DNA of 60,696 bases from an uncultured Chloroflexota bacterium. GTDB taxonomy: Bacteria > Chloroflexota > Limnocylindria > P2-11E. Of this stretch, positions 1 to 60,696 are shown piece by piece. Position 1 is the first letter of the stretch. The number at the start of each line of letters is the position of its first letter. Location of the stretch: contig CAZSRI010000001.1 in the NCBI GenBank assembly GCA_964609145.1, positions 21,651 through 82,346 of the forward strand. The letters run 5' to 3'. The position numbers were made by a program, and so were the translations under genes. Below the pieces are notes generated by a model. It saw only the letters and a program-made list of their open reading frames with translations. It was not told where the DNA came from and searched no databases.

Positions 1-2
1 TC

Positions 3-56
3 GATCGGTCGCGGGGCGAGGATCGGTGGCGGGGCGAGGATCGGTCGCGGGGCGAA
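3..56. repeat. Tandem direct repeat, 18-bp unit GATCGGT(C/G)GCGGGGCGA(G/A), 3 copies, touching the window edge
   Basis: Read directly: units at 3-20, 21-38 and 39-56 differ at 1-2 positions. The array may continue upstream of the window. Confidence 0.85.
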
Positions 57-2081
57 GTGGAGGGCGCTCGCGCATTCGGCCCGCCGAGCCCCGGCGAGCC
101 AGCTGGGAGCACGGGGCTTCCTTTCGAGGATGTTGGTCCTCGGCACCGATCTGATGCCACTTGGCATCAAGCTGGTGCCGAGCGGCATCACGTTGATGCC
201 AAGTGGCACCGATCTGGTGCCGAGGCACGTACCCCCGCAGATGAGACCCCGCGGCCTTCGCGCGCGGGCACGGTTCCGGACCGGCAGGTCTCCACCACCG
301 AGTGGCGGGCGACCGCTGCCTTCCTGCTCGTCAACGTGTTCGCGATCGCCTGGGTCCTGGTCGCCGTCCTCCAGCCGTGGGTCGCGAAGGGCGGCGACCC
401 CGTCCCCGAGAGCCTCATGCACAAGTGGCTGCCGCTCTCGCTCGCATTCGCGGCGCTCGGCACCGCGCTCGTCGCGCGAGTGCTCGCGCCGCCGGCGCGG
501 AGCCGTCTCCTCCGTGGCCACTTCGTCCTCTACCTCGTCCCGCTCGCGCTGATGCTGCTCGAGCTGTTCGGCGAGGCGTCGGTGGCGAACGGCCAGCGCG
601 GCGCGGTCTACCTGCTCCTCGCGGTCGTCTTCGTCGTGAACGCGCTCGCCGCACTGTGGCCGGCGGTCGACCGGCTCACGGACCGGGCCGGCGCGCTCCA
701 GCTCGGCGTCGTCGCGCTCGTCGCGATGCTCGTCCTGCTCCCGTATCACCGCGCGGTGATGCCGACCGCGTCGGACGAGCCGCACTACCTCGTCGTGACG
801 CTGAGCCTCCTGAACGAACGCTCGCTGAACGTCGCCGCCGAATACGAGGGGACCCGATACAACGCGTTCTACCCGGGCCGGCTGCCGGACATCCACGGGG
901 TGCGCGTCGGCGACGCGATCTATTCGATCCGGGATCTCGGGCTACCGCTCCTGGCGACGGTCCCGTACGCGATCGCGGGACGGCTCGGTGTCCTCGCGCT
1001 GCTCTCCCTCGTCGGCGCGGCGCTCGCGGCGCAGCTCTACCTCCTGCTGCGCGACCTGGGCTTCGCGCCGCGCGTCGCCCTCCTCGGCGCGGCGTCGACC
1101 GCCCTCGCCCATCCGATCTTCACCTACACCACGCAGATCTACCCCGAGCTCCTCACGGCGCTCGTGTTCGTCACCGCCGTGCGCGCGGTCCGCTGGGGCG
1201 AGCGCGCGACGAGCCGCGAGCTCGCCGTCGCGAGCGCGCTCGTCGGCGCGCTGCCGTGGCTGTCGACGCGGGCGTGGCCGACGGTCGTCGGCCTCGGTCT
1301 CGTCGTCGCGTACGCGGCGCTGCGCCCGCTCTGGCGGGGCGCGCCGGCGCGCCTCGTCGCGCCGCGCGTCGCCGCGGGCGCGCTTCCCTTCGCCGCGCTC
1401 GTGCTCGCGCTGTCCTTCGTCAACTGGCGCACGCTCGGGCTGTTCATGCCGAGCGCGGGCTACTTCCTCATTCGCGAGCAGCAGCCGGTCCTCGCGTACA
1501 CGCCGTGGGTCGGCGCGCCCGGGCTGCTGTTCGACCGCGTCTTCGGCCTCGTCCCCCGCGCGCCGATCTACCTGCTCGCGTTCCTCGGAGCGATCCCGCT
1601 GTGGCGGCGCGCGCGCGAGCACGGTGCCGAGCTCGTCGCGCTCGCCCTGGGCGCGCTGCTGTCGTTCGCGTACATCGCCGACATCGCGTACTGGTGGGCC
1701 GACGGCTCTCCGCCGTCGCGGTACACGCTCGGCTCCCTCCCGCTGCTCGTCGCCGCGGTCGCCGGCGGGTGGGAGCTCGCGCTCGACGGCCCGCGCTGGG
1801 CGCGCGCGCTCGCGGGGCTCGCGCTCGCCGCGTCGGCGGCGGTCGCGTACGTGTATGCGGTGCTGCCGAACATCCGCTACGACCTCGCGCTCGACGTGCG
1901 CGCCGGCGGCTCGTCGGGCGGGCTCTTCACGTTCGCGCAGCGCGCGCTCGGCGTCGACGTCGGGCGTGTCTTTCCGTCGCTCGTCACCGCGAGCGGCGTC
2001 GACGTCGCGCTCACGCTCGCGTGGATCGCGCTCGCGGCCGTCCTCGTCTGGCTCGGGAGCCGCGCGAGGGCGCCGCGATGA
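57..2081 (+). CDS. Polytopic membrane protein, GT-C / ArnT-PMT-like glycosyltransferase candidate (start uncertain)
   Basis: The ORF translation has many hydrophobic spans (AAFLLVNVFAIAWVLVAVL, LVPLALMLLELF, GVLALLSLVGAALAAQLYLLL and others). Its stop overlaps the next start (ATGA at 2078-2081). The first ~60 codons run through the repeat arrays at 3-56 and 142-228. No in-frame ATG/GTG/TTG lies between 229 and GTG 336 or ATG 417, so the N-terminus is unresolved. Confidence 0.5.
   Translation: MEGARAFGPPSPGEPAGSTGLPFEDVGPRHRSDATWHQAGAERHHVDAKWHRSGAEARTPADETPRPSRAGTVPDRQVSTTEWRATAAFLLVNVFAIAWVLVAVLQPWVAKGGDPVPESLMHKWLPLSLAFAALGTALVARVLAPPARSRLLRGHFVLYLVPLALMLLELFGEASVANGQRGAVYLLLAVVFVVNALAALWPAVDRLTDRAGALQLGVVALVAMLVLLPYHRAVMPTASDEPHYLVVTLSLLNERSLNVAAEYEGTRYNAFYPGRLPDIHGVRVGDAIYSIRDLGLPLLATVPYAIAGRLGVLALLSLVGAALAAQLYLLLRDLGFAPRVALLGAASTALAHPIFTYTTQIYPELLTALVFVTAVRAVRWGERATSRELAVASALVGALPWLSTRAWPTVVGLGLVVAYAALRPLWRGAPARLVAPRVAAGALPFAALVLALSFVNWRTLGLFMPSAGYFLIREQQPVLAYTPWVGAPGLLFDRVFGLVPRAPIYLLAFLGAIPLWRRAREHGAELVALALGALLSFAYIADIAYWWADGSPPSRYTLGSLPLLVAAVAGGWELALDGPRWARALAGLALAASAAVAYVYAVLPNIRYDLALDVRAGGSSGGLFTFAQRALGVDVGRVFPSLVTASGVDVALTLAWIALAAVLVWLGSRARAPR
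142..228. repeat. Array R1: 8-9 hexamer half-sites GGCAYC / GRTGCC with alternating 11/10-bp spacing (21-bp period)
   Basis: Half-sites: GGCACC 142, GATGCC 153, GGCATC 163, GGTGCC 174, GGCATC 184, GATGCC 195, GGCACC 205, GGTGCC 216, GGCAC 224. Each neighbouring pair is an inverted repeat, e.g. GATGCC-ACTT-GGCATC. The array is homologous to 10609-10709. Confidence 0.85.
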
Positions 2082-2854
2082 CGCACGACCACGCCCACGA
2101 CGCGCGCGAGCGCCGCTTCGAGGAAGGCGACCGCGACGCGTGGGAGCGGCCCGTCGGCGAGAGCGAGCTCTTCGATCCGGCGCGGCGCGACATCTACAAC
2201 TTCATCGACGAGACGAAGGTCCGCCACCTGCGCCCGCTCCTCCCCGCGAGCGGGCGCGCGATCGAGATCGGCGCGGGATCCGGGCGCCTCCTCATCCGCG
2301 TCGGGCTCGAGCGTCCGTACGAGCTCGTCGCGCTCGACTACGCCGTCTACGCGATGCGCGCCGTTCGCGAGAACGCGCGCCGCGCGCGGCGCGAGGTCGC
2401 GCTCGTCCTCGGCGACGCCCGCGCGCTGCCGCTGCCCTCTTCGTGCGCGGACGTCGTCCTCTCGGGCGGGCTGCTCGAGCACTTCCGCGACCCGCGGCCC
2501 GTCCTGGCGGAGATGGCGCGCGTGCTCCGCCCCGGCGGCCTCTTCTACTCCGACATCGTCCCGCGGAAGGTGTCGCTCTACCGCTGGGCCGAGCGTGAGC
2601 GCATCGAGCGGTCGGAGCACCTGCAGGCGGGCATCTTCGAGAGCGCGCTGCCACGCTCGGCGTGGGCGCGGCTCATCCGCGAAAGCGGACTCGCCGACGT
2701 GCGCGTCATCCCCGCCGGCGTGTACCCGCCGTACACGTTCAAGGGGTACGACCGCCTCACGTGGAGGTACGGCGATTTCATCCGCTCGCTCGACGGCACC
2801 GCGATCGCCGACGTCCTCGGCTGGTTCTTCATGGCGACGGCGAGGAAGCGATGA
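2078..2854 (+). CDS. Class I SAM-dependent methyltransferase
   Basis: Motif I is AIEIGAGSGRL, followed by VVLSGGLLEHF and VLRPGGLF. The ATG at 2078 overlaps the upstream stop, and its own stop overlaps the next ATG at 2851. Confidence 0.8.
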   Translation: MTHDHAHDARERRFEEGDRDAWERPVGESELFDPARRDIYNFIDETKVRHLRPLLPASGRAIEIGAGSGRLLIRVGLERPYELVALDYAVYAMRAVRENARRARREVALVLGDARALPLPSSCADVVLSGGLLEHFRDPRPVLAEMARVLRPGGLFYSDIVPRKVSLYRWAERERIERSEHLQAGIFESALPRSAWARLIRESGLADVRVIPAGVYPPYTFKGYDRLTWRYGDFIRSLDGTAIADVLGWFFMATARKR

Positions 2855-4068
2855 CCGCGGCGGTCCGCGCGGAGCGCGTCAGCAAGACGTACATCCTGCG
2901 CCGCGAGCGGCGCCGCACGCTGAAGGAGGTCGTGCTGCGCCAGTACGCGCCGGCGGACCGCGTCGACGCGCTGCGCGACGTGAGCTTCGAGGTCACGAAG
3001 GGCGAGGCGTTCGGCGTCGTCGGCTCGAACGGGTCGGGGAAGTCCACCCTGCTCAAGCTCATCGCCGGCACGAGCTGTCCGACGAGCGGGCGGCTCGACG
3101 TCGACGGCCGCGTCTCCGCGCTCCTCGAGCTCGGCGCGGGGTTCCACCCCGACTTCACGGGACGCGAGAACGCGCTCTTGAACGGCTCCCTGCTCGGCAT
3201 CCCGAAGGCGCGCATGGAGAGCGTGTTGCCGTCGGTCGAGGCGTTCGCCGACATCGGCCGCTTCTTCGACGCGCCGGTGAAGACGTACTCGAGCGGGATG
3301 TACGCGCGGCTCGGGTTCGCGGTCGCCGTGCACCTCGATCCCGACGTGCTCCTCGTCGACGAGGTGCTCGCCGTCGGCGACGAGTACTTCCAGCACAAAT
3401 GCTTCGCGAAGATCGCGGAGTTCCGCCGCGCAGGCCGCACGATCGTCCTCGTCTCGCACGACCTCGGCGCGGTGAGCCGGCTGTGCGAGCGCGCGCTGTG
3501 GCTCGACGCCGGCGCCGTCGCCGCGCTCGGCCCGACGCGCGAGACCTTGAACGCGTACCAGCGCACCGTCGGCGAGCGCGAGCAGCGCGAGCGCGCCGCG
3601 CGCGGCGAGGTCGGGCAGCGGTGGGGCTCGAAGGAGATCGAGATCGTCCGCGCGCGGGTCCTCGCGTCGGACGGGACGGAGCGCGCGGTCCTCGATTCGG
3701 GCGAGCACGCGACGATCGAGATCGCCTACCGCAACGCGGCGGGCGTGACCGACGCGGTGTTCGGCATCTACGTCTACCGCGACGACGGCGTGGGGGTGTA
3801 CGGCACGAACACGCTCATGGACGGGGTCGAGGTCCCCGTCCGTGCGGACGGCGTCGCGGCGATCCGTTTCGACGAGCTCGACCTGCTCCCCGGGGCCTAC
3901 GACATCGACGTCGGGATCATCGACCCGCAGGACCGCTACTACGACTACCTGCAGAAGGGCTTGTCCGTGCGCGTGATCGGGCGCTCGCGCGAGGTGGGGA
4001 TCGCTCGCCTCCGGCATCGCTGGGAGTTCGATGCAGGGGGGGACACCCCCCCTGCGACCCCCCCATAG
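2851..4068 (+). CDS. Polysaccharide/teichoic-acid export ABC transporter ATP-binding protein (Wzt/TagH-like) with an extra C-terminal domain
   Basis: Walker A is GSNGSGKST, the signature is YSSGMYARL and Walker B is VLLVDEVLAVGD. About 150 further residues follow the NBD, as in Wzt-type glycan-binding C-domains. The last 11 codons (GGDTPPATPP) are encoded by repeat element E1. Confidence 0.8.
   Translation: MTAAVRAERVSKTYILRRERRRTLKEVVLRQYAPADRVDALRDVSFEVTKGEAFGVVGSNGSGKSTLLKLIAGTSCPTSGRLDVDGRVSALLELGAGFHPDFTGRENALLNGSLLGIPKARMESVLPSVEAFADIGRFFDAPVKTYSSGMYARLGFAVAVHLDPDVLLVDEVLAVGDEYFQHKCFAKIAEFRRAGRTIVLVSHDLGAVSRLCERALWLDAGAVAALGPTRETLNAYQRTVGEREQRERAARGEVGQRWGSKEIEIVRARVLASDGTERAVLDSGEHATIEIAYRNAAGVTDAVFGIYVYRDDGVGVYGTNTLMDGVEVPVRADGVAAIRFDELDLLPGAYDIDVGIIDPQDRYYDYLQKGLSVRVIGRSREVGIARLRHRWEFDAGGDTPPATPP
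4033..4064 (+). repeat. G/C-run hairpin element E1
   Basis: Sequence GCAGGGGGGG-ACA-CCCCCCCTGC (perfect 10-bp stem) followed by GA-CCCCCCC. It ends 1 nt before the Wzt stop TAG (4066-4068) and 13 nt before the metF ATG. Confidence 0.85.
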
Positions 4069-4077
4069 CATCGTCAG

Positions 4078-4968
4078 ATGCGCATCGCGGACGCGTACCG
4101 CGGGGGTAAACCGGCGTTCTCGTTCGAGTTCTTCCCGCCACGGAACGCTGAGGGGCTGCGACGCCTCCACGACACGATCGCGGCGCTGAAGCCGCTCCGT
4201 CCGGACTTCGTGTCGGTCACGTACGGCGCCGGCGGGAGCACGCGCGAGCTCACGATCGAGCTCGTCACGCAGATCAGGCGCGACACCGGGATCGAGGCGA
4301 TGGCCCACCTCACGTGCGTCGGCCACACCGCCGCCGAGCTCGCGGCGATCCTCGACCGGCTCGACGCCGCCGGCGTCGAGAACGTGATCGCGCTGCGCGG
4401 CGATCCCCCGAAGGGACAGCGCACCTTCATTGCGACCCAGGGCGGGTTCGCGCACGGGATGGAGCTCGCGGCGTTCGTGCGATCGCGCTGGCCGTTCTGC
4501 GTCGCCGGCGCGACGTACCCCGAGGGCCACGTCGAGTCGCCGGACCCGATGGACGACGTCCGCTACGCGAAAGCGAAGCAGGACGCGGGCGTCGACGTCC
4601 TCATCACGCAGCTCTTCTTCGAGCCCGAGGCGTACTTCCGCTTCCTTCGACGAGCGCGCGCGGCCGGGGTCACCGTGCCGATCGTCCCCGGCGTCATGCC
4701 GATCACGGCGGCGTCGCAGCTCTCGCCGACCGGCATGTTCGCGCGCTGCGGCGCGACCGTGCCCGGCGCGCTGCGCCGCCGCATCGAGGCCGCGCGCGAC
4801 GACGACGCCGTGCTCGCGATCGGGACCGCGTGGGCGCTGGGGGAGTGCCGCACGCTCCTCGAGGGCGGCGCGCCGGGCATCCACTTCTACACGCTGAACC
4901 GCTCGCGCTCGGCGTACGCCGTGTACCGCGGGCTGACCGCATCGGTCCCGGCGGTGGAGGCGCGCTAG
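4078..4968 (+). CDS. metF: 5,10-methylenetetrahydrofolate reductase
   Basis: The N-terminus KPAFSFEFFPPR...FVSVTYGAGGSTR and the 296-aa length are typical of MetF. Confidence 0.9.
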   Translation: MRIADAYRGGKPAFSFEFFPPRNAEGLRRLHDTIAALKPLRPDFVSVTYGAGGSTRELTIELVTQIRRDTGIEAMAHLTCVGHTAAELAAILDRLDAAGVENVIALRGDPPKGQRTFIATQGGFAHGMELAAFVRSRWPFCVAGATYPEGHVESPDPMDDVRYAKAKQDAGVDVLITQLFFEPEAYFRFLRRARAAGVTVPIVPGVMPITAASQLSPTGMFARCGATVPGALRRRIEAARDDDAVLAIGTAWALGECRTLLEGGAPGIHFYTLNRSRSAYAVYRGLTASVPAVEAR

Positions 4969-5044
4969 CGCAACGGCCCGACGCTCTGTGCCGTCGAGGA
5001 AGGCGTGATCGCCCGAGAGCAGCCGACGTCCAGCTCTCGCGGCT

Positions 5045-5977
5045 CTAGCGCCTCTTCTCCTCGAGCTCCTCGAGCGTCTTCGGCCAGTCCTCGCGCAGCA
5101 GCCGCGAGAGCGCGCGGTCCGCGAGGAGCTTGCCGCCCGTCTGGCACGTCGCGCAGTAGTTGGCCTCGTTCTCCGCGTAGCGGATCCGCTGGACCGGGCT
5201 GCCGCATACGGGGCAGGGCTGGCGGTACTTCCCGTGCACCGCCATCTCGGGCCGGAACGCCGTCACCTTCTCCGGGAACCGCTGGCGCGCCTCCGCCACG
5301 AGGCGCTCGGTCCACTCGAACAGCACGTCGCGCGTCGCGATCCACAGCAGCTCGACCTCGTCGCCCGTGAGCGCGCGCGTGAGCCTCGTCGGCGGGAGCT
5401 TCGCGCGGTGGAGGATCTCGTCGCTGTACGCGTTGCCGATCCCGCTGAAGATCGTCGGGTCGGTGAGCGCGCGCTTCAGCGTGTGGCTCTCGCGCCCGAG
5501 CGCCTCGCGGAACGTCGCGAGGTCCGCGTCGAGCGGCTCGATCCCGCCGCGCGCGAACCGCCCGAGCTCCGTGTCGTGCACGAGGTGGAGCGACGCGCGC
5601 TTCGTCGCGTTCGCCTCCGTGAGCAGGAGCGTCGCGTGGTCGAGGTCGAGCGCGGCATGGCCGACGCGAGCCGGGATCCGAGCGGCCTTCTCGCGCCAGT
5701 GGAACCGGCCGGCGATCATGAGGTGGACGACGAGCGCGAGGCCGCCAGAGGCGGGGGTGGAGGGGGGCGGAGCCCCCTGCGATGGACGGAGCTCGAGGAC
5801 GATGCGCTTCCCGAGGCGGTGAACGCCCGTCACGCGGTATCCCTCGGCCGCCGAGATCGGGGGGTCGAACGTGCGGAGGACGATGGGGCTCGCGATCCGC
5901 ACGCGCTCGAGCACGTGCCCGACGACGTTCCGCCGCAGCGCTTCGAGGTACGCCTCGACGTCGGGCAGCTCAGGCAT
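5045..5977 (-). CDS. Fpg/Nei-family DNA glycosylase / AP lyase
   Basis: The internal start gives MPELPDVE (catalytic Pro2/Glu3). The C-terminus carries the zinc finger CPVCGSPV...YCATCQ. The upstream part of ORF 5045..6433 is Arg/Ser-rich junk. The gene carries a ~12-aa loop insertion encoded by element E2. Confidence 0.85.
   Translation of the reverse strand: MPELPDVEAYLEALRRNVVGHVLERVRIASPIVLRTFDPPISAAEGYRVTGVHRLGKRIVLELRPSQGAPPPSTPASGGLALVVHLMIAGRFHWREKAARIPARVGHAALDLDHATLLLTEANATKRASLHLVHDTELGRFARGGIEPLDADLATFREALGRESHTLKRALTDPTIFSGIGNAYSDEILHRAKLPPTRLTRALTGDEVELLWIATRDVLFEWTERLVAEARQRFPEKVTAFRPEMAVHGKYRQPCPVCGSPVQRIRYAENEANYCATCQTGGKLLADRALSRLLREDWPKTLEELEEKRR
5751..5782 (-). repeat. 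G/C-run hairpin element E2, in-frame inside the fpg-like gene
   Basis: The reverse complement TCGCAGGGGGCTCCGCCCCCCTCCACCCCCGC matches 34391-34419 at 28 of 29 nt. It is translated as SQGAPPPSTPA. Confidence 0.85.
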
Positions 5978-5987
5978 CTGACACACA

Positions 5988-7085
5988 ATGTCACCCACCG
6001 TGGTGGACGACGTCCTCGAAGAGGTGCGAGAGCGCATCCGCGCCAAGCGCGAGTCGGGCGTGTACGGGCCCGAGGTCGAGGCGGCGCTGCGGCTCCCGCT
6101 CCCCGGCGGCCGGCCGCTCTTCAGCGCGGAGCTCGGCGACCCGTTCCCGGCGCTGCGCGACGCGATCGACGAGCGCGTCGAGTACGACCCGCGCAGCCGC
6201 AAGCCGTTCGTCGGGCCGGTCGTCACGGCCGCGCGGCGCGTCGTCATGGGGCTCGCGCGCTGGTGGCTCGCGGCGATGGGGGAGCGCCAGGAGCGCATCG
6301 ACCGCCTCGCGTTCCGCGCCCTGCTCGACCTGCGCGAGCGCCCGAACCCGGGCTTCGACGAGCGCCTCCGCCGCCTCGAGACGGAGTGGGCACGCTTCCG
6401 CCGCGACCTCGTGGCGGCGGACCTGCACAGCACCTACTTCCAGGCGCGCTTCGGCGGCGACGAGCCCGTCATCCGCGAGCAGTCGGAGCGCTTCCTCGAC
6501 CTGTACCGCGGCCGCCACCGCGTCCTCGACCTCGGGAGCGGCCGCGGGATCTTCCTCGACCTCGTGCGCGAGCAGGGGATCGGCGCGTACGGCGTCGACC
6601 TCGACCCGCGGACTATCGGGATCGCGCGCGGCAAGGGCCTCGAGGTCGTCGAGGCCGACGCGCTCGCGCACCTGCGGGCGCTCGCGCCGAGCGCGATCGA
6701 CGGCGTGTACGCGCGCCACCTCGCCGAGCACGTCCTCCCCGGCGAGCTCGTCGCGATCCTGCGCGAGAGCCGCCGCGTCCTCGCGCCCGGGTCGCCCGTC
6801 GTCTTCGTGACGCCGAACCCCTCGACGCTCACCGTCGGCGCGCACACGTTCTGGCTCGACCCGGGGCACATCCGGCCGATCCCCGCGGAGCTCTTCCGCT
6901 TCCTCCTCGAGGTCGAGGGCTACGAGGACGTGCGGGTCGTGACGTTCGAGCCGACGCAGGGCGCCAAGCTCGCCGAGTCGGGCGACGACGCCGCGCGCGC
7001 GAACGCGCGCATGCTGAACGAGCTGCTCTTCGGCGACCGCGACTACGCGGTCATCGGGCACGCGCCGTTCGTGGCCAAGGCGTGA
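5988..7085 (+). CDS. SAM-dependent methyltransferase with a long helical N-terminal extension
   Basis: The C-terminal half has RVLDLGSGRGIF...DGVYARHLAEHV...LAPGSPVVFVTPN. About 170 N-terminal residues are Arg/Glu/Leu-rich. It diverges from fpg with only a 10-bp gap. Confidence 0.75.
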   Translation: MSPTVVDDVLEEVRERIRAKRESGVYGPEVEAALRLPLPGGRPLFSAELGDPFPALRDAIDERVEYDPRSRKPFVGPVVTAARRVVMGLARWWLAAMGERQERIDRLAFRALLDLRERPNPGFDERLRRLETEWARFRRDLVAADLHSTYFQARFGGDEPVIREQSERFLDLYRGRHRVLDLGSGRGIFLDLVREQGIGAYGVDLDPRTIGIARGKGLEVVEADALAHLRALAPSAIDGVYARHLAEHVLPGELVAILRESRRVLAPGSPVVFVTPNPSTLTVGAHTFWLDPGHIRPIPAELFRFLLEVEGYEDVRVVTFEPTQGAKLAESGDDAARANARMLNELLFGDRDYAVIGHAPFVAKA

Positions 7086-7088
7086 ACC

Positions 7089-7121
7089 GGGGGGTGGAAG
7101 GGGGGCAGCGCCCGCCTGCGA
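7089..7121 (-). repeat. G/C-run hairpin element E3 (diverged), intergenic
   Basis: The reverse complement TCGCAGGCGGGCGCTGCCCCCCTTCCACCCCCC shares both ends with E2 and E8. It lies between the methyltransferase stop (7085) and the GT start. Confidence 0.7.
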
Positions 7122-7159
7122 TACCCAAGGCCTGGCGCTTCGCGGGTCCGCCAGGCGCC

Positions 7160-8209
7160 GTGCACCAGTTCCACCCCGTACTCGCGCCGGGCGACGCGAT
7201 GAGCGCGCACGTGTTCGCGCTGCGCGAGCGGATCCGCGAGTGGGGCTATGAGTCGTACGCCTACGCGGTCGAGGTGAAGCCCGGGGTGACGGGCGCGCTG
7301 TCGTACCGCCGGCTCTTCCGCGCGGTGAGGCCGAACGACCTGCTCATCCTCCACTTCTCGATAGGCCACGAGGCCTTCGACCGCCTCGCGCGGCTCGAAG
7401 CGCGGAAGGTCCTCGTCTATCACAACGTCACGCCGCCGCAGTTCTTCAGCGGGATCAACGACCACGCCGCGGTGCACGCGCGCCTCGGGCTGCGCCAGCT
7501 CGCCGGGCTCGCGGCGCACGTCGACCTCGCGATCGGCGTGTCCGAGTTCGACCGCAACGACCTCGCCGAGGTCGGCTTCACGAACACGGCGACCGTGCCG
7601 ATCCTCATCGATTGGTCGCGGTACGACGTCGCGCCCGACGACGGCGTCCTCGCCGCGCTCGCGCGGCCACGCACGCGGATCCTTTTCGTCGGCCGCATCT
7701 CGCCGAACAAGCGCCAGGACGACCTCATCCGGATGCTCGCGTACTACCGCGCGTGCGTCGACGCGGACGCGCAGCTGTTCCTCGTCGGGTCGTACCGCGA
7801 CCAGCCGCAGTACCACGCGCGCTGCGCGGCGCTGCGCGACGCGCTGGATCTGGGGACCGCGGTCACGTTCACGGGGCCCGTGAGCATGGGCGCGCTCGTC
7901 GCGTACTACCGCAGCGCGTCGGTGTTCTGCTCGCTCTCGGAGCACGAGGGCTTCGGCGTGCCGCTCCTGGAGGCGATGCGCTTCGAGCTGCCGATCGTCG
8001 CGTACGAGGCCGCGGCCATCGGCGAGACGCTCGACGGCGCGGGGGTGAGGCTGCCGCGCAAGGACCTCGCCGAGGCGGCCGAGGCGTGCGCGCTCGTCGT
8101 CGAGCGCGCCGATCTGCGCGATCGGCTCATCGAGGCGGGCACGCGCCGCGTCGCCGACTTCTCCACGGATGCCGTGGCGCGCCGCACGCGCGAGGTGCTC
8201 GGTCTATGA
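7160..8209 (+). CDS. Glycosyltransferase, GT4-like (GT-B fold)
   Basis: Contains RISPNKRQDDLI and SEHEGFGVPLLEAM (EX7E-type motif). The GTG 7160 start was chosen because VHQFHPVLAPGDA aligns with AYQFVATAAYGDA at the N-terminus of the next gene. ATG 7199 is the alternative start. Confidence 0.75.
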   Translation: MHQFHPVLAPGDAMSAHVFALRERIREWGYESYAYAVEVKPGVTGALSYRRLFRAVRPNDLLILHFSIGHEAFDRLARLEARKVLVYHNVTPPQFFSGINDHAAVHARLGLRQLAGLAAHVDLAIGVSEFDRNDLAEVGFTNTATVPILIDWSRYDVAPDDGVLAALARPRTRILFVGRISPNKRQDDLIRMLAYYRACVDADAQLFLVGSYRDQPQYHARCAALRDALDLGTAVTFTGPVSMGALVAYYRSASVFCSLSEHEGFGVPLLEAMRFELPIVAYEAAAIGETLDGAGVRLPRKDLAEAAEACALVVERADLRDRLIEAGTRRVADFSTDAVARRTREVLGL

Positions 8210-10434
8210 AGCTCGAGCGCGCGTACCAGTTCGTCGCGACCGCGGCGTACGGCGACGCGATCGGCGGCGACGTCTTCGAGCTGCAGCGGCTCTTCTGGAA
8301 GCGCGGCGTCGCGAGCGAGGTCTTCGCGCAGGAGGCGCGCACGCCGATCGCGCCGTTCGTCCGCCCCTGGCACGACCTGCACGCGGAGCCGGTGGACGCA
8401 TCCGCGCTCCTCGTCCACGTCTCGATGGGGAACGACGCCCTCTCCGAGGTCGCGCGGCTGCCGCACCGCAAGGCCGTCGTCTACCACAACATCACGCCGG
8501 CTCGGTTCTTCGAGGGGATCAGCGAGCAGCTCCTCGCGCACAGCCGCCTCGGGCGCGAGCAGCTGCGCGAGCTCGCGACGTCCGCGGAGCTGGGGATCGC
8601 CGACAGCGAGTTCAACCGCCAGGAGCTCGAGGCCGTCGGCTACGCGCGCACCGCCGTCGTCCCGATCCTCGTCGACCCGCGCGCGTTCGACGTCGAGCCG
8701 GATCCCGCGACGGTCGCCGAGCTCGCCGACGAGCGCACCGACGTCCTCGTCGCGGGCCAGATCCTCCCGCAGAAGGCGATCCTCGACGTGCTCGACGGAT
8801 TCGCGCGATACCGCGAGAGCGACCCGACCGCGCGCCTGCACCTCGTCGGCACGACCGCGATGTCGGGACCGTACCTCGACCGCGTACGCGAGCGGACCAG
8901 CCGGCTCGGGATCGGCGGCGCCGTGCGCCTCACCGGCGCCGTCTCGATCGAGCGGTACGTCGCGTACTTCCGCGGCTCGACGCTGCTCCTCACGCTCTCC
9001 GACCACGAGGGCTTCTGCGTGCCGCTCCTCGAGGCGATGCGCGCGGGGCTGCCCATCGTCGCGCACGCGGCGGGCGCCACGCCCGAGACGCTCGGCGACG
9101 CGGGGATCCTCCTCGAGCGGAAGTCGCCAGACCTCGTCGCCGCGGCGCTCGAGCGCGCGGTGCGCGACCAGGACCTCCGCCGCGATCTCGTCGAGAAAGG
9201 GCGCCGCCGGCTCGAGGACTTCGCGGCCCCGCGCGTGGCCGAGCGGCTCGGGCGGGCGCTCGCGACGGTAGGGTGGGAGCTGCCGCCCGAGCGGACGCGC
9301 CGCGTGACCGTGCTCTCGAGCGACCAGCGCTGCGGGATCCACCACTACGCGCTCGCCGTCTGCGACGGGCTGCGCGCGAACGGCCACGAGGTGACGTTCG
9401 TCGGCGTCCGCCACCTCGACACCGGCGACCTCTACCGGAAGGTCGGCGGGATCGCGAAGGGTGAGACCGTGCTCGTCGAGCACGAGGCCGGGATCTTCCG
9501 CGACGTGCCGTTCGTGCGCGTCCTGCTCGACCTGAAGCGCCGGGGACACCGGATCGTGCTCTCGCTCCACGAGCTCGAGCCCGAGAAGTTCCATCACTAC
9601 CGGAGGCTGTCCGCGGCGCTCCATTACCGGCCGCGCTTCCGGTGGTGGATCGAGGCGGGCCGCGCGTTCTGGGTCGCGGCACGGATCGCCAACTGGTTCG
9701 TGCGCTACAGGGCCGTGCTCGGCCTCATGGGGTCGCTGCCCGACCGGCTCGTCGTGCACTCGTCGCGCTCCGGCTACTGGCTCGACCTCCTCACGCACGA
9801 CGCGGGCAAGCGCGACGAGTTCCCGCTCGCGCTCATGCCGATCGAAGAAGAGCGTGGGGGGGCTCTGCCCCCCCACGTGCCCCCCCGTCATGCCGCGGCA
9901 AAGCGCGAGCTCCGGAGGAGCCTCGGGCTGCCGGAGGACGCGTTCATCTTCATTTCGCCGGGGTTCTTCTTCCCGCGCAAGCGATACCTCGAGGTGATCG
10001 GCGCGCTGCCGGACGACGCCGTGCTCGTGCTCTCGGGCACGCGCTCCGACCGCGAGCCCGAGTACTTCGACCGCGTGCTCGAGGCCGCCAAGGCGAAGCC
10101 GAACGTGGTCGTGAACACCGACTACGACTCGATGGGGCGGTACGTCGCCGCGTCCGACGCCGTCGTGCTCTTCTACGACGACGTCTTTCAGAGCGCGATC
10201 GTCACTCAGGCCGTGTGGGCGGGCTTGCCGTGCATCTTCTCCAGCACGCCGGGCCTCCGGCTCTTCCACGGCGCCGGGCTCGTCGCGCGCGACACCGACG
10301 AGCTGCGCCGGCACATGGAGGCGATCCGCGAGCCCGACACGTACGAGCGCCTGCGCCGCGGCGTGAGCGTGCTGCGGCGGATGCTCGCGCCGGAGCGGGT
10401 CGTGGCTCGGTACCTCGTCGGCGTCGGCGGGTAG
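8206..10434 (+). CDS. Two-domain glycosyltransferase (N-terminal GT4 module paralogous to 7160..8209, plus a second GT-B-like module)
   Basis: 742 aa. The first module carries SDHEGFCVPLLEAM. The second module starts around RRVTVLSSDQRCGIHHY. The ATG overlaps the upstream stop (ATGA at 8206-8209). Confidence 0.75.
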   Translation: MKLERAYQFVATAAYGDAIGGDVFELQRLFWKRGVASEVFAQEARTPIAPFVRPWHDLHAEPVDASALLVHVSMGNDALSEVARLPHRKAVVYHNITPARFFEGISEQLLAHSRLGREQLRELATSAELGIADSEFNRQELEAVGYARTAVVPILVDPRAFDVEPDPATVAELADERTDVLVAGQILPQKAILDVLDGFARYRESDPTARLHLVGTTAMSGPYLDRVRERTSRLGIGGAVRLTGAVSIERYVAYFRGSTLLLTLSDHEGFCVPLLEAMRAGLPIVAHAAGATPETLGDAGILLERKSPDLVAAALERAVRDQDLRRDLVEKGRRRLEDFAAPRVAERLGRALATVGWELPPERTRRVTVLSSDQRCGIHHYALAVCDGLRANGHEVTFVGVRHLDTGDLYRKVGGIAKGETVLVEHEAGIFRDVPFVRVLLDLKRRGHRIVLSLHELEPEKFHHYRRLSAALHYRPRFRWWIEAGRAFWVAARIANWFVRYRAVLGLMGSLPDRLVVHSSRSGYWLDLLTHDAGKRDEFPLALMPIEEERGGALPPHVPPRHAAAKRELRRSLGLPEDAFIFISPGFFFPRKRYLEVIGALPDDAVLVLSGTRSDREPEYFDRVLEAAKAKPNVVVNTDYDSMGRYVAASDAVVLFYDDVFQSAIVTQAVWAGLPCIFSSTPGLRLFHGAGLVARDTDELRRHMEAIREPDTYERLRRGVSVLRRMLAPERVVARYLVGVGG
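9853..9885 (+). repeat. G/C-run hairpin element E4, in-frame inside the two-domain GT
   Basis: Sequence CGTGGGGGGG-CTCTG-CCCCCCACG-TG-CCCCCCC, translated RGGALPPHVPP. Confidence 0.8.
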
Positions 10435-10505
10435 GGGCTCCGACGAGGAGAAGGGAGAGGTCTCCACGGCGTTCTTCGCCCTGCTGGCACCTCGGGCGGC
10501 GCGAG

Positions 10506-10547
10506 GTGGAGACCGTGTCTCCCAGCGTGGAGACCGTGTCTCCCAGC
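10506..10547. repeat. Perfect tandem duplication of a 21-bp unit GTGGAGACCGTGTCTCCCAGC
   Basis: Units lie at 10506-10526 and 10527-10547. Each contains the palindrome GAGAC-CGT-GTCTC. An inverted partial copy GGTCTCCAC lies at 10459-10467. Confidence 0.9.
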
Positions 10548-10608
10548 AGAGGTGTGCGAGGCGGCGAGAGATCGGGCGACGGACCTCCTGATCAGGGGGA
10601 CGAGGATC

Positions 10609-10709
10609 GGCATCAAGTTGACGCCACTTGGCATCAGATCGATGCCGCTTGGCGTTCTACCGCAGCGCGCTTGCATCAAGTTGATGCCGATCGGCACCAG
10701 ATCGGTGCC
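10609..10709. repeat. Array R2: 10 half-sites GGCAYC / GRTGCC in 11/10-bp phase (21-bp period), homologous to R1
   Basis: Half-sites start at 10609, 10620, 10630, 10641, 10651, (10662 degenerate), 10672, 10683, 10693 and 10704. The 3' ~40 nt align with 184-228 at roughly four-fifths identity by hand. Confidence 0.85.
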
Positions 10710-10784
10710 AGTCCGCTCAGTGGCGCGGAGGAGGTCCCCAGGCCGGATGAACGAGTACAGGGAGCGCGCGAAATGACGGGCTGT

Positions 10785-10810
10785 CGTTCAGCGGCTGCGT
10801 TCAGCGGCTG
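10785..10810. repeat. Tandem 13-bp repeat CGTTCAGCGGCTG, 2 copies
   Basis: Units lie at 10785-10797 and 10798-10810. Each holds the palindrome CAGC-G-GCTG. Confidence 0.85.
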
Positions 10811-10893
10811 AAGGAGGCGCGAGACGGGAAGTACGACTTTGACGAAGGCTGTTCCAGGGCCGGAGTGTCGTGGTGCGGAAAGAGACGACCCTG

Positions 10894-10941
10894 AGGAAGG
10901 GTGCCTCGGGTGACGGGAGGAAGGGTGCCTCGGGTGACGGG
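10894..10941. repeat. Perfect tandem 24-bp repeat AGGAAGGGTGCCTCGGGTGACGGG, 2 copies
   Basis: Units lie at 10894-10917 and 10918-10941. If ORF 10870.. were used from its first GTG, the repeat would encode RKGASGDG twice. Confidence 0.9.
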
Positions 10942-10959
10942 CCCCCGCAGCGCCACGCC

Positions 10960-12129
10960 GTGAGGCGTCGGATCCTCGTCGTCGTCCAGCGGTACGGCGC
11001 GGAGGTCGTCGGCGGGAGCGAGTCGCACGCGCGGACGGTCGCGGAGCGCCTCGCGCGGACGAACGACGTCGACGTCGCGACGACGACCGCGCTCGACTTC
11101 TGGACGTGGGCTCGGCACTACGCGACCGGCGTCAGCCACCTGAACGGCGTCCGCGTGCTGCGCTTCCCGGTCGCCTCCGGGCGCGACCCGAGCTACAAGG
11201 CCATCGAGCACCGCGCGCTCATGGAGGATCACACGCTCGCCGACGAGCGCGCCTGGCTCCGCGCGCAGGGGCCGCATGTACCCGAGCTGCTCGAGCTCCT
11301 CCACCGCGAGGGCGCGGGGTACCAGGTCGTCCTCTTCTACACGTACATCTACGAGCCGACCGCGCTCGGGCTCCCGCTCGTGCCGGAGCGCGCCGCGCTC
11401 GTCTCGACCGCGCACGACGAGCGCCCGCTCCGCCTCGTCCCCTTCCGCCAGTTGTTCGCGCTGCCGCGCGCGTTCGGCTTCCTCGCGCCGGAGGAGCGCG
11501 ACCTCGTCCACCGCGAGTTCCGCAACGAGCACATCCCCGACGAGGTGCTCGGGATCGGGCTCGATCCGCCGCCTGCGCTCGACGACGCCGCGACCTTCCG
11601 CGATCGGCACGGGCTGCGCGGCCCGATCGCGCTCTACCTCGGGCAGGTCAGCGAGGCGAAGGCCGTGGACGAGCTCCTCGCGGCGTGGTCCGGGCGTGGC
11701 CAGGTCGCGCGCGACGGCAGGCTCGTGCTCGCGGGCCCCGCGCAGATGGCGATCCCCGCCCGCGACGACGTCGTCGCCCTCGGGCGCGTGCCCGACGAGG
11801 AGAAGTGGGCCGCGCTCGCGGCCGCGGACGTCGTCGTGCTGCCGAGCCACCTCGAGAGCCTCGGCATCGTGCTCCTGGAGGCCTGGCAGGCGGGCACGCC
11901 CGTCCTCGTCCCGGCGTGGAACGCGGTGACGGCGGGCCAGGTCGCGCGCTCCGGCGGCGGGCTCACGTACGCCTCACCCGGGGCGCTCGCGCCCGCGCTC
12001 GCGGCCCTCTTCGACGAAGGCAAGCGCCGCGGCGAGGCCGGCCGCGAGTGGGTCGCGCGCGAATGCACGTGGGACGCGTTCGACGCGCGCCTCGATCGTC
12101 TCATCGACATGGCGGCCTTCGATGCCTGA
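10960..12129 (+). CDS. Glycosyltransferase (GT-B fold, GT4/GT1-like)
   Basis: Contains RRILVVVQRYGAEVVGGSESHA...PSHLESLGIVLLEAW. GTG 10960 was chosen just before the conserved ILVVVQRYG core. The ORF is open from GTG 10870, which would include the 24-bp repeats. Confidence 0.7.
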   Translation: MRRRILVVVQRYGAEVVGGSESHARTVAERLARTNDVDVATTTALDFWTWARHYATGVSHLNGVRVLRFPVASGRDPSYKAIEHRALMEDHTLADERAWLRAQGPHVPELLELLHREGAGYQVVLFYTYIYEPTALGLPLVPERAALVSTAHDERPLRLVPFRQLFALPRAFGFLAPEERDLVHREFRNEHIPDEVLGIGLDPPPALDDAATFRDRHGLRGPIALYLGQVSEAKAVDELLAAWSGRGQVARDGRLVLAGPAQMAIPARDDVVALGRVPDEEKWAALAAADVVVLPSHLESLGIVLLEAWQAGTPVLVPAWNAVTAGQVARSGGGLTYASPGALAPALAALFDEGKRRGEAGREWVARECTWDAFDARLDRLIDMAAFDA

Positions 12130-13342
12130 TCATCGCGGGGGCGTGACCCCCGCACCCCCCGCCACGCGGTCTTCGCTGTTGGTGGTCGTGCAGCGGTACG
12201 GCGACGTCGCCGGCGGCGCGGAGGCGCACGCGCGCCAGCTCGTCGGGCATCTGAAGCCGCACCTCGACGTCGAGGTCGCGACGACGACCGCGCGCGACTA
12301 CTGGACGTGGGAGAACGCGTTCACCGCGGGCCTCACCTGGGTCGACGGCGTGCCCGTGCGCCGGTTCCCCGTGGCGAAGCCGCGCGCGCGGCTGTTCCGG
12401 ACGTACGAGCGGCGCGCGTTCGCGGGCGACCACTCGCTCCGCGACGAGGAGGCGTTCCTCGACGCGCAGGGTCCCGTGACGCCGGGCCTCCTCGAGTTCC
12501 TCTTCCGTCACGGCCGCGAGTTCGACCACGTCCTCTTCTTCACGTACATCTACTGGACGACCGTCTTCGGCCTGCCCGTCGTGCCGGACCGCGCCGTCCT
12601 CGTCCCGACCGCGCACGAGGAGCCGGCGATCGCGCTCACCTCTTATCGCCGTGTGTTCCACCTGCCGCGTGCGATCGCGTTCAACACCCAGGAGGAGCGC
12701 GCGTTCGTCCACCGCCGCTTCGCGAACACGCGGGTGCCGAACGACGTCGTCGGCGTCGGCGTCGACGTCCCGACGGACGTCTCGGCCGACCGCTTCCGGC
12801 AGGCGCACGGCCTCGAGGGTCCGCTGTTCCTCTACGTCGGTCGCATCGTCGAAAGCAAGGGCGTGCGCGACCTGCTCGACCTGTGGGAGCGCTGGCAGGG
12901 ATCCACGCGGACGCGTGCGACGCTCGTCCTCGCCGGGCATCGCGAGATGCCGATCCCCGACCGCGCCGACGTGCGGTACGTCGGTCACATCGACGACCGC
13001 TCGAAGTGGGACGCGTACGCGGCGTGCACCGCGCTGATCATGCCGAGCCTGCTCGAGTCGCTCTCGATGGTGACGCTCGAGGCGTGGGCGACGGCGAAGC
13101 CGGCGCTCGTGGCGGCGCGCTCCCCCGTCCTCGCGTCGATGGCGCGCCGCGCCGACGCGGGCGTCCCGTATCGCTCGTTCGCCGAGTTCGCCGAGGTCTG
13201 CGAGCTGCTCGTCGCGCGGCCCGAGGTCGGTCGGCGCCTCGGCGAATGCGGGCGCGGCTTCGTCGCGCGGACGTACACATGGCCGGTCGTCGTGGAGAAG
13301 TACCTCGACCTCTTCGCGGAGTCGAAGGCGCGCCGGACATGA
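12122..13342 (+). CDS. Glycosyltransferase, tandem paralog of 10960..12129
   Basis: LLVVVQRYGDVAGGAEAHA...DVEVATTTARDYWTWE parallels the upstream protein. Contains PSLLESLSMVTLEAW. The start overlaps the upstream stop (ATG 12122, TGA 12127-12129). Confidence 0.75.
   Translation: MPDHRGGVTPAPPATRSSLLVVVQRYGDVAGGAEAHARQLVGHLKPHLDVEVATTTARDYWTWENAFTAGLTWVDGVPVRRFPVAKPRARLFRTYERRAFAGDHSLRDEEAFLDAQGPVTPGLLEFLFRHGREFDHVLFFTYIYWTTVFGLPVVPDRAVLVPTAHEEPAIALTSYRRVFHLPRAIAFNTQEERAFVHRRFANTRVPNDVVGVGVDVPTDVSADRFRQAHGLEGPLFLYVGRIVESKGVRDLLDLWERWQGSTRTRATLVLAGHREMPIPDRADVRYVGHIDDRSKWDAYAACTALIMPSLLESLSMVTLEAWATAKPALVAARSPVLASMARRADAGVPYRSFAEFAEVCELLVARPEVGRRLGECGRGFVARTYTWPVVVEKYLDLFAESKARRT
12135..12160 (+). 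repeat. G/C-run hairpin element E5 at a cistron junction
   Basis: Sequence GCGGGGG-CGTGA-CCCCCGC-A-CCCCCC lying 5 nt after the upstream stop, translated RGGVTPAPP at the N-terminus of the GT. Confidence 0.8.
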
Positions 13343-13344
13343 AG

Positions 13345-13370
13345 AAGGGGCGCCCTCGCGGGCGCCCCTT
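13345..13370. terminator. Bidirectional hairpin between convergent genes
   Basis: AAGGGGCGCCC-TCGC-GGGCGCCCCTT is a perfect 11-bp stem with a 4-nt loop. It starts 3 nt after the GT stop (13342) and lies 20 nt before the stop of the minus-strand lipoprotein gene. Confidence 0.7.
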
Positions 13371-13390
13371 CGGATCGACGCGTGTGAGCG

Positions 13391-14431
13391 CTACTGGAAT
13401 CGGTGGTTCTGGGTCACGACGCCGCTGACAACGAACTTGCCCGAGTACCAGTTCGCGTAGTTGTACGAGGTGTAGTTCTGGACGACGACGTAGATGTCCC
13501 ACGTGCTGCCGGACGGCGCCGCGATCGCACCAAGGTCGATCGCGAAGTAGCCGGAGTCGGCCGGGTTCGTGTTGCTCCAGGATGTCTTCGTCCAGCAGCG
13601 GATCGGCGGGCCGAGTGTGACGCACGCCCCACCGATCGGCGAGCCGTCCGCGGCGGTGATCCGCCCGTAGATCCCGAGGCTCGCCGGGACCGCGGGCTTC
13701 GCGATCTCGGCGGGCGGCGGCGTCGGCGTCGGGGTCGGAGCGACGGTCGGGACGGGCGTCGGCGTGGGCGCCTGGGTCGCAGCCTGAGTAGGCTCGACGG
13801 TCGGCGCGGCCGTCGGAGCGTTCGTCGGAGCGGTGGTCGCCGCGGCCGTCGCGCTCGCGGACGTGCTCGCGGAGGCCGACGCGCTCGCGGAGGCGCTCGG
13901 GCTCGCCGAAGGGGCCGGCGTCGGCGTCGCGGTCGGGGTCGGGCTCGCCTGCGAGGCCGAGCCCTCCGCGATGCCGAACGGCGAGAACGAGCTCGTGGAC
14001 CCGCACACCTCGGTCCCGTTCACCGTGGTCGTGGTGTCCTCCCACTTGCCCGAGGCGAAGTGGAGGAGCTTCGACTTCGCGGTGACCTTGCTGTCCTCGA
14101 AGCACACCGTCGCCTTGTCGAACGTCGCGTCGGTGGTGAGGTCGAAGTACGTGCCGTTCACGAGCGTGAACCCGGCCGGCAGCGCGGGACCGGCGGCGCT
14201 CGTCGTGAGCGACACCGACCCGGCCTTGCTGACCGAGCCGAACGTGATGGTCGCCTTCTGCCCGCCGATCGCGGCGAGCGTCGCCTTGACGTTGGTGCCG
14301 GACGCGATGTCGACCTTCCCTGAAGCCGCGCTCGGCGCGGCCGAGCCCTTGACCGTCCCGGAGGCGCATGCGGTCAGGGCCACGAGCGCCGCCATCGAGA
14401 CGGCGATGATCTGTGCGGAACGCATAGCCAT
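13391..14431 (-). CDS. Secreted lipoprotein with a long Pro/Thr/Ser/Ala low-complexity linker, function unknown
   Basis: Signal peptide plus lipobox MAMRSAQIIAVSMAALVALTAC. The central ~90 aa are PTPTATPTPAPSASPSASASAS...PTPTPTPP. A GGAAGGG-type RBS precedes the ATG. Confidence 0.7.
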   Translation of the reverse strand: MAMRSAQIIAVSMAALVALTACASGTVKGSAAPSAASGKVDIASGTNVKATLAAIGGQKATITFGSVSKAGSVSLTTSAAGPALPAGFTLVNGTYFDLTTDATFDKATVCFEDSKVTAKSKLLHFASGKWEDTTTTVNGTEVCGSTSSFSPFGIAEGSASQASPTPTATPTPAPSASPSASASASASASTSASATAAATTAPTNAPTAAPTVEPTQAATQAPTPTPVPTVAPTPTPTPPPAEIAKPAVPASLGIYGRITAADGSPIGGACVTLGPPIRCWTKTSWSNTNPADSGYFAIDLGAIAAPSGSTWDIYVVVQNYTSYNYANWYSGKFVVSGVVTQNHRFQ

Positions 14432-14506
14432 CCCTTCCTCTTCACCCGCTGGGTCGCGCGCAGTCTAAACGGGCATGTAAGCCGTTCCGTTACCGTTCAG
14501 TAGCAC

Positions 14507-17404
14507 ATGCGGCGGCCACCGGGGCGGGGCGGGGACGGGGAAGAGCGCGAGCCCTTCCCGGCGATCGACTGGTCGAACATCGACTTCTCCACCTTCGGCC
14601 GGCGGCGCCGCCAGCAGCCGCCCCCCGGCGGCCTCGTCCTCGCGCTCACCGCCCTCGCGGTCGTGTTCGTCGTCATCCCCTTCGTCCTCGGGCCGCTCAT
14701 CGCCTTCCTCACAGATCTGCTCTGGTTCCGCAGCCTGGGGCTCGAGAGCGTGTACCTCGTCCGCTACCAGGCGGGCTTCTGGGCGTTCGTCGTGTTCTTC
14801 CTCGCCTTCCTCCTCTTCGCCGCGGTCAACCTGTACTTCGCGCTCCGGCCGCAGGCACGCGCGACGGTCATCGTCCAGGGGCAGCGACGGCAGGGCGCGC
14901 TCGCGATCACGCTGCGTCTGCTCCCGCTCCTGCTGATCCCCTCGCTCTTCTTCGGCCTCGCGGCCGGCGGCGAGTGGGACACGATCCTCCGCTGGCTGAA
15001 CGGCCAGCCGTTCGGGACGACCGACCCGGTCTTCGGGCGGGACATCGCCTTCTACTTCTTCACGCTCCCGTTCCTGTCGTTCCTGCGGGTGTGGATCATC
15101 GTCGCGGTCGTCCTCGTCGCGGTCGGCGTCTTCTTCGTGTACAGCGCGCGCGGCGTCGTCGGCATCGCGACCGGCGCGGTGAGCGCACCCACCGATCTGC
15201 GCCAGCTCGGCGACCTCGCGGGGTCGTTCGCCGCCCCGCCGCGCGCGCACCTCTCGATCCTCGCCGGGCTGTTCCTGCTGCTCCTCGCCGGCGGATACGT
15301 GCTCGACCAGTTCGGGCTGCTCTTCGCGCGCGAGTCGGTCCTCACCGGCGCGGGCTACACGAGCGTGAACGTGCGCATCCCCGCGCTCACCGTGCTCGCC
15401 GTCATCGTTCTGGTCGCCGCGCTCCTCGCGTTCGCGAACGCGTTCGCGCGCACGCTGTGGCTCCTCGCGGGCGCGATCGGGCTGTGGGTCGTCTCGGCCG
15501 TCATCCTCCTCGGCATCGTCCCGGCGCTCGTGCAGACGCTCATCGTGAACCCCGACCCGATCTCGCGCGAGCGGCCGTACCTCGATCGCCACATCCAGGC
15601 GACGCGCGCGGCGTGGGGGATCGCGAACGTCGAGCAGTCGGCGTACGACGTGAAGTCGACGCCCGGGGGCACCGACCTGCAGACGTACGCGTCCGCCGAC
15701 ACGACGGTGCGCCTGTGGGACTACCGGCCGCTCCTCGACGCGCTGCAGCAGCTCCAGGCGCTGCGGCAGTACTACGCGTTCACCGACGTCGACGTCGACC
15801 GGTACACGATCAAGGGCGTCGAGCGCCCCGTGATGCTGTCGGCGCGCGAGCTCGAGCGTTCGCGCCTGCCGACGGAAGCGCAGACGTGGCAGAACCAGCA
15901 CCTCGTGTACACGCACGGCTACGGCGCCGTCGTGACGCCGATGAACGCGGTGACCGCCGAGGGACTCCCGCGCTTCGAGCTGGCGGACATCCCGCCCGTC
16001 GGCGAGCCGACCTTGACCCAGCCGCGGATCTATTACGGCGAGCAGACCGACGCCTACGTGATCGTCGGCACGACGCAGGACGAGTTCGACGGCGCGGACA
16101 AGACCTCGCGCTTCGCGGGCGGGGGCGGCGTGGGCATCGGCGGCCTGTGGGACCGGATCCTCTTCGCCGCGCGGTTCGGGGACGGGAACCTCCTCTTCAC
16201 GCCGCAGCTCACGTCCGACAGCCGGATCCTCTTCCACCGGCCGATCGCGGACCGCGTGCGGCTCATCGCGCCGTTCCTGCAGTTCGACGCCGACCCCTAC
16301 CTCGTCGTCGCGGACGGGCAGCTCTGGTGGATCCAGGACGCGTACACGACCGGGAACGGCTACCCGTACGCCGCCGGGCGCGGCGGCATCGACTACATCC
16401 GCAACAGCGTGAAGATCGTCGTGAACGCGTACGACGGGAGCACGACGTTCTACGTCGTCGACGACACCGACCCGGTCGTGCGCACGCTCCGCCGCATCTA
16501 CCCCGACCTCTTCGCGCGGTCGATCGACGAGATGCCCGCCTCGCTCCGCGCGCACATCCGCTACCCCGAGGGGCTCTTCCGCGCGCAGGTCGACGTGTAC
16601 GCGACGTACCACATGACCGACCCGCAGGAGTTCTACAACCGCGCCGACGCGTGGAAGGTCGCGAACGAGACGTTCCAGCAGGGCGGCGCGAAGCAGCCGA
16701 TCGAGCCGTACTACGTGACGACGACGCTGCCGGGCTCGCAGCGGAGCGAGTTCGTCCTCTTCGTGCCGATGACGCCCGCGGGCGCCGACCGCGACAACAT
16801 GGTCGCCTGGGTCGCGGGGCGCGCCGACGCCCCCGACTACGGGAAGCTCCGCGTCCTCACGTTCCCGAAGGACCGCGTCATCTTCGGCCCGCTCCAGATC
16901 GAGGCGCGCATCGAGGCCGACGCGTCCATCCGCCAGCAGCTCACGCTCCTGTCGAGCGGCGCGGGCGCGAACGTCATCCGCGGCAACCTCCTCGTCCTGC
17001 CCTCGGGCGGCTCGTTCCTCTACGTCGAGCCGCTCTTCGTGCAGGCGGCGCAGGGCCGCATCCCGGAGCTGCGTCGCGTCATCCTCGCGACGCAGGAGCG
17101 CGTCGTCATGGAGGACACCTTCGAGAAGGCGCTCGCGCGGCTCACGGCCGAGACGATCGCGGGGACGCCGCCGGCACAGCCCGCGCAGCCGAGCGCGACG
17201 CCGACGCCGTCGCCCTCCGCGACACCCAAGCCGAGCGGCACGCCCGCGGCATCCGCGTCGATCGCGCAGCTCGTGAAGCAGGCGTCGGACCAGTACGACG
17301 CGGCGCAGACCGCGCTGCGGAGCGGCGACTTCGCCGAGTACGGGCGGCAGATCGCCGCGCTGAACGACACGCTCGCGAAGCTGAGGGCCGCGACGGCGCA
17401 ATAG
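14507..17404 (+). CDS. UPF0182 family membrane protein
   Basis: 965 aa. The N-terminal multi-TM region with LLWFRSLG and FWAFVVFFLAF, followed by a large soluble part, is the characteristic UPF0182 (COG1615) layout. Confidence 0.8.
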   Translation: MRRPPGRGGDGEEREPFPAIDWSNIDFSTFGRRRRQQPPPGGLVLALTALAVVFVVIPFVLGPLIAFLTDLLWFRSLGLESVYLVRYQAGFWAFVVFFLAFLLFAAVNLYFALRPQARATVIVQGQRRQGALAITLRLLPLLLIPSLFFGLAAGGEWDTILRWLNGQPFGTTDPVFGRDIAFYFFTLPFLSFLRVWIIVAVVLVAVGVFFVYSARGVVGIATGAVSAPTDLRQLGDLAGSFAAPPRAHLSILAGLFLLLLAGGYVLDQFGLLFARESVLTGAGYTSVNVRIPALTVLAVIVLVAALLAFANAFARTLWLLAGAIGLWVVSAVILLGIVPALVQTLIVNPDPISRERPYLDRHIQATRAAWGIANVEQSAYDVKSTPGGTDLQTYASADTTVRLWDYRPLLDALQQLQALRQYYAFTDVDVDRYTIKGVERPVMLSARELERSRLPTEAQTWQNQHLVYTHGYGAVVTPMNAVTAEGLPRFELADIPPVGEPTLTQPRIYYGEQTDAYVIVGTTQDEFDGADKTSRFAGGGGVGIGGLWDRILFAARFGDGNLLFTPQLTSDSRILFHRPIADRVRLIAPFLQFDADPYLVVADGQLWWIQDAYTTGNGYPYAAGRGGIDYIRNSVKIVVNAYDGSTTFYVVDDTDPVVRTLRRIYPDLFARSIDEMPASLRAHIRYPEGLFRAQVDVYATYHMTDPQEFYNRADAWKVANETFQQGGAKQPIEPYYVTTTLPGSQRSEFVLFVPMTPAGADRDNMVAWVAGRADAPDYGKLRVLTFPKDRVIFGPLQIEARIEADASIRQQLTLLSSGAGANVIRGNLLVLPSGGSFLYVEPLFVQAAQGRIPELRRVILATQERVVMEDTFEKALARLTAETIAGTPPAQPAQPSATPTPSPSATPKPSGTPAASASIAQLVKQASDQYDAAQTALRSGDFAEYGRQIAALNDTLAKLRAATAQ
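14521..14540 (+). other. Canonical G-quadruplex motif G4-C-G4-C-G4-AC-G4 on the coding strand
   Basis: GGGGCGGGGCGGGGACGGGG read directly. It begins 14 nt after the ATG at 14507. Confidence 0.8.
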
Positions 17405-17522
17405 TCGCTTCGCTCGTACCGGCGTCGCTCGTCCTCGTGCGGGGCGCGAGCGCCCGCCCTCAGCCTCGCTAGCCGATAGAGCCGCGAGCACGGCACGAGA
17501 CCTGCCGATACGCTTTCCCCGC

Positions 17523-19004
17523 ATGTCGGGCGTGGTCGTCCTCGGCGGTGGGATCTGCGGCCTCGCGGCGGGCATGCGGCTCGCCGAGCGCGGGCGGCAG
17601 GTCACGGTCCTCGAGGCGCAGCACTTCCTCGGCGGGCTGGCGACGACGCTCCGCGGCACGACGGGAGCGGGTTTCGACTTCGGACCGCACGCGTACCACG
17701 CGCGGAACGAGCGCGTGCTCGACATGTTCAAGGAGATCGCGTACGACGGCTTCCCCGCGCAGCCGAAGAACGTGCGCATCAAGTTCCGCGGCCGCTACTA
17801 CAAGTACCCGCTCGAGGCCGCCGACCTCGCGCGCAGCATGGATCCGTTCCTCGCCGCGCGCGCGTTCGCCGACTACCTCAGCGAGGTGATCCGCCGGAAG
17901 ATCCGTCCGCGGCAGCTCGTGTCGGCCGAGGACTGGGTGACGCAGGCGATGGGCCGGACGCTGTATGGGCTCTTCTTCGGCCCCTACACCCAGAAGGTGT
18001 GGGGGATCCCGCCGTCGCAGCTGGCGGCGTCGTTCGCGCAGCACCGCATCCCGCACATCTCCCTCTGGAAGGTCGTGCAGACCTCGCTGCGGAGGGGCCG
18101 CGCGAAGATCACGGGGAGCGAGCACCGCTACGCCCCGCTCGTCGTCGAGCTCTACTACCCGCCCGCGGGCGCCGGCCTCGTCAGCCAGCGCATGGCCGAG
18201 CGCATCCGCGCGAAGGGCGGGCGCGTCGAGACGGGCGCGCTCGTGACCGGTATCGACGCGCGCGAGGGGCGCGCATCCGCCGTCCGCTTTCGCCGCGTCC
18301 CGCCCTCGAACAGGGACGGCGTGCTCTGCGTCATGGACACGGCCGCGCCGGGGACGGGGCCGGAGGAGCGCATCGAGTGCGACGCGGTCGTGAACACGAC
18401 GCCGCTCCCGCACCTCGTCCGGCTCCTCGGCGACGCCGCCTCATCCGAGGCGCGCGCCGCGGCCGACGTCCTGCGCTTCCGCGCGCTCACGATCGTCGGC
18501 CTGCGCGTGAAGCGTGAGAGGGCGCTCCCGGCGCAGTCGATCTACTTCCAGGACAAGACGTTCAACCGGCTCAGCGAGACGCGCAACTACGGCGGGTCCG
18601 ACGTGTGCGGGCCGGACGAGACCGTGCTCCTGTGCGACATCACGTGCGACGTCGGCGACGCGATCTGGAACGCCGACCCGAGCGAGCTCGGGCGGCGCTG
18701 CGCGACGGAGCTCGAGGCCGAGGGATTCCTCCGGATGGACGAGGTCGCCGAGTGCGTCGCGCTGCGGACCACGTTCGGCTATCCGGTCTACGTCGTCGGG
18801 TACGAACGGGCCATCGACGCGATCGTGCGCGACCTCGTGCGCTTCGAGAACGTCGTCACCGGTGGTCGGCAGGGGCTGTATAAGTACGTGGACATGGACA
18901 TCGCCTCCGAGATGGGGCTGTCGATGGCGGACCATCTCCTCTCCGGACGGACCAAGAGCGAAGCGGTCGCGCACATCCCCTACGAAGATCGTGTCTTCGC
19001 CTGA
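17523..19004 (+). CDS. FAD/NAD(P)-binding oxidoreductase (amine-oxidase / UDP-galactopyranose-mutase-like fold)
   Basis: The N-terminal dinucleotide fold is VVVLGGGICGLAAGMRLAERGRQVTVLEA. It is the first gene of a 7-gene overlapping operon. Confidence 0.65.
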   Translation: MSGVVVLGGGICGLAAGMRLAERGRQVTVLEAQHFLGGLATTLRGTTGAGFDFGPHAYHARNERVLDMFKEIAYDGFPAQPKNVRIKFRGRYYKYPLEAADLARSMDPFLAARAFADYLSEVIRRKIRPRQLVSAEDWVTQAMGRTLYGLFFGPYTQKVWGIPPSQLAASFAQHRIPHISLWKVVQTSLRRGRAKITGSEHRYAPLVVELYYPPAGAGLVSQRMAERIRAKGGRVETGALVTGIDAREGRASAVRFRRVPPSNRDGVLCVMDTAAPGTGPEERIECDAVVNTTPLPHLVRLLGDAASSEARAAADVLRFRALTIVGLRVKRERALPAQSIYFQDKTFNRLSETRNYGGSDVCGPDETVLLCDITCDVGDAIWNADPSELGRRCATELEAEGFLRMDEVAECVALRTTFGYPVYVVGYERAIDAIVRDLVRFENVVTGGRQGLYKYVDMDIASEMGLSMADHLLSGRTKSEAVAHIPYEDRVFA

Positions 19005-20025
19005 TCCGCTGCGCGTCGGCGTCGTCGGAGCGGGCTATTGGGGCCCGAACCTCATCCGCAACTTCAACGAAGCGCCCGGGGCGGAGGTCGTCGCCGTCGC
19101 GGACCTCTCGCCGGAGCGGTTGGCGCCGATCCGAAAGCGCTATCCCGCCGTGCGGATCACCGGCGACCACCACGCGATCCTGGCGGACCCCTCGGTCGAC
19201 GCCGTCGCGATCGCGACGCCGATCAAGACGCACCGGCCGCTCTGCGAGGAGGCGCTCGCCGCGGGGAAGCACGTCCTCGTCGAGAAGCCGCTCGCGGGCA
19301 GGGTCGAGGACGCCGAGGCGATCGTGCGCGCGGCGCAGCGCGCCGGCCGCACGCTCATGGTCGGCCACACCTTCGTCTACAACCCCGCGGTCACGGCGGT
19401 GCGGCGGATCGTCGAGCGGGGCGACCTCGGGCGCATCCACTACATCGACAGCCAGCGCGTGAACCTCGGCCTCCATCAGTTCGACTTCAACGTGCTCTGG
19501 GACCTCGGTCCGCACGACGTCTCGATCACGCTCTATTGGCTCGGCGAGGAGCCGGTGTGGGTGCAGTGCACCGGCGGGTCGTTCGTGCAGGACGGGATCG
19601 AGGACGTCGTGTGGCTCGTCATGGGCTTCCCGTCGGGCGCGCTCGCGCACGCGCACCTCTCGTGGCTCGCGCCGGGGAAGATCCGCACGATGACGGTCAT
19701 CGGCAGCAAGCAGATGGCGGTCTACGACGACGTCACGGCGGTCGAGAAGGTGAAGATCTTCGACCACGGCGTCGAGCGGCTCGAGCCCGACGAGCTGCGG
19801 CGCGCGTACCGCGCCGGCGACATCCACAGCCCGCGCGTCGACGTCACGGAGGCGCTCCAGGTCGAGGTGCGCCACTTCATCGCCTCGATCCGCGCGGGCT
19901 CGCGCCCGATCTCCGACGGTGAGGCGGGGCTGCGCGTCGTGCGCGTGCTCGAGGCGGCGTCGAGCTCGCTGCGGCTCGGCGGCGTGCGCGTCGCGTACAG
20001 GGAGAACGAGGTGCTCACGGTATGA
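18991..20025 (+). CDS. Gfo/Idh/MocA-family sugar-nucleotide dehydrogenase (WbpB/WlbA-like)
   Basis: LRVGVVGAGYWGPNLIRNF...VLVEKPLA is the Rossmann fold plus EKP motif. GTG 18991 overlaps the upstream gene end by 14 nt. Confidence 0.75.
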   Translation: MSSPDPLRVGVVGAGYWGPNLIRNFNEAPGAEVVAVADLSPERLAPIRKRYPAVRITGDHHAILADPSVDAVAIATPIKTHRPLCEEALAAGKHVLVEKPLAGRVEDAEAIVRAAQRAGRTLMVGHTFVYNPAVTAVRRIVERGDLGRIHYIDSQRVNLGLHQFDFNVLWDLGPHDVSITLYWLGEEPVWVQCTGGSFVQDGIEDVVWLVMGFPSGALAHAHLSWLAPGKIRTMTVIGSKQMAVYDDVTAVEKVKIFDHGVERLEPDELRRAYRAGDIHSPRVDVTEALQVEVRHFIASIRAGSRPISDGEAGLRVVRVLEAASSSLRLGGVRVAYRENEVLTV

Positions 20026-20714
20026 CGACCGTCGCGAGCGACGTCCACCCGACGGCGCTCGTCGGATCGAACGTGCGCCTCGGCCGCGGCTCCGTCGTCC
20101 ACGCCTACGCGGTGCTCGGGGTGCCGCCGCGCGGGCGCACCGCGGACCAAGCGCCGCTCGTCATCGGCGAGGGCGCGACGATCCGCGCGTTCACGACGAT
20201 CTACGGCGGGACGACGATCGGCGCGCGCCTCCAGACCGGCCAAGGAGCCTCGATCCGCGAGGACAACGTGATCGGCGACGACGTCTCGGTCGGGACGCAC
20301 GCGTCGCTCGAGTTCGGCAACCGCATCGGGAACAGGGTGCGCATCCACACCGGCTGCTTCCTCGAGCTCGTCACGCTCGAGGACGAGGTCTTCCTCGGCC
20401 CCCACGTCGTCTTCACCGACGACCCGCACCCGCAGTGCCCGGCGTACCTCGACTGCGTGCGCGGCGGGATCGTCCGCCGCCGCGCCCGCGTGGGCGGGAA
20501 CGCGACGATCCTCCCGGGGGTGGAGATCGGCGAGGACGCGCTCGTCGGCGCAGGGAGCGTCGTGCGCACAGCCGTGCGCGCGCGTAGCGTCGTCGCGGGG
20601 GACCCCGCCGTGGCGGTGAAGGGCGACATCCGCGACCTCAAGTGCTTCGCGGGTATCTACCCCCACGCGTACTCCTGGCTGACCGATCTTCCGGACAAGG
20701 AGCCCGCCAGATGA
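20022..20714 (+). CDS. Left-handed beta-helix (hexapeptide) N-acetyltransferase (WbpD/WlbB-like)
   Basis: Hexapeptide repeats run throughout (IGEGATIRAF, IGDDVSVGTH, IGNRVRIHTG, VGGNATILPGVEIGEDALVGAGSVV). ATGA overlap at 20022-20025. Confidence 0.75.
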   Translation: MTTVASDVHPTALVGSNVRLGRGSVVHAYAVLGVPPRGRTADQAPLVIGEGATIRAFTTIYGGTTIGARLQTGQGASIREDNVIGDDVSVGTHASLEFGNRIGNRVRIHTGCFLELVTLEDEVFLGPHVVFTDDPHPQCPAYLDCVRGGIVRRRARVGGNATILPGVEIGEDALVGAGSVVRTAVRARSVVAGDPAVAVKGDIRDLKCFAGIYPHAYSWLTDLPDKEPAR

Positions 20715-21877
20715 CGATGACCAAAGTGAAGACGCAGATCCCGCTCGTGGACCTGCGCGCGAACTACGCGCAGATCAAGGACGAGGTCCGCGCGGCGATC
20801 GACGAGATCCTCGAGGGTATGCAGCTCAACCTCGGCCCGAACGTGCGTGCCTTCGACCAGGAGTGGGCCACGTTCTGCGGCGTGAAGCACGCCGTCGGCG
20901 TGGGCTCCGGGACCGACGCGCTCCAGCTCGCGATCCGCGCGCTCGGCATCGCTCCGGGCGACGAGGTCATCACGGTCTCGCACTCGTTCTTCGCGACGGC
21001 CGAGGCGATCTTCTACTCGGGCGCGCGGCCGATCTTCGTCGACATCGAAGAGCGCACCTTCTGCATCGACGTCGCGCAGGTCGCCGACCGCATCACGCCC
21101 CGCACCAAGGCCATCGTGCCTGTGCACCTCTACGGGCGCACCGCGGACATGAAGCGCCTCCTCGACATCGCGAAGGACGCGCACGTCGCGGTCATCGAGG
21201 ACGCGGCCCAGGCGCACGGCGCGATGCTCGACACCGGCGGCAAGGCGGGCACCGCGGGGACGATGGGGTGCTTCTCCTTCTACTGCAGCAAGAACCTCGG
21301 GGCGTACGGCGAGGCCGGCAGCATCGTGACGAACGACGACGAGCTCGCCGGCGAGCTCCGACAGCTCCGCGAGCACGGCCAGGTGACGCGCTACTACCAC
21401 CCCATCGTCGGCTACAACGCGCGGCTCGACGAGATCCAGGCGGCGGTGCTGCGCATCAAGCTGAAGCACCTCGAGCGCTGGAACGAGCGGCGACGCGCCA
21501 TCGCGCGTCTCTACAACAGGCTTCTCGAGGGCTCCGGCGTCATCACGCCGGAAGACGTGGGCGAGCGGCACGTGTGGCACATCTATGCGATCCGCGTCGA
21601 GGGCGGGAAGCGCGACGCGATGAAGGACTTCCTGGCCGAGCGCGGCGTCGGGACGGGGATCCACTACCCGGTGCCGATCCACATGCAGGAGTCGGCGCAG
21701 TTCCTCGGGTACCGCGCCGGCGAGCTCCCCGTGACGGAGCGCGTGTCGGGCGAGGTCCTCTCGCTCCCGATGTATCCCGAGCTCACCGACGACCAGGCCG
21801 CGTACGTCGCCGACGCCGTGAAAGCGTTCATGACGGGCCGAGGGGGCTTCGCCCCCCCGAGGACCCCCCCATCTTGA
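20711..21877 (+). CDS. DegT/DnrJ/EryC1/StrS-family PLP aminotransferase (WbpE-like)
   Basis: Contains IPLVDLRANYAQIKDEV...GSGTDALQLA...FSFYCSKNLGAYGEAG (PLP lysine context). ATGA overlap at 20711-20714. The C-terminal RGGFAPPRTPPS is encoded by element E6. Confidence 0.85.
   Translation: MTMTKVKTQIPLVDLRANYAQIKDEVRAAIDEILEGMQLNLGPNVRAFDQEWATFCGVKHAVGVGSGTDALQLAIRALGIAPGDEVITVSHSFFATAEAIFYSGARPIFVDIEERTFCIDVAQVADRITPRTKAIVPVHLYGRTADMKRLLDIAKDAHVAVIEDAAQAHGAMLDTGGKAGTAGTMGCFSFYCSKNLGAYGEAGSIVTNDDELAGELRQLREHGQVTRYYHPIVGYNARLDEIQAAVLRIKLKHLERWNERRRAIARLYNRLLEGSGVITPEDVGERHVWHIYAIRVEGGKRDAMKDFLAERGVGTGIHYPVPIHMQESAQFLGYRAGELPVTERVSGEVLSLPMYPELTDDQAAYVADAVKAFMTGRGGFAPPRTPPS
21842..21870 (+). repeat. 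G/C-run hairpin element E6 at a cistron junction
   Basis: Sequence GGGGGC-TTC-GCCCCC-CCGAGGA-CCCCCCC ending 3 nt before the TTG/TGA overlap at 21874-21877. Confidence 0.75.
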
Positions 21878-22533
21878 CCCAGCGCGTCGTCAAGGCGGTC
21901 CACGGCGTGCGGGGGGTCGAGCCGGATCCGCCGGAGGAGATCGAGCAGAGCGAGCACCTGCGCCACGAGCACACGCTCGCGGAGCTGCAGGAGATCTACA
22001 GCCGCGTGCTGTTCCGGGACAGCCCGACGGGCGCGCACGAGCGGCGCGTGCTCCTGCGCGCGATGTGCAAGAGCTTCGGGAACGGCGTGAAGGTGGGCCT
22101 CGGCGTCCTCGTGCTGCACCCGCAGACGTTCGAGATCGGCGACGCGGTGTTCCTCGGCAACCAGACGTTCCTCCAGGGCCGTCACGACGGGCACTGCGTC
22201 ATCGGCGCGCACACGTGGATCGGGCCGCAGTCGTACTTCGACTGCCGCGACATGGAGCTCGGCGAGTACGTCGGCTGGGGCCCCGGCGCGAAGGTGCTGG
22301 GCAGCGAGCACACCGGCGACCCGCGCGGCGTGCCGGTCATCCAGACCGACCTCGTCATCAAGCCGGTGCGCGTCGGCAAGTGGGCCGACGTCGGCGTGAA
22401 CGCCGTGCTCCTCCCCGGCGTCACGATCGGCGAGGGCGCGATCGTCGGCGCCGGCGCCGTGGTGGCGGCGGACGTGCCGGCCTACTCGGTGGCCGCCGGC
22501 GTCCCCGCTCGCGTCCTCCACGAGCGCCGGTGA
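21874..22533 (+). CDS. Second hexapeptide-repeat acyltransferase
   Basis: The C-terminal VRVGKWADVGVNAVLLPGVTIGEGAIVGAGAVVAADVPAYSVAAGVPARV is typical of LbH acetyltransferases. The TTG 21874 start (overlapping the upstream TGA) is tentative. Confidence 0.65.
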   Translation: MTQRVVKAVHGVRGVEPDPPEEIEQSEHLRHEHTLAELQEIYSRVLFRDSPTGAHERRVLLRAMCKSFGNGVKVGLGVLVLHPQTFEIGDAVFLGNQTFLQGRHDGHCVIGAHTWIGPQSYFDCRDMELGEYVGWGPGAKVLGSEHTGDPRGVPVIQTDLVIKPVRVGKWADVGVNAVLLPGVTIGEGAIVGAGAVVAADVPAYSVAAGVPARVLHERR

Positions 22534-23504
22534 GCGTCCTCGACGGCGCGCGCGTCGTCGTCACCGGCGGCGCCGGCAACGTGGGGTCCCACGTCGTCGA
22601 CGCCGCCATCGCCGCGGGCGCGCGCGAGGTCGTCGCGCTCGACGCGCTGGTGCGCGGCGTTCCCGCGAACCTGAGCGACGCGCTCGCGACGGGCAGGGCG
22701 CGCCTCGTCGAGCTCGACATCCGCGACCGCGAGGCCGTCGCGACCGCCGTCCGCGGCGCCGACGTGGTGTTCCACCAGGCCGCGCTGCGCTGGACGCTCT
22801 GCCAGGAGGCGCCGCGCGAGTGCCAGGAGGTCATGGTCGACGGGACGTTCAACGTGCTCGACGCGGCGGCGGCGGCGAAGGTGAAGCGCGTCGTGCTCGC
22901 GTCGAGCGCCGTCGTGTACGGCGAGCCGGTGCGGCTGCCGATGCACGAGGATCAGCCGCTGCGCGGGACGACCGTGTACGGCGCCGCGAAGGCCGCGAAC
23001 GAGCAGCTCGGCCGCGCGTTCGCGCACCTGCACGACCTGCCGGTGATCTCGCTGCGCTACTTCAACGTGTACGGACCGCGGCAGGACATCCGCTCGCGGT
23101 CCATCGAGGTGATGATCCGCTGGCTCGACGCCATCGACGCGGGCAAGCCGCTCACGCTCTTCGGCGACGGATCAGCGTCGGCGGACTTCGTGTACGTGGG
23201 CGACGTCGCGCGGGCGAACATCCTCGCCTGCGACGCGACCGCGAGCGACGCTATCGTGAACGTCTGCACCGGCGTGGAGACGCGGATGCGGGATCTCGCC
23301 TCGCTCCTGCTCGAGCTCACCGCCAGCGACGTGGGCCTCGAGTTCAAGCCCCAGCCGCCCGGCGCGCTCCCGCAGCGGCGGTACGGCGAGGCGAGCCGGG
23401 CATCCGATCTGCTCGGATTCCGCGCCGAGGTCGGCCTCCGCGAGGGGTTGTCGAAGCTGATCGAGTGGCGCCGCGAGGCGCTCGTGAAAGAGGTGACGGC
23501 GTGA
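22530..23504 (+). CDS. NAD-dependent epimerase/dehydratase (extended SDR)
   Basis: Contains VVVTGGAGNVGSH and the catalytic YGAAKAANE (YxxxK). GTGA overlap at 22530-22533. Confidence 0.8.
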   Translation: MSVLDGARVVVTGGAGNVGSHVVDAAIAAGAREVVALDALVRGVPANLSDALATGRARLVELDIRDREAVATAVRGADVVFHQAALRWTLCQEAPRECQEVMVDGTFNVLDAAAAAKVKRVVLASSAVVYGEPVRLPMHEDQPLRGTTVYGAAKAANEQLGRAFAHLHDLPVISLRYFNVYGPRQDIRSRSIEVMIRWLDAIDAGKPLTLFGDGSASADFVYVGDVARANILACDATASDAIVNVCTGVETRMRDLASLLLELTASDVGLEFKPQPPGALPQRRYGEASRASDLLGFRAEVGLREGLSKLIEWRREALVKEVTA

Positions 23505-24664
23505 CGGTCGAAGCGGTCAAGAAGATGAACGTGCCCATCACGAAGCCGACCCTCGGAGAAGAGGAGGCGCAGGCGCCCTTGGAGTCGATCCGCACGGGAT
23601 GGGTGACACAGGGACCGAAGGTCGCCGAGTTCGAGAAGCGCGTCGCCGCGTACGTGGGCGCGAAGCACGGTGTCGCGACCTCGTCGTGCACCACGGGCCT
23701 CCACCTCGCGCTCCACGCGATCGGCGTCGGCCCGGGCGACGAGGTCATCGTTCCCTCGCTCACGTTCATCGCCTCGCCGAACGCCGTCCTCTACACGGGC
23801 GCCGACGTCGTCTTCTGCGAGGTCGACCGCCGGACCTTCAACATCGACCCGAACGACGTCGAGCGGCGCATCACCGAGCGCACGAGGGCGATCATGCCCG
23901 TCGACCAGATCGGCCTCGCGTGCGACATCGACCGGGTCAACGAGATCGCGAAGCGCCACGGCCTCGACGTCGTCGAGGACGCCGCGCCGGCGATCGGCGC
24001 GCCGTACAAAGACGGCAGGGTCGGCTCGCGCGCGAAGGCGGTCGTGTTCAGCTTCCACCCGCGCAAGGTCATCACGACCGGTGAGGGCGGGATGATCACG
24101 ACCGACGACGACGCGCTCGCGACGCGCCTGCGGCAGCTGCGCCAGCACGCGATGAGCGTGTCGGACGTCGCGCGTCACCAGGCGGACCGCGTGATCATCG
24201 AGGAATACCCCGAGATCGGCTTCAACTACCGCATGAACGACATCCAGGCATCGATCGGGATCGTGCAGATCGGCCGCCTCGACGAGCTGCTCGCCGCCCG
24301 ACGCACGCGCGCGGCACGCTACGACGCCGAGCTGGCGACGATCCGCGGCCTCGTGCCGCCGTTCGTGCCCGCGTACGGCGCACCGCACACGTACCAGTCG
24401 TACATGGTCACGCTCACGAAGGACTGCCCGCTCGAGCGCGAGGAGCTCATGATCCGCCTGCTGCGGCGCGGCATCGCGACGCGGCGCGGGATCATGGCGA
24501 GCCACCTCGAGAGGACGTACACGTCGCGATACGGTGCCGTGTCGCTGCCGGTCACCGAGGAGGTGGCTCGGACGACGATGCTCCTGCCGCTCTACGCGAC
24601 GATGACGGAGGACGAGCAGGCGTACGTGATCGACGCGCTGCGCGAGGAGCTCGGCCCGAGCTGA
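23501..24664 (+). CDS. Second DegT/DnrJ/EryC1/StrS-family aminotransferase
   Basis: Contains ITKPTLGEEEAQA...SSCTTGLHLAL...FSFHPRKVITTGEGGM. GTG 23501 overlaps the upstream stop. ATG 23525 (MNVPITKP) is the alternative start. Confidence 0.85.
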   Translation: MTVEAVKKMNVPITKPTLGEEEAQAPLESIRTGWVTQGPKVAEFEKRVAAYVGAKHGVATSSCTTGLHLALHAIGVGPGDEVIVPSLTFIASPNAVLYTGADVVFCEVDRRTFNIDPNDVERRITERTRAIMPVDQIGLACDIDRVNEIAKRHGLDVVEDAAPAIGAPYKDGRVGSRAKAVVFSFHPRKVITTGEGGMITTDDDALATRLRQLRQHAMSVSDVARHQADRVIIEEYPEIGFNYRMNDIQASIGIVQIGRLDELLAARRTRAARYDAELATIRGLVPPFVPAYGAPHTYQSYMVTLTKDCPLEREELMIRLLRRGIATRRGIMASHLERTYTSRYGAVSLPVTEEVARTTMLLPLYATMTEDEQAYVIDALREELGPS

Positions 24665-24673
24665 GCCTGCTCT

Positions 24674-24696
24674 TCGCAGGGGGCTCCGCCCCTACC
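24674..24696 (+). repeat. Truncated G/C-run element E7 at the operon end
   Basis: TCGCAGGGGGCTCCGCCCCTACC shares its first 19 nt with E8. Its hairpin AGGGGC-TCC-GCCCCT lies between convergent stops (24664 and 24692). Confidence 0.7.
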
Positions 24697-25366
24697 GCAT
24701 GAGGATCGACGAGGCCGCGTCGAGGTCGTCGCCGCCCGCGTCCACGAGCGAGACGACGACCTGGTACACGAGGTCGCGGTCGTAGAAGTCACGCCATGAC
24801 GAGGTGCCCTCGCCGGTCACCGTGAAGAGGGCGTCGCCCGCCTTCACCTGCCGCCCGTCCTGCGCCACGAGCGCGGTGTCGGCGCCGAGCGCACCGGGGC
24901 GGAACGTGAGCTTGCGGCCGTCGGCCGCGAAGACGATCACGTACGGGTACACCGGCGTGCCCGCCACCGACGTGCCCTCGCGGATCGACCCGCCGAGGAG
25001 CTGGTAGCGGTGCAGCTCGACGCGTCCATCGAACGGCGCGACGACGGTCGCGCCCTTCGGGATGACGGCGACGGTGTACCTGTGGTCGCCGTACTCGTAG
25101 GGGTGCGTGACGGGCGCGCGCGGCGCCGGGGTCGGCGTCGCGGTCGGCGCCGGCGTCGGCGCAGGCGTCGGAGCAGGCGTGGGTGTCGGCCGCGGGGTCG
25201 GCGTCGGGGACGCGACGGCGACCGAAGGGCTCGGCACGGGCGCGACCGTCGCGGCGGCGATCTGCGGCGCGGGCGCCGTCGCCGTCGCGACGATCCCGAA
25301 CAGCCCCGCGACGAGGACGACGCCGACGACCGCGCCCTGGACCGCGATCTCGAAGCGCTCGCTCAC
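24692..25366 (-). CDS. Single-pass membrane protein with a Pro/Thr linker and a C-terminal beta-rich domain (function unknown)
   Basis: The TM span is AVVGVVLVAGLFGIVATA, followed by PTPTPRPTPTPAPTPAPTPAPTATPTPAP and then about 130 aa (VVAPFDGRV..GDALFTV, faintly lipoyl/M23-barrel-like). The start overlaps the upstream GT2 stop. Confidence 0.55.
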   Translation of the reverse strand: MSERFEIAVQGAVVGVVLVAGLFGIVATATAPAPQIAAATVAPVPSPSVAVASPTPTPRPTPTPAPTPAPTPAPTATPTPAPRAPVTHPYEYGDHRYTVAVIPKGATVVAPFDGRVELHRYQLLGGSIREGTSVAGTPVYPYVIVFAADGRKLTFRPGALGADTALVAQDGRQVKAGDALFTVTGEGTSSWRDFYDRDLVYQVVVSLVDAGGDDLDAASSILMR

Positions 25367-26115
25367 GCCCGTCCGAACGCTCGGTCGCGCGCGACCTTGC
25401 CCATCTGGATGAGGTAGCTCACGATCTCGCCGCCGCCGAACTTGCTCTTCCCGGCCTCACGGTCGTGGAACGTGTACGGCACCTCGACGACACGGGTGTA
25501 GCGCCCGCGCGCCATCACCTCGAAGCCGATCTTGAAGCCGATCGGGTCGAGCCGCACGCCGTCGATGACCGAGCGGCGGAGCGCGAAGAAGCCGCTCGTC
25601 GCGTCGCGGACGGGCACGAGCACGTTCCCCATGAGACACGCGACGCGCGAGACGATGCGCCGGCGGAGCGGCCAATCGACCGTGCCCCCGCCGAGCACGT
25701 AGCGGCTGCCGACGGCGAGGTCGGCGCCGCCCTCGACGGCGTCGACGAGCGCGGGCACGACCTCGGGCGGGTGGGAGAGGTCCGCGTCCATGACGACGAG
25801 GACGTCAGCGCGGGCCTCGTGCATCCCCGCCATCACGGCGGTCGCGAGGCCGAGCTTGCCGCTCCGCCGCACGACGCGGACGGGGGTCCGAGGCGCGAGG
25901 CGTCCGGCGACGTCGGCGGTGCCGTCCGGCGAGCCGTCGTCGACCACGATGAGCTCCCAGGGCCGCTCGCCGAGGGCCGCGACGAGCCGCGCCGCGAGCG
26001 TGGGGATCGTCGCCGCCTCGTTGTACGTGGGAACGACGACGGAGATGCCTGCTCTTGGCGGGGGCGCGCTAACGCGCACAGGGGCCCCTGCCCCCGCCCC
26101 CGCACGCCCCGTCAT
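25363..26115 (-). CDS. GT2-family polyprenol-phosphate glycosyltransferase (Ppm1/DPM-synthase-like)
   Basis: Contains ISVVVPTYNEAATI...LIVVDDGSPDGT...VLVVMDADLSHPP (DxD and DAD motifs). The ATG at 26115 gives 250 aa. The rest of ORF 25363..26988 is out-of-gene. Confidence 0.85.
   Translation of the reverse strand: MTGRAGAGAGAPVRVSAPPPRAGISVVVPTYNEAATIPTLAARLVAALGERPWELIVVDDGSPDGTADVAGRLAPRTPVRVVRRSGKLGLATAVMAGMHEARADVLVVMDADLSHPPEVVPALVDAVEGGADLAVGSRYVLGGGTVDWPLRRRIVSRVACLMGNVLVPVRDATSGFFALRRSVIDGVRLDPIGFKIGFEVMARGRYTRVVEVPYTFHDREAGKSKFGGGEIVSYLIQMGKVARDRAFGRA
26058..26110. repeat. Expanded-loop G/C-run element E9, which also forms a minus-strand G-quadruplex motif
   Basis: GCGGGGG (26058-64) pairs with CCCCCGC (26091-97), enclosing the palindromes GCGCG-CTAA-CGCGC and CAGGGGCCCCTG. 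C-tracts lie at 26085-88, 26091-95, 26097-101 and 26107-10. On the GT2 coding strand these read G4-CGTGC-G5-C-G5-CA-G4, starting 3 nt after the ATG. Confidence 0.7.
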
Positions 26116-26122
26116 TGCGGCG

Positions 26123-26128
26123 ATAGTA
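26123..26128 (-). promoter_or_regulatory. Candidate -10 hexamer TACTAT for a leaderless GT2 transcript
   Basis: This is the only AT-rich hexamer in the 21-bp divergent gap 26116-26136. On the minus strand it reads TACTAT with a 7-nt spacer to the ATG at 26115. Confidence 0.4.
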
Positions 26129-26136
26129 CGTTCGCG

Positions 26137-27273
26137 ATGCGTGTCCTCTTCGACGCGCGGCATCTCCAGACGGTGAGCCGCACGCGCGGCATCGGCCGCT
26201 ACTCGCGCAACCTCCTCGCGGCGTTCGCGCGGCGCGCGCCCGCCGACGTGGAGTGGACGCTGCTGCGCCTCGCGACGTTCCCGCCGTCGGATCCCGGCGC
26301 GCTCCCGCCGCACCGCGACGTCGCGGTGCGCCGTCCGCGGCGGCCTGAGCTCGCGATGCTCGCGCTCGACGCGGCCTTGCTGCCGGTCGAGCTGCGTGGG
26401 AGCTGGAACGTGTACCACTCGGTGCAGCTCGGGCTGCCGTTCGCGCGCCGCATGCGCGCCGTCGTCACGATCCACGACCTCGCCCCGCTGCACTGGCCGG
26501 ATCACTACCTGCGCTACCCGCACGTCCGCCTCGGGCACATGTGGCAGTACGCGCTCGCGCAGCGCGCCGACGCGATCGTCGCGCCGTCGGCGGCGACGGC
26601 GCGCGACGTCGTCGAGCGCCTGCGCGTGCCGCCGGAGCGCGTGCGCACGATCCCCGAGGCGGTGGACGCCTCGTTCGCGCCGCCGCCGCGCGAGAGGGCG
26701 AGGGCGATCGCGCGCGAACGGTTCGGCGTCGCCGGTCGGTACGTCCTGTACGTCGGGCAGTTCGATCCGCGGAAGAACATGGACGGGCTGGTCGCCGCGT
26801 TCGCCGACGCGGCGTCGGTCGACGCGGACGTGCGGCTCGTCGTCGTCGGCGACCTCGGCAAGCTCGCGTCGCACCTGCGCGCGGCGCTCGAGCGCGCACC
26901 GGGCGCGCGCGAGCGCGTGACCGTGACCGGCTTCGTCGACGACGCGACGCTCGCCGCGCTCTACGCGGGCGCCGAGTGCCTCCTCCACGCCGCGCTCCTC
27001 GAGGGGTTCGGCCTCACGCCGCTCGAATCGCTCGCCGCGGGGACGCCCGTGGTCGGGTATCGCGCCGGCGCCGTCGAGGAGGTCGTCGGCGACGCAGGCC
27101 TGCTCGTCGACCCCTCCGACGGCGGCGCCCTCGGTGAAGCGCTACGGACGTACCTGCTGTCGGACGCGCTCGCGGCGCGGCTCCGCTCGCGCGCCCGGGC
27201 GCGCGCCGCGGCGTTCTCATGGGACCGCGCCGCGGACGAGACGCTCGCGGTGTACCGGTCGCTCAGCCCCTAA
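26137..27273 (+). CDS. Glycosyltransferase family 4 (GT-B)
   Basis: Contains MRVLFDARHL...GIGRYSRNLL, YVGQFDPRKN and LEGFGLTPLESLAAGTPVV. Confidence 0.8.
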   Translation: MRVLFDARHLQTVSRTRGIGRYSRNLLAAFARRAPADVEWTLLRLATFPPSDPGALPPHRDVAVRRPRRPELAMLALDAALLPVELRGSWNVYHSVQLGLPFARRMRAVVTIHDLAPLHWPDHYLRYPHVRLGHMWQYALAQRADAIVAPSAATARDVVERLRVPPERVRTIPEAVDASFAPPPRERARAIARERFGVAGRYVLYVGQFDPRKNMDGLVAAFADAASVDADVRLVVVGDLGKLASHLRAALERAPGARERVTVTGFVDDATLAALYAGAECLLHAALLEGFGLTPLESLAAGTPVVGYRAGAVEEVVGDAGLLVDPSDGGALGEALRTYLLSDALAARLRSRARARAAAFSWDRAADETLAVYRSLSP

Positions 27274-27282
27274 CCTTAGGTC

Positions 27283-28632
27283 GTGGCCCGGCGCGTTCCA
27301 CTCCCACGTCTCACGCATCGGCAGCGCATGTCGCGCGCGGAGCGCGAGCGCCGTCAGCAGACGGTCGTCGTCATCGTCTTCACCGCGGTCCTGGTGTTCG
27401 TGCTCGGGCTCGTCGCATGGGCGGCGTCGGACCGCTACTACGCGACGAACCTCGCGCCGGCGGCGGCGGTCCAGGGCGAGCAGATCCCCATGCGCGAGCT
27501 GACCAGCCAGACGCGGCTCGACCTCCTCCGCCTCTATCAGCGGTATGGCGTGCCGGAGGGCTCCGAGAACGACCCGCAGCTCGACCAGGTGAAGGCGGCG
27601 GAGCGCGAGACCGCGCTCGACGACGTCATCGAGCACCACGTCCTCGAGCACGCGGCGCGCGACGCGGGCTACGCGCCGAGCGCCGCGCAGGTCGACGACC
27701 AGTACCGGATCGACTACGGCGAGTTCCGCGTGCGGCAGGTCCTCATCGCCGTCGACGCGAACGCGACCGAGCCCGAGCAGGCCGACGCGTACGCCAAGAT
27801 GCGCGCGCAGATCGTCGCCGAGCGGCTGCGCGCCGACCCGAAGAACGACGACCTCTGGAAGAGCGTCGCGGCGGACAACTCCGACGACCCCGGCTCGAAG
27901 GACTCGGGCGGCGAGCTCGGATGGGCCGGGAGCGGCGCGTACGTCGCGGAGTTCGATCAGGCGGTCCGGACGCTCGCCATCGGGCAGGTCTCGGACCCCG
28001 TGCGGACGCAGTTCGGCTACCACGTCATCCAGGTCGAGGACGTGCGCGCGCCCGCCGACACCGACCTCGTGAAGCGCTACCTGAAGGCGGGCTTCTCGAC
28101 CGACGACCTCCGCGCGCAGGCGCGCTACGCCGTGCTGCGCCGCGAGTTCGAGCGCCGTCAGCTCGCCGCGGATCCGAGCGGGACGGCGGAGCAGGTGCAC
28201 CTCGCACGCATCACGATCACCATCCCGCCGCCCACGAGCCAGAACTTCCAGGCCTTCATGCAGGCGCTCGACAAGCAGAACACGGTGAAGACCGCGCTCG
28301 AGGGAGGGCAGGACTTCGGCGAGATCGCGAAGGCGAGCTCCGACGACACCGAGACGAAGGAGAAGGGCGGCGACATGGGCTGGGTGACGCGCGGGATGCT
28401 CGCCGACCCGGCCACCGAGGACGTCGTCTTCAGGACGGAGCCCGGCAAGACGACCTCGCCGATCTCGAGCGAGACCGAATGGGCGGTGTACAAGGTGCTC
28501 GAGAAGGACCCGGCGCGGGCCGTCACGGACGCGCAGCGCGCGAGGCAGCAGCGGAACGCGTTCGCCTACTGGCTCGCGAAGGAGAAGAGGGCCTACGACG
28601 TCCAGAAGATCGTCGGATCGTCCGGCGGCTGA
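27283..28632 (+). CDS. Membrane-anchored PpiC/parvulin-type peptidyl-prolyl isomerase (SurA/PrsA-like), two parvulin domains
   Basis: The N-terminal TM is VVVIVFTAVLVFVLGLVAWAA. The parvulin motifs are GGELGWAG..FGYHVIQVE and GGDMGWVTRG. The start is GTG 27283 or ATG 27328. Confidence 0.75.
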   Translation: MARRVPLPRLTHRQRMSRAERERRQQTVVVIVFTAVLVFVLGLVAWAASDRYYATNLAPAAAVQGEQIPMRELTSQTRLDLLRLYQRYGVPEGSENDPQLDQVKAAERETALDDVIEHHVLEHAARDAGYAPSAAQVDDQYRIDYGEFRVRQVLIAVDANATEPEQADAYAKMRAQIVAERLRADPKNDDLWKSVAADNSDDPGSKDSGGELGWAGSGAYVAEFDQAVRTLAIGQVSDPVRTQFGYHVIQVEDVRAPADTDLVKRYLKAGFSTDDLRAQARYAVLRREFERRQLAADPSGTAEQVHLARITITIPPPTSQNFQAFMQALDKQNTVKTALEGGQDFGEIAKASSDDTETKEKGGDMGWVTRGMLADPATEDVVFRTEPGKTTSPISSETEWAVYKVLEKDPARAVTDAQRARQQRNAFAYWLAKEKRAYDVQKIVGSSGG

Positions 28633-28645
28633 TCCGTTCGCGGCG

Positions 28646-29155
28646 ATGGGCCAGGCCGTCGCCGAGGTCGCGCGGATCGCGGATCGCCTGCGCTCGCCGG
28701 ACGGATGCCCGTGGGACCGCGAGCAGTCGCACGCGACGCTCCGGCCGTTCCTCCTCGAGGAGGCGTACGAGGTCCTCGAGGCGCTCGACAGCGGGAACGC
28801 CGCCGCGCAGCGCGAGGAGCTCGGCGACCTCCTCTTCCAGGTCGTGATCCACGCGCAGCTCGCGCGCGAGGCGGGCGCGTACGACCTCGCCGCGATCGCG
28901 CGCGCCATCGCCGAGAAGCTCGTGCGCCGCCACCCCCACGTGTTCGAGGGCAGGCCGATCGAGGGCGACGTCCTCTCGCAGTGGGAGCGCATCAAGAAGG
29001 ACGAGAAGCGCGACGCCGCGGCGGCGGTGCGCGCGGCGAACGAGCACTTCGCGGCGCGCGTGCGCGCGATCGAGGAGCGCGCCCGCGGCGAGGGGCGCGC
29101 GCTCTCGTCCTACGATGCCGACGAGCTCTGGGCGATGTGGGAAGCGACACGATGA
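28646..29155 (+). CDS. mazG: MazG-family nucleoside triphosphate pyrophosphohydrolase
   Basis: Contains CPWDREQSHATLRPFLLEEAYEVLEA...EELGDLLFQVV...RRHPHVF. Confidence 0.8.
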   Translation: MGQAVAEVARIADRLRSPDGCPWDREQSHATLRPFLLEEAYEVLEALDSGNAAAQREELGDLLFQVVIHAQLAREAGAYDLAAIARAIAEKLVRRHPHVFEGRPIEGDVLSQWERIKKDEKRDAAAAVRAANEHFAARVRAIEERARGEGRALSSYDADELWAMWEATR

Positions 29156-29243
29156 CGATCGGAACGGGTGCGAGCGAGGATCCGGCTCTGCCGGTCCGAG
29201 CGAGTCCGAGGGCGGAGCCCACATCGGGCCGAAGGCACGATGG

Positions 29244-29957
29244 ATGAAGAGATACGAGCGGCCCGACGGCCGCGGCTACGACGCCATGCGGCCGGTCTCG
29301 ATCGAGGTCGGCGTGTCGAAGTTCGCCGAGGGATCGTGCCGCGTCGCCTTCGGCGACACGCAGGTGCTCTGTCTCGCGACGCTCGAGGACCGCCTTCCGC
29401 GCCACCTCGAGGGGAAGAACAGCGGATGGGTGACCGCGGAGTACGCGATGCTCCCGCGGTCGACCCCCGAGCGCAGCCAGCGCGAGAGCCTCTCGGGTCG
29501 CCCCGGCGGCCGCACGTTCGAGATCCAGCGCCTCGTCGGGCGCGCGCTGCGCGCGGCGGTCGACCTGAAGGCGCTCGGGCCGCGCAGCGTGATCGTCGAC
29601 TGCGAGGTCATCCAGGCGGACGGCGGCACGCGGACGGCCGCGATCACGGGCGGCTGGGTCGCGCTCCAGCACGCGCTCCGCTACTTCACGCCGAAGCCCG
29701 TCCGGCGGCACGTCGCCGCGGTGTCCGCGGGGTTCGTGCGCGGCGAGCTCGTCCTCGACCTCCCGTACGCCGAGGACTCGATCGCCGACGCGGACGTGAA
29801 CGTCGTCGCGACGGACGCGGGCGAGCTCATCGAGGTGCAGGGAACGGCCGAGCAGCGCCCGTTCTCGCGAGAGGACTTCGACCGGATCCTCGCGCTCTCG
29901 ATGCGCGGGATCGACGCGCTGGTGGAGGCGCAGAAGAAGGCCGTCGCCTCGTTCTAG
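29244..29957 (+). CDS. rph: Ribonuclease PH
   Basis: Contains RPDGRGYDAMRPVSIE...EGSCRVAFGDTQVLC...GGRTFEIQRLVGRALR...DCEVIQADGGTRTAAITG. Length 237 aa. Confidence 0.9.
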   Translation: MKRYERPDGRGYDAMRPVSIEVGVSKFAEGSCRVAFGDTQVLCLATLEDRLPRHLEGKNSGWVTAEYAMLPRSTPERSQRESLSGRPGGRTFEIQRLVGRALRAAVDLKALGPRSVIVDCEVIQADGGTRTAAITGGWVALQHALRYFTPKPVRRHVAAVSAGFVRGELVLDLPYAEDSIADADVNVVATDAGELIEVQGTAEQRPFSREDFDRILALSMRGIDALVEAQKKAVASF

Positions 29958-30073
29958 ATGCCGAGCACGTTCCTCATCTCATTCCGACCCTCGGTCGGGC
30001 AAAGCCCTCCCTCAGGCCCAGGTGCTCGACCTCGTCTTCGCCTCGGTCCGCGCGCCTGGGGGACCATTGTGCC

Positions 30074-30670
30074 GTGCGCACCTTCTTGATCGGATCGATG
30101 AACCAGGGGAAGATCGCGGAGTACCGGCGCATGCTCGCGGGGCTCGACCTCCGTCTCGTCGACCCCTCGCACCTCGACCCCGTGCCGCCCGAGCCCGCCG
30201 AGGACCACGACACGTACGCGGCGAACGCGGCGGCGAAGGCCGAGGCGTACGCGGCGGCGACGGGCCTGGCGACGATCGCCGACGACTCCGGCGTCGAGGT
30301 GGACGCCCTCGGCGGCGCTCCCGGCGTGCGGAGCCGCCGGTACTTCGGCGAGCGCGCCGGGCCCGCGGAGCGCAACGCGAAGCTCCTCGCGCTCATGGAA
30401 GAGGCGCCGCAGCGCGACGCGCGCTTCGTGTGCGTCGTCGCGCTCGCGTATCCGGGCGGACCGACAGAGCTGTTCGAGGGGATCTGCCGCGGCTCGGTCG
30501 CGAAGGCGCCCCGCAGCGACGGCCATGGCTTCGGCTACGACCCGATCTTCATCGTCGGCGGCGACGGGCGCACGATGGCCGAGCTCTCGCCCGAGGAGAA
30601 GGACCTGGTCTCGCACCGCGGCCTCGCCGTCGCGAAGCTACGCGCGCATCTCGGCGCCGAGCCGCGCTAG
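30074..30670 (+). CDS. rdgB: Non-canonical purine NTP pyrophosphatase (RdgB/HAM1 family)
   Basis: Contains SMNQGKIAEY...IADDSGVEVDALGGAPGVRSRRY...GFGYDPIF...MAELSPEEKDLVSHRG. It follows rph as in many genomes. The GTG start is tentative. Confidence 0.85.
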   Translation: MRTFLIGSMNQGKIAEYRRMLAGLDLRLVDPSHLDPVPPEPAEDHDTYAANAAAKAEAYAAATGLATIADDSGVEVDALGGAPGVRSRRYFGERAGPAERNAKLLALMEEAPQRDARFVCVVALAYPGGPTELFEGICRGSVAKAPRSDGHGFGYDPIFIVGGDGRTMAELSPEEKDLVSHRGLAVAKLRAHLGAEPR

Positions 30671-30759
30671 CGGGACGATCGTTCCGGGCGGCTCGCGAAG
30701 AGCGACGGCGCATCGCTGTCGACGAAGGCGCGCGATCTCCTTCGAGGGGCGCTCGAGAC

Positions 30760-31320
30760 CTACGAGACGCGAGGTGCGGATCCTCGCGGCGGTCCGCCGG
30801 AAGGACGGGTACCGTCGTACACGATCCGCCCGCCCTCCACGCGGGCGACGTCCCAGAGCCGGTGGGGCCCGGTCTTCTCCGGGCCGAGCAGGTGCACGAC
30901 CTCCCAGCCGTCGACGGTGAGCCGATCCGAGAGGAGCCGCCGATGGCAGCGCCACCAGAGCGTCTCCGAGCACATGTACGCGGTCGGCGCCTCGCGGGCG
31001 AGCGCGAGCAGCCTCGCGTACTCGGCGCGGAACTCGTCGCCGGCCATGTGGTCGGCGTACGCGCGGAACGCGGCGACGCGCAGCGCGCGATGCGGCGAGG
31101 CGTGGCTTTCGCGCCGCCGCCCGCCGAGGCCGGGCAGGTGCACGTAGCGGATCCCCGCCGCCTCGAGCGAGGTCGCGAGCGCGTCCTTCCCGAACTGCGG
31201 ATGCCGCCGCGAGCCCGGGAAGCTGCGGACATCCGCCACGGTGGCGATCCGGTGCTCGCGCAGCAGCGCGATCGACTCGTCGATGGTGCGCGTGCCGTGT
31301 CCGACCGACCAGATCCGCAT
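30760..31320 (-). CDS. DUF488 family protein
   Basis: MRIWSVGHGTRTIDE...VADVRSFPGSRRHPQF...LWWRCHRRLL is the DUF488 pattern. It is the only credible part of the 1489-aa antisense ORF 30760..35229. Confidence 0.75.
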   Translation of the reverse strand: MRIWSVGHGTRTIDESIALLREHRIATVADVRSFPGSRRHPQFGKDALATSLEAAGIRYVHLPGLGGRRRESHASPHRALRVAAFRAYADHMAGDEFRAEYARLLALAREAPTAYMCSETLWWRCHRRLLSDRLTVDGWEVVHLLGPEKTGPHRLWDVARVEGGRIVYDGTRPSGGPPRGSAPRVS

Positions 31321-31329
31321 GCGACCAGT

Positions 31330-31800
31330 GTGCGAGACTTCGCGCCCGTGAGCGCCGCGGTCATCGCGCTGCACCTGCACACGGAGAACGGCGTCCGTCC
31401 CGCGGCGGTCGACGCGGTCACCGGGCGCGTCGGCGGCGGCATCGAGGGCGACAGCCATGTTGGCAAGGGCGAGCGGGCGGTGCTCGTCGTCGACCGCTCC
31501 ACGCTGGACTCGCTCTCGCTCGCGCCGGGCGACCTGCGCGAGCAGATCACCGTCGAGGGCCTCGGCGACGTGACGAACATGCTCGCCGGCGCGGTCCTGC
31601 GCGCCGGCGGCATCACGCTGCGCGTGAACAGGCCATGCGCGCCGTGCACGCACATCGGCGAGATGCTCGGCCGGCCCGACCCCGAGGCGTTCCGCGTCTC
31701 GCTCCTCGGACGGCGCGGTGCGGTCTGCACCGTCGTCGCCGTCGACGGCGCGCTCCGCGTCGGCGATCGTGTCGAGGTGGTGGCGCCCGCGGCCGTCTGA
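31330..31800 (+). CDS. MOSC domain protein
   Basis: Contains GIEGDSH...GDLREQITVEG..L..GAVLRAGGITLRVNRPCAPC. The GTG start at 31330 or 31349 is uncertain. Confidence 0.65.
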   Translation: MRDFAPVSAAVIALHLHTENGVRPAAVDAVTGRVGGGIEGDSHVGKGERAVLVVDRSTLDSLSLAPGDLREQITVEGLGDVTNMLAGAVLRAGGITLRVNRPCAPCTHIGEMLGRPDPEAFRVSLLGRRGAVCTVVAVDGALRVGDRVEVVAPAAV

Positions 31801-31881
31801 CGCGCGCGCTTTTTCGCTCGGCACCGTTCCGCAACGCTTCTCCCACTTCCTGGGCCGTTGACGATCCCCTAGCGTGCGCGG

Positions 31882-34800
31882 ATGGTCGACGAGCACGACG
31901 CCTGCGCCCTCGTGGCCGTCGCGCGCAAGGACGCGCGCCCGACGCGCGACGTCCTCGACCTCGCCCTCCACGGTCTGCGATGCCTCCATCACCGCTCGGG
32001 CACGGTCGACGGCGAAGGCGACGGCGCGGGCGTCCTGACGGACATCCCGCGCGACGTGTGGGCCGACCGCGTCGGCGAGCGCGCGTTCGACCCGCGCTTC
32101 GCCGTCGCGCACCTCTTCGTCCCTCCCGCGGCCTCCGACGCCGAGCGGCCGTCGGTGCGCCGGATCCTCCAGCGCCACGGGGTACGCGTCCTCGCCGAGC
32201 GCGAGGACGGCCTCGACACGGCCGTCCTCGGCCCGCATGGCCGCGACGCGGCGCCCCGCTTCTGGCAGCTCGCGCTCCACGTCACCGGGTCGCAGAGCTC
32301 CGGCGCGCGCCGCTTGCACGACGCCTGGTACGACATCGAGCGCACGACGAGCGCGACGGTGGTGAGCCTCTCGCGCCGTAGCGCGGTGTACAAGCTCCGC
32401 GGCGACGCGGCGCAGCTCGCGCGCGCGTACGCCGACCTCGCCGATCCGCGCTTCGCGACCTCCATGGCGTTCGGGCACAACCGCTACGCGACGAACACGA
32501 CGACGAGCTTCGAGCGCGTTCAGCCGTTCCCCGCGATCGCACACAACGGCGAGATCAACACGGTCGAGCGCCTGCGCACCGAGGCGCGCATGCTGCGGCT
32601 CCCGCTGTCGCGCGACGGGAGCGACTCGCAGGACGTCGACGCCGTCGTGCGCGGGCTCGTCAACAGGTACGGGCTCTCCCTCATCGAGGCGATCGAGCTC
32701 CTGTTCCCGCCGATCGTGAACGAGGTGAAGCGCATGGACGCCCCGACGCAGGATCTCTACGTCCACGCGCGCGCCGCGCTCGGGCCGTTCGCGCAGGGGC
32801 CCGCCGCGATCCTCTCGCGCGTCGGCGACACGTGCGTGTTCACCGTCGACGCGCTCGGGCTGCGCCCGCTGTGGCACGTCGAGACGCCCGACGAGCACGT
32901 CTTCGCGAGCGAGCGCGGGTTCGTCCCGCTGGGGCGGTACGCGCGCGACCCGCGGCCGCTCGGGCCCGGCGAGCGCGCGGCGCTCCGCCGGACGCCGGAG
33001 GGGTGGCGGTACCTCGATCACGCGGACGTCCGCGCGCGGTTCGTCGCCGCGCGCGCCGCGCACGGCACGCCCGTCGACGGCGTGCGCGCGCGCATGGAGG
33101 CGGGCGGCCCGGCGGAGGCGCCCGCGCCGGCGGCGCCGCGGCGGGCGCGCGGCATGGGGCGGTGGGAGATCGGCCTCCCGCCCGACGAGGTCGAGGACCT
33201 CACGCAGCGCCGCGAGGCGCTCTTCGCCGCGTTCGGCTGGGAGCCCGACGACGTGCGCATGGCGAAGGCGATGTCCGACACCGGGAGCGAGCCGATCGGC
33301 TCGCTCGGCTACGACGGCCCGCTCGGCGCCCTCACCGCACGGACGATGCTCGCGGACCACATCCACGAGACCGTGGCCGTCGTCACGAATCCCGCGATCG
33401 ACCGCGAGCGCGAGATCGAGCACTTCTCGACGCGCGCCATCGTCGGCCCGCGGCCCGCGGTCCGCGGCCGCGGACCGGTGCGGCCGTGGGTCGAGCTGCG
33501 GACGCCCATCCTCCTCGGCGGCCACGCGCCGGAGACGGGCGTGCGGAGCGCCGACCACCGCGCCACGGCGCGCGCCCTCGGGACGTGGATCCTCGAGGAC
33601 CTCGTGGCCGAGATCGGCGCGCGGTACGCGCGCGGCACGGTCGTGCTCGAGGCCGACCGCGACTGGGAGGAGCACCCGCGCGACGCGCTCGCGCGCATCG
33701 CCGCGGCCGCCTGCCGCGGGGTCCGCCGCGGCTCGCACCTCGTGATCGTCCAGGACCGCCACGTCTTCGAGGAGGGGCGCGCGTGGCTCGACCCGCTCCT
33801 GGCCACGGCGGCGGTGCATCGCGCCCTCGTCGAGGCGCCGGCAGGGTCGGGGTCGCTGCGCCGCGAGTGCGGGATCGTCGTCTCCGCGGGGAGCCTGCGG
33901 AACCTCCACGACGTCGTCCTCGCGCTCGGCCTCGGCGCCGACGCGGTCAACCCCTACCTCCTGCTCGAGCACGCGATCGCGCAGGAGGATCCCGACGCGC
34001 TGCCCGGGCTCGTCGAGGCGCTGCGCAAGGGCATCGAGAAGGTCATCTCGACGCTCGGCATCCACGAGCTGCGCGGCTATGGGCGCCTCTTCTCCGCGAT
34101 CGGCGTCGCGCCCGACGTCGCGCGGCTCCTGGGGGTCCGCGCGTTCTGCGCCGACGAGGGGGTGGGCCTCACGTGGGAGCGCATCGGCGCCGACGGCCTC
34201 GACCGCGCCGCGATGCTGCGCCAGCGGACGCCCGCGCGGCTCGAGCCGCCCTTCCGTATCTACCCGCGCGTGTGGAAGGCGGCGCTCGCGATGGCGAACG
34301 GCGAGACGGCGTACGCCGCGTACGCCGAGAAGCTCGGCGAGCTCGAGCGCGAGCACCCCGTGTCGCTGCGGCACCTCTGGGACCTGCTCGTCGCAGGGGG
34401 CTCCGCCCCCTTCCACCCCCAGGACGTGGACACGAGCGCCGGCGAGCACGCGATGCCCTTCTACATCTCGTCGATGTCGTTCGGCTCGCAGGGCGAGACG
34501 GCGTACCGCGCCTACGCCGAGGCGGCGTTCCGCATGAACACGATCTGCATGAACGGCGAGGGCGGCGAGCTGCCCGACCTCCTCGGCAGGTACCCGAAGA
34601 ACCGCGGGCAGCAGATCGCGTCGGGACGCTTCGGCGTGTCGGCGCTCCTCGCGAACTCGAGCCAGTGGCTCGAGATCAAGATCGGCCAGGGCGCGAAGCC
34701 CGGCGAGGGTGGGCACCTGCCGGCGAAGAAGGTCTCGGAGAAGGTCGCGCTCGCGCGCAACGCGCGCGCGGGCATCGACCTCATCTCGCCGTCGAACAAC

Positions 34801-36432
34801 CACGACATCTACTCGATCGAGGACCTCGCGCAGGTCGCGAGCGAGCTCAAGGTCGTCAATCCGCGCGCGAAGGTGTGCGTGAAGATCCCGGTCACGCCCG
34901 AGGTGGGGATCATCGCGGTCGGGATCGCGAAGTCGGGCGCCGACGTCGTGACGCTGTCGGGCTACGACGGCGGCACCGGCGCCGCGCGCATGCACGCGCT
35001 GCGGCGCGCGGGGTTGCCGGTGGAGATCGGCGTCGCCGAGGCGCACCGCGCGCTCGTGGCGGCCGGGCTGCGCGAGCGCGTCGAGATCTGGGCCGACGGC
35101 GGCGTGAAGAGCGCGCTCGACGTCGCGAAGCTCATGTGCCTCGGCGCCGACCGCTGCGGCTTCGGGACGTTCGCCATGGTGTCGATCGGCTGCACGATCT
35201 GCCGCGGCTGCCAGCTCGACACGTGTCACGTGGGGATCGCGACGCAGATCGAGAGCGCGGCCGAGGCGGCCGCGCGCGGGGTCAAGCGCTTCGAGCCGCA
35301 GGAGTACGAGCGCGCCGTCGCGAACCTGGTGCGGTCGTTCGGCGCGATGCGCCGCGAGCTCGCGGCGATCGCGGCGCGCTGCGGCGTGGCGCGCACGGCG
35401 GACCTCGTCGGGCGGAGCGACCTGCTCGTCCAGGCGCGGGGGCAGGATCGTGTGTCGCTCGCGGAGCTCACGGCACCCGGCTCAGCGCTCGAGCGGGCGA
35501 CGTTGCCTCGGGTCGGGCCTCTCTGGGCTCGGTCGCTCTCCGGGGTCCCCGCGGACGTCGATGGACCGGTGCGCACGGGGACCCACGCTTCCTCGCCAGA
35601 GAGGCCGCGCCCCTCGACCTCGCCCGCTCTCGCGCTGAGCGACGAACGCGGAGAGAGAGTGGCCCTCTCCACTGAGTCGTCTCCTGTTCCCATCGACGCG
35701 ACGCACCGCTTCCTCGGGACGAGCGACTCGGGCGAGATCGCGCGGGCGCGCATCTACGAGAGCGCGGGCGAGATCCGCATCACGTTCGGCGGTGGCGGTG
35801 TCGCGGGGAACGGGGCGGCCGCGTACGCGACGGAAGGGCTCGCGCTCACGATCGCCGGCGGGGCGCAGGACGGCGCCGCGAAGACCGCGCTCGGCGGTGA
35901 CGTGCGCGTGCTGAAGGCGCGGAACGCCGCGGGGGAGTGGGTGGACGGATCCGTCGGAAAGGGTTTCGCCTACGGCGCGCAGCGCGGTCGCTTCATCGTG
36001 CAGGGAAGCGCGGACGCGCGCGCGGGGATCCGGCTGTCGGGCGCCGACGTCGTCATCGGCGGCGATGTGAAGGGCTTCGCGTTCGAGTACATGACGGACG
36101 GGCGCGGCGTCATCCTCGGCGACCCGGGGCGGTGGATCTGCTCGGGCATGTCGGGCGGCGCGGTGTTCCTGCGCCGCGATCCGGCGCACGGCCTCGACGA
36201 GGCGGGGATCAAGGACCGGATCGCCAAGGGCGCGAAGGTCGCGCTTCGTCCGCTGGAGGACGCGGACCGCGCGAGCCTGGCCGAGCTGCTCGCGGCCTAC
36301 GCCGACGCGCTCGCGGCGAGCGGACAGCGCGAGGCGGCCGAGGCCGCAGGCGTGCTCGTCGACGATCCCGATGCGTTCCGCGTCATCAAGCCGGCGGGCG
36401 AGGTCGTGGACCAGTCGATCTCCACGGAGTAG
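31882..36432 (+). CDS. gltB: Glutamate synthase large subunit
   Basis: 1516 aa. The N-terminal Ntn amidotransferase domain starts around DEHDACALVAV. The FMN domain has FYISSMSFGSQG and GEGGHLPAKKV. The C-terminus has the GXGXG beta-helix domain. No small-subunit gene is adjacent. Confidence 0.9.
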   Translation: MVDEHDACALVAVARKDARPTRDVLDLALHGLRCLHHRSGTVDGEGDGAGVLTDIPRDVWADRVGERAFDPRFAVAHLFVPPAASDAERPSVRRILQRHGVRVLAEREDGLDTAVLGPHGRDAAPRFWQLALHVTGSQSSGARRLHDAWYDIERTTSATVVSLSRRSAVYKLRGDAAQLARAYADLADPRFATSMAFGHNRYATNTTTSFERVQPFPAIAHNGEINTVERLRTEARMLRLPLSRDGSDSQDVDAVVRGLVNRYGLSLIEAIELLFPPIVNEVKRMDAPTQDLYVHARAALGPFAQGPAAILSRVGDTCVFTVDALGLRPLWHVETPDEHVFASERGFVPLGRYARDPRPLGPGERAALRRTPEGWRYLDHADVRARFVAARAAHGTPVDGVRARMEAGGPAEAPAPAAPRRARGMGRWEIGLPPDEVEDLTQRREALFAAFGWEPDDVRMAKAMSDTGSEPIGSLGYDGPLGALTARTMLADHIHETVAVVTNPAIDREREIEHFSTRAIVGPRPAVRGRGPVRPWVELRTPILLGGHAPETGVRSADHRATARALGTWILEDLVAEIGARYARGTVVLEADRDWEEHPRDALARIAAAACRGVRRGSHLVIVQDRHVFEEGRAWLDPLLATAAVHRALVEAPAGSGSLRRECGIVVSAGSLRNLHDVVLALGLGADAVNPYLLLEHAIAQEDPDALPGLVEALRKGIEKVISTLGIHELRGYGRLFSAIGVAPDVARLLGVRAFCADEGVGLTWERIGADGLDRAAMLRQRTPARLEPPFRIYPRVWKAALAMANGETAYAAYAEKLGELEREHPVSLRHLWDLLVAGGSAPFHPQDVDTSAGEHAMPFYISSMSFGSQGETAYRAYAEAAFRMNTICMNGEGGELPDLLGRYPKNRGQQIASGRFGVSALLANSSQWLEIKIGQGAKPGEGGHLPAKKVSEKVALARNARAGIDLISPSNNHDIYSIEDLAQVASELKVVNPRAKVCVKIPVTPEVGIIAVGIAKSGADVVTLSGYDGGTGAARMHALRRAGLPVEIGVAEAHRALVAAGLRERVEIWADGGVKSALDVAKLMCLGADRCGFGTFAMVSIGCTICRGCQLDTCHVGIATQIESAAEAAARGVKRFEPQEYERAVANLVRSFGAMRRELAAIAARCGVARTADLVGRSDLLVQARGQDRVSLAELTAPGSALERATLPRVGPLWARSLSGVPADVDGPVRTGTHASSPERPRPSTSPALALSDERGERVALSTESSPVPIDATHRFLGTSDSGEIARARIYESAGEIRITFGGGGVAGNGAAAYATEGLALTIAGGAQDGAAKTALGGDVRVLKARNAAGEWVDGSVGKGFAYGAQRGRFIVQGSADARAGIRLSGADVVIGGDVKGFAFEYMTDGRGVILGDPGRWICSGMSGGAVFLRRDPAHGLDEAGIKDRIAKGAKVALRPLEDADRASLAELLAAYADALAASGQREAAEAAGVLVDDPDAFRVIKPAGEVVDQSISTE
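34391..34420 (+). repeat. G/C-run hairpin element E8, in-frame inside gltB
   Basis: TCGCAGGGGGCTCCGCCCCCTTCCACCCCC, translated (V)AGGSAPFHP. This is a different reading frame from the near-identical copy in the fpg-like gene. Confidence 0.85.
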
Positions 36433-36467
36433 CGGCAGACGGCACGGGGGTTGCTCCCGTATCGTCC

Positions 36468-36974
36468 ATGACTGCGGCAGCCGACGCACCGAGGCGGCAG
36501 CGCCTCCGGGTCGAGCGCTTCAAGCGCGGCAAGATCAAGCCCGGTCGGATGCGGCTCGCCTTCACGAGGTTCGCGAGCTGGGCGAGCGAGATCCTCGGCT
36601 CGCACTGGGCGTTCGCCGCGGCGGTGGCATTGATCGTCGCGTGGCTCACGACGGGCCCGATCTTCGGCTTCAGCGCCGACTGGCAGCTCGCCATCAACAC
36701 GCTCACCACGATCGTCACCTTCCTGATGGTGTTCGTCATCCAGAACACGCAGAGCCGTGACGCGAAGGCGATCCACCTCAAGCTCGACGAGCTCCTCCGG
36801 GCCGATCCGCAGGCGCGGAACGAGTTCATGGAGGCCGAGGAGGAGGATCTCGACGAGATCCTGCGAGAGAAAGAGATCGTCGAGCGCGCCGACCCCGCGC
36901 CGCCGGATCACAGAGCTGGCGAGCGCAACGGCAACGGGAAGGGACGCGCCACGGACGAGCGAAAGGCCGGATAG
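36468..36974 (+). CDS. Low-affinity iron permease (Fet4-like, PF04120-type) family protein
   Basis: Contains GSHWAFAAAVALIVAWL..GPIFGFSADWQLAINTLTTIVTFLMVFVIQNTQSRDAKAIHLKLDELL. Confidence 0.7.
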   Translation: MTAAADAPRRQRLRVERFKRGKIKPGRMRLAFTRFASWASEILGSHWAFAAAVALIVAWLTTGPIFGFSADWQLAINTLTTIVTFLMVFVIQNTQSRDAKAIHLKLDELLRADPQARNEFMEAEEEDLDEILREKEIVERADPAPPDHRAGERNGNGKGRATDERKAG

Positions 36975-36999
36975 GCCGCCTACACTTGGTCCGTCTCGG

Positions 37000-37073
37000 C
37001 GGGGTGTAGCTCAGCCTGGTAGAGCGTCTGGTTTGGGACCAGAAGGCCGCCGGTTCGGATCCGGCCACCCCGA
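37000..37073 (+). tRNA. tRNA-Pro (anticodon UGG)
   Basis: Hand-folded cloverleaf: acceptor CGGGGTG/CACCCCG, D-arm GCTC-AGCCTGGTA-GAGC, anticodon arm TCTGG-TTTGGGA-CCAGA, variable AGGCC, T-arm GCCGG-TTCGGAT-CCGGC, discriminator A. No encoded CCA. Confidence 0.9.
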
Positions 37074-37102
37074 CAGAGCGCGCCTGAGAGAAGGGAAGCC
37101 GC

Positions 37103-39400
37103 ATGTTCGCAGCCTGGGGCCACCTCGTGTATCGCTTCCGCTGGCCGATCCTCGTCCTCTCGGTGATCCTGCTCGCCGCCTCGGCCGTCACCGCCGTCAA
37201 CGGCGCGAAGCTCGAGAGCGGCGGCTTCATCGAGACCGCGGAGTCGGGTCGCGCGTCGCGCCTCATCGAGGCCGAGCTGCCGAACGCGAGCTCGGCGTCG
37301 TTCACGCTCCTGTACTCGAGCCCCACGCTCACGGCGGCCGATCCGGCGTTCAAGGACGCGGTCCAGCGCGCCATCGCGCCGCTGCGGACGGACCCTCGCG
37401 TGGCCCGGATCCAGGGCCCGTACGAGGAGTCGGCCGCCGATCCGGCCGCCTTCGTATCGAAGGACGGCCATGCCGTCACGGTGAGCGTCGCGGTGAAGGA
37501 CAAGTCGGCGATCGCGCAGGACTACTACCCGGACCTGCGCGCGAAGGCGACGTCGGACACCCTCCAGACGTCCGCGACCGGCGTCGTCGCGATCGAGCAC
37601 GGCTTCAACGCCGTCCTCGAGGACGACCTCCGCCGCGCCGAGAGCGTCTCGCTCCCGCTCGCGGCCGTGCTCCTGCTCCTCGTCTTCGGCACGGTCGTCG
37701 CCGCGTTCATCCCGCTCGGAGTCGGCGTGCTCGCGGTGATGGGCGGGATCGCCGGCATGTTCACGCTCGCGCGCTTCACGAGCGTGTCGATCTACGCCGA
37801 GAACGTCGTGACGCTCATCGGCCTCGGCGTCGCCATCGACTACTCGCTCTTCGTGGCGAACCGCTTCCGCGAGGAGCTCCATCGCGGACGCTCCGTCGAC
37901 GAAGCGGTCGCGGTCGCGATCTCGACGTCGGGACGCGCGATCGCGTTCTCGGGCCTCACGGTCGCGATCGGCCTCACCGGGATGCTCTTCTACGAGGGGA
38001 CGTACCTCTCGTCGATGGGCGTCGCCGGCGGGATCGTCGTCGCGAGCGCCGTGCTCTTCGGCCTCACGTTCCTTCCGGCGCTCCTCTCCGTGCTCGGGCA
38101 CCGCATCGACCTGCTCGGCGTGCCGTTCCTGCGGCCGTCGCGCGCGGGGCGCGTGGGCCTCTGGCACCGGCTCGCGACGGCGGTCATGCGGCGGCCGTTC
38201 GTCGTCCTCGTGCCGGTCATCGCGGTGATCCTCCTGCTCGGCTCGCCGTTCCTGCGCCTGCACCTCGCGAACGGCGACATCACGATGCTGCCGAAGCGCG
38301 AGGAGTCGCGCGCGACGTACGACCGCATCGTCGCCGAGTTCCCGAGCTCGGGACAGTCGGACATCCCCGTCGTGGTGCGCTACGACGGCGCGCCGCTCAC
38401 GGCCGACCACATCGCGGACCTCGTCGACATGCAGAAGCGCCTCGCGGCGCTGCCGAGCGTGCGGAAGGTGTCGAGCGCTTTCGCGCTCGATCCGCGCCTC
38501 GGCGCGGCCGAGTACACGGCGCTCTACGTGACGCCGGCCGCTCAGCGCCCGCCGCAGCTGCAGGCGCTCGCGCAGCAGATCGGCGAGCAGCGCCTGCGCG
38601 GGATCGTCGATCAGACCGTCGGTCCGCGCATCGTCCTCTTCGACGTCCAGACGAACGAGCCCTCGTACAGCGACGCGGCGCACGCGATCGTCACGGCCGC
38701 GCGCGACCTGCCGGCCCCGCCCGGAGCCGAGAAGCTCGTCGGCGGCTTCAGCGCGATCGACATCGACACGGTCGCGTTCATCCGCGACCGCACGCCGGCC
38801 GCGGTCGCCTACGTCATGCTCGCGACGATCGTCGTCCTGTTCCTGCTCCTCGGGTCCATCGTCCTGCCGCTCAAGGCCGTCGTCATGAACCTGCTCTCGA
38901 TCAGCGCGTCCTTCGGCGCGCTCGTGTGGATCTTCCAGGAGGGCAACCTCTCCGACGTGCTCGGCTTCACCGCGTCGGGCGGCATCGACCCCACGCTGCC
39001 GGTGATCATGTTCTCCACGCTCTTCGGCCTCTCGATGGACTACGAGGTCCTGCTCCTTTCGCGGATCCAGGAGGAGTACGGGCGGCTCGGCGACAACACG
39101 GCCGCCGTGGCGGAAGGCCTCGAGCGGAGCGGCCGCCTCATCACGGGCGCGGCGGCGATCATGGTCGGCGTGTTCTCCGCGTTCGGCCTGGCCGAGATCC
39201 TCATCATCAAGGCCCTCGGTCTGGGGATGGCGATCTCGGTAGCGATCGACGCGACCCTCGTCCGCGCCCTCGTCGTTCCCGCGACGATGCGGCTCCTCGG
39301 ACGCGCGAACTGGTGGGCGCCGCCGCCGCTCGCGCGCCTCTACCGCCGGCTCGCGCTCGGCGAGGCGGCGCGTGTCCGCGGAGCGGCCGCGGGGGACTGA
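37103..39400 (+). CDS. MMPL-family (RND superfamily) membrane transporter
   Basis: 765 aa with two blocks of TM helices, each preceded by a soluble loop. Contains the motifs IGLGVAIDYSLF and FGLSMDYEVLL. Confidence 0.85.
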   Translation: MFAAWGHLVYRFRWPILVLSVILLAASAVTAVNGAKLESGGFIETAESGRASRLIEAELPNASSASFTLLYSSPTLTAADPAFKDAVQRAIAPLRTDPRVARIQGPYEESAADPAAFVSKDGHAVTVSVAVKDKSAIAQDYYPDLRAKATSDTLQTSATGVVAIEHGFNAVLEDDLRRAESVSLPLAAVLLLLVFGTVVAAFIPLGVGVLAVMGGIAGMFTLARFTSVSIYAENVVTLIGLGVAIDYSLFVANRFREELHRGRSVDEAVAVAISTSGRAIAFSGLTVAIGLTGMLFYEGTYLSSMGVAGGIVVASAVLFGLTFLPALLSVLGHRIDLLGVPFLRPSRAGRVGLWHRLATAVMRRPFVVLVPVIAVILLLGSPFLRLHLANGDITMLPKREESRATYDRIVAEFPSSGQSDIPVVVRYDGAPLTADHIADLVDMQKRLAALPSVRKVSSAFALDPRLGAAEYTALYVTPAAQRPPQLQALAQQIGEQRLRGIVDQTVGPRIVLFDVQTNEPSYSDAAHAIVTAARDLPAPPGAEKLVGGFSAIDIDTVAFIRDRTPAAVAYVMLATIVVLFLLLGSIVLPLKAVVMNLLSISASFGALVWIFQEGNLSDVLGFTASGGIDPTLPVIMFSTLFGLSMDYEVLLLSRIQEEYGRLGDNTAAVAEGLERSGRLITGAAAIMVGVFSAFGLAEILIIKALGLGMAISVAIDATLVRALVVPATMRLLGRANWWAPPPLARLYRRLALGEAARVRGAAAGD

Positions 39401-39404
39401 CGCC

Positions 39405-40571
39405 TCAGGCCGCGGACGTGCGCGGCTGCGTCGCGAAGAGCCACACGGCGACGGCGACGGCCGCGACCTCGAGCGCGACCGAGAGGCCGACCGCGATCGA
39501 GGGCCCGCGGTCGTACGCCGCGCCGAGCGCGAGCCCGCCGAGGAAGAGCGCGGTCCCGTAGATCGCGTTGAAGGTGCCGTACGCGGTGCCGCGCGCGTTC
39601 GCGGGGACGATCCGCGCGACGGCCGCACGGATCGTGGACTCCGACGCGCCGAGCGTGACGCCCCAGAGTGCGAGGCCGAGCGCGACCGTGGCCATCGTGG
39701 AGCTGAAGACGAGCGGCGTTGCCGCGAGCGTGAGCAGCGGGACGAGCCCGACGGCGCGCAGGCCGACGCGATCGAACAGGATCCCCGCGCCCAAGGCGGC
39801 ACCCGAGCTCACCGCCGTCGCGAGCGCGAAGAGGAGCGGCACGAACGGCTCGTCGACGACGCGGCGCACCGCGAGGTGGTACGCGATGAGCGGGAACTGC
39901 GCGAAGCCGCCGATGGTGAGCGAGGCGAAGACGGCATACACGAACAGGCGCGCGGGCCGCGCGATCCTCGCGCTCGGTCCCTCGTCCGTCGGCTCGGCGT
40001 TGCCGGCGAAGCGGGTGCGCGCGAGCAGCAGCGTCGCGAGCGCGAGGGCGGCGGGTACGCCGAGGATCGCGAACGCGGCGCGGTCGCCGAGGCCGAGGAA
40101 GAGCAGCGCGCTCACGAAGAGCGGCCCGACGACGGCGCCGATCTGATCCATCGCCTCGTGCACGCCGAAGGCCCAGCCGGCGCCCACGCGCGGCGCGACC
40201 GATGCGAGGAGGGTGTCCCGCGCCGGCGCGCGGATGCCCCGCCCGAACCGCTCGACGACCGCGAGGCCGAAGCCCTGCTGCCACGTCGCGACGATCGCGA
40301 GCGGCGGGATCGACAGGAGGTTCACGACGTACCCCGCGATCGTGAACGGCCAGTAGGCCCGCGTCCGGTCCGCGACGCGCCCGACGGGAAGCCGGATGAG
40401 GTAGCCCGCGAGCTCGCCGAGGCCCGTCGCGGCGCCGACGACCGCCGCGCTCGCGCCGAGGCTCGCGAGGTACGGCCCGAGGATGCTGCGCGCGCCCTCG
40501 TACGTCGTGTCGCCGAAGAGGCTCACGATCCCGAGGAGGATGACGAACGCGCGCGCGGCGCCGACGGTCAT
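39405..40571 (-). CDS. MFS transporter
   Basis: About 12 predicted TM helices, with FGDTTYEGARS..LGELAGYLIRLPVGRVADR. The start is ATG 40571 or 40610. Confidence 0.7.
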   Translation of the reverse strand: MTVGAARAFVILLGIVSLFGDTTYEGARSILGPYLASLGASAAVVGAATGLGELAGYLIRLPVGRVADRTRAYWPFTIAGYVVNLLSIPPLAIVATWQQGFGLAVVERFGRGIRAPARDTLLASVAPRVGAGWAFGVHEAMDQIGAVVGPLFVSALLFLGLGDRAAFAILGVPAALALATLLLARTRFAGNAEPTDEGPSARIARPARLFVYAVFASLTIGGFAQFPLIAYHLAVRRVVDEPFVPLLFALATAVSSGAALGAGILFDRVGLRAVGLVPLLTLAATPLVFSSTMATVALGLALWGVTLGASESTIRAAVARIVPANARGTAYGTFNAIYGTALFLGGLALGAAYDRGPSIAVGLSVALEVAAVAVAVWLFATQPRTSAA

Positions 40572-40606
40572 TGCGGCGGACACTGTACGGAGAACGGTAT
40601 CCAGTC

Positions 40607-40635
40607 GCATGTGAGAAGCATGCGATAATGTGCGA
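40607..40635. promoter_or_regulatory. Candidate vapBC promoter/operator: inverted repeat GCATG-N7-CATGC followed by a GATAAT -10-like box
   Basis: GCATGTGAGAAGCATGC lies at 40607-40623 and GATAAT at 40624-40629, 9 nt before ATG 40639. This is an AT-rich island in a GC-rich context. Confidence 0.35.
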
Positions 40636-40638
40636 CGC

Positions 40639-40875
40639 ATGGCCAAGATGGTGCAGATCAGGAACGTGCCCGAGGACGTCCATCGAACGCTCAAGGCGCG
40701 CGCGGCCCGAGCCGGCATGACCCTGTCGGACTATCTGCTCAGCGAAGTGCGCGCGGCGGCCGCGCGGCCGACGCTCGAAGAGCTCCTCGAACGGCTGAGG
40801 CGCCGCCGTCCCGCCGGCGGACCTTCCTCGGCGCGGATCGTCCGTCGCCTGAGGGACGCCGCTGATCGTCCTTGA
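40639..40875 (+). CDS. Type II antitoxin, VapB/FitA-like (ribbon-helix-helix)
   Basis: (MAK)MVQIRNVPEDVHRTLKARAARAGMTLSDYLL is the classic RHH antitoxin N-terminus. The gene overlaps the PIN gene. Alternative starts are GTG 40630 and ATG 40648. Confidence 0.75.
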   Translation: MAKMVQIRNVPEDVHRTLKARAARAGMTLSDYLLSEVRAAAARPTLEELLERLRRRRPAGGPSSARIVRRLRDAADRP

Positions 40876-41272
40876 CGCGTCGGCGGCCATCGACCTCCTG
40901 GTGGGGATCGGAGCGCACGAGCGGATCCGGGAGCGGGTGGGTCGGAGCGGCGAGACGCTCCACGCGCCGCACCTGATCGACGTCGAGGTCCTCTCGGGTC
41001 TGCGACGGCTCGAGCGGATCGGGCAGGTCACGCCCGAGCGCGTCGCCGAGGCCCTCGAGGACCTCGTCGACCTCGCGCTCGAGCGATATCCGCATCAGGG
41101 CCTCATCGAACGCCTCTGGGACCTCCGCCATAACGTCGCGCCGGCCGACGCCGCGTACATCGCTCTCGCGGAGGCCCTCGACGCGCCGATCGTCACCGCC
41201 GACGCTCGCCTCGCACGCGCACCCGGTCACGCAGCGGTCGTCGAGGTGTTCGAGCGCTTCCACGCGGGGTAG
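40862..41272 (+). CDS. PIN-domain toxin (VapC family)
   Basis: LIVLDASAAIDLL (first acidic residue), then APHLIDVEVLSGLRR...ADAAYIALAEALDAPIVTADARL. The frame opens at 40853 with no ATG/GTG/TTG before the LD motif. CTG 40862 is only a placeholder start. Confidence 0.7.
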   Translation: MIVLDASAAIDLLVGIGAHERIRERVGRSGETLHAPHLIDVEVLSGLRRLERIGQVTPERVAEALEDLVDLALERYPHQGLIERLWDLRHNVAPADAAYIALAEALDAPIVTADARLARAPGHAAVVEVFERFHAG

Positions 41273-41344
41273 GCTCGTGGCGGCGATGAGGCCCGCCCGC
41301 GGCGCGCCTGATCGTCCCGGAGCACAGCCGTGGGCGGGGGCCCC

Positions 41345-41375
41345 CATACCCACCCCCTCCCGGGGAGGGGGTATG
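41345..41375. promoter_or_regulatory. Candidate CsoR operator (G/C-tract pseudo-palindrome flanked by ATAC/GTAT)
   Basis: In CATACCCACCCCCTCCC-G-GGGAGGGGGTATG the core ACCCCCTCCC/GGGAGGGGGT is a perfect 10+10 palindrome. The last 3 nt are the csoR ATG. Confidence 0.5.
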
Positions 41376-41681
41376 CTGGAGCGGATGGCAGAGCGGCACG
41401 AAGATCACCCCGGCGCGGCGATGCGCGACGGCACCGCCCTCGACGCGCGGCTCGCCTCGATCGAAGGCCACATCCGCGGCATCCGCAAGATGATCGCGGA
41501 CGGCGTCTACTGCGTCGACGTCATCAAGCAGACGTACGCGATCGAGCGCGCGCTGCAGCGATTCGAGTCGGAGCTGCTGCGGGGCCACCTCGCGACGTGC
41601 GTGCCGTCGGGATACGCCGAGGGCCGCACGGAGGACATGAACCAGGAGCTCGCCGAGCTCTTCGAGCTCGCGCGGAGATAG
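41373..41681 (+). CDS. csoR: CsoR/RcnR-family metal-sensing repressor
   Basis: Contains RLASIEGHIRGIRKMI..GVYCVDVIKQTYAI..AL..F...LLRGHLATC. The Cys/His/Cys ligand positions fit a Cu(I) CsoR. It sits upstream of copZ-copA. Confidence 0.8.
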   Translation: MLERMAERHEDHPGAAMRDGTALDARLASIEGHIRGIRKMIADGVYCVDVIKQTYAIERALQRFESELLRGHLATCVPSGYAEGRTEDMNQELAELFELARR

Positions 41682-41689
41682 GAGGACAC

Positions 41690-41890
41690 ATGGCGACCGA
41701 GCTGACGTACAAGGTGCCCGCGATCCACTGCGCGGGGTGCGCCGGAACGATCGAGGAGGCGCTCGAGCCCGTCGAGGGCGTCGAGGGCGCCGACGTGGAC
41801 GTCGAGGCGAAGACCGTGCGCGTGCGCGGCACCGCCGAGGACCAGGTCATCCGCAAGGTCCTCGCCGCTTCCGGGTACCCCCCGGCCTGA
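41690..41890 (+). CDS. copZ: Heavy-metal-associated (HMA) copper chaperone
   Basis: 66 aa with the motif [20 protein letters not shown] lies at 41681-41685. Confidence 0.8.
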
Positions 41891-41894
41891 TGCC

Positions 41895-44189
41895 ATGACG
41901 ACGACGATGGAGCGGGCGCCGCAGGGCGTCCCCGCGAGCGAGGCCGGAACGAAGCGCGACCTGATCGTCACCGGGATGACCTGCGCGTCATGCGTCGCCT
42001 CGGTCGAATCCGCCATCAGGTCGGTGCGGGGGGTCGAGTCCGCCGACGTGAACCTCGCGACCGAGCGCGCGTCGGTCCGCTTCGACGCCGCGCAGGTCGA
42101 GGTCCCCGCGCTGGTGCGCGCGGTCGAGCGCGCCGGTTACGGCGCGCTGCCGGTCGCCGAGGACGAGCGCGAGCGCGCGCTCGAGGAGGAGCGCGAGAAG
42201 GCCGTTCGCGTGAAGCAGCTCGCCGTGCTGCGGCGGCGGCTCGTGATCTCGCTCATCCTCGGCGCGGCGACGATGGCGATCGCCACCGCCGAGTACGTGC
42301 TCCCCGCCCTCAAGGAGGCGGCCTGGAAGCCGTTCCTCATGTTCGCGCTCGCGACCCCGGTGCAGCTGTGGGGCGCGCAGCCCTTCTACCGCAACGCCTG
42401 GTCCGCGGCGCGCCACCGCATGACGAACATGAACACGCTCATCGCCGTCGGCACGACGGCCGCGTACGGCTTTTCGGTGGTCGCGACGTTCTTCCCGTGG
42501 GTCTTCACGAGCGCGGGCCTCGAGCCGCACATCTACTACGAGGTCTCGTCGGTCATCGTCGGCCTCATCCTCCTCGGCCGCTACCTCGAGGCGCGCGCCC
42601 GCGCGCGCACCGGCGACGCGATCCGCGCGCTCCTCGCGCTCGGCGCGAAGACGGCGCGCGTTCGCCGCAAGGGCGGCGTCGAGGAGGAGATCCCCATCGA
42701 GGACCTCCAGGTCGGGGACGTGGTGATCGTGCGTCCGGGCGAGACGATCGCGACGGACGGCGTCGTCCTCGCGGGGGGCTCGTCGGTGGACGAGTCGATG
42801 ATGACCGGTGAGTCGATCCCCGTGGAGAAGGGCCCGGGTGACGACGTCGCCGGCGGCACGATGAACATCACAGGCACATTCCGCTTCCGTGCGACGAAGA
42901 TCGGCAAGGACACCGTCCTCGCGCAGATCGTGCGCATGGTCGAGGAGGCGCAGGCGTCGAAGGCGCCCATCCAGCGGCTCGTCGACCAGGTGTCGTCGGT
43001 CTTCGTGCCGGTCGTGATCCTGCTCGCCACGGCCACGTTCTTCGTCTGGCTCATCTGGGGCCCGCGGCCGTCGCTCACCTACGCGATGACGGCGTTCATC
43101 GCCGTGCTCATCATCGCCTGCCCCTGCGCGCTCGGCCTGGCGACCCCGACGGCGATCATCACCGGGACCGGCCGCGGCGCGACGCGCGGGATCCTCATTC
43201 GCCACGCGCAGGCCCTCGAGCAGGCGCAGGCGGTCCGCATCGTCGCGTGGGACAAGACCGGCACGCTCACCGTCGGGCGGCCGCAGGTGACCGACTTCCT
43301 CGGCTGCGCCGACGTGGGCGACGACGAGGCGCTGCGCCTCATCGCGTCGGCGGAGCGCGTCTCCGAGCATCCGCTCGCGGCGGCCGTGGTCGAGGCGGCG
43401 CGCGAGCGCGGGCTCGCGCTGAGCGAGCCGTCGTCGTTCGAATACACGCCGGGGCAGGGCATCCACGCGACCGTCGACGGCCACGACGTGTGGGTCGGCA
43501 ACCTCGCCTTCACGAAGGGCCGCGGCTGGCAGGACGCGCCCCAGCAGACCCTCGACCGCTACGCGGACGAGGGGAAGACGCCGCTGCTCGCCGCGATCGA
43601 CGGCAAGCCCGGCGCCATCCTGGCGCTCGCGGACGTGCCGAAGGCGGCCGCGGCGGAGGCCATCGCGCAGCTCAAGCGCATGGGCCTGCGCAGCCTGCTC
43701 ATCTCCGGCGACACGACGCGCACGGCTCAGGCGATCGCGAGCAGGCTCGGGATCGACGAGGTCCGCGGCGAGGTGCCGCCCGGAGGCAAGGCGGATCTCG
43801 TCCGCGAGCTGCAGGCCGCCGGCCGGAAGGTCGGAATGGTCGGCGACGGCGTGAACGACGCGCCCGCGCTCGCGCAGGCGGACCTCGGCGTGGCCATGGG
43901 CGGCGGCACGGACGTCGCGATCGCGACCGGCGGCATCGTGCTCGTCGGCGGCGATCCGCGCGGGGTACCGCGCGCGCTGCGCCTCTCGCGGCGTACGCTC
44001 ACCACGATCAAGCAGAACCTGTTCTGGGCGTTCTTCTACAACGTCGCACTCATCCCGCTCGCGGCGGGCGTGGCGTACCCGTTCACCGGATGGCTGCTGT
44101 CGCCGATCCTCGCGGCCAGCGCCATGGCCGTCTCGTCGGTGACGGTCGTCACGAACTCGCTGCGGCTCCGCGCCGCGAAGATCGACTGA
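41895..44189 (+). CDS. copA: Cu(I)-translocating P1B-type ATPase
   Basis: Carries one N-terminal HMA (GMTCASCV), [29 protein letters not shown], plus YN ([10 protein letters not shown]) and M..SS (AMAVSSV) TM signatures of the P1B-1 class. Confidence 0.9.
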
Positions 44190-44413
44190 TGGAGGGACCC
44201 ATGAGCGGATCGCACCACGCCACGAGCCCATCGATCGAGATCGACGCAGGCGTCCGCGCCTGGTACGCGTCCTGTCGGTGCTGCCTGAGCGACGCTCACC
44301 CTGACGTCGTCACCGTGCTCGACGCCGAGCGGGACGCGGCGAACGCGCCGCGCGCCGACGCGGGCATCTGCGAGACCGCCGAAGCCGAGGAGCCCAAGAA
44401 GGAGGCCACGACG

Positions 44414-44635
44414 ATGGCGAAGACCCTCGACCCCGTCTGCGACATGATCGTCGACCTCGACGAGCAGCGCGGCAAGGGGCTCACGACCGACCACGCCGGC
44501 AAGACGTACGCGTTCTGCGGCCCGGGGTGCAAGCGCGTCTTCGACAAGGAGCCGGCGAAGTACGCGGCGAAGGTCGCCGAGTGGGAGCGCTCCGGCGGCG
44601 CGACGGCCGGGGGTCAGGGCGAGCACGGCCACTGA
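44414..44635 (+). CDS. YHS/TRASH-domain metal-binding protein
   Basis: MAKTLDPVCDMIVD...GKTYAFCGPGCKRVFDKEPAKY. A GGAGG lies 8 nt upstream of ATG 44414. The frame is also open from ATG 44189, overlapping the copA stop. Confidence 0.7.
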   Translation: MAKTLDPVCDMIVDLDEQRGKGLTTDHAGKTYAFCGPGCKRVFDKEPAKYAAKVAEWERSGGATAGGQGEHGH

Positions 44636-44641
44636 CCCCGG
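44607..44641. terminator. Hairpin between convergent genes (YHS gene and cupredoxin gene)
   Basis: CCGGGGGTCAG-N14-CTGACCCCGG (10-bp stem with one bulge) spans the YHS stop codon. There is no U-tract. Confidence 0.4.
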
Positions 44642-44665
44642 TCCCGCCTGCGCCGCGCGCGAGGC

Positions 44666-45136
44666 CTATTCGACCGTGAGCGGGAGCTTCATCCCGGCCT
44701 CGTAGTGGCCGGGCAGGCGGCAGGCGAACTCGAGCGCGCCCGCGGGGTAGGCCTTGTCGAAGCTGACGTCGAGCGTCCGCGTGGCACCCGCTCCGAGGTC
44801 GCTCTCTCCGATCCTGGCGAGCGCCATCTTGTCCATGGCCGCCATGTCCATCTTCCCCGCGGACATGGGCTGCATGATCATCAGCTCGTGCGCGACCTTG
44901 TCGCCGTTCGTGACCACGAGGCGATAGGCGACGCCCTGCTTGAAGCGCGTCACCGGGGAGTCGACCGCGAAGTTCTTGAGGGTCACGTTGACCGTCGTGG
45001 CGGACGTCCCGGTCTTCGGCGCCGCCGCGGCGCCGCTGTTCGCGCAGCCGGCGACCAGGGCGACGGCCAGCGCGGTCAGGACGGGCCTGAGCGCGCGCCG
45101 CGTCCGGTGGGTCCGGCCGGCGATCGTTCCAGGCAT
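44666..45136 (-). CDS. Cupredoxin-fold copper-binding lipoprotein
   Basis: The lipobox is LAVALVAGC. The C-terminus FACRLPGHYEAGMKLPLTV has the Cys-x-x-x-His-x-x-x-Met type-1-like ligand spacing, with an upstream His in AHELMI. Confidence 0.7.
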   Translation of the reverse strand: MPGTIAGRTHRTRRALRPVLTALAVALVAGCANSGAAAAPKTGTSATTVNVTLKNFAVDSPVTRFKQGVAYRLVVTNGDKVAHELMIMQPMSAGKMDMAAMDKMALARIGESDLGAGATRTLDVSFDKAYPAGALEFACRLPGHYEAGMKLPLTVE

Positions 45137-45241
45137 CTCGCGCTCCTTTCGGCTCTTTGAGCCCAGTCTTGGAGCGCGGGACGGGGATCCCTATCGCCTG
45201 AACTGGTGACCCGTACGGCCCGAACAGGTGAGCCGTGGCGC

Positions 45242-45272
45242 GACCTTCGGCCCGCTCCGTGAGCCGAAGGTC
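45242..45272 (-). terminator. Hairpin immediately after the response-regulator stop
   Basis: GACCTTCGGC-N11-GCCGAAGGTC is a perfect 10-bp stem overlapping the TGA at 45271-45273 on the minus strand. There is no U-tract. Confidence 0.45.
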
Positions 45273-45921
45273 ACTCCCGGACGATGCCCCGGCGCACCGC
45301 GAAGCGGACGAGCTCCGCGCGGTCGTGCAGGTTGAGCTTCCGCATGACGTGCTGGCGGTGGGTGTTGACGGTGTTGACGCTGAGCGTCAGACGCTCCGCG
45401 ATGGCCTGGCTCGTCAGTCCTTCCGCGACGAGCCGCAGGATCTGCTGCTCGCGAGCCGTGAGGGCGTCCATGCCGCTCTTCTCCGCGCCTTGCTCGACCC
45501 GCTGGACGTAGTCGGTGATGAGCTGCCTGGCGACGGGCGGGTGGATGTACACGTCGCCGGCGTGGACCGCGCGGATCGCCGACCGGAGCTCCTCGCCCGA
45601 GGCGTCCTTGAGCACGTAGCCGGAGGCCCCTGACCTCAGCACCTGGAAGAAGTAGTCGTAGCTCTCGTGCATCGTGAGCACGAGGACGCGCACATCCGGA
45701 TGCCGCTGGCGGATGAGCTCGGTCGCCTCGAGGCCGCCGAGGTGCGGCATCGAGATGTCCATGACGACGACGTCGGGGTGCGCCGTGGCGGCGAGGTCGA
45801 CGGCGCTGCGGCCGTCGGAGACCTCGCCGACGATCTCGATCGCCGGGTCCCGCTCGAGGATGTGCCGCACGCCCTCGCGGAAGAGCTTGTGGTCGTCGAC
45901 GAGCATGACGCGGATCGCCAC
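45271..45921 (-). CDS. NarL/FixJ-family response regulator (receiver plus LuxR HTH)
   Basis: IRVMLVDDHKLFREG...DVVVMDISMP...VLVLTMHE...GYVLKD, plus LTAREQQILRLVAEGLTSQAIAERLTLSVNTVNTHR. The GTG start abuts the HK stop. Confidence 0.9.
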   Translation of the reverse strand: MAIRVMLVDDHKLFREGVRHILERDPAIEIVGEVSDGRSAVDLAATAHPDVVVMDISMPHLGGLEATELIRQRHPDVRVLVLTMHESYDYFFQVLRSGASGYVLKDASGEELRSAIRAVHAGDVYIHPPVARQLITDYVQRVEQGAEKSGMDALTAREQQILRLVAEGLTSQAIAERLTLSVNTVNTHRQHVMRKLNLHDRAELVRFAVRRGIVRE

Positions 45922-47706
45922 TCAGCCGGCCTCCTGCGCGATCGGCACGCGCACCGCGACGCGCGTCCCCTGACCCGGCGAAGCGTCGATCTCGGCCCTG
46001 CCGCCGAGCAGCGCGGCGCGCTCCTGGATCCCGAGCAGGCCGAGGCCGCGTCCGCCCTCGCCGCGCCGCACGCGCTCTTCCACGACGAAGCCGACCCCGT
46101 CGTCGGCCACGGTCGCCTGGACCTCCGCGTCCGTGCGCCGCAGCGAGATGGATACACGCGAGGCATGCGCGTGGCGCGCGACATTGGAGATCGCCTCCTG
46201 GATGATGCGGTAGAGCCCGATCTCGACGGGGCCGGGCAGGTGGCGCTCCATCCCGCTGCTGGAGAGCGCCACGCGCACGCCCGTCCTGCCGAGGCGCTCC
46301 TCGGCGAGGACCCGCACCGCGGAGACGAGGCCCAGCTCGTCGAGGCTGGGCGGGCGCAGGTCGGCGATGAGGCGCCGGATCCCGCCGATGCTGTCCCTGG
46401 CGAGCGCGCGCGCGCGGTCGACGCGTTCGGCGAGCTCGGGCGACGTCGGCCCGAGCAGGTCGACCGCCGACTCGAGGTCCATCGCGGCGGCCGCGAGCGA
46501 CTGCGCCGTCTCGTCGTGGAGCTCGCGGGCGACGCGTGCGCGCTCCTCCTCCTGCGCTCCCATCACCGCCTCGAGCAGCCGCGAGCGCGCCTCCTCCTTC
46601 TCCTGCAACGCGCGGTAGAGGCGGCGGACCTCCTCCGTCCGCTCGCGCACGCGCTCCTCGAGGCGGCGGTCGCGCTCCCGGGTCTCGGCGATGGAGCGCC
46701 GCAGCCGCGTGCGCATCTCCTCGAACGCGGTGGCGAGCTCGCGCACCTCTCCCTGCCCCGAGACGGCGACCGCCGCGGTCAGGTCCCCCGCGGCCATCTG
46801 CGTCGCGCGACGGGTGAGCCCGCGCAGGGGACGGACCACGGCTCGCACGTCGAGCCACGCGAGCACGGCGGCGGCGGCCAGCGCGAGGGGCACGAAGACG
46901 AGGAGCCGGCCGCGCAGCCGATCCTCGACCGCGAGCGCGACCTCGCTCGGCTGCTCGACGGCGACGCCCCAGCCAGGGACCTGGTCGAGGGGCACGTACG
47001 CGACCAGGTGCCCGTTCGCCGTCGCATGGAGCGCGACGGTGGGGCGGCCCTCGCGGATCGCCGGCAGCAACACCTGCGAGTGATCGGTCACCTCCCCGGC
47101 GGGCGCGGTCGCGGCGAGGATCGCGCCGGACGGTCCGACGATCTCGGCGTTGGCCGCCGCCCCCAGGATGCCGGTCAGGAGGGCGGTGAGCTCCCCGTCC
47201 GCGGGATCGATGACGAGCACGAGCTCGGCCGCGCTGCCGGCGCCCCGCACCGGCGCTCGGACGCACACGGCCTCACGGGTCCCCGCCCGGCAGGCGCCCG
47301 AGCGGACCCCGCCGCTCCCGGTGGCGCGCTCCGGGCCGTCCGCACGAGGCACGGCGAGCCCGCTCGAGGACCAGGCCACGTCGGTCCCCGCGAGCAGCAG
47401 GAGCGGGCCGCCGCCCAGGACGTCCGACGACAAGCGCAGCACCTCGTCGCGGCGCTCCGTGCCCGCGTCCCACGCCGCGGCCGCGCGCGCGGCGACCTCC
47501 GCGAGCTCGGCGCCGCGCCGGCGGACGACGACGTCGACCGCCGCGCCGACCCCGCGGGCTGAGGCGAGACGGTCCTGCTCGGCCGCGGCGCGGGAGTCGC
47601 TCATCGCGGCGAGCGCGAAGAAGCCGAACACGCCCAGGATGACGGCCACGCCGACGGCGACGCTCAGCGTGACCCGGTACTGCATGCTCAGCCTCGACCA
47701 CCGCAT
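45922..47706 (-). CDS. Sensor histidine kinase (HisKA_3 / NarX-DesK type) with TM-sensor-TM-HAMP
   Basis: Contains the H-box ELHDETAQSL and the HATPase motifs EAISNVARHA and DDGVGF...GLGLLGIQERA. A GGAGG RBS lies before ATG 47706. Confidence 0.85.
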   Translation of the reverse strand: MRWSRLSMQYRVTLSVAVGVAVILGVFGFFALAAMSDSRAAAEQDRLASARGVGAAVDVVVRRRGAELAEVAARAAAAWDAGTERRDEVLRLSSDVLGGGPLLLLAGTDVAWSSSGLAVPRADGPERATGSGGVRSGACRAGTREAVCVRAPVRGAGSAAELVLVIDPADGELTALLTGILGAAANAEIVGPSGAILAATAPAGEVTDHSQVLLPAIREGRPTVALHATANGHLVAYVPLDQVPGWGVAVEQPSEVALAVEDRLRGRLLVFVPLALAAAAVLAWLDVRAVVRPLRGLTRRATQMAAGDLTAAVAVSGQGEVRELATAFEEMRTRLRRSIAETRERDRRLEERVRERTEEVRRLYRALQEKEEARSRLLEAVMGAQEEERARVARELHDETAQSLAAAAMDLESAVDLLGPTSPELAERVDRARALARDSIGGIRRLIADLRPPSLDELGLVSAVRVLAEERLGRTGVRVALSSSGMERHLPGPVEIGLYRIIQEAISNVARHAHASRVSISLRRTDAEVQATVADDGVGFVVEERVRRGEGGRGLGLLGIQERAALLGGRAEIDASPGQGTRVAVRVPIAQEAG

Positions 47707-47759
47707 CCCCGCCTCCTCGAAGCTGGCTCGGCGGTCAGGATACGAAGACGGTCAGTGGG

Positions 47760-48026
47760 TCAGTCGACCGCGATCCGCTCGCGCCGCTCGGTCGTCTCCT
47801 GGCGCTCGGTCTTCGCGATCATGCGGTCGAGCACCGAGCGCACCGCGAGGAGCTGCTCGCGCCGCGCGGAGCGCAGGTGCGCGCGCGCTTCCGGGGGCAT
47901 GAGCTCGCGCAGGAGCGTGCGCAGGGGCCCCATGCCCTCCTCCGCCTCGCGCTTCTCGAGCTGACGCAGCCGCGCCTCGAGCTGCTCGACCCTCGCCTGC
48001 AGGTCGCCGGTCGTGTCGACCATCAC
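47760..48026 (-). CDS. Small coiled-coil protein, unknown function
   Basis: 87-88 aa, Arg/Glu/Leu-rich (LQARVEQLEARLRQLEKREAEE). The start overlaps the ArsA-like stop (TGATG), so translational coupling is likely. Confidence 0.5.
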   Translation of the reverse strand: MMVDTTGDLQARVEQLEARLRQLEKREAEEGMGPLRTLLRELMPPEARAHLRSARREQLLAVRSVLDRMIAKTERQETTERRERIAVD

Positions 48027-49246
48027 TCGCCTCCCGTGCTCGGCGGCGCCGCCGCGAAGCGGATCCGCAGCGTGTCGCCCTCGAGCTTCGCTCCCTTCGT
48101 CGCGGCGTCCGCGAGGAGCCGCGGCAGGATCAGGTTACGCCGAAAGCCGCCCACTTCCAGTACCAGCTCGTCGGCGTAGCGCGCGATCTTCACCTCCTCC
48201 TTCGTCGCGAACGGCAGCCGCAGCGCGAGCGTGTGCTCGCCGTCGGCCGTGTCGATCGTGTACGGGCGCTCCCGCGAGAAGAAGGCCACAGGGTCGTCGT
48301 CGCCGAACAGCGCGCGCCCCAGCCGCCGGAGCATGTCGAGCCCGACGACCTCCTGCTCGAACATCGGCACGTCGCGGATCGGCACCGGCGCGAACATCTC
48401 GTCGATCGTCGCGCGGTAGCGGCGCTGCGCGTCGCGCCAGCTCTCGAAGTACGGCCCGACGTCGTCGGGGAGCACGCGGTTGCACACGATGAGGTCGGTG
48501 AGGTAGCCGTACAGGTGGAAGTAGGTGAACGCGCGCTGCGATTCCTTGATGACCATCTTCTCGAGGTTCGTGACGACCCGGATCGACGAGGTCATCGGGT
48601 CCGCGAGGAGCGCGCGCATGTGCTCGAGGCGGTGGAACAGCTCTTCGCCCGCGGCGAACACCTCGTCCGTCGGCGAGGGCATGCCGATCGTGCGGCGGAG
48701 CACCGGTCCGGCGATCCGCGCGATGCTCCGCTGGATCGGCATGATCTTCTCGAGCCACCACTTGCCGGCCTCGGGGAGCGAGAGGAGCCGGAGCGTCTCC
48801 CCGGTCGGCGCGGCGTCGACGATGATCACGTCGTACGCGCCCGAGTCGTGGTGCTCGGCGATCCACAGCAGGCTCGAGAGCTCGTCCATGCCGGGGACGA
48901 CGGTCATCTCCTCGGCCATCACCTCGTCGAGACCGCGCCAGCGGAAGACGCTCACGACGTACGCCTGGATCGTGCCCCAGTACTTGCGGATGTTGTGGTA
49001 GACGTCGGACTGCTGGCCCCAGAGGTCCCGCGCGATCCGCACCGGTTCGGGGCCGAGCGCGAGGTCGAACGAATCGGCGAGGCTGTGCGCGATATCCGTC
49101 GAGACGACGATCGTCCGTGCCCCGCGCTCCGCGCACAGGAGCGCGGTCGCGGCGGCGACGCTCGTCTTCCCGACGCCGCCCTTGCCCGAATACACGACGA
49201 TCCGCGCGCTCACCGGCGTTCGTCCCACGGTAACGCGCCGCCGCAT
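48023..49246 (-). CDS. ArsA/GET3-family ATPase with a C-terminal HSP20-like domain
   Basis: The deviant Walker A is GKGGVGKTSVAAA, followed by STDIAHSL and DVIIVDAAPTGETLRLLSLPE. The C-terminal ~90 aa (YTIDTADGEHTLALRLPF...LVLEVGGFRRNLILP) resemble an alpha-crystallin/ArsA_HSP20 fold. The start is ATG 49246 or GTG 49213. Confidence 0.8.
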   Translation of the reverse strand: MRRRVTVGRTPVSARIVVYSGKGGVGKTSVAAATALLCAERGARTIVVSTDIAHSLADSFDLALGPEPVRIARDLWGQQSDVYHNIRKYWGTIQAYVVSVFRWRGLDEVMAEEMTVVPGMDELSSLLWIAEHHDSGAYDVIIVDAAPTGETLRLLSLPEAGKWWLEKIMPIQRSIARIAGPVLRRTIGMPSPTDEVFAAGEELFHRLEHMRALLADPMTSSIRVVTNLEKMVIKESQRAFTYFHLYGYLTDLIVCNRVLPDDVGPYFESWRDAQRRYRATIDEMFAPVPIRDVPMFEQEVVGLDMLRRLGRALFGDDDPVAFFSRERPYTIDTADGEHTLALRLPFATKEEVKIARYADELVLEVGGFRRNLILPRLLADAATKGAKLEGDTLRIRFAAAPPSTGGE

Positions 49247-49341
49247 CTCGCCCACGGGACGCGGTCCGCCACGACACCAGCCCGCTCTCAGCGCGGTCTC
49301 AGCCGCGCTCAAGGGGATCGCCAGCGACCCGTGCGACGCTG

Positions 49342-49812
49342 ATGTCCGTGCCACGGCAGCGTCCGCGCCGCAGCTCCACGCGCCTGGGCGTCCGCGCCGC
49401 CATCTTCGCGGTGCTCGCGTTCGCCCTCGTCGGCGCGGCCGCGTACGCGCTCTGGCCGAAGGAGCGCGCGCTCGTCGAGCTCGGGCCGGCGGCGGTGCAG
49501 GGCACGAAGCAGCAGCCGGACGCGAGAACGACCATCAACATGTCGGGCTTCCGCCCCGCCGACCTCTCCGTGCCCGCCGAGCGCCCCGCGCGGGTCCTGA
49601 TCGTGAACCCGGACAACGGCATGCACAGCGACGGGGCCGGCATCCACCAGTTCGCCATCCCGAAGCTCGGCATCGACGTCAAGGTCCCGCCCGAGACGGA
49701 CCTGCTCGTGACGATCCCAGCGGCGCCGGCCGGCGAGTACTCCTTCTACTGCGACACGTGCTGCGGCGGGAAGGAGAACCCGACGATGCGCGGCGTGCTC
49801 AAGGTGGGATGA
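49342..49812 (+). CDS. Membrane-anchored cupredoxin-like protein
   Basis: The N-terminal TM is AAIFAVLAFALVGAAAYAL. The C-terminus is EYSFYCDTCCGGKENPTMRGVLKV. The stop overlaps the next ATG (ATGA at 49809-49812). Confidence 0.6.
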   Translation: MSVPRQRPRRSSTRLGVRAAIFAVLAFALVGAAAYALWPKERALVELGPAAVQGTKQQPDARTTINMSGFRPADLSVPAERPARVLIVNPDNGMHSDGAGIHQFAIPKLGIDVKVPPETDLLVTIPAAPAGEYSFYCDTCCGGKENPTMRGVLKVG

Positions 49813-50516
49813 GCGGCGTCGACCTGAACCTCGTCACCGTCATAGCCGCTGGCCTCATCGACGGCCTGAACCCGTGCGCGATCGCGGTGCTCCTCGTGTT
49901 CGTGTCGGCGACGCTGCTCGCCGTCGGCGCGACGATGGATGGCCCGCTCGGCGGCCGCCGGCGCGCGCTCTTCCGGGGCGGGGCGGCGTATGTGACCGGG
50001 ATGTTCGTCACGTACCTGCTCATCGGGATCGGCCTCATGGGCTTCGCGAGCGCCCTGCGCCAGGACCACGTCGGCACCAAGATCTTCGCCTTCGTCGCGA
50101 TCGGCTGGAGCGTCCTCGCGCTCCAGGAGGCGCTCCTTCCCGAGCTCGGGGAGCGCCTGCGGATGCCGCCGATGCTGCACGCGAGCGCGCAGCGCTGGGT
50201 CGGCCGCGCGTCACTCCCGGGGCTCTTCGTCGCCGGATCGCTCATCGGGCTCTGCACGGTGCCGTGCTCGGGCAACGTGTACCTCGCGGTCCTCGCGCTC
50301 CTCTCCAGCCGCGCGGATCTCGCGCAGGCCATGGGCTACCTCGTCGTCTACAACCTCGCGTTCGTCGTCCCGCTCGTCGTCCTGCTCGGTGCGGCGGCGA
50401 CGCCGATCGCGATGCGGTCGCTCGCGCGCTGGCAGCTCCACAACCGGGCATCGCTGAAGCTCGCCCTGGGCCTCGTGACCGCATTCGTCTCGCTCGCGAC
50501 GCTCGCGACGATCTAG
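49809..50516 (+). CDS. CcdA/DsbD-family thiol:disulfide electron-transfer membrane protein
   Basis: Six TM helices with the two conserved Cys motifs, LIDGLNPCAIAVLL and GLCTVPCSGNVYL. Confidence 0.75.
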   Translation: MSGVDLNLVTVIAAGLIDGLNPCAIAVLLVFVSATLLAVGATMDGPLGGRRRALFRGGAAYVTGMFVTYLLIGIGLMGFASALRQDHVGTKIFAFVAIGWSVLALQEALLPELGERLRMPPMLHASAQRWVGRASLPGLFVAGSLIGLCTVPCSGNVYLAVLALLSSRADLAQAMGYLVVYNLAFVVPLVVLLGAAATPIAMRSLARWQLHNRASLKLALGLVTAFVSLATLATI

Positions 50517-51326
50517 ATGACCATCGACCTCGACCCGGTCATCGTCCACCTCGGCCCGCTCGCGCTCACCTGGTACGGGGTGGCCGTCGCGATCGCCCTC
50601 GTCGTCGGGGTCGCCGTCGCGATGCGCGAGGTGCGCCGAAAGGGCCTGCCCGCCGCCGAGGTGGAGTCGCTCGCGTTCTGGGTCGTCATCGGCGGGTTCG
50701 TCGGGGCCAGGGCGCTCCACGTCATCGACCGCTGGGACCTCTACGCCGCGCAGCCGCACCTGATCCTCGCCGTCTGGAACGGCGGGCTCGCGATCCTGGG
50801 CGCCGTCCTCGGAGGGACGGTCACCGGCGTCGTCGTCGCCTGGCGCCGTCGCCTTCCGGTGCTGCGCATCTCCGATGCCGCGGCGCCCGGCGTCATCCTC
50901 GGGCAGGCCCTCGGCCGTTTCGCGTGCCTCTTCACCGGCGACGCGGTCGGCCTGCCGACCGCCGGCTTCGGCGTGACGTACCTGAACCCCGGCGCGAGGG
51001 TCCCTCAGCTGGGCGTCGCGTACGAGCCGGTCTTCCTGTACGAGATGGCGTGGGATCTCGGCGTGTTCGCGCTCGTGTGGATCCTGCGCGGCCGTCTCCG
51101 CGTGGACGGCGCGCTCTTCGCCCTCTACCTCACGCTGTACGGCATCGGGAAGTTCCTGCTCAGCTACCTGCGCACCGAGACCGTGTGGGTCGCCGGCCTG
51201 CAGGAGGCCCAGCTCCTCGCGCTCCTCGCGTTCGGCGTCGCGACGGCCTGGGCATGGTGGAGCGTGCGCTCGCGTGCGGCGATCTCGGCGTACGTCGCGA
51301 CCGACGCCGGCGAGGCACGGGCGTGA
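50517..51326 (+). CDS. lgt: Prolipoprotein diacylglyceryl transferase (divergent Lgt)
   Basis: Contains LTWYGVAVAIAL, VWNGGLAILGAVLGG, GQALGRF, FLYEMAWDL and YLTLYGIGKFLLSYLRTE. Several canonical residues are substituted (see findings). Confidence 0.7.
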   Translation: MTIDLDPVIVHLGPLALTWYGVAVAIALVVGVAVAMREVRRKGLPAAEVESLAFWVVIGGFVGARALHVIDRWDLYAAQPHLILAVWNGGLAILGAVLGGTVTGVVVAWRRRLPVLRISDAAAPGVILGQALGRFACLFTGDAVGLPTAGFGVTYLNPGARVPQLGVAYEPVFLYEMAWDLGVFALVWILRGRLRVDGALFALYLTLYGIGKFLLSYLRTETVWVAGLQEAQLLALLAFGVATAWAWWSVRSRAAISAYVATDAGEARA

Positions 51327-51380
51327 GCGAGGTCGCTATCGGTACGGGGGGCGCGGCTCTCCGGATCCGCGAGGCCACGC

Positions 51381-52112
51381 GTGAGCGGATCCGCCGCGAC
51401 ATCGGCGCTACGCGAGACTGACCTCGTCGCGGACCGCTCGCCCGTCGCGGCTCCATCCGACGCTGAGCCGCGAACGAAGCATGCTGTGCGCGTGGCGACG
51501 CCAGACCGGCAGGCGCGCCGCCCACTGCGCGTCAGCGTGGCCGGGGAGGAGCGTCTCGTCGTCGCTTCCTTGCGGACCCTCCTCGCCACGCTCCCAGGGA
51601 TCGATGTCGTGGAGATCCGCGCCGATCTGGTCGTCCTGGCGACCGATGGCGAAAGGGCCGGCCCGTGCGTTCGCGGCGCACGCGAACGCGACACCGGGGC
51701 GCAGGTCATCTGCCTCGCGCGCTCATGGGCATCTGACGAGGCCGCCGCCGCCCTCGAGGCCGGGGCGATCGGGTGCCTGCGCACGGACATCTCGCCCGAC
51801 GACCTCTCGGTCGCTCTGCGCCAGGCGGGACGCGGCGAGATCACGCTCCCGGCCGAGCTGATGCGCGGCCTCCTCACCCCCGCGGCCGCGCCTGCCGCCT
51901 CGGGTCTCGCCGCTCTCAGCGAGCGGGAGGTCGAGGTGCTCGCGCTCGTCGCTCACGGCCAGGCGAACAAGGAGATCGCGCAGCACCTGCTGGTGAGCGT
52001 GCGCACCATCGAGCATCACCTCGAGAGCATCTACGCGAAGCTCGGCGTGCGGTCGCGGACGGAGGCCGCTCTTGTGGCGGCGCGTGAGGGCCGGGCCGCA
52101 CCGGACGAGTAG
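51381..52112 (+). CDS. LuxR-family HTH regulator with a degenerate receiver-like N-domain (start uncertain)
   Basis: The C-terminus LSEREVEVLALVAHGQANKEIAQHLLVSVRTIEHHLESIYAKLGV is a LuxR HTH. The N-domain has VSVAGEERLV where a receiver has the DD pair. No partner kinase is adjacent. Confidence 0.65.
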   Translation: MSGSAATSALRETDLVADRSPVAAPSDAEPRTKHAVRVATPDRQARRPLRVSVAGEERLVVASLRTLLATLPGIDVVEIRADLVVLATDGERAGPCVRGARERDTGAQVICLARSWASDEAAAALEAGAIGCLRTDISPDDLSVALRQAGRGEITLPAELMRGLLTPAAAPAASGLAALSEREVEVLALVAHGQANKEIAQHLLVSVRTIEHHLESIYAKLGVRSRTEAALVAAREGRAAPDE

Positions 52113-52161
52113 GCGATCTCCCCTACTGCAGCAGAGGCGAGCGGCCCTCGAAGCGGAACGC

Positions 52162-52815
52162 GTGCCGACGTACATCCGCTTCGTGGTGACCGCTGCGCTT
52201 CCTCGCACCGCGCCCCGGACGCGCCTCGCCCTGTTAGCGACGATCGGCGACCTGCACGGCGCCGTCGTCGGATACGACCTCGCGCATCTACGCGCTTTGG
52301 TCGAAGAGCTCGAGCCCGATCTGCTCGGCGTCGAAGGCGACGCCGAGACGTGGGCGCGCTCGGAGCGCTCGAGCCTGCCGCCCGAGATCCGCGGCGCCCT
52401 CGTCCCCGCCGCGCGGCGCACCGACACGGTCATCGTGCCGCTCGGCGCCTCGTCGCCGCTCGAGCTCGCCCCGCCCGAAGGAGCGCGCCTCCGAAGCGAC
52501 CTGATCCACGTCGCGGAGCAGCTCTCAACGACCCTGCAGCGCGCGGCCGGCACGGCGGACCGCATCAACCACAGCCTGGTCATCCACGTCTGCGGCGCCT
52601 TGTGCACGCTCGAGACGTGGGCGGCGAGCGACGCCGGACGCCGCGGCTGGGAAGAGACCAACGAGCGGCTCCTCGCGAACCTCCTTGCGGCGGTGCGCCG
52701 TGACCCGGGTCGCCGCGTCCTTGCCGCCGTGCACTGCCGCCGCGTGCACTGGCTCGCCGGTCGTCTCAGCGCCTACGCCGGCGAGATGGAGCTCGTCGGC
52801 TACCGGGACCTCTGA
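52162..52815 (+). CDS. Hypothetical protein (parent copy of the remnant at 54185-54310)
   Basis: ORF in frame with GTG 52162. No family was recognised with confidence. A GDLHG motif lies near the N-terminus. Confidence 0.45.
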   Translation: MPTYIRFVVTAALPRTAPRTRLALLATIGDLHGAVVGYDLAHLRALVEELEPDLLGVEGDAETWARSERSSLPPEIRGALVPAARRTDTVIVPLGASSPLELAPPEGARLRSDLIHVAEQLSTTLQRAAGTADRINHSLVIHVCGALCTLETWAASDAGRRGWEETNERLLANLLAAVRRDPGRRVLAAVHCRRVHWLAGRLSAYAGEMELVGYRDL

Positions 52816-52825
52816 GGGCTCGACG

Positions 52826-53698
52826 ATGAATGACCTCGTCATCGCGGATGCGACCGTCCTGACGGTGGACCGAGATGACCGCGTGCTGCGCGACAGCGCG
52901 GTCGCCGTGCACGAGCGCGAGATCGCGGCCATCGGACCGAGCGACGCCGTCCTCGCCGCGCACCCCGAGGCCGAGCGCATCGACGCCCGCGGGATGGTCG
53001 TGCTCCCCGGCCTCGTGAACGGACACCTGCACGCGTTCACCGCGCTCTACAAGGGGACGATGGTCGGCTTCGGCTTCGAGCGGACCGCCGGCGAGGACAC
53101 CGCCTTCTGCGGCATCGCGACACCGGAGGAGATGTACGCGGCGTCGCGTCTCGCCGCCGTCGAGGCGCTCCGCGCCGGCATCACCCTCACGAACGTCGCC
53201 GGCGACTCCCCCTGCTTCGCCGTCGCGGGCGAGACCGCCCGCGCGTTCGGCGAGGCCGGTCTCAAGGCGTTCGTGCAGACGATGCTTGGCGACCGCCTCG
53301 GCCTCCTCCCGCTCGGCGGCGACGCACAGCTCGCCGAGGCCGAGCGTTCGCTGCGCCAGTGGCACGGCGCCTTCGACGGCCGCATCCGCGTCGCCCCCAG
53401 CCCCGCCGCTGAGTTCACCACGTCATATCGGCTCATGCACCGCCTCGCGGAGCTGGCCGAGCGCGAGGGCCTCGTCACCCACATGCACGTCTTCCCGCGC
53501 TGGCCGATGGGCTTCCTGAGCTGGCTGCTGCGCGGCCGCTCGCCGCTCGGGCTCCTGCGCGGAGGCCATCTCCTGAACGACCGGCTCATCGCCGTCCATG
53601 TCCTGGCGGCCACGCGCGGCGGCTGGGAAGAGGGGACCGCACATGTGCTTCTGGCAGCAGCACCACGCCCTCGAGGCCCGCGGAAGGAGAGCGTCACG
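52826..53698 (+). pseudogene. Amidohydrolase-superfamily enzyme (deaminase-like), 3'-truncated
   Basis: Contains the N-terminal metal motif LPGLVNGHLHA and the mid-protein IAVHVLAAT..EEGTAHV. Similarity stops about 290 codons in, roughly 140 codons short of typical family length. There is no stop codon before the next gene. Confidence 0.55.
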
Positions 53699-54169
53699 AT
53701 GAGTATGGCGGCAAGCTCCATCGCGATCGAGAGGCCCATCGCGGAGGTCTTCGACTACGCCGCGACGATCGCCAATTGGGGTGTCATGCATCCCGCGATG
53801 GCCCGGTACCTGGTGGACCCTCCCGACCATCCGACACGCGTCGGCGAGTCGTTCGTCGAGCACACGCCGATGAAGATGGACATCCTGTGGACGGTCACGG
53901 AGTGCACCCGCCCGACGCGCTGGACGGCGCAGGCGCCGATCGGCACACCAGGCAAGGTCTCCTCTCTGGGCGTATTCACATTCAGCTATCAGCTCGCCGT
54001 GACGGATGGGGGGACGCGCTTCGACATGAGCCTCTCCTTCACACCACGGACCTTCCTCGGGAGGCTGATGGACCTTCTCTTCTTCGAAAGAGAGGACCGA
54101 AAAGACGTGACGATGGCGCTGGCTCATCTGAAACACGCGCTGGAGAACGGAGAGAACGCGTGCCACTGA
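53699..54169 (+). CDS. SRPBCC (START/polyketide-cyclase-like) family protein
   Basis: MSMAASSIAIERPIAEVFDYAATIANW... is a typical SRPBCC opening. The RBS GGAAGGAGA lies at 53682-53690. The gene is in frame with the truncated upstream ORF. Confidence 0.65.
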   Translation: MSMAASSIAIERPIAEVFDYAATIANWGVMHPAMARYLVDPPDHPTRVGESFVEHTPMKMDILWTVTECTRPTRWTAQAPIGTPGKVSSLGVFTFSYQLAVTDGGTRFDMSLSFTPRTFLGRLMDLLFFEREDRKDVTMALAHLKHALENGENACH

Positions 54170-54184
54170 CACTGCCCCGGACGC

Positions 54185-54310
54185 ATGATCAGCCGCACGC
54201 GCCTCGCGCTACCGGCGACGGTCGGCGACCTGCACGGCGCGGTCGTCGGGTACGGCCTCGCGCACCTGCGCGCCTTGGTCGAAGAGCTCGTCGGGTATCG
54301 GGACCTGTAG
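54185..54310 (+). pseudogene. Internally deleted remnant (41 codons) of a paralog of 52162..52815
   Basis: The roughly 100 nt up to 54290 (about 54195-54290) align with about 52215-52310 at roughly 85% identity by hand. 54284-54310 aligns with the last 27 nt of the parent (52789-52815). The junction is at the 7-nt repeat GAGCTCG. Confidence 0.75.
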
Positions 54311-54325
54311 GGAAAGGTGTGAGAG

Positions 54326-55195
54326 ATGCGAAAAGAGGCATTCGCGATGCAGACGGTGGACATCGAGGAGCTGGCCGCGCGCATCGCGGCGCCGTGGAAG
54401 ACCGCCGAAGGGGAGGGGCTGCTCGCGCTGATGCCGCCGATGCTCGAGCTGCTGGCGCGCGGCGAGCCGGTCTCGCCGGAGGCGGTCGCCGGCGCGATCG
54501 GGAGGTCGCCGGAACAGGTGCGCGCGGCGCTGGCGCGGCTCGGCGGCGTGGACTGGGACGAGCGGGGCCGGGTGGCCGGCCTGGGGCTGACCCTGCGGCC
54601 GACCCCGCATCGCGTCGATCTGGCGGGGCGGACGGTGTTCGCCTGGTGCGCCCTGGACACGCTGATCTTCCCGGTGCTGTTGGGGGAACCGGTCGCCATC
54701 GAGTCCCCGTGCCGCGCGACGGGCGAGACGGTGCGCGTCGAGGCCACACCCGACGGGGTCGAGGGCGTGCAGCCCACCTCGGCCGTCGTCTCGGTCGTCG
54801 AGCCGCGGGACCTGGCGGGCCTGCGCGGCGCCCTGTGCGAGAACGTGCACTTCTTCCGCTCTGCGCAAGCGGCATCCGGGTGGCTGGAGCGGCACGCGGG
54901 CGCGCGGCTGCTGCCGGTAGCGGAGGCGTTCCGCCTGGGGCGGCTGGTCGCGGAAGACGTCTTCGATGTCTCCCGGCCGACCGCGAGGTCGTCCACACCG
55001 ATCCCTTCGGCGACGCCCTCGCAGGGCCCTTCGGGCTGCGGGACCGGGATCCGGCTCCGAAAGCCCGACGACGAGCAGGTCAGGGCGACCGTGAGGAGTG
55101 ACGGCGCGGAGGTGGCACCGCCGATCCTGGACCTGGTTCCTCAGCCGGCGCTCAGCCCTTCTCAAGCGCGGGATCGGCTCGAGGGAGGACGGTAG
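54326..55195 (+). CDS. merB: Organomercurial lyase (MerB-like) with a ~75-aa low-complexity C-terminal extension
   Basis: FAWCALDTLIFP holds the Cys/Asp catalytic pair. A second Cys lies in ESPCRATGE and CENVHFF is also present. The tail RPTARSSTPIPSATPSQGPSG... has no family resemblance. Confidence 0.7.
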   Translation: MRKEAFAMQTVDIEELAARIAAPWKTAEGEGLLALMPPMLELLARGEPVSPEAVAGAIGRSPEQVRAALARLGGVDWDERGRVAGLGLTLRPTPHRVDLAGRTVFAWCALDTLIFPVLLGEPVAIESPCRATGETVRVEATPDGVEGVQPTSAVVSVVEPRDLAGLRGALCENVHFFRSAQAASGWLERHAGARLLPVAEAFRLGRLVAEDVFDVSRPTARSSTPIPSATPSQGPSGCGTGIRLRKPDDEQVRATVRSDGAEVAPPILDLVPQPALSPSQARDRLEGGR

Positions 55196-55200
55196 CGGCG

Positions 55201-56301
55201 ATGTCGCTCGCCTTGCGCAACCTCGGCCAAGACCGGACCCGCCTCCTCCTCAGCATCGCCGGGGTGTCGCTCGCGGTCATGCTCGTCCTGCTCCTCTCGG
55301 GGTTCGTCGACGGCATCGACGCGCAGGTCGGCCAGTACGCCGACCGCACGCCGGGGTCGATCGTCGTCGCGCAGAAGGACATCAACACGCTCCTGGTCGC
55401 GACATCGACCCTGCCCCCCGGCGCCGAGGAGGCGGCTCGCGGCGTCGACGGCGTCGCCGACGTCGTGCCCATCGTGTCGCGCATCACCATCCTCGACCTG
55501 CACACGGCCAAGCTCGCCGCGTACCTGATCGGGTACGACGCCGCGAAGGGCGGCGGCCCGTGGCGGATCACCGAGGGGCGGGAGCCCGCCGCCGACGACG
55601 AGATCGTCGTCGACCGTTCGATCGCCGTTCGCCACGGTCTGGCCCTCGGTGGCGACGTCGACGTGCTCGGGACCCGCTTCCGCATCGTTGGCATCTCGCG
55701 CGGAGTGACGACCTGGATGCTGTCGTACGTCTTCGTCCGCCTGAGCGCGGCCGAGACGCTGCTCCGCGCGCCCGGGATCGCCAGCTACCTGCTCGTCTCG
55801 CCGGCCGACGGGACGGACGCGACGGCGCTCCGGGACCGGCTCCGCGCTCTGCCGGGGATGACGGCGGAGCTGAAGCCGGCGATGGTCGAGAACGACCGTC
55901 GCTTCTTCACCCGCTACTTCACTCCACCCATCCGGCTCATGGCGGCGATCGCGTTCCTCGTCGGCGCGCTCGTCGTCGGCATCGTCCTGTACAGCGCGAC
56001 CATCGAGCGCCGGCGCGAGTACGGCGTCCTCAAGGCCATCGGCGCGCGCGGGCGCCTGCTCTACCGCGTCACGCTGACCCAGGCCGCCGTGGTCACGGCG
56101 GCAGGCGCGGCGATCGGCATCGCCGTCGCGTTCGGCGCCGCGCGGCTGATCGTGGAAGCGCGTCCGCAGTTCCTCATCGAGTACACGCTTCCCACGGTCG
56201 CCGCGGCGCTCGCCGCCGGCGGCGCGATGGCGCTCCTCGCGACCCTCCTCCCGGCGCGCGTCATCGCCGCGACGGCACCGGCGGACGTGTTCCGGAGATA
56301 G
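55201..56301 (+). CDS. ABC transporter permease, FtsX/MacB-type (1 of 2)
   Basis: MSLALRNLGQDRTRLLLSIAGVSLAVMLV, then a ~230-aa extracytoplasmic domain and three C-terminal TM helices. Confidence 0.8.
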   Translation: MSLALRNLGQDRTRLLLSIAGVSLAVMLVLLLSGFVDGIDAQVGQYADRTPGSIVVAQKDINTLLVATSTLPPGAEEAARGVDGVADVVPIVSRITILDLHTAKLAAYLIGYDAAKGGGPWRITEGREPAADDEIVVDRSIAVRHGLALGGDVDVLGTRFRIVGISRGVTTWMLSYVFVRLSAAETLLRAPGIASYLLVSPADGTDATALRDRLRALPGMTAELKPAMVENDRRFFTRYFTPPIRLMAAIAFLVGALVVGIVLYSATIERRREYGVLKAIGARGRLLYRVTLTQAAVVTAAGAAIGIAVAFGAARLIVEARPQFLIEYTLPTVAAALAAGGAMALLATLLPARVIAATAPADVFRR

Positions 56302-56305
56302 GCGG

Positions 56306-57418
56306 ATGCTTCTTCTCGCGTTCCGGAACCTCGTGCAGAGCCGCACTCGACTCATGGTGTCCGTCGGCGGCGTCGCCCTTGCGCTCATGCTCATCCTCTC
56401 GCTCGACGCGATCTTCGTCGGCATGGAGTCGGCGCTCACGGCCTACATCGACAAGACGGGCGCGGACGTGTTCGTCGCCCAGTCCGGAGTGCGGAACATG
56501 CACATGGCCGCCACCGCCCCCCCCGCGCGCGCGGCCGACGGGGTGAAGGCGGTCGACGGAGTGGACGTCGTCACGCCGATCGAGTACGAGGCGAACTCCA
56601 TCACGCTCGACGGCCGGGACTTCATCGCCTACCTCATCGGCGTGCCACCCGACGGGGTGCTCGGCCGGCCGACGACGGTCGCCGAGGGGACGGCCGAGCT
56701 CCGACCGGGCCAGGCCATCGTCGACGGAGTGGCGGCGCGCCCCGCGGCGACGGTCGGCGCGGACATGCGCATCCTGGGACGCGACTTCCGCATCGCCGGC
56801 GTGTCGACCGGGCTCTCGAGCATCTTCAATTCCATCGTCATCGTGCGCTCGGACGAGTTCCCGACCTACGGAGCACCGGACACGATCCAGTACGTCCTCG
56901 TCCGCGCGCGTCCCGGCGTGGGCGCGGCGACCCTCGCGTCCCGCATCGAGGAGCAGGTGCCGGGCGTCTCCGCGACGACGCGCCAGGACTTCGGGCGGCA
57001 GGAGATCAAGGTCATCAACGACATGGCGGCCGACATCGTCGCCGTCATGAACGTGATCGGCTTCGTCATCGGCCTCGCCGTCATGGCGCTGACCGTGTAC
57101 ACGGCGACGGTCGCGCGTCGTGCGGAATACGGCGTGCTCAAGGCGCTCGGCGCGACGACCGGACGGCTCTGCCGCTCCGTGATCGCCCAGGCCGCGATCA
57201 CGGTCGTCCTCGGCCTCACGGGCGGCCTCGTCTTCACGCTGATCGTGGCGCTGGCGGCGCCCCGGCTGGGTGTCGCGCTCGCGCTGGCGATCTCGCCCGC
57301 GTCCCTGGCGAAAGCGGCGGGCGTGTCGCTCGCGATCGCCGCGATGGCCGCGGTCCTCCCGGTGCTGCAGATCGCTCGGATCGACCCGGCGATGGTGTTC
57401 CGAAGGAGGCTGGCATGA
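56306..57418 (+). CDS. ABC transporter permease, FtsX/MacB-type (2 of 2)
   Basis: MLLLAFRNLVQSRTRLMVSVGGVALALMLI, with the same architecture as the first permease. The stop overlaps the next ATG (57415). Confidence 0.8.
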   Translation: MLLLAFRNLVQSRTRLMVSVGGVALALMLILSLDAIFVGMESALTAYIDKTGADVFVAQSGVRNMHMAATAPPARAADGVKAVDGVDVVTPIEYEANSITLDGRDFIAYLIGVPPDGVLGRPTTVAEGTAELRPGQAIVDGVAARPAATVGADMRILGRDFRIAGVSTGLSSIFNSIVIVRSDEFPTYGAPDTIQYVLVRARPGVGAATLASRIEEQVPGVSATTRQDFGRQEIKVINDMAADIVAVMNVIGFVIGLAVMALTVYTATVARRAEYGVLKALGATTGRLCRSVIAQAAITVVLGLTGGLVFTLIVALAAPRLGVALALAISPASLAKAAGVSLAIAAMAAVLPVLQIARIDPAMVFRRRLA

Positions 57419-58338
57419 CCACGACCGTTCCCGCTCCGACGACGAGCGCCCCGACCCTCCGGGTCAGCGGCGTCACCAAGCGCTACGGCGAGGGCGCGAC
57501 CGAGGTGCTCGCCGTCCGTGACGTCTCGCTCGAGGTCGCGCCCGGCGAGATCGTCCTGATCATGGGTCCCTCCGGATCCGGGAAGACGACGCTCCTGCTC
57601 ATGCTCGGCGCGCTGCTGCGTCCCTCGGCGGGCACGATCCAGCTCGACGGGACGGTGCTGACCTCGCTCGCGGAAGGCAGGCTCCCCGACATCCGCCTGC
57701 GACGCTTCGGGTTCATCTTCCAGGACTTCAACCTGCTGTCGGCGCTCACCGCTCTGCAGAACGTGGCCATCGTGGCGGAGATGGCGGGGGCGCGTGGCAA
57801 GGAAGCTCGTGCTCGGGCAGCCAAGATCCTGACCGAGCTCGGCCTCGGGCAGCGGCTGCGCTTCCTCCCCGAGAAGCTCTCCGGGGGCGAGAAGCAGCGC
57901 GTCGCCATCGCGCGGGCGCTGGTGAACGATCCGACGTTCATCCTCGCGGACGAGCCGACCGCCAACCTCGACTCGAAGATCGGCCACGAGATCATGCGGC
58001 TCCTGCGCCGGGTCGCGAAGGAGCAGGGGCGCTCGATCGTCATCGTGTCACACGACCAGCGCATCAAGGACATCGCCGACCGCGTCCTCTGGCTGGAGGA
58101 CGGCGCCTTCAAGGAGGCGACGGCGATGGTCGTCGACCCGGTGTGCCAGATGCGCGTCGAAGACGACACCGCGGTGCACGCGGTCTGGGACGGCGAGCGC
58201 TTCAGCTTCTGCTCGCGCGGCTGCCGCGACGAGTTCCTCGCGGCGCCCTACCGCTCCTTCGCGGACGCGGAGGCGTCCGGACGGCACCGGGCGGCACTGC
58301 GCGATGCGGTCCGTCACGAGGCGGTCCTCGAGCGATGA
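57415..58338 (+). CDS. ABC transporter ATP-binding protein (MacB/LolD-like NBD) fused to a C-terminal YHS/TRASH domain
   Basis: Contains GPSGSGKTTLL, LSGGEKQRVAIARAL and ILADEPTANLD. After residue ~235 comes VVDPVCQMRVEDDTAVHAVWDGERFSFCSRGCRDEFLAAP. Confidence 0.8.
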   Translation: MTTTVPAPTTSAPTLRVSGVTKRYGEGATEVLAVRDVSLEVAPGEIVLIMGPSGSGKTTLLLMLGALLRPSAGTIQLDGTVLTSLAEGRLPDIRLRRFGFIFQDFNLLSALTALQNVAIVAEMAGARGKEARARAAKILTELGLGQRLRFLPEKLSGGEKQRVAIARALVNDPTFILADEPTANLDSKIGHEIMRLLRRVAKEQGRSIVIVSHDQRIKDIADRVLWLEDGAFKEATAMVVDPVCQMRVEDDTAVHAVWDGERFSFCSRGCRDEFLAAPYRSFADAEASGRHRAALRDAVRHEAVLER

Positions 58339-58366
58339 CGCGCGACGCTCGCCGCTCGGCCGCCGC

Positions 58367-58693
58367 ATGAGCTGGGCCGCCATGCCTGGGTCCGAGCGCG
58401 CGCGGCGGTCGGCCGACGGAACGCAGGAGGTGCGGGTCGTCGTCGAGGGGGGGTACCGACCGTCCCGCATCGAGCTCGAGGCGGGCGTGCCGGCCGTCCT
58501 GCGCTTCGAGCGCCGAGAGGACGACCCCTGCACCGAGCTGCTCGTGTCGGAGCTGTGGCCGAGCACGCATCGCCTGCGCGCGCATGCCGAGACCGAGATC
58601 CGCTTCACGCCGCAGCGTCCCGGCCGCTACGCCTTCACGTGCGGCATGGGCGTGTACTCGGGCGAGTTCGTCGTCCGCGGCGGGCGGTCCTGA
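58367..58693 (+). CDS. Small cupredoxin-like domain protein
   Basis: VRVVVEGGYRPSRIELEAGVPAVLRFER...RYAFTCGMGVYSGEFVV. The start is uncertain because the ORF is open from 58304. Confidence 0.55.
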   Translation: MSWAAMPGSERARRSADGTQEVRVVVEGGYRPSRIELEAGVPAVLRFERREDDPCTELLVSELWPSTHRLRAHAETEIRFTPQRPGRYAFTCGMGVYSGEFVVRGGRS

Positions 58694-58833
58694 CGCGGTC
58701 CACCGCTCGGCCCCGCGTTCCTCAGGGAGCTCTCAGCACGGTCCCAGTGGCACGCAAGCGATGACCGCGACGCTCTTGACCGAGCGGGTGGAACGCGACC
58801 CAGCATCCGCGCCGCCAACGAGGAGGCACACAC

Positions 58834-60696
58834 GTGAGCATCGCTGAGACGAGCCGAGCGTCGGTCATGACAGTAGAGCGACCCGAGGCGGTCGCGCCGG
58901 CCGGCGCGAGCGACGCGGCCGCTGAGAGCGAGCGCGAATACCGGCGGCTCATGCGCAGGTGGTGGTTCGGGGCCGCCGTCGGCGTGCCCACGATGCTCCT
59001 GTCGTATCCGTGGCTGCTCCCGGTCCTGCGCGACGTCTTCCCGCGAGGGAGCGTGGCGCTCCATCACCTGTGGGTGGTCATGGGTATCGCGAGCCTCGCC
59101 GTGCTCGCGTACTCGGGGAGCCAGTTCTTCGTCGGTTTCCTCGAGAGCGTCAAGCACCGCTCGGCGACGATGCACACGCTCATCGCCATCGGCACGGGGA
59201 CGGCGTGGGCGTACTCGACGGTCGCGCTCCTGGCCCCGCAGCTCTTCCCCTCCGCCGAGTTCACCGACGTGTACTACGACGTCACCGTCGTCGTCACGGC
59301 CCTCGTGGTCCTCGGGATGGCGATGGAGATCAGGGCGCGCGGCCGCACGAGCGAGGCCATCAAGAAGCTCATCGGTCTCCAGCCGCGCACGGCGCGCGTC
59401 ATCCGCGACGGCGCCGAGGAGACCGTGCCGGTCGAGGACGTGCGGGTCGGCGAGCTCGTGGTCGTGCGTCCGAGCGAGCGCATCCCGCTCGACGGCGCCA
59501 TCGTCAGCGGCTCTTCCGCGGTCGACGAGTCGATGCTCACGGGCGAGTCGATGCCGGTCGACAAGGCCGTCGGCGACGAGGTCATCGGCGCGACGATGAA
59601 CACCCTCGGCTCCTTCACCTTCCGCGTGACGAAGGTCGGCGCCGACACCGCGCTGGCGAGCATCGTGCGCCTCGTCCAGGACGCGCAGGCCACGAAGGTC
59701 CCGATCCAGCGGATCGTCGACCAGGTGAGCCGCTTCTTCACACCGATCGTCGTCATGCTCGCGGTGGCGGGCTTCGTCGTCTGGTACGACCTCGGTCCGG
59801 CGCCCGCGTTCGCCTACGCGACGATCGTCATGGTCACGACGCTCGTCATCGCGTGCCCGTGCGCGCTGGGCATGGCCACGCCGATGTCGCTCACGACGGG
59901 GATCGGCAAGGCGGCGGAGCACGGCGTGCTCATCCGCTCCGGCGAGGCGCTCCAGGGCGCGCAGCGCCTGGACACGGTCGTCCTCGACAAGACCGGGACC
60001 ATCACCAAGGGCGAGCCCTCGCTCACGGACGTCGTACCGTCGTCCTTCGACGAGCGCGAGCTCCTCCGGCTCGCCGCGAGCGCCGAGGCCGGGAGCGAGC
60101 ACCCGCTCGGCCAGGCCATCGTCGCCGGCGCCCGCGCGCGCGGCATCGAGCTCGCCGCCGCCGGGTCCTTCGCCGCCGCGCCCGGCGGCGGGATCGACGC
60201 GGTCGTGGACGGGCGCGACGTCCGCATCGGCAACGAGCGCTACCTCCGCGAGTCGGGCGTCGACCTCGAGGGGCTCCCGGCACCGTGGGCCGTCCTCGCG
60301 GAGGAGGGCAAGACGCCGATGTACGTGGCGATCGACGGGAAGGCCGCCGGCCTCGTGGCGGTCGCCGACACCATCAAGGAGGACTCGGTCGCCGCGATCA
60401 AGCGTCTGCGCGCGCTGGGACTCGAGGTCGCGATGCTGACCGGCGACAACAAGCGCACCGCGAACGCCATCGCGCGCCAGGTCGGCGTCGACCGCGTGCT
60501 CGCGGAGGTCCAGCCCGGCGAGAAGGCGCTCGAGGTGCGCAAGCTCCAGCTCGAGGGCAAGCGCGTCGGGATGGTCGGCGACGGGACGAACGACGCTCCG
60601 GCGCTGACGCAGGCCGACGTCGGCTTCGCCATCGGCTCCGGGACCGACGTGGCCATCGAGGCGGCGGACGTGACGCTCATCGGCGGGAGCCTCAAG
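58834..60696 (+). CDS. P1B-type heavy-metal ATPase lacking an N-terminal HMA domain (3' end beyond the window)
   Basis: Hand translation from GTG 58834 (AGGAGG RBS at 58821-58826) gives [28 protein letters not shown] and GDGTNDAP. The protein enters the TM region after ~40 aa with no CxxC motif. The frame is open to the window end and is absent from the ORF track. Confidence 0.85.

Follow-up and report, generated by a model that had tools for sequence, protein, structure and literature searches.

Short G-run/C-run hairpin repeats at gene junctions and inside genes of Limnocylindria (Chloroflexota)

Why do short hairpins built from runs of G and C recur both at cistron junctions and in frame inside genes? 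The initial annotation of the 60,696-nt stretch of Limnocylindria DNA analysed here (the window) had listed nine such copies, and every sequence it quoted was found at its position. A search of the window on both strands with the pattern that it had suggested, G{5,7}N{3,5}C{5,7}N{1,7}C{5,7}, returned 6 matches as compared to 0 in 300 dinucleotide-preserving shuffles. Runs of G5+/C5+ are depleted overall (80 observed versus 116±10 expected), so those present are concentrated in the elements. The 30-mer TCGCAGGGGGCTCCGCCCCCYTCCACCCCC occurs exactly twice in the window where 0 occurrences are expected, and a profile built from 138 copies outside the window recovers those at 34391, 5751, 24674 and 7089 with E-values from 1e-11 to 7.5e-4. 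The block from 37 to 60.7 kb, said to hold no comparable copy, indeed contains no family member. A G5C5...C5 structure at 41336-41372 was rejected as one; it is a hairpin sequestering the Shine-Dalgarno (SD) sequence before a CsoR-like gene.

The nine copies share one architecture, as had been claimed, but they form two related types, A and B, rather than a single one. The unit consists of a G:C hairpin (G5-7, loop of 3-5 nt, C5-7) and, exactly 5 nt downstream, a second C-run of equal length, the third run of the element; it measures 30-41 nt, with G:C stems of 6-12 bp. A-type elements, of which the window holds four, have the near-invariant 30-nt core TCGCA-G5-loop-C5-TTCCA-C5, although copies were gathered with a near-exact pattern, which in part accounts for how conserved the sequence looks. 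They are distinguished by two fixed tags, TCGCA on the 5' side and TTCCA separating the C-runs, and by a pyrimidine-rich 5' extension of 7 nt. The core that was first outlined stands, but the real unit is somewhat longer, and in relatives it also takes a composite (~66 nt, two-hairpin) or a nested (~62-nt core) form. Where a locus has several copies, they are arranged head-to-tail (L040, L064, L070, L061, L021) or nested (the long form, L027). The A-type fold, a 7-bp stem with a triloop, has a free energy of about -8 kcal/mol (z about -1.3). B-type elements keep the architecture without the A-type sequence, and the 3 nt flanking their stems covary. Among 17 B-type copies, 41 of 51 run-flanking positions pair, with five distinct complementary triplets, as compared to 24.4 in permutations (0/10,000 reach 41), which upholds the covariation first proposed from a few copies. 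The length of the third run tracks that of the G-run (117/7/2/15, Fisher p = 3e-13), while 14 different loops are found among 17 G6 copies. The B-types are best read as relatives or derivatives in structure, in which the hairpin and the third run persist and the sequence is free to drift.

The gene contexts first assigned to the copies held, with refinements. The B-type copies at 4033..4064 (+; GCA-G7-ACA-C7-TGC-GA-C7) and 21842..21870 (+; G5-CTTCG-C7-GAGGA-C7) fall within the final 11-12 codons of Wzt and DegT, respectively, with the stop 1-4 nt past the third run. The former makes up the last 11 codons of Wzt (DAGGDTPPATPP), whose L002 orthologue ends ...RHRWEFGSLIR*, and is followed by TAG at 4066-4068 and the metF start at 4078; the latter encodes the C-terminal tail of DegT (RGGFAPPRTPPS), after which the DegT stop and the acyltransferase start overlap in TTGA. 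The 4033 copy folds into a 10-bp stem (-13.4 kcal/mol, z -4.3), and that at 21842 into only a 6-bp stem, whose stability (MFE -7.3 kcal/mol, z +0.1) does not exceed that of shuffled sequence. The B-type copy at 12135..12160 (+; GC-G5-CGTGA-C5-GC-A-C6), 5 nt past the TGA of the upstream glycosyltransferase (GT) gene, is probably intergenic, because comparison with L003 places the conserved start at the GTG at 12182. The expanded-loop (nested hairpin) copy at 26058..26110 (+; -21 kcal/mol, z -2.2) is read from its G-rich strand in the GT2 gene 25363-26115(-), where it supplies the predicted first 24 aa, before the GT2 domain. The copy at 24674..24696 (+; profile E 4e-5), an A-type element lacking everything after the second C-run, lies between convergent genes; the second DegT gene has its TGA 9 nt before the copy, and the copy overlaps the stop codon of the minus-strand gene 24692-25366. 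The diverged A-type copy at 7089..7121 (-; profile E 7.5e-4) separates a methyltransferase (MT) gene, whose TGA is at 7083-7085, from the GT gene that follows. Its G-rich strand is sense and contains a GTG that is probably the start of the GT gene, and the fold (-4.9 kcal/mol, z +1.0) is no more stable than shuffled sequence.

Three further copies had been called in-frame insertions, which holds with one refinement. An A-type copy in fpg at 5751..5782 (-; TCGCAGGGGGCTCCGCCCCCCTCCACCCCC) adds 13 aa (RPSQGAPPPSTPA) in a beta-hairpin loop, and the B-type copy at 9853..9886 (+; CGT-G7-CTCTG-C7-ACG-TG-C7), which folds into a 12-bp stem (-15.8 kcal/mol, z -5.0), adds 8 aa (24 nt net) to a 741-aa glycosyltransferase. 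The third, an A-type copy with the exact consensus core at 34391..34420 (+; profile E 1e-11), is in frame in a variable linker of gltB, but changes its length by only about +2 aa net and is not a clean insertion.

That B-type copies share architecture and little sequence raises the alternative that they are local mutational products at homopolymer G/C tracts rather than members of a spreading family, with template switching or foldback synthesis, a shared mechanism in a 72% G+C genome, making a C-run into a perfect inverted repeat. Their stems are indeed perfect palindromes of 9-12 bp, and the third C-run at 9853 overlies a pre-existing Thr-Pro-Pro coding stretch (ACGCCGCC), only ~24 nt being new. 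We nevertheless consider this very unlikely. B-type subfamilies with the same tags recur at unrelated loci (GGC..GCC-GA five times, TGA..TCA-GA, CGC..GCG-AT), the spacer is 5 nt in 15 of the 17 copies, and G5+ runs are otherwise depleted in the window. Moreover, L002 and L004 have a long form nested in an A-type element, and the inner hairpin of that form is the orthologue of the 12135 copy; L003 has an empty site there.

Beyond the window, many copies are scattered through related genomes, in line with the dispersed family that had been postulated. Across 185,579 species genomes, the A-type was found only in Limnocylindria/Chloroflexota MAGs (44 stretches in 9 MAGs); strict matches fall on 24 stretches in one MAG and 13 in another, counts that refer to stretches and not to whole-genome totals. 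The A-type is also present in more than 120 metagenome stretches, and none was found in viral contigs. An identical core with unrelated flanks is seen in 61 of 145 unique copies.

Copies have been gained and lost between these related genomes, and alignment of orthologues, the check proposed for insertion, gave filled and empty alleles at the fpg, glycosyltransferase and ATGA stop/start overlap sites. The insert in the fpg loop is absent from 20 of 25 aligned orthologues and has decayed to a non-hairpin in L003. At 9853, the additional 24 nt are found in the window only, three orthologues reading ...EEV--------TPP.... A GT/GT junction reads CT ATGA AG in the window and L003 as compared to CT GTGA C, a 37-nt element and TGATG in L002 and L004, and the MT/GT junction is filled in the window only, L003 having a GTGA overlap where the window has the 7089 copy. 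The fusA-tuf spacer is filled in L031, L051 and L060 and empty (15-24 nt, ordinary SD) in five relatives. We put at roughly 0.6 the probability that the copies are a dispersed repeat of the REP/MITE kind that is non-autonomous, specific to the Limnocylindria (Chloroflexota) lineage and tolerated at gene junctions. Some observations run against this reading. Transposition has not been observed, the insertion in gltB is not clean, and both inverted REPIN-like doublets and a GTAG/CGTC tag are lacking. No general target-site duplication was found, 13 copies having a match of at least 4 nt versus 9.9±2.7 by permutation, although one site has GTGA on both sides of the element. Six-frame translations of the 1.13 Mb surrounding copies, a sample that is small and biased, were searched by regular expression for the HUH motif of Y1 transposases and yielded no convincing mobilising gene.

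The conservation had been attributed to the nucleic acid and not to a peptide, and translation of the copies agrees with this. A Gly-Gly...Pro-Pro linker selected in several enzymes would account for the Gly/Pro-rich peptides that translated copies encode, and six of seven C-sense in-ORF A-type copies do share one frame, that of SQGAPPPSTP in fpg. However, the same DNA is read in other frames elsewhere, as VAGGSAPFHPQ in gltB and as GGGRG.., GVEGG.. and GWKGAEPPA on the G-strand, where five in-ORF copies use three frames, and the peptide is missing from orthologues. The frame differences and the intergenic majority of copies refute a protein-level motif, whose probability we regard as negligible.

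Where the copies lie relative to genes bears on a different alternative. Of 127 copies with scorable flanks, 60 are intercistronic between co-directional genes (37 G-sense, 23 C-sense), 11 lie between convergent genes, 0 between divergent genes and 12 in ORFs. Mapped against stops and starts, the junction placement first proposed is thus borne out for 71 of the 127, most of them no more than 6 nt from a stop. In 23 of 30 cases a stop precedes the G-strand element by 1-6 nt, and in 18 of 32 a start is found at -1 to +7 nt, six times as TGCG-ATG; the last base of the element often completes the ATG of the next gene. This extreme closeness to stop codons, with the match between third-run and G-run length, suggests either sequence-specific targeting or a function beyond tolerated junk.

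Such a function might be that of a cis-acting RNA module of operons, selected at cistron junctions, a reading that we consider unlikely. On the G-rich strand, the element would be a stop/SD/hairpin/start cassette by which translation of the next cistron is coupled or tuned: ribosomes that terminate 1-6 nt upstream would open the hairpin, which would itself place GGGGGUGG within ~6 nt of the AUG. Whichever way it is oriented, the element could stabilise 3' ends or act as a terminator hairpin, with in-ORF copies as by-products. The conserved 16S anti-SD is 3'-CCUCCACU-5', with which GGGGGUGG could form 8 contiguous pairs (6 Watson-Crick, 2 G-U). An RNA-unfolding model of translational coupling is established (PMC12548453). 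The stop and start spacing of most G-sense copies and the lack of copies between divergent genes point the same way, maintenance of run length suggests constraint, and the fusA-tuf copy replaces an SD-bearing spacer where tuf has no other SD (Pfam check). However, junction copies occur in both orientations and the C-sense transcript lacks these features, sites are polymorphic among close relatives with empty alleles using ordinary overlaps or SDs, and in-ORF copies decay freely. The three fusA-tuf copies represent one population and so do not demonstrate conservation, and these organisms carry a second tuf copy. None of the elements matched an Rfam 15 covariance model at the gathering threshold or at E<=1.

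The initial annotation had likened the elements to REPs and RPEs, and a REP- or RPE-like hairpin family at junctions and in ORFs is what was found; strict REP/RAYT membership is not supported, given the missing GTAG/CGTC tag and inverted doublets and the lack of a Y1 motif in the 1.13 Mb. As in REPs (short, about 21-65 nt, G+C-rich imperfect-palindrome stem-loops), the 30-41-nt unit is a G+C-rich hairpin of the 20-40-nt class with tens to hundreds of dispersed copies, mostly extragenic at gene 3' ends between co-directional or convergent genes, and has a conserved short tag beside the stem and an unpaired tail containing CCA. Both sometimes supply stop codons and sometimes lie wholly in ORFs in frame (PMC3733652, PMC3184786); for REPs, overlap with stop codons and location inside ORFs have been described before (PMC3733652, PMC3184786), which makes this no novelty here. 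The tag, in contrast to the GTAG/CGTC of REPs, is TCGCA on the 5' side with TTCCA after the stem, or variable covarying triplets in B-types, and the length-matched second C-run 5 nt past the hairpin is a further difference. The 1.13 Mb around copies showed no gene resembling a RAYT, and a dedicated transposase is also missing for CGTC REPs (PMC3733652). The host differs too, belonging to an uncultured class of Chloroflexota. Unlike REPINs and BIMEs, the copies are head-to-tail or nested, with no inverted doublets seen, and unlike DDE-transposase-dependent MITEs they have an internal rather than terminal inverted repeat and no general target-site duplication. MIRUs are oriented with transcription, whereas the elements here occur in both orientations (37 G-sense, 23 C-sense) and also inside ORFs. 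They resemble MIRUs as G+C-rich intercistronic operon repeats with open reading frames, their ends overlapping the neighbours' stop and start codons (PMC3184786). MIRUs are larger (40-100 bp; PMC3184786) and form tandem variable-number arrays, while the elements here are mostly single hairpins. RPEs and other in-frame MITEs are likewise palindromic repeats in frame in protein-coding genes, adding surface-loop peptides, and in-frame repeat insertions and MIRUs overlapping neighbouring genes are known (PMC3184786); RPEs measure about 105-146 bp (PMC3184786) as compared to 30-41 nt here (66 nt composite), where most copies lie at junctions and 12 of 127 in ORFs. The resemblance to single-strand transposition of the IS200/IS605 type (TnpA Y1/HUH) and to its miniature derivatives is resemblance only: ends are hairpin-centred without target-site duplication, and a subset of copies lies 3' of TCA and ends in ..GnTCA, giving head-to-tail tandems (L040, L041, L042, L011). 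The TCA/TCA arrangement is, however, seen in only about 10 of 47 copies, the orientation bias is weak (37:23), and TnpA was not found in the 1.13 Mb.

If the copies are a dispersed repeat of the REP/MITE kind, spread would proceed via a single-stranded hairpin recognised by an enzyme encoded elsewhere, perhaps an HUH/Y1-type or other nuclease, or by template switching instead. Survival could follow from the A-type core, which has no stop codon in any of six frames and would be translated into Gly/Ser/Pro/Ala-rich loop peptides. The G-rich strand would rebuild a working junction, with a stop 1-6 nt upstream, GGGGGUGG resembling an extended SD, the hairpin as spacer and a terminal A completing the next gene's ATG (TGCG-ATG). 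The stop-free core and the rebuilt junction would make insertions tolerable at ATGA/GTGA overlaps, C-terminal tails and surface loops, the places where they are seen. A more specific proposal, which we judge quite unlikely, is that all three equal-length runs cooperate in a portable intercistronic cassette, or that a single-stranded-DNA enzyme reads the three-run geometry. In the cassette, the first G-run of the G-rich strand (GGGGGUGG) would be the SD, and the second G-run and the C-run would form a hairpin setting the SD-AUG distance; alternatively, pairing with the first run might switch the ribosome-binding site off. In the enzyme's case, the order of purine run, loop, pyrimidine run, 5-nt loop and pyrimidine run would guide insertion beside stop codons.

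REPs, REPINs, RPEs and MIRUs are known mainly from Proteobacteria, Rickettsia and mycobacteria, and the elements described here would add a well-defined repeat family from an uncultured soil- and groundwater-dwelling Chloroflexota class. Two of its properties are unusual: a third homopolymer run kept equal in length to both stem runs, and a tight stop/start placement, with one copy replacing the entire fusA-tuf spacer including the Shine-Dalgarno sequence. Gene callers will extend or truncate ORFs at such copies, as with the C-terminal tails of Wzt and DegT, the N-terminal extensions of GTs and the 8-13-aa inserts in Fpg and the glycosyltransferase, and slippage could occur at the G7/C7 tracts brought into genes for glycan synthesis. 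In metagenomes, the core sequence offers a convenient marker of the Limnocylindria lineage. If the ribosome-binding function is true, the elements would be mobile DNA with its own junction-repair kit, and if the three runs act as a cassette or are read by an enzyme, they would be self-spreading DNA that rebuilds the stop, ribosome-binding site and start at its landing site.

All nine hairpin copies reported in the initial annotation were present in the window, each with the sequence and position assigned to it, and folding reproduced their stems as described. The pattern G5-7, 3-5 nt, C5-7, 1-7 nt, C5-7 occurred six times on the two strands of the window (60,696 bp, 72% G+C) and not once in 300 dinucleotide-preserving shuffles. 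G5+/C5+ runs as a whole were rarer than expected (80 versus 116±10), so that such runs are concentrated in these elements. A gene map built from third-position G+C and Pfam upheld the proposed placement of copies at gene junctions and inside genes, with refinements of detail. The copies starting at 4033 and 21842 were found to lie inside gene 3' ends, where they supply the final 11-12 codons of Wzt and DegT, respectively, with the stop codon 1-4 nt past the third run. The 5751 copy is inside fpg, the 9853 copy inside a 741-aa glycosyltransferase (GT) and the 34391 copy inside gltB, while the 7089 copy separates a methyltransferase (MT) stop from the next GT, the 12135 copy begins 5 nt after a TGA, and the 24674 copy sits between convergent genes. 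The 26058 copy, an expanded-loop form, is read on the opposite strand as the predicted first 24 residues of a GT2 gene product. Run lengths at 4033 and 5751 were identical in an independent assembly, L001. Element-derived G7/C7 tracts at 4036-4064, 9856-9886 and 21852-21870 fall in coding parts of Wzt, the glycosyltransferase and DegT within a polysaccharide-synthesis cluster, and are potential slipped-strand frameshift sites. A tRNA gene at 37000-37073 (Rfam RF00005, 67.7 bits) marks the point where the repeat-rich block (4-35 kb) gives way to the repeat-free block (37-60.7 kb).

Two types were distinguished. A-type copies, represented in the window by 34391, 5751, 7089 (diverged) and 24674 (cut back in its 3' part), share the near-invariant 30-nt core TCGCA-G5-loop-C5-TTCCA-C5. 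B-type copies (4033, 9853, 12135 and 21842) have only the architecture in common, N3-G5-7-loop-C5-7-N3'-2 nt-C6-7. The earlier argument that the bases flanking the stem covary proved sound: in 17 B-types from the window and relatives, 41 of 51 flanking positions were complementary, compared with 24.4 after permutation and with none of 10,000 permutations as high, and five kinds of triplet pair were used (GGC/GCC, CGC/GCG, TGA/TCA, GCA/TGC and CGT/ACG). Fifteen of the 17 have a 5-nt spacer separating the C-runs. Among 145 unique A-type copies, 61 had an identical core in unrelated flanks, and variation was mostly confined to the loop (CTCCG 68, CTTCG 20, CTCTG 13, CTGCG 9). Information content extends the conserved A-type unit to ∼41 nt, with 7 pyrimidine-rich nt added 5' and ∼4 nt added 3'. 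Relatives also carry tandem head-to-tail copies, a long form in which a 62-nt core contains an inner hairpin, and a composite form of ∼66 nt, in which a covarying 6-bp hairpin (GSCGGC-RNR-GCCGSC) and a 7-nt pyrimidine tract precede the A-type core. The composite form was found at L022, L023, L024, L030, L032, L035 and 18 further loci, in-frame in three ORFs as AAKPPSL-SQGAPPPSTP, and nowhere in the window. Its 5' hairpin had been considered as a separate terminator family; since 24 of its 25 occurrences are fused directly to an A-type core, it is part of the composite form.

What is conserved in the element is the nucleic acid rather than the peptide. The same A-type core yields SQGAPPPSTP in fpg but VAGGSAPFHPQ in gltB, and in-ORF copies elsewhere with the G-rich strand as coding strand (G-sense) use three frames; these differing frames, together with the intergenic majority of copies, rule out a protein motif. 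A scan with the A-type pattern TCGCAGGGGGN{3,10}CCCCYTCCACCCCC across 185,579 species, one genome each, returned 44 stretches, all in nine MAGs of Chloroflexota/Limnocylindria (a class of Chloroflexota), including 24 in GCA_016183435.1 and 13 in SMAG_U2748. In metagenomes there were more than 120 stretches among the matches listed. Named-source Fpg homologues were mostly from Chloroflexota or Candidatus Limnocylindria MAGs, a few more distant ones being labelled Myxococcales, Deltaproteobacteria or Thermoanaerobaculia. A phage origin was rejected, the A-type pattern having no match in viral contigs; a CRISPR or tandem array was rejected, copies being dispersed as single units; and a known RNA family was set aside after zero Rfam matches to the elements, either at the gathering threshold or at E≤1. 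The element sequence was not found in the literature searched.

Syntenic loci from three relatives (L002, L003 and L004) provided filled and empty versions of individual sites. The GT/GT junction is an empty 'CT ATGA AG' stop/start overlap in the window and L003, and is filled in L002 and L004 as 'CT GTGA C-GGGGGGTGGAAGGGGGGCGCAGCCCCCCTGCGAAGAG-TGATG CTG'. The MT/GT junction is a GTGA overlap in L003 and holds the 7089 copy in the window. The 12135 site is empty in L003, occupied by the long form in L002 and L004, and occupied in the window by a short hairpin corresponding to the inner hairpin of that long form. Within the glycosyltransferase, 24 additional nt (RGGALPPH) in the window are absent from three orthologues. 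The fpg element is a 13-residue loop insertion relative to crystal-structure homologues and is absent from 20 of 25 aligned close orthologues; L002 and L004 share it, and in L003 it has degenerated to TCATCTAGCGGCGGCGCCTCATCTAAG and no longer forms a hairpin. The Wzt tail is an element-encoded DAGGDTPPATPP in the window versus GSLIR in L002, and the gltB copy takes the place of some of a variable linker and lengthens it by ∼2 residues net. The element is a dispersed, lineage-restricted repeat that has been gained and lost at orthologous sites. An A-type element has also inserted in-frame into a metagenomic Fpg homologue, L133, independently and at another position, ∼25 residues downstream of the site occupied in the window (...MIAGRFHWRAFS-SQGGHPPSTPQ-ERPRVPARVGHA). 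The fpg region itself has undergone a local inversion or rearrangement adjoining repeat copies: fpg is on the strand opposite to the methyltransferase and GT genes in the window (5045-5977) and on the same strand in L002 (10001-10960), L003 and L004, and in L002 metF and fpg are separated by four additional small genes.

Gene context was called from codon log-odds scores (training set 130,405 codons), in place of a GC3-only classifier that called both strands coding, and 127 copies had scorable flanks. Co-directional intercistronic copies numbered 37 G-sense and 23 C-sense (the C-rich strand being the coding one), 11 copies separated convergent genes, no copy separated divergent ones, 12 were in continuous ORFs, and the remainder had at least one non-coding flank. 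The in-ORF copies comprised 7 C-sense and 5 G-sense, so that the almost exclusive C-sense orientation suggested by a smaller set of 46 copies did not hold. For G-sense copies, 23 of 30 upstream stops lay 1-6 nt ahead of the first G-run and 18 of 32 next starts fell at -1 to +7 nt, with the last A of the element making the ATG (TGCG-ATG) in six cases. Eleven of 23 C-sense copies fell within the upstream ORF, in its C-terminal tail, like 4033 and 21842, and the other 12 came 0-33 nt after the stop, 10 of them within 11 nt. The element shows a strong association with stop/start junctions and does not occur in divergent, promoter-bearing regions. Target-site duplication was not general among copies, TCA/TGA on both sides being seen in a subset only.

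At three filled loci (L031, L051 and L060), where EF-G and EF-Tu were confirmed by Pfam, the fusA-tuf spacer consists entirely of TGA-aaccga-element-(1-3 nt)-ATG, which shows that tuf tolerates the element as its whole translation-initiation region. In five relatives with 88-91% identical EF-Tu, the spacer is 15-24 nt with an ordinary G-rich Shine-Dalgarno and no element. Conservation of this copy across lineages was accordingly rejected; the identical flanks at the three filled loci indicate one insertion in one population. Related Chloroflexota (L169-L187) have two tuf copies, one after fusA and a second preceded by tRNA-like sequence and followed by rpmG-secE-nusG-rplK. Since identical EF-Tu proteins occur in both contexts, these assemblies may be chimeric across the duplicate.

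The third run is matched in length to the other two. Among 141 A-type copies, run lengths were (5,5,5) in 109 and (6,6,6) in 14 (G-run versus third-run table 117/7/2/15, Fisher p = 3e-13), and B-types also include (7,7,7) and (6,6,6). The (6,6,6) copies may be a sub-lineage sharing ancestry. The 17 G6 copies have 14 different loops, and the maintenance of three slippage-prone runs at equal length while loops diverge suggests constraint. An alternative stem between the G-run and the third C-run gains no support from the flanking bases, except at 12135, whose minimum-energy fold uses the third run. An intramolecular C+.G-C triplex would fit A-type geometry but is not supported by that of the B-types, in which three of the five linker bases are paired to lengthen the stem; protonated C tracts are also disfavoured at neutral pH. 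We know of no counterpart of the length-matched third run in known families.

The window also contains other hairpins. At 41336-41375, GGGGGCCCCC-ATACCCA-CCCCCTCC-CGG-GGAGGGGGT-ATG forms a 9-bp hairpin in which anti-SD-like CCCCCUCC is paired with the Shine-Dalgarno GGAGGGGG, directly 5' of a gene for a CsoR-type metal-sensing repressor (PF02583, 101 aa), followed by putative HMA/CopZ-like and P-type ATPase-sized ORFs (genes 41373-44189). Judged from its sequence, it resembles a hairpin for translational control, and it does not belong to the repeat family. A perfect 12-bp G+C hairpin at 13344-13371 (GAAGGGGCGCCC-TCGC-GGGCGCCCCTTC), 1 nt past the stop of a GT gene ending at 13342, resembles a terminator but lacks a T-run and shows no sequence relationship to the repeats. 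Two adjacent 7-bp hairpins made of the same arms in exchanged order (TGATGCC-ACTT-GGCATCA ... GGCATCA-CGT-TGATGCC) lie at 152-200 within the first ORF.

Among known repeats, REPs are nearest in size, structure, copy number and position, and have been documented supplying stop codons, inside ORFs and with CCA-containing tails (PMC3733652). The element shares intercistronic stop/start overlap with MIRUs and in-frame ORF insertion with RPEs (PMC3184786). The earlier REP- or RPE-like reading holds, but several features speak against strict membership: the element has no GTAG/CGTC tag and no inverted doublets, both orientations are present, the third run is length-matched, and no RAYT was found, an HUH-motif regular expression for RAYT/IS200 transposases near copies having returned nothing credible in 0.4 Mb and then 1.13 Mb. 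CGTC-class REPs likewise have no dedicated transposase (PMC3733652). A primarily regulatory element, a reading not exclusive of mobility, is considered rather unlikely. We favor a mobile repeat, with a probability of roughly 0.6, that would be non-autonomous and REP/MITE-like, spreading via a hairpin intermediate by means of an enzyme encoded elsewhere. At junctions, a G-strand copy may re-create what it interrupts: on sequence grounds, GGGGGUGG could form 8 pairs with the conserved anti-SD, the hairpin would cut the ∼24-nt distance to the AUG to ∼6 nt, and the terminal A would restore ATGA. A ribosome terminating 1-6 nt upstream could open the hairpin, as in the RNA-unfolding model of translational coupling (PMC12548453). 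Within ORFs, the A-type core, which has zero stop codons in all frames on both strands, would code for flexible Gly/Ser/Pro peptides and hence be harmless. The survival pattern of the copies would then reflect harmlessness where they land.

Follow-up and report, generated by a model that had tools for sequence, protein, structure and literature searches.

The stretch of DNA analysed here, referred to as the window, comprises 60,696 nucleotides from an uncultured Chloroflexota bacterium of the class Limnocylindria, with a G+C content of 70–76%. On the minus strand it carries a 310-aa Fpg/Nei-family DNA glycosylase gene, fpg (5045–5977; Pfam Fapy_DNA_glyco PF01149, H2TH PF06831 and zf-FPG PF06827), and on the plus strand a full-length, 1516-aa gene for the glutamate synthase large subunit, gltB (31882–36432). 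The two genes have a 30-nt string in common, TCGCAGGGGGCTCCGCCCCC[C/T]TCCACCCCC, which we assign to a REP-type repeat. The fpg copy lies at 5753–5782 on the minus strand and reads TCGCAGGGGGCTCCGCCCCCCTCCACCCCC, so that its GTGG-tagged strand is the plus strand of the window; the gltB copy lies at 34391–34420 on the plus strand and reads TCGCAGGGGGCTCCGCCCCCTTCCACCCCC. A near-identical element in these two genes had been pointed out in an initial annotation made from the sequence alone. The copies matched at 29 of 30 bases, the likeness ended abruptly at both ends of the element, and no match to the 30-mer arose by chance in 100 dinucleotide-preserving shuffles of the window. The Pfam domains and the full length of gltB likewise agreed with the gene assignments made at that stage.

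The two copies are translated differently. In fpg the element is decoded as TCG CAG GGG GCT CCG CCC CCC TCC ACC CCC (SQGAPPPSTP), and in gltB, one base out of phase, as GCA GGG GGC TCC GCC CCC TTC CAC CCC ((V)AGGSAPFHP), as the initial annotation had read them. The gltB copy is identical to the family consensus described below (30/30 bases), and the fpg copy departs from it by a single base in 30, which leaves the amino acid encoded in the fpg frame unchanged. Because an independent Logan assembly of run SRR5161805 contained the identical fpg insert, the insert is not an artefact of the MAG assembly.

A looser search of the window recovered two further copies, both intergenic. A degenerate copy (TCGCAGGCGGGCGCTGCCCCCCTTCCACCCCCC; 7089–7121, minus strand) starts, in plus-strand coordinates, 4 nt past the TGA stop of a methyltransferase gene (7083–7085), upstream of the next glycosyltransferase gene. 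A partial copy consisting of the 5′ flank and the hairpin (TCGCAGGGGGCTCCGCCCCT; 24674–24693, plus strand) fills the 27-nt gap separating two convergent stop codons. Searching the whole window against Rfam at gathering thresholds gave no match at the repeats, the only match being a tRNA at 37000–37073.

Sites of the repeat in fpg and gltB

The host Fpg protein retains the PELPDVE N-terminal motif, the H2TH domain and all four zinc-finger cysteines; P2, E3, K57 and the four cysteines were invariant in the alignment, and a Foldseek search with the Fpg model returned MutM/Fpg structures at E = 1e-20. Altogether the extra segment spans 42 nt (5747–5788, minus strand; codons R64–S77); where it stands, the empty site has a single GAG codon, so that the turn linking strands 58–65 and 80–85 is 13 residues longer. 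Among the 120 best Fpg homologs, 112 have a tight 3-residue turn here, LE-GD-L (GKRIVxELE-GD-LFLVVHLM), so that the insert is not a feature conserved at the amino-acid level across Fpg/Nei proteins. Sequence alignment with the solved structures 1EE8 and 1TDZ left a 13-residue gap exactly at RPSQGAPPPSTPA. The insertion proposed in the initial annotation therefore stands, with its size corrected from about 12 to 13 residues. Its placement in a loop between beta strands also held: an AlphaFold model built from 37 sequences (mean pLDDT 81) predicted strands at 58–65 and 80–85 and a loop at residues 66–79, with lower confidence in the insert loop than in the rest of the N-terminal domain. Close relatives, whose comparison the initial annotation had suggested as a check, lack the insert; among them is P0009/L192, the nearest to the window at 82% identity, which has the empty site and the same gene order.

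The surroundings of fpg vary between genomes. The fpg and methyltransferase genes are divergent in the window (4078–7085) and in L192 and co-directional in L001, L002, L190 and L193, and these last four have extra genes between MTHFR and fpg. Judged by gene order, the fpg locus was rearranged within the class.

The same repeat, in the same frame, was found at the nucleotide level in two other Fpg genes (P0003/L001 and P0002/L002). Here 36 nt were inserted cleanly, with the two codons on either side left intact, at a point about 9 nt downstream of the site in the window; the empty form GAC|CTG was present in L190 and L191, whose DNA is 86–88% identical to that of L001 and L002. In a neighbour-joining tree calculated without the loop, the window Fpg grouped with the insert-less P0009, and P0002 and P0003 nested among the insert-less P0026, P0027, P0032 and P0037 (90–92% identical). 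This placement among insert-less proteins therefore indicates at least two independent gains of the repeat in the Fpg turn. In other lineages this turn also accommodates four unrelated insertions, and it is therefore permissive; some targeting of the turn by the element is also conceivable. The inserts of P0038 and P0005 in this turn were considered as further copies and rejected, because one is a short duplication of internal sequence and the other is a small hairpin of a different kind.

The gltB copy sits in a hypervariable linker between the central and FMN domains. The stretch that runs from LRH to SSMSFG ranged from 36 to 53 residues across 80 relatives from metagenomes and was almost free in sequence; it measures 40 residues in the window. 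The closest gltB relatives (82–85% identity) have 41 residues, with SGIEDGLAGATDTLA in place of the window's LVAGGSAPFHPQDV, and the net length change is −1 against the closest relative, L110 (41 aa), and +2 against 38-aa homologs. Since the linker is about equal in length, the repeat replaced sequence and was not a net insertion, either through insertion with deletion or through a conversion-like patch. A fuzzy search allowing up to 5 errors found no intact element in the 80 relatives, so the gltB copy could not be traced to a filled/empty ortholog pair; taken together with its perfect match to the consensus, this result indicates a recent event. Degenerate, hairpin-like look-alikes occur at the same spot in L147 (GGCGGCTCCGCCCCCCTC), L119, L113, L134 and L160, and their sequences suggest that the gltB linker, too, may have been hit repeatedly.

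A dispersed repeat family with a REP layout

The 30-mer belongs to a repeat family dispersed in the genomes of certain Chloroflexota (Limnocylindria) from soil and groundwater; copies numbering at least 51 were recovered from some 10 Limnocylindria/Chloroflexota MAGs. The family was scanned with a degenerate pattern against one genome per species, and all copy counts are lower bounds. At least 31 copies were found in MAG JACPEQ01 (GCA_016183435.1; Chloroflexi, groundwater) and at least 11 in MAG DASWDY01 (Candidatus Limnocylindria); among the matches listed, eight further Limnocylindria/Chloroflexota MAGs had single copies, and phyla other than Chloroflexota gave only isolated, loosely fitting single matches. 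One good copy, with a 5-nt loop (TCGCAGGGGGCTGATGGCCCCCTTCCACCCC), was located at 3965–3995 of L025 (Acidimicrobiales MAG JBHENM01), a contig binned to another phylum, and could reflect a mis-binned contig or transfer. The viral contigs scanned gave 0 matches, and the repeat therefore shows no sign of phage origin.

An identical 29-nt core was present in 23 of the 51 non-redundant copies. Variation between the 51 copies was concentrated in the 3-nt loop (TCC in 23, TTC in 8, TCT in 5, and others) around an invariant stem, and conservation faded about 7 nt upstream, past a pyrimidine-rich tract, and 2 nt downstream. Most copies (43/51, ~84%) are intergenic. They often make up the entire stop-to-start spacer, as in the fusA-stop/repeat/ATG-tuf arrangement of L069, and others occupy gaps between convergent stop codons. 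Where translated, the repeat is read in at least three frame/orientation combinations. With multiple, mostly intergenic copies in related genomes and several translations of the same DNA, the initial proposal of spread at the nucleotide level is well borne out.

Flanking target-site duplications did not exceed background, the longest flank repeat averaging 3.63 nt vs 3.49 ± 0.12 nt in shuffled pairings. Inverted doublets at fixed short spacing (REPINs) were absent from the family, in which copies stand alone or in direct tandem; a single inverted pair was seen, in L109, its members lying about 585 nt apart on either side of a leuD-like gene. Direct tandem copies were seen at L042 7242–7320 and L098 3230–3300, spaced about 36 nt.

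On its defining strand the repeat reads (C)GGGGG-GTGG-AA-GGGGGC-GGA-GCCCCC-TGCGA, that is, a G-run, a GT(A/G)G tag, a 6-bp G+C stem with a variable 3-nt loop and a conserved tail, for a length of about 30–38 nt. The string as read in the genes is the reverse complement, and GTGG-AA-GGGGGC-GGA-GCCCCC-TGCGA is the layout of a GT(A/G)G-tagged REP. A hairpin search without any flank requirement found the GTGG tag and tail on 53 of about 65 hairpins, a conservation that is partly by construction because the loci searched had been fetched with a tag-containing pattern. Hairpin stability was no higher than in composition-matched shuffles (z about 0), and therefore hairpin structure alone is no evidence of function.

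In P. fluorescens SBW25 the GI REP is GTGGGAGGGGGCTTGCCCCC, and GT(A/G)G-tagged REPs are mobilised by RAYT Y1 transposases (PMC2817692, PMC3116915, PMC3733652); GTGG variants of the tag have been reported, as have GTAG REPs in Chloroflexi (PMC3733652). The Limnocylindria sequence GTGGAAGGGGGCGGAGCCCCCTGCGA parallels the RAYT-associated SBW25 REP GTGGGAGGGGGCTTGCCCCCGAT so closely that the two are nearly superimposable (PMC2817692 Table 1; PMC3116915 Table 1). Like the GT(A/G)G REPs, which measure 20–40 nt, the repeat is an imperfect palindrome, short and G+C-rich, and shares with them a GTGG tag set two bases away from a 6-bp GGGGGC/GCCCCC stem, which closes a short loop of variable sequence. 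As with those elements, it is dispersed, mostly extragenic and high in copy number, with dozens or more copies per genome lying mostly between unidirectional or convergent genes and without target-site duplications. It differs from the Pseudomonas GI REP in its Limnocylindria host, in the extra conserved G-run 5′ of the tag and in the TGCGA tail. Unlike REPINs, the inverted doublets thought to be the mobile unit in Pseudomonas, its copies occur singly or in direct tandem. A literature search found no publication describing repeats in Limnocylindria.

Two other kinds of element were compared. According to the review that summarises them, Rickettsia palindromic elements (Ogata et al. 2000, reviewed in PMC10969869) are selfish elements that sit in frame in unrelated housekeeping genes and are compatible with fold and function. 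In that account they are about 100–150 bp long and supply a peptide module recognisable in one frame, whereas the Limnocylindria repeat is 30–38 nt long, is read in several frames and both orientations and has three translations (SQGAPPPSTP, AGGSAPFHP and GGGRGQSPLRK), so that in-frame behaviour alone is shared. MITEs are similarly small, non-autonomous and multi-copy, and sometimes give in-frame fusions. However, they measure 70–300 bp and have terminal inverted repeats and target-site duplications, none of which applies to the Limnocylindria repeat, with its length of about 30–38 nt and no excess of flanking direct repeats.

Coding copies, reading frames and accompanying hairpins

In the fetched MAG loci, in-frame copies were found in a prolyl oligopeptidase, where the repeat splits the Peptidase_S9 domain, in DnaE within the DNA_pol3_alpha domain, and in a TPR protein; a copy in RlmN (Radical_SAM domain) lies in reverse orientation. 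Coding copies account for about 16% of the sampled Limnocylindria copies, an unusually high share among those sampled, as opposed to 14/1067 in SBW25 (PMC3116915). Di Nocera et al. 2013 (PMC3733652) documented intragenic REPs, many lying in genes for replication and repair, uvrA and uvrB among them, and these REPs are thought to occupy flexible loops or linkers (PMC3733652). Like them, the copies described here are single in-frame units in known genes, repair and replication genes included (fpg and dnaE). What the present cases add to those examples, in another lineage and with another family sequence, is an orthologous site seen in its empty state, a model of the structure, an independent second entry into one and the same turn, and a bias in reading frame.

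All six frames of the repeat are open, and the frame encoding SQGAPPPSTP was used in 5 of 7 independent coding events; the binomial probability of any single frame reaching 5/7 is about 0.01. This bias is in keeping with selection for a harmless Ser/Gly/Pro peptide.

A companion hairpin, GGCGGC-AAA-GCCGCC followed by TTCTCTCT (a T/C run), often lies directly upstream of the repeat and was seen in L013, L020, L043, L044, L045, L049, L067, L074, L078 and L091. In three genes the companion hairpin and the repeat were inserted jointly, and together they encode AAKPPxLSQGAPPPSTPG. Orthologous companion hairpins show compensatory stem changes (GCGGGC/GCCCGC vs GCCGGC/GCCGGC), as would be expected for a terminator-like structure. 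We also considered the CAT that frequently abuts the element as a start codon, which would make the element a ribosome-binding cassette. This reading holds for some copies (L069 tuf and L099) and was dropped as a general function because elsewhere the CAT bases belong to a conserved purine/pyrimidine tract.

Several other repeated features were noted in the window. A second, looser hairpin family consists of G6–7, 5 nt, G6–7C, a loop and GC5–7, without the GTGG tag. One member (GGGGGGGCTCTGCCCCCCC ACGTG CCCCCCC; 9856–9886, plus strand) is in frame in a 742-aa glycosyltransferase gene (8206–10434) and adds 8 residues absent from three orthologs. Another (GAGGGGGCTTCGCCCCCCC GAGGA CCCCCCC; 21840–21870, plus strand) lies in a DegT-type aminotransferase gene (20642–21877) and encodes its final residues, GRGGFAPPRTPPS up to the stop codon, beyond the end of the Pfam domain; outside the window, members were found at L004 750 and 3490, L044 1238 and L074 1208. 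Arrays resembling those of operators or iterons, built from a ~17-nt palindrome (GGCATCAAGTTGATGCC-like) with a period of 21 nt, occupy 140–225 and 10590–10710; both sites are intergenic and, at a distance of 10.4 kb from each other, enclose the fpg/methyltransferase/glycosyltransferase cluster. Finally, the stretches 42674–43951 and 59409–60686, 16.7 kb apart, are 70–72% identical over at least 250–300 nt and are probably paralogous genes, judging by this similarity.

Origin of the coding copies

We consider it probable, at roughly 80%, that the sequence in fpg and gltB is a copy of a REP-type repeat found in a subset of Limnocylindria, which is occasionally written into genes and persists in frame at permissive sites. 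Copies normally occupy the very short spacers between genes; occasionally one would be written into coding sequence, and it would persist only when in frame and in a permissive surface element. In the window, one copy lies in the tight turn of an N-terminal beta-hairpin of Fpg, where it adds 13 Ser/Gly/Pro-rich residues, and another has overwritten part of the hypervariable interdomain linker of GltB. The encoded peptides would be passengers of a DNA-level event, and the insert may well be functionally neutral for Fpg. The copying may have been carried out in trans by a single-copy, RAYT-like HUH/Y1 transposase with the single-stranded hairpin as its substrate. In the 1.23 Mb of fetched DNA, a crude search for the HUH...YxxNP motif detected no RAYT/Y1 transposase gene. 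The data support a refined form of the initial reading, in which the element is REP-type with its GTGG tag on the opposite strand, the gltB copy is a replacement and the Fpg turn was entered independently elsewhere.

How the coding copies were written is the point at which another explanation carries some weight. Two of the coding events were not clean, the window fpg having 42 nt in place of the 3 nt of a GAG codon and the gltB repeat spanning about the same length as the relatives' linker, and both are explained by recombination or template switching no less well than by transposition. The coding copies might thus not have been transposed at all and might instead derive from another copy by ectopic gene conversion, template switching or illegitimate recombination. 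Such events would use pyrimidine-rich or G/C-run microhomology and would explain the simultaneous loss of host sequence. The lack of target-site duplications and of a transposase in the motif search is in keeping with this explanation, as is the extra upstream CTGCTC that the gltB copy shares with the intergenic copy at 24674. However, HUH-type transposition likewise leaves no duplications, and because linkers and turns evolve fast, later deletions could mimic replacement. The insertion in L001 and L002, moreover, was clean and lay between intact codons, and near-identical copies in their hundreds across species would be easier to account for by an enzyme recognising the tag and hairpin. We regard an origin by recombination alone as unlikely, though it deserves serious consideration.

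Returning to the REP-type reading, it is improbable, on present evidence, that the repeat or its enzyme prefers particular DNA contexts and so hits the same turns and linkers (the Fpg beta-turn and the GltB linker) repeatedly in different lineages, or that the fpg and dnaE copies are kept as cis signals. If this were true, the REP family would, in an uncultured phylum of high G+C content, repeatedly generate variation in protein loops in a semi-targeted way.

A further proposal is that the repeat as a whole is a selected cis-acting signal, whose presence in genome-maintenance genes (fpg and dnaE) is favoured and not merely tolerated. Such a signal might serve in DNA uptake or recognition, form a terminator or a hairpin that stabilises mRNA, or act as a ribosome-binding cassette. 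The core and flanks are highly conserved across species around a variable loop, many copies lie exactly between a stop and the next start, the G-runs resemble Shine-Dalgarno sequences, the Fpg turn was entered twice by the same repeat, and intragenic REPs are often found in replication and repair genes (PMC3733652). Against this, the repeat occurs in both orientations in all types of intergenic context, its hosts also include a peptidase, a TPR protein, RlmN and GltB, and the four unrelated insertions in the Fpg turn point to permissiveness. Between L001 and L002, 33 of the 36 bases of the insert were identical, compared with 88% identity over the whole gene; the insert and the remainder of the gene have diverged to a similar degree, which gives no support for a cis-acting role of the fpg copy. 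A selected cis-acting role is possible for the intergenic copies, and as an explanation of the coding copies it seems very improbable.

Convergence of independent Gly/Pro/Ser-rich loops on similar DNA under extreme G+C content, or an assembly chimera, is effectively refuted: although the window has 70–76% G+C and a second type of G-run/C-run hairpin also occurs, the 29/30 match never appeared in shuffles, the string recurs at dozens of intergenic sites elsewhere, the peptides differ because the frames differ, the independent assembly was identical, and the reading frame was kept in each gene.

An intragenic REP is an already known kind of event, and what is new here is the family member and the lineage, with no new mechanism. 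Limnocylindria are abundant in soil and fresh water; in these data they have no cultured representatives and very short intergenic spacers. The findings extend GTGG-tagged REPs and their intragenic behaviour to this class and provide a well-resolved case of selfish or structural repeat DNA turned into protein sequence, in which the preferred reading frame points to filtering of the encoded peptides. In practice, such repeats make protein families look more diverse in their loops than they are, can break up assemblies and are usable as lineage markers.

Follow-up and report, generated by a model that had tools for sequence, protein, structure and literature searches.

The window, i.e., the whole 60,696-nucleotide stretch of DNA analyzed here, holds two co-directional GT4 glycosyltransferase genes separated by a non-coding gap that contains a phased array of short palindromes (array 2, Table 1). 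It stems from the assembly of an uncultured Chloroflexota bacterium (G000:C1:21651-82346), which comprises 2.52 Mb in 193 contigs at 72% G+C and is 87% complete. The GTG start of the downstream gene agrees with the starts of its orthologues. Array 2 reads GGCATCAAGTTGACGCC-ACTT-GGCATCAGATCGATGCC-GCTT-GGCGTTCTACCGCAGCG-CGCT-TGCATCAAGTTGATGCC-GATC-GGCACCAGATCGGTGCC and consists of four good 17-bp palindromes plus a weak one on a strict 21-bp grid, with the consensus GGCAYC-N5-GRTGCC. The four fitting units start at offsets 0, 21, 63, and 84 bp and form two doublets with the same core order, the second being identical to the first at 31 of 38 positions. Allowing up to one mismatch, the consensus matches eight times in the window compared with 1.2 matches expected, a number reached in none of 100 shuffles, and all eight matches fall within array 2 or its sister, array 1.

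Table 1 Array 2 and its surroundings in the window, further arrays of the source genome, and their sites in related genomes (coordinates are window positions)
Feature	Position	Strand	Details
Upstream gene, 742-aa double GT4 glycosyltransferase	8206..10434	+	Glycos_transf_1, 1.9e-32 (Pfam); stop 174 nt before array 2
Non-coding gap between the co-directional GT4 genes	10435..10959		Holds array 2 and local tandem duplications
Left arm of 9-bp inverted repeat, GGACCTCCT	10581..10589		19 nt outside array 2; p ~0.05
First doublet of array 2	10609..10646		GGCATCAAGTTGACGCC, spacer ACTT, GGCATCAGATCGATGCC; AAGTT-core unit, then AGATC-core unit; 40.1 bits with covariance model R1
Unit GGCATCAAGTTGACGCC	10609..10625		1 mismatch to consensus
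Unit GGCATCAGATCGATGCC	10630..10646		Perfect match to consensus
In-phase degenerate unit GGCGTTCTACCGCAGCG	10651..10667		5/12 constrained positions wrong
Second doublet of array 2	10672..10709		TGCATCAAGTTGATGCC, spacer GATC, GGCACCAGATCGGTGCC; 47.0 bits with R1
Unit TGCATCAAGTTGATGCC	10672..10688		1 mismatch to consensus
Unit GGCACCAGATCGGTGCC	10693..10709		Perfect match to consensus
Right arm of the same 9-bp inverted repeat, AGGAGGTCC	10729..10737		19 nt outside array 2
Downstream gene, GT4 glycosyltransferase	10960..12129	+	Glycos_transf_1, 5.2e-16 (Pfam); starts 250 nt after array 2
Array 1, sister array of the same family	142..221		Four perfect units
Array C9			54 nt after ychF
Array C119			63 nt after purE
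Array C143			47 nt after cofC-like gene
Array C160			33 nt after anmK
Array C63			Between convergent plsY and rsmE (34 and 23 nt)
Array C15			Between convergent DUF917-like gene and LLM oxidoreductase gene
Array C17			Inside an ORF; in frame in membrane-protein linker
Array C36			Possibly inside an ORF
Site plsY/rsmE, filled			G000 (4 units; 137 bp), G005 (TGGACC-type doublet TGGACCGAATTGGTCCA-GATC-TGGACCGGATCGGTCCA; ~210 bp)
Site plsY/rsmE, empty			G001, G002, G004, G006; genes abut, 4-34 bp
Site purE/purB, filled			G000 (4 units), G002 (CGTGCCAAAACGGCACG-GATC-CGTACCAGATCGGCACG), G005 (TGAACC/TGCACC-type doublet)
Site purE/purB, empty			G001, G004, G006; gaps 2-40 bp
C17 membrane-protein linker, filled			G000 (4 units), G002 (doublet)
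C17 membrane-protein linker without array			G001, G004, G006; linker 74-256 bp
Array-1 site			Filled in G000 (4 units) and G002 (G002-type doublet); empty in G001

Apart from array 2, the gap contains local tandem duplications at 10506-10547 (21 bp, two copies), 10779-10810 (13 bp, 2.4 copies), and 10893-10941 (24 bp, two copies). Only the array portion has copies elsewhere in the genome. The array 2 region is predicted to fold with -87.6 kcal/mol (z = -4.65), the flanking 9-bp inverted repeat acting as closing stem. The equal distance of this repeat on both sides makes a chance occurrence less likely, and none of the outer inverted repeats around the other arrays of the genome was significant. 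Intrinsic terminators consist of a GC-rich hairpin followed by a U tract; no T run is present 3' of any array, and a terminator scan of the gap identified none on the plus strand and a single weak terminator-like hairpin on the minus strand, unrelated to array 2. A promoter scan of the gap yielded no promoter-like site, and a search of window positions 10380-11020 against Rfam 15 returned no match at E <= 1. In three congeners, the orthologues of the two flanking genes are separated by 1139 bp that encode a further GT4-like protein of 376 aa, the adjoining reading frames overlapping at their stops and starts (G001:C39, L053:2601-3731; G004:C56; G006:C17), in place of which the source genome harbors 547 bp of repeat-filled non-coding DNA (window 10422-10968). 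Searches of this gap for a remnant of the congeners' gene via blastn and tblastx gave only noise. Array 2 fills the scar of a lost GT4-like glycosyltransferase gene.

The original prediction described ten phased half-sites extending over 100 bp. Four units do occupy the 21-bp grid, whereas the degenerate site is weak, given its number of wrong positions and the fact that 7% of random 17-mers of the genome equal its match (p = 0.07). It may be a decayed unit or mere spacer, supported mainly by the exact phase of the flanking doublets (63 bp = 3 x 21; chance ~1/21). A same-orientation alignment of 10672-10709 with 184-221 of array 1 had likewise been put forward and was recovered at 28 of 38 positions, but it is not specific: other registers or the opposite orientation of array 1 reach up to 31/38. 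Since these score equally well or better, the similarity reflects the shared unit consensus only. The best genomic match to 10672-10709 is located on another contig (C143; 34/37, reversed), and the AGATC core of the last array 2 unit is inverted relative to that of 205-221 (GATCT).

Genome-wide, the source assembly harbors 36 units in 11 arrays of two or four units (2.5 Mb), with 28 exact units compared with a single one for a reversed-pattern control. Copy number is probably underestimated, as several arrays lie within 2 kb of contig ends. Each unit is composed of a 6-nt GC-rich arm, a 5-nt AT-rich core, and a complementary 6-nt arm, and a 4-nt spacer completes the 21-bp period; the basic element is a 38-bp doublet, two of which make up most copies. 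Array borders are sharp, the adjacent in-phase 17-mers carrying 5-11 mismatches. Genes were located with a self-trained codon model, whose 2508 calls account for 90% of the genome, and flanking proteins were named by eye, two of them being checked with Pfam. Eight to nine of the 11 arrays are intergenic, each with strict 21-bp spacing, the exceptions being the C17 linker and possibly C36 and the array-1 ORFs. Arrays are found 23-174 nt past stop codons at seven loci and between convergent genes at two. Both window arrays do lie 5' of glycosyltransferase genes, as had been pointed out, but this position is not a property of the family, and a regulatory link to these genes is not supported by arrays that mostly follow the stops of unrelated housekeeping genes or, in two cases, separate convergent ones. 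A solitary unit, the only one in the genome, is a perfect copy (GGCATCGACCCGATGCC, G000:C48:12046-12062), preceded at 255 nt by a sigma-54-dependent response-regulator gene and followed at 47 nt by a MerR-like gene.

Array C17 lies in the gene of a GT-C-like membrane protein (G000:C17:13732-15489, L057) whose conserved blocks are joined by a hypervariable linker of ~25-150 aa. All five species (G000, G001, G002, G004, and G006) keep an open reading frame throughout this linker, and the arrays of G000 and G002 are translated in identical codon phase (...RHQIGTEP... and ...PCQIGTEP..., respectively). Similarly, at the array-1 site of G002 (G002:C1:7800-8060, L124), a single open frame runs from the upstream gene through the doublet into the GT-C gene (..ALALAGWLIV..PCQIGTDPCQVGTE..RWSLATFLVLNALL..). 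The window (region 3-2081) likewise has a frame, 57-2081, that stays open across array 1 with the phase seen in G002 (RHRSDAT WHQAGAE RHHVDAK WHRSGAE), whereas the two genes are separate in G001, with overlapping stop and start (ATGA). Directly before the window start, an 18-bp tandem repeat, GATCGGTCGCGGGGCGAG, borders a run of N on either side (G000:C1:21550-21650, L051), probably an assembly gap within a longer tandem array.

Within the source genome, the variable arm position 5:13 is occupied by TA (11), CG (7), CA (9), and TG (8), as expected under independence and hence uncompensated. Mixed units show no bias toward U.G or C.A with respect to transcription direction (6 vs. 5); therefore, hairpin stability is not visibly selected at this position. 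Among word biases of the genome (observed/expected), the arm hexamers GGCACC and GGTGCC are scarce (0.41-0.45), as are CTAG (0.14) and AATT (0.13), whereas GATC is over-represented (3.8). The avoidance of GGCACC might point at a GGYRCC-type restriction system. The idea that GATC in the loops serves as a Dam/SeqA-type signal was rejected, because the 3.8-fold excess of this word extends over the whole genome and is no peculiarity of the arrays.

When 400 genomes of the class as well as genome and metagenome contigs were scanned with the exact pattern, the family was detected only in G000 and the organism of G019, besides a few unrelated look-alikes, and six congeners seemed to lack it. These scans missed the variants of the congeners, since their arms differ; the variants were found through alignment of orthologous sites and subsequently with a covariance model, R1, built from 50 doublets (alignment A1) and run on 61 genomes of the taxonomic family. 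R1 yielded strong hits solely in G000, G002, G005, G006, and G019, and none in G001, G003, or G004, placing the arrays in four of the seven congeneric species and, outside the genus, in G019, a member of a sister genus. Every strong hit measures exactly 38 nt; the 6-5-6-4 geometry is thus invariant, and not a single indel interrupts the 21-bp period in ~60 doublets of five species, despite wholly different arms. Arrays and phase are thus conserved in relatives, contrary to the outcome that would have refuted the original prediction, and the proposal that phase persists despite sequence drift is supported.

The arms of congeners belong to CGTRYC, TGNACC, and CGCATC types, and all share the 6-5-6+4 architecture and AT-rich loops. 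In species-specific pattern scans, the CGTRYC type was confined to G002 (16 doublets) and the TGNACC type to G005 (12 doublets), whereas G006 and G019 each combine two or three arm types in one genome. Loops and spacers are drawn from one small set common to the species (AGATC/GATCC, AACTT/AAATT/AAAAC, and GATC/GAAC/AAGT), the loops being 57-80% A+T in contrast to 72% G+C of the genome. Arm positions G2/C16 and C6/G12 are invariant in all species. Complementarity of the arms is retained (94.5% of cells paired vs. 74.6% in shuffles), and double-sided arm changes across species number 153 vs. 57 expected, although they represent few independent events; positions 3:15 of G005 behave like position 5:13 of G000. 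This dyad symmetry suits both a hairpin and a duplex-binding reading.

Occupancy of orthologous sites differs between species (Table 1). The array-1 site of G001 is classified as empty because the upstream and GT-C genes overlap. G002 occupies three of the four syntenic G000 sites tested, even though only ~16 of its ~2000 gaps carry a doublet, an overlap far beyond chance. In the sister-genus species, whose loci match 'Chloroflexi bacterium RIFCSPLOWO2_02_FULL_71_16', doublets follow three genes, namely sucD (30 nt past the stop), an ABC transporter gene (115 nt), and a helicase gene (180 nt), and the array neighbors have no regulon in common with those of G000. Doublets of G002 and G006 (L124, L075, L064, L094, and L080) are framed by 8-10-bp outer inverted repeats (GATGTGTTTC...GGAACACATC in G002; GTGATCC...GGATCAC in G006) and, if single-stranded, would form a stem bearing two small hairpins. 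In an unrelated metagenome contig (Ga0209528_1009194, L040; 2130 bp, 60% G+C), long arrays of GCACCA-N3-TGGTGCC palindromes that repeat every 21-22 bp are broken up by a conserved ~45-bp segment and take up nearly the whole length, which shows that 21-bp phased palindrome arrays exist elsewhere, too.

The two window arrays bracket a 10.4-kb block of glycan genes, and the original prediction had raised the question whether they are its recombination endpoints, in the manner of att-like sites or cassette borders. Synteny argues strongly against this. G001 is collinear with window positions 6006-10421 and 10969-13321 on either side of array 2, with one extra GT4-like gene in place of the gap, and in G002 the order of upstream gene, GT-C, methyltransferase, Wzt, and metF is kept across array 1, where this genome retains a doublet of its own; therefore, the two arrays are not the ends of one 10-kb unit. 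None of the relatives compared lacks the block, it contains no integrase or transposase, and the nine other arrays of the genome flank nothing comparable. Endpoints are thus hardly credible, despite the bracketing and a tendency of arrays toward variable junctions, which is seen at the ychF and C15 sites, where synteny is broken in congeners and arrays are absent. In this looser sense, including the gene replacement at array 2, the arrays do mark variable junctions. Passive debris, i.e., local slippage and duplication in permissive gaps with occasional gene conversion and without any trans factor or function, would accord with the low copy number, with the position of array 2 at the site of a lost gene, and with the unrelated tandem duplications that fill its gap and the flanks of several other arrays. 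We nevertheless regard it as quite improbable: the same elaborate unit recurs with sharp borders at at least 11 unlinked loci per genome, arms are uniform inside any one genome yet vary from genome to genome at identical sites, the units, at 17-38 bp, make rather short substrates for homologous conversion, and the shared occupancy in G002 far exceeds what its ~16 filled gaps would provide.

Another reading takes the arrays as a phased duplex landing pad, whose 6-bp arms would be recognized by a DNA-binding dimer or oligomer (a nucleoid-associated or insulator-like protein or a regulator). The arms alternate every 10/11 bp without indels and thus place the dyad half-sites on one helix face, and they would co-evolve with the recognition surface of the protein in each species, in which case the genome-wide concerted change of arms at orthologous sites is to be expected. 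The exact geometry in all five species and the invariant arm positions fit this reading, and the variable position, being independent in the two arms, resembles a degenerate half-site rather than a base pair; it is this uncompensated position, together with the 10/11-bp phasing, that keeps protein binding under consideration. We still judge it unlikely. Locations are unlike those of operators (convergent gene ends, 23-60 nt after stops, one copy in a coding linker), no regulon beyond the persistence of sites is common to the species, and two or three arm types coexist in G006 and G019. Moreover, the part conserved across species is the central core, which a helix-turn-helix dimer normally does not read, no candidate protein was found, and the version invoking a sigma-54 enhancer failed when tested.

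We therefore favor, with moderate confidence, a reading of array 2 as one copy of a REP/BIME-like family of palindromic units with no known mobilizing enzyme, acting locally as an intercistronic hairpin cluster. Being dispersed between and inside unrelated genes, the family behaves like E. coli REP/BIME and not like an operator for sugar-transferase genes. How the units spread, and what they do, can be outlined as a model. A trans-acting factor or a copy/conversion process would keep the copies of a genome alike, candidate processes being another enzyme that fills a RAYT-like role or new copies that home into old hairpin sites; doublets would expand locally from two to four units by duplication. 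Intercistronic REPs in E. coli stabilize the upstream message and lower read-through. Array 2, presumably transcribed within the interrupted glycosyltransferase operon, might similarly serve with its stable hairpin cluster as an intercistronic 3' barrier or attenuator, stabilizing the upstream GT4 message and reducing read-through into 10960-12129.

The array 2 finding is real and ordinary in kind, namely the second copy of a dispersed palindromic-unit array, and for annotation purposes it should be recorded as a dispersed repeat, not as a glycan-gene operator or cassette border. The analysis adds species-specific arms at orthologous sites, sites left empty, intragenic copies in frame with their host genes, and a refutation of the endpoint reading. 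REP/BIME-type elements are known almost exclusively from Proteobacteria, in which their occurrence is linked to RAYT transposases. An uncultured Chloroflexota lineage here displays the population behavior of REP/BIME, with species-specific palindromes at persistent sites, empty sister sites, and local expansion, but differs in its much smaller, strictly phased unit and in that RAYT was not detected. If complete genomes confirm this, the family would offer a compact case for what keeps dispersed palindromes alike within a genome. More speculatively, and with low probability in our view, it could represent an undescribed RAYT-independent system, in which a sequence-specific protein or enzyme co-evolves with about a dozen phased arrays of two-helical-turn palindromes per genome. 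All arms of a genome would then switch together while sites, loops, and the 21-bp geometry persist, which would amount either to a novel mode of REP-like propagation or to a novel type of landing pad on the chromosome.

Several known systems share parts of this architecture. ArgR binds ARG boxes, paired 18-bp palindromes 3 bp apart that give a 21-bp period. As in these and other phased operator arrays, dyad sites of 17-18 bp recur every 21 bp with half-sites facing one helix side; ARG boxes, however, have AT-rich arms and lie in the promoters of one conserved regulon, whereas the present arrays occupy 3' ends, convergent gaps, and a coding linker, next to unrelated genes and with arms that differ between congeners. 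NtrC-type enhancer sites (TGCACC-N5-GGTGCA) are 6-5-6 palindromes with very similar arms, and TGCACC/GGTGCA arms even occur in G005 and G019. A sigma-54/NtrC enhancer was rejected: the genome has 139 sigma-54-like sites, all of them more than 500 bp away from the arrays, and congeners possess rpoN whether or not they carry arrays. With MITEs, Correia, ERIC, and RIME elements, the family shares its non-coding, dispersed nature, presence/absence between relatives, and the outer inverted repeats, which are found in the G002 and G006 copies and, in G000, around array 2 only. The target-site duplications and transposase-related terminal repeats of such elements were not seen in the array family, and filled compared with empty sites revealed no direct repeats.

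The closest likeness is to REP/BIME of Enterobacteriaceae and Pseudomonas, including REPIN doublets. RAYT-associated REPs coexist with their cognate RAYT, a Y1 transposase (PF01797) that is often REP-flanked, and usually exceed 100 copies per genome. A search for PF01797 found none in G000, G019, G001, G004, and G006 (MAGs 77-95% complete), whereas six of 14 control genomes matched. REPs number hundreds per genome, in contrast to ~36 units in G000, and REP/BIME units measure 21-65 nt compared with only 17 bp (6-bp stem) here. A conserved 5' GT[AG]G tetranucleotide heads REPs (PMC2817692, PMC3686654); the units described here start with GGCA, CGTG, TGNA, or CGCA, and the 4-mers flanking them are spacer-like (GAGC, ACTT, and GATC), never GTAG. 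BIMEs are REPs at regular spacing with alternating orientation (PMC2817692), which in the present family is visible only in the asymmetric 5-nt cores, as each unit is itself a near-perfect dyad, and the order of cores is not fixed. The period of strictly two helical turns also sets the family apart, the 10/11-bp half-site alternation not being needed for hairpins. Common to both are short, GC-rich, imperfect extragenic palindromes able to form a stem-loop (here via complementary 6-nt arms), mostly after stops or between convergent genes, as well as clusters of fixed spacing that are built from doublets and differ in unit number from site to site. Enrichment in variable loops is described for BIMEs, which have been credited with mRNA stabilization and termination (PMC1187871), turnover of REP classes is seen at syntenic positions (PMC3686654), and palindromic units are species-specific, as summarized in PMC3686654, citing Gilson 1990. 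The family described here likewise combines species-specific sequence at conserved sites, enrichment at variable junctions, and occasional in-frame intragenic copies. Because the GT[AG]G head, the PF01797 gene, and the high copy number all fail, we class it not as a member of the RAYT-REP group but as a family that works like REP/BIME.

Follow-up and report, generated by a model that had tools for sequence, protein, structure and literature searches.

Why does an ABC machine of the MacB type lie head to tail with a cupredoxin and a metal pump in an uncultured Chloroflexota bacterium, and do these genes act together on copper? The window analyzed here (60,696 nucleotides from a Limnocylindria-like MAG) ends in five genes, all encoded head to tail on the + strand:

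55201..56301, + strand: FtsX1, type VII ABC permease, 366 aa, four TM helices and an extracytoplasmic MacB-like domain (Pfam)
56306..57418, + strand: FtsX2, paralogous permease, 370 aa (Pfam)
57415..58338, + strand: ABC ATPase with C-terminal YHS domain (Pfam ABC_tran and YHS)
58123..58260, + strand: YHS/TRASH metal-binding module inside the ATPase gene (invariant residues in homologues)
58339..58420, + strand: Junction 1 (DNA alignment against locus L001)
58367..58693, + strand: predicted CupA-type cupredoxin chaperone, soluble form, 108 aa (Pfam, phmmer)
58694..58833, + strand: Junction 2, 140-nt spacer (comparison with relatives)
58834..60696, + strand: copper-type P1B ATPase, 621 aa, 3'-incomplete (TIGR01511, Pfam)

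The five co-directional genes with minimal gaps that the first-pass annotation had described were confirmed: the FtsX1 stop codon at 56301 precedes the FtsX2 ATG at 56306, FtsX2 and the ATPase share an ATGA overlap (57415-57418), the ATPase stops at 58338 ahead of an ATG at 58367, and the ribosome-binding site GAGGAGG lies 7 nt 5' of the pump's GTG at 58834. This spacing makes a single operon likely; consensus scans of the module found no promoter or terminator. It should be noted that the P1B gene is interrupted by the contig end, which is also the window end, and that its overlap with a second contig end shows an identity of only 89.7%, so that the assembly near the 3' end is uncertain. Because of this truncation, the TM5/TM6 metal-specificity motifs of the pump are not visible here.

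Judged by its sequence, the FtsX-FtsX-ABC/YHS trio appears to be a so far unstudied MacB-type ABC machine with a cysteine-rich metal-sensor tail on its motor. FtsX1 matches the Pfam families MacB_PCD (58.5 bits) and FtsX (47.7 bits), FtsX2 matches FtsX (42.7 bits), and the two, which are 33% identical, presumably form a heterodimer. The AF2 model of FtsX2 (pLDDT 84.6, pTM 0.73) was matched by Foldseek at 14-18% identity to MacB, LolE/C, HrtB, Spr0695, YbbP, YtrF, and BceB, and the machine is predicted to have the type VII (MacB) fold. In FtsX1, H101, H145, GGGPW (117-121), and M247 are conserved; in FtsX2, V62, N64, H66, M67, and M240 are invariant, and R63, D239, M248, and N249 nearly so. The histidine at the H66 position is also kept in distant homologues on Rhodococcus and Thermococcus plasmids. 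These are only a few positions in external domains that show no overall enrichment in Met, His, or Cys, which counts against the explanation we prefer.

The ATPase matches ABC_tran (117.9 bits) and YHS (33.8 bits, cut-off 30.3) in Pfam, with the Walker A, signature, Walker B (ILADEPT), and H-loop motifs all intact. The nucleotide-binding domain (NBD, residues 1-234) is joined by a linker of ~3 residues to the YHS domain (~238-280) and a C-terminal helix; AF2 likewise places beta strands (238-265) and a helix (268-276) immediately after the NBD, and no solved ABC chain covered this tail in the structure comparison. Residues D241, P242, C244, M246, F265, C266, G269, and C270 do not vary among the 49 to 74 homologues compared. 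More than 100 clusters of ATPase homologues were found at 73-85% identity, nearly all with the YHS domain, and identity over NBD and YHS together is 73-85% across Chloroflexota classes and ~70% in Meiothermus and Calidithermus. We infer that the ligand of the tail is copper, as there is precedent for YHS as the copper switch of an enzyme (PMC4626032); the site could alternatively bind other soft metals (e.g., Ag or Hg) or be a structural zinc site.

The trio is complete in all 69 related loci with sufficient upstream DNA; the three ABC genes, but not the five-gene unit, are a conserved composition. The trio is accessory: of 301 Chloroflexota species sampled, just 13 have it. Extra context of 10 kb or more was available for 51 loci; copper genes lie within 10 kb of the trio in 36 of these, with P1B ATPases present in 26 and Cupredoxin_1 proteins in 24, although these counts overstate independence because related loci are kin. 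In 8 loci, with several distinct arrangements represented, a co-directional P1B gene is the direct neighbor of the trio, and the density of 33 P1B genes in 821 kb of trio context (1 per 25 kb), compared with 6 in the source genome of 2.5 Mb, represents an enrichment of ~17-fold. The distant FtsX/ABC homologues on the Rhodococcus plasmid (YHS tail present) and the Thermococcus plasmid also lie among lgt, CcdA, TlpA, P-type ATPase, and TRASH genes. Cultured carriers of the trio include Meiothermus hypogaeus DSM 23238, Calidithermus chliarophilus DSM 9957, and Rhodococcus sp. WAY2 (plasmid pRWAY03).

A trio that extrudes drugs, peptides, or hydrophobic compounds in general, travels with metal islands, and carries YHS as a zinc ribbon of purely structural function would fit the 13 of 51 loci (e.g., L003) where none of the copper-island genes sought (P1B, Cupredoxin_1, HMA, multicopper oxidase, DsbD_TM, Lgt) was found within 10 kb, as well as PDB titles, in which the substrates of most characterized type VII systems from bacteria with a single membrane are peptides, heme, or lipophilic compounds. 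We consider this quite improbable in view of the P1B enrichment in its many arrangements, the same copper-gene linkage in Actinomycetota and Archaea, the invariant Asp/Cys3/Met ligand set of YHS, and the activation by copper of another enzyme through such a tail (PMC4626032).

The module is part of a larger copper island, whose start lies near 41.4 kb and which includes, upstream of the trio:

41373-41681, + strand: CsoR-family repressor, island start (Pfam Trns_repr_metal)
41889-44189, + strand: CopA with HMA domain (Pfam E1-E2_ATPase and HMA)
44414-44635, + strand: stand-alone YHS protein (Pfam YHS)
44666-45136: lipobox-bearing blue-copper-like protein
49342-49812, + strand: membrane-anchored Cys-rich Cupredoxin_1 protein (Pfam)
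49809-50516, + strand: DsbD_TM/CcdA-like protein (Pfam)
50517-51326, + strand: Lgt (Pfam)
51381-52112, + strand: GerE/LuxR-type regulator (Pfam GerE)
52072-52815, + strand: 247-aa protein with no assigned family (ORF)
54326..55195, + strand: MerB organomercurial lyase (NF033555, 225 bits, cut-off 200)

The Cupredoxin_1/DsbD_TM/Lgt triad lies immediately 5' of the trio in the four closest relatives (L001, L005, L006, and L018), whose DsbD_TM and Lgt proteins are 72-87% identical to those of the window. The regulator and the 247-aa protein occupy this position as a pair in L014, L050, L057, and L076, and the 247-aa protein alone does so in L021. MerB has cysteines at 108 and 171 with D111, its gene ends 5 nt 5' of FtsX1, and its last ~70 residues are unique, since homologues have only 217-231 aa. 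Among 41 relatives it exceeds the cut-off in the window's genome only, and it is absent from all 84 related loci; the MerB block is a foreign insertion immediately upstream of the trio. Shortly upstream of the module there is also an SRPBCC frame to which a truncated amidohydrolase is fused.

The presence of Lgt raises the question of whether the trio, rather than moving copper ions, acts as a Lol-like or a maturation machine on cuproproteins that are lipidated or anchored in the membrane. Such a machine would extract, release, or copper-load lipoproteins or anchored cupredoxins that Lgt makes and DsbD_TM keeps reduced, with YHS coupling its activity to copper load. Two different FtsX proteins with one ATPase reproduce the LolC/LolE/LolD layout, LolE and LolC are among the top Foldseek matches, Lgt is near the trio in 13 of 51 loci (directly 5' in the closest relatives), two lgt genes and lnt belong to the island on the Rhodococcus plasmid, and the window encodes both the lipobox protein and the anchored cupredoxin listed above. 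We nevertheless find this unlikely: Lgt is missing from most loci, the best TM-scores are those of Spr0695 and HrtB rather than LolC/LolE, and the NCBIfam LolCE and LolD models score 19.7 and 211 bits against cut-offs of 362 and 308, respectively. Moreover, Chloroflexota are generally regarded as single-membrane and are not known to have a LolA/LolB pathway. The best NCBIfam matches of the ATPase (DevA, LolD, MacB, and FtsE) are each under cut-off, and the ABC system misses the curated cut-offs for lipoprotein-release, macrolide, heterocyst, and cell-division systems. The first-pass annotation had said that clustering with lipoprotein-release or antimicrobial-peptide exporters, or separate transcription of its genes with no co-occurrence elsewhere, would speak against a metal-export module; because these cut-offs are missed and the survey it proposed places the trio near P1B and Cupredoxin_1 genes at other loci, its own objections do not apply.

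Turning to the genes downstream of the trio, the small protein matches Cupredoxin_1 (56.6 bits, Pfam) and, by phmmer against the PDB (E 2.5e-14), the CopA N-terminal domain (4f2f) and CupA (2mry, 4f2e) of S. pneumoniae, and is probably a CupA-type copper chaperone. The first-pass annotation saw in it a substitute for the missing HMA domain of the pump, an idea at odds with the CupA homology and with orthologues that adjoin HMA-bearing pumps. Its start is uncertain (ATG 58304, 129 aa, or ATG 58367, 108 aa), and no signal peptide or TM helix was found with either. It is 73-82% identical to the orthologues of the four closest relatives, three of which (L001, L005, and L018) have an N-terminal TM helix that the window and L006 lack, and its CGMGV motif reads CGMGM in all four, making the Met to Val change unique to the window. 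The membrane anchor is reportedly important in pneumococcal CupA (work of Fu et al. from 2013). With the anchor absent and Val in the motif, the chaperone of the window may be impaired, as the second Met of CGMGM (S2 site) matters in pneumococcal CupA, which transfers copper to CopA (PMC7558416).

The pump matches TIGR01511 (473.8 bits, cut-off 397) as well as E1-E2_ATPase and Hydrolase (Pfam), and contains the TGES, CPC, DKTGT, and GDGTND motifs. It is a CPC-type pump without HMA, as originally proposed: Pfam finds no HMA match, and a hidden one would not fit into the 140 nt between the cupredoxin stop and the pump, whose frame is open only from 58780 onward. It is 80-83% identical to the L001 and L005 pumps, in an alignment that starts at about residue 67 of the L001 protein, and HMA-less pumps also occur in L028 and L080.

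The five-gene abutment is derived. At Junction 1, the four closest relatives carry a response regulator and a histidine kinase, with the chaperone TM helix there in three of them (DNA alignment with L001); at Junction 2, a degenerate HMA domain is present in three (L001, L005, and L006), and a DUF2933 peptide was detected in two (L001 and L005). Relative to these four, the ATPase, cupredoxin, and pump abut because ~2.3 kb (regulator, kinase, and chaperone anchor), DUF2933, and HMA were lost. A comparable layout arose separately in one other MAG (L028).

If the trio were mainly the sensory partner of the adjacent kinase, reporting copper stress in the manner of BceAB-BceS and not detoxifying, the window would hold an orphan left by kinase loss. 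Of the 51 loci, 21 have a response regulator and 20 a kinase (the former immediately 3' in 6, the latter immediately 5' in 4), and BceB and BceA are among the fold and sequence matches. We judge this very improbable, however, since BceB consists of one chain with 10 TM helices, differs in its external domain, and scores much lower (TMq 0.35-0.38), the L001 kinase (HAMP, HisKA, and HATPase_c, 462 aa) has the usual layout of a kinase with its own membrane/sensor part, and in over half of the loci no two-component genes lie close by. The trio remains intact in loci that lack them (e.g., the window and L028). Least probable of all is decay of the window copy: stripped of its regulator, of the membrane anchor of its chaperone, and of the N-terminus of its pump, and disrupted by the MerB block, the module might be expressed poorly or have ceased to function in its host. 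The absence of three features that most of its four closest relatives retain, the unique Val, the truncated amidohydrolase-SRPBCC frame, and the MerB extension past all homologues are consistent with decay, but all five frames are intact (the pump up to the contig end), third-position GC is 0.91-0.96 (computed for FtsX1, FtsX2, and the pump), all catalytic motifs are present, and anchor-less chaperones (L006 and L028) and HMA-less pumps persist elsewhere.

The explanation we prefer, to which we assign a probability of roughly 60%, is that these genes are the 3' end of an accessory copper-resistance island and comprise two modules. The first would be a type VII ABC machine in which the FtsX pair works with an ATPase dimer, each subunit ending in a YHS Cys3 domain. 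Cytoplasmic Cu(I) on these tails would switch on ATP hydrolysis, and the FtsX pair would act mechanically on the outer side of the membrane, at which the invariant His and Met residues are predicted to sit, removing copper or passing it on. In the second, a cytoplasmic CupA-type chaperone would hand Cu(I) to a Cu(I)-type P1B pump for export. The window copy was compacted secondarily by the losses described above and gained the MerB block. The relay of the first-pass annotation, in which YHS senses copper, the pump exports it, and the ABC machine clears the envelope, is plausible, and we likewise found no description of a system of this type in the literature searched.

Among type VII systems (MacB, LolCDE, HrtBA, Spr0693-0695, YbbAP, YtrEF, BceAB, and FtsEX), the trio shares the FtsX domain of four TM helices, in which TM1 and TM2 flank a large external domain, an NBD 36-43% identical to those of MacB, Spr0694, YbbA, and LolD, and, with LolCDE, two different permeases served by one ATPase. 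It differs in permeases just 14-18% identical to any solved one, in missing all curated cut-offs, in encoding no membrane-fusion protein, in its copper-gene context, and, relative to solved ABC chains, in its YHS tail. In MetN, ModC, and MalK, a domain after the NBD binds ligand and tunes ATPase activity. The additional domain of the trio ATPase is similarly placed, and MetN is among the NBD matches; however, those importers are inhibited by their own substrate, whereas an exporter-type machine would here be activated, and the YHS fold is unrelated to their regulatory domains. Another parallel is the Mycobacterium phlei class IIIc adenylyl cyclase, a nucleotide-using enzyme that has a C-terminal YHS domain on a very short linker and is switched on by 1-10 uM copper (PMC4626032), although the enzyme here is an ABC NBD.

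The Campylobacter jejuni FetMP-FetABCDEF cluster also combines two different FtsX-type permeases, both required, with one ATPase, YHS, and thiol-redox proteins that parallel the DsbD_TM beside the trio, but its YHS is on the membrane protein FetA and predicted to be periplasmic, and it serves iron uptake with the FTR1 permease and P19 (PMC10783030). The search for a link at the sequence level gave none: enterobacterial FetMP plasmids were not recovered by tblastn of FtsX1 against plasmids, a weak test. The second module resembles S. pneumoniae CupA-CopA (PDB 4f2e, 2mry, 4f2f), in which a Cu(I) cupredoxin chaperone gene likewise lies directly 5' of a copper pump (PMC7558416, PMC5646241); the Cys ... 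Cys-Gly-Met ligand pattern is kept, and the L001, L005, and L018 orthologues share the N-terminal anchor with positive-inside topology. Unlike CupA, the window chaperone has no anchor and has Val for the second motif Met, and unlike pneumococcal CopA, the pump has no cupredoxin N-terminal domain, its orthologues bearing HMA, YHS and HMA, or nothing. CupA has been described in a review as restricted to a few streptococci (PMC7558416), whereas the host here is a member of the Chloroflexota.

The copper-resistance island ends, at its 3' side, in five genes whose common direction, coordinates and domains were described in the first-pass annotation and are borne out by gene calls, profile searches and motifs. 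The ATGA overlap at 57415 and the ribosome-binding site before 58834 that it had reported are both present. The genes are:

55201-56301, plus strand: FtsX1, a permease matching Pfam MacB_PCD and FtsX
56306-57418, plus strand: FtsX2, a permease matching Pfam FtsX
57415-58338, plus strand: ABC ATPase with a C-terminal YHS domain above the Pfam cut-off, in ATGA overlap with FtsX2
ATG 58367 (or 58304) to 58693, plus strand: chaperone, Pfam Cupredoxin_1
GTG 58834 to contig end, plus strand: P-type ATPase (the pump), with GAGGAGG 7 nt before its start

The window forms the final 60.7 kb of contig C1 in a metagenome-assembled genome (MAG) of 2.5 Mb (193 contigs, 72% GC, 87% complete), and those close matches that bear a name are MAGs of Candidatus Limnocylindria (phylum Chloroflexota). 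Because the window ends where the contig ends, the pump gene is truncated by the assembly. Spacing, taken by itself, suggests that the five genes may form one operon. A scan of 53900-60696 for promoter and terminator consensus sequences gave no match and is uninformative in DNA of 72% GC, a scan of 49000-60696 found no Rfam RNA families, and the antisense ORFs opposite the window genes read as ordinary high-GC shadow frames.

The two permeases and the YHS-tailed ATPase, hereafter the trio, have the hallmarks of type VII ABC machines. In the AF2 model of FtsX2 (pLDDT 84.6), TM1 (residues 13-44) is followed by a beta-rich domain (55-225) and then by TM2-4, which is the type VII layout of four transmembrane helices, the first two separated by a large extracytoplasmic domain. 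Foldseek matches this model to MacB (E 7e-19), HrtB (E 7e-16) and Spr0695 (TMq 0.68), as well as to LolE/C, YbbP, YtrF and BceB, with identities of 14-18% to solved members. The ATPase has its catalytic motifs intact, with Walker A (residue 51), the signature (155), Walker B ILADEPT (176) and the H-loop (211), and its nucleotide-binding domain is 36-43% identical to those of MacB, Spr0694, YbbA and LolD. Curated cut-offs for the known systems are all missed by a wide margin, namely those of MacB (PRK10535, 36.7 and 207.6 bits against 966), of DevABC (DevA 240.8 bits against 295.8; DevC 34-38 against 290), of FtsE and FtsX, and of LolCE and LolD (below). No gene for a membrane-fusion protein was found in the window or in the related loci L001, L003 and L004. 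Judged by these sequence comparisons, the trio is a distinct family within the type VII superfamily.

The ATPase has homologues in more than 100 database clusters with identities of 73-85%, nearly all of which carry the YHS domain. Searching one genome per species gave 80 loci, most of them from Chloroflexota (Limnocylindria, Anaerolineae, Ktedonobacteria, Dehalococcoidia and Chloroflexia); two cultured carriers, Meiothermus hypogaeus DSM 23238 and Calidithermus chliarophilus DSM 9957, are included. Wherever 2.3 kb or more of upstream DNA is available (69 loci), the same two FtsX genes precede the ATPase. At E 1e-30, 1.84 billion proteins contain 225 representatives of the FtsX2 family. The trio occurs patchily, in 13 of the 301 Chloroflexota species sampled and in one of six genomes of the window's genus, which indicates that it is an accessory module and probably a mobile one. 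One homologue of 753 aa (P0121) carries two tandem FtsX units on a single chain, which supports the view that FtsX1 and FtsX2 act as a heterodimer.

The YHS domain (PF04945) of the ATPase scores 33.8 bits against a gathering cut-off of 30.3, and in the AF2 model its strands begin about three residues past the final strand of the nucleotide-binding domain. Its Asp and three Cys (D241, C244, C266 and C270) do not vary across 49 homologues, and P242, M246, F265 and G269 are further invariant positions of the tail in the homologue alignment. MetN and ModC carry regulatory C-domains, an analogy for such a tail. The YHS tails would, by the same kind of analogy, bind cytoplasmic Cu(I) and thereby switch on the ATPase, much as copper activates a cyclase of M. 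phlei (PMC4626032). The permeases also contain conserved residues. In FtsX2, V62, N64, H66, M67 and M240 are invariant and R63, D239, M248 and N249 nearly so, and in the AF2 model these residues map to the loop past the first external strand and to the outer end of TM2. In FtsX1 the conserved residues are H101, H145, the GGGPW stretch at 117-121 and M247. A His at the position of FtsX2 H66 is also found in remoter permeases from Rhodococcus and Thermococcus. We infer that these conserved residues may form a membrane-proximal external metal site.

The first-pass annotation had called for a co-occurrence survey, and the survey finds the trio together with copper genes in other genomes. In the 51 loci where 10 kb or more of DNA extends beyond the trio, P1B ATPases occur nearby in 26, Cupredoxin_1 proteins in 24, DsbD_TM and Lgt in 13 each, HMA proteins in 12, two-component systems in about 21 and multicopper oxidases in three; 36 of the 51 carry one or more copper genes (P1B, Cupredoxin_1, HMA or multicopper oxidase), the loci being akin to one another so that these are not independent events. 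The density of P1B genes is 33 per 821 kb near the trio versus 6 genes or fragments per 2.5 Mb in the window's genome, an enrichment of approximately 17-fold over a baseline genome that is itself rich in such pumps. The P1B gene adjoins the trio on the same strand, upstream in six loci and downstream in two, and lies on the opposite strand in others. These varied arrangements imply that the linkage has outlived repeated rearrangement. A rival reading, in which the trio is an unrelated extruder hitch-hiking in metal islands, we consider quite improbable in view of a linkage that persists through rearrangement.

Remoter homologues of the FtsX and ABC proteins (31-33% identity) are encoded on plasmids of Rhodococcus and Thermococcus. 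On pRWAY03 of Rhodococcus sp. WAY2 (138882-157766), a single FtsX and a YHS-tailed ABC ATPase are accompanied by two lgt genes, lnt, two TlpA, CcdA, ResB/CcsB, CbtA/CbtB, DUF305 and a BlaI/M56 pair. The neighbours on the Thermococcus peptonophilus plasmid are two P-type ATPases, a TRASH protein, a CcdA-like protein and a thioredoxin. Across several phyla, YHS-tailed machines of this family stand beside copper pumps, chaperones, thiol-redox proteins and Lgt, company that points to an unstudied copper-handling step on the outer side of the cell membrane. The system is testable in cultured carriers, M. hypogaeus and C. chliarophilus, and in its related single-permease form in Rhodococcus sp. WAY2.

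The wider island and the DNA directly upstream of the trio contain the following features:

from 41.4 kb: CsoR-family repressor, CopA with HMA and a stand-alone YHS protein
wider island: LuxR-type response regulator with its kinase, and an ArsA-like ATPase
44666-45136, minus strand: blue-copper-like protein with a lipobox (LVAGC) and a C-x2-H-x4-M end, no Pfam match
49342-51326: external Cys-rich cupredoxin, DsbD_TM/CcdA-like protein and an extra Lgt
51381-52815: GerE/LuxR-type regulator and a 247-aa protein without Pfam match, upstream of the trio
54326-55195: MerB, ending 5 nt before FtsX1 (NF033555, 225 bits against a cut-off of 200)

Homologues of the lipobox protein occur near the trio in five related loci (L025, L051, L073, L055 and L006). 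The cupredoxin of the gene group at 49342-51326 is membrane-anchored, with a positive N-terminus that places its domain outside, and has a C-x2-CC motif; its gene overlaps the start of DsbD_TM, which Lgt abuts. This triad is kept in the closest relatives (L001, L005, L006 and L018), and the cupredoxin and DsbD_TM recur in many other loci, including that of Meiothermus. With Lgt and lipidated or anchored copper proteins as neighbours, the trio could be a Lol-like handler of such cuproproteins. A grouping with lipoprotein-release exporters, which the first-pass annotation had named as speaking against its proposal, is not borne out by profile scores, the curated cut-offs for LolCE and LolD being missed (TIGR02212, 19.7 bits against 362.45; TIGR02211, 211.4 against 307.75). 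We regard a Lol-like role as unlikely.

The 3.9 kb between Lgt and FtsX1 in the window are absent from the closest relatives, and nucleotide comparison with relatives yielded no usable similarity for the DNA upstream of FtsX1. The GerE-type regulator and the 247-aa protein may be an alternative native neighbour or regulator set for the trio; the pair lies directly upstream of it in the distant loci L014 (6352-7608), L050 (3-860), L057 (578-1611) and L076 (5923-6922), and the 247-aa protein alone directly precedes it in L021. In a single frame at 52827-54169, an amidohydrolase cut down to profile positions 1-194 of 345 is fused with a complete SRPBCC/Polyketide_cyc2 domain; the frame is probably a gene fragment fused during the same event that delivered MerB. 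The MerB has the catalytic set C108, D111 and C171, at a spacing that we take to be that of C96/D99/C159 in MerB of plasmid R831b, and a C-terminus of about 70 residues shared by no homologue. A mercury role of the module by way of this adjoining gene is unlikely, since MerB exceeds the cut-off in none of 40 relatives, none of the 84 related loci has it, and the bona fide MerA is on another contig of the MAG (C47, 3248-4651, minus strand), where it adjoins another P1B ATPase. We read MerB as a recent insertion that does not belong to the module.

The soluble cupredoxin had been proposed to stand in for a missing HMA domain of the pump. It is instead a homologue of CupA, and its orthologues precede HMA-bearing pumps in L001, L005 and L006, so that the cupredoxin-pump pair is a known partnership and no HMA stand-in. 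CupA, a Cu(I) chaperone anchored in the membrane on the cytoplasmic side, passes copper to CopA, and resistance depends on its Met-rich S2 site (PMC7558416). Over about 88 residues, phmmer matches the window chaperone to the N-terminal cupredoxin domain of S. pneumoniae CopA (4f2f, E 2.5e-14) and to CupA (2mry/4f2e, E 2.7e-14), and the Cys ... Cys-Gly-Met ligand pattern aligns with that of CupA. Both Cys (S1 site) and the first Met of the Met-x-Met S2 site align, and the second Met is Val: CGMGV is found only in the window, the four closest orthologues (73-82% identity) having CGMGM. No hydrophobic segment that could serve as an N-terminal anchor follows from either start codon; L001, L005 and L018 have the transmembrane helix, which L006 and L028 lack. 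A secreted blue-copper electron carrier is rejected, as the signal peptide is absent and the homologue is cytoplasmic. Judging from its family, the protein would deliver Cu(I) to the pump. A 2020 review described CupA as restricted to a few streptococci (PMC7558416). In Chloroflexota, CupA-type chaperones, mostly anchored, are common beside copper pumps (L001, L005, L018, L004 and L028), and the type is therefore common outside streptococci.

The pump scores 473.8 bits against a cut-off of 397 for TIGR01511, the curated model of copper ATPases, has TGES, CPC (at residue 341), DKTGT and GDGTND motifs, and is 80-83% identical to the full-length orthologues in L001 and L005. Its description as an HMA-less CPC-type ATPase holds: no N-terminal HMA is matched by Pfam, the protein aligns from approximately residue 67 of the L001 orthologue, past the HMA of the latter, and there is no room for one upstream. 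A hidden HMA is excluded by the 140-nt spacer that follows the cupredoxin stop (58694-58833), in which the frame opens at 58780. An N-terminal HMA is usual in P1B-1 ATPases and not essential. The pumps of L001, L005 and L006 have a degenerate HMA-like domain with a single Cys (ADCGSE, LSCASE), and N-termini across the orthogroup comprise none, a degenerate HMA, or a YHS with two HMA domains. Anchor, HMA and YHS parts of pumps and chaperones are thus freely gained and lost inside one orthologous group. The TM5/TM6 region, where CopA-type Cu(I) ATPases have YN and MxxSS motifs, lies beyond residue 621, at which the contig ends. The end of another contig of the MAG, C39 (about 17958-18705), matches the closing 747 nt of C1 (59950-60696) at 89.7% identity; this fragment reads ...IYN... 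and ...AMSFSS..., which contain the motifs YN and MSFSS typical of Cu(I) pumps, and it runs on into the pump C-terminus and a downstream cupredoxin. The overlap represents either a strain variant or a second island copy, and probably explains the assembly break.

The tight five-gene composite proposed at first is real as a layout and does not stand as an ancestral unit, since relatives carry a response regulator, a histidine kinase, an anchor, HMA and DUF2933. The order common to the four closest relatives is external cupredoxin, DsbD_TM, Lgt, FtsX, FtsX, ABC/YHS, response regulator, histidine kinase and CupA-like protein, followed by a P1B pump in L001, L005 and L006; none was detected downstream in L018. 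In L001 and L005, DUF2933 was detected before the pump and an extra Cupredoxin_1 gene after it. The window keeps the first six genes (DsbD_TM and Lgt at 72-87% identity), lacks the regulator, the kinase and the chaperone helix at a junction near 58339-58420, and lacks DUF2933 and HMA at the 140-nt spacer. Deletion would be the parsimonious origin of these losses, and we consider the five-gene arrangement a secondary compaction. The same states recur elsewhere, with anchor-less chaperones in L006 and L028 and HMA-less pumps in L028 and L080. By its gene content, L028, from a different Chloroflexota MAG, is an independent near-copy of the window composite, with ABC/YHS, a CupA-like protein, a His-rich DUF2933-like peptide and an HMA-less pump, and no two-component system between them. 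The kinase that follows the trio in relatives and the structural match to BceB would suit a Bce-like sensory partner of a histidine kinase; with the composites of the window and L028 both free of that kinase, we hold this very unlikely. Likewise very improbable is that the window copy is decaying, a reading to which its lost domains and its Met-to-Val change could be put down; its motors have intact catalytic motifs and its reduced states recur in other loci.

We know of type VII ABC machines for antibiotics, peptides, lipoproteins, heme and cell-wall control, of none for metal ions, and of none in which a metal-binding domain attached to the motor acts as the gate. The composition had been called unfamiliar, and the open-access literature indeed yielded no description of a YHS-fused FtsX-type ABC system; the trio is a type VII variant unseen in that literature, and the chaperone and pump are new CupA-CopA members. 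As the most far-reaching reading, to which we give a probability of about 0.3, single-membrane bacteria would use a two-stage, two-motor copper relay of CopA export followed by expulsion through a Cu(I)-gated mechanotransmission ABC machine. A CupA-type chaperone would feed CopA, and CopA would pump Cu(I) across the membrane. The YHS-switched ABC machine would then strip copper from the outer leaflet or from anchored Cys-rich cupredoxins by means of the invariant His/Met sites on the FtsX pair, which might, more speculatively, remove copper at the outer face or hand it on. A tblastn search with FtsX1 against 72,556 plasmids (E 1e-5) did not recover enterobacterial FetMP plasmids, a weak test of a link to Fet systems. 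The nearest studied analogue in architecture is FetBCD of Campylobacter, with its YHS protein FetA and thioredoxins (PMC10783030). If the two-motor relay is correct, the trio would amount to a monoderm equivalent of CusCFBA, and copper would be the first metal-ion substrate of a type VII ABC machine.
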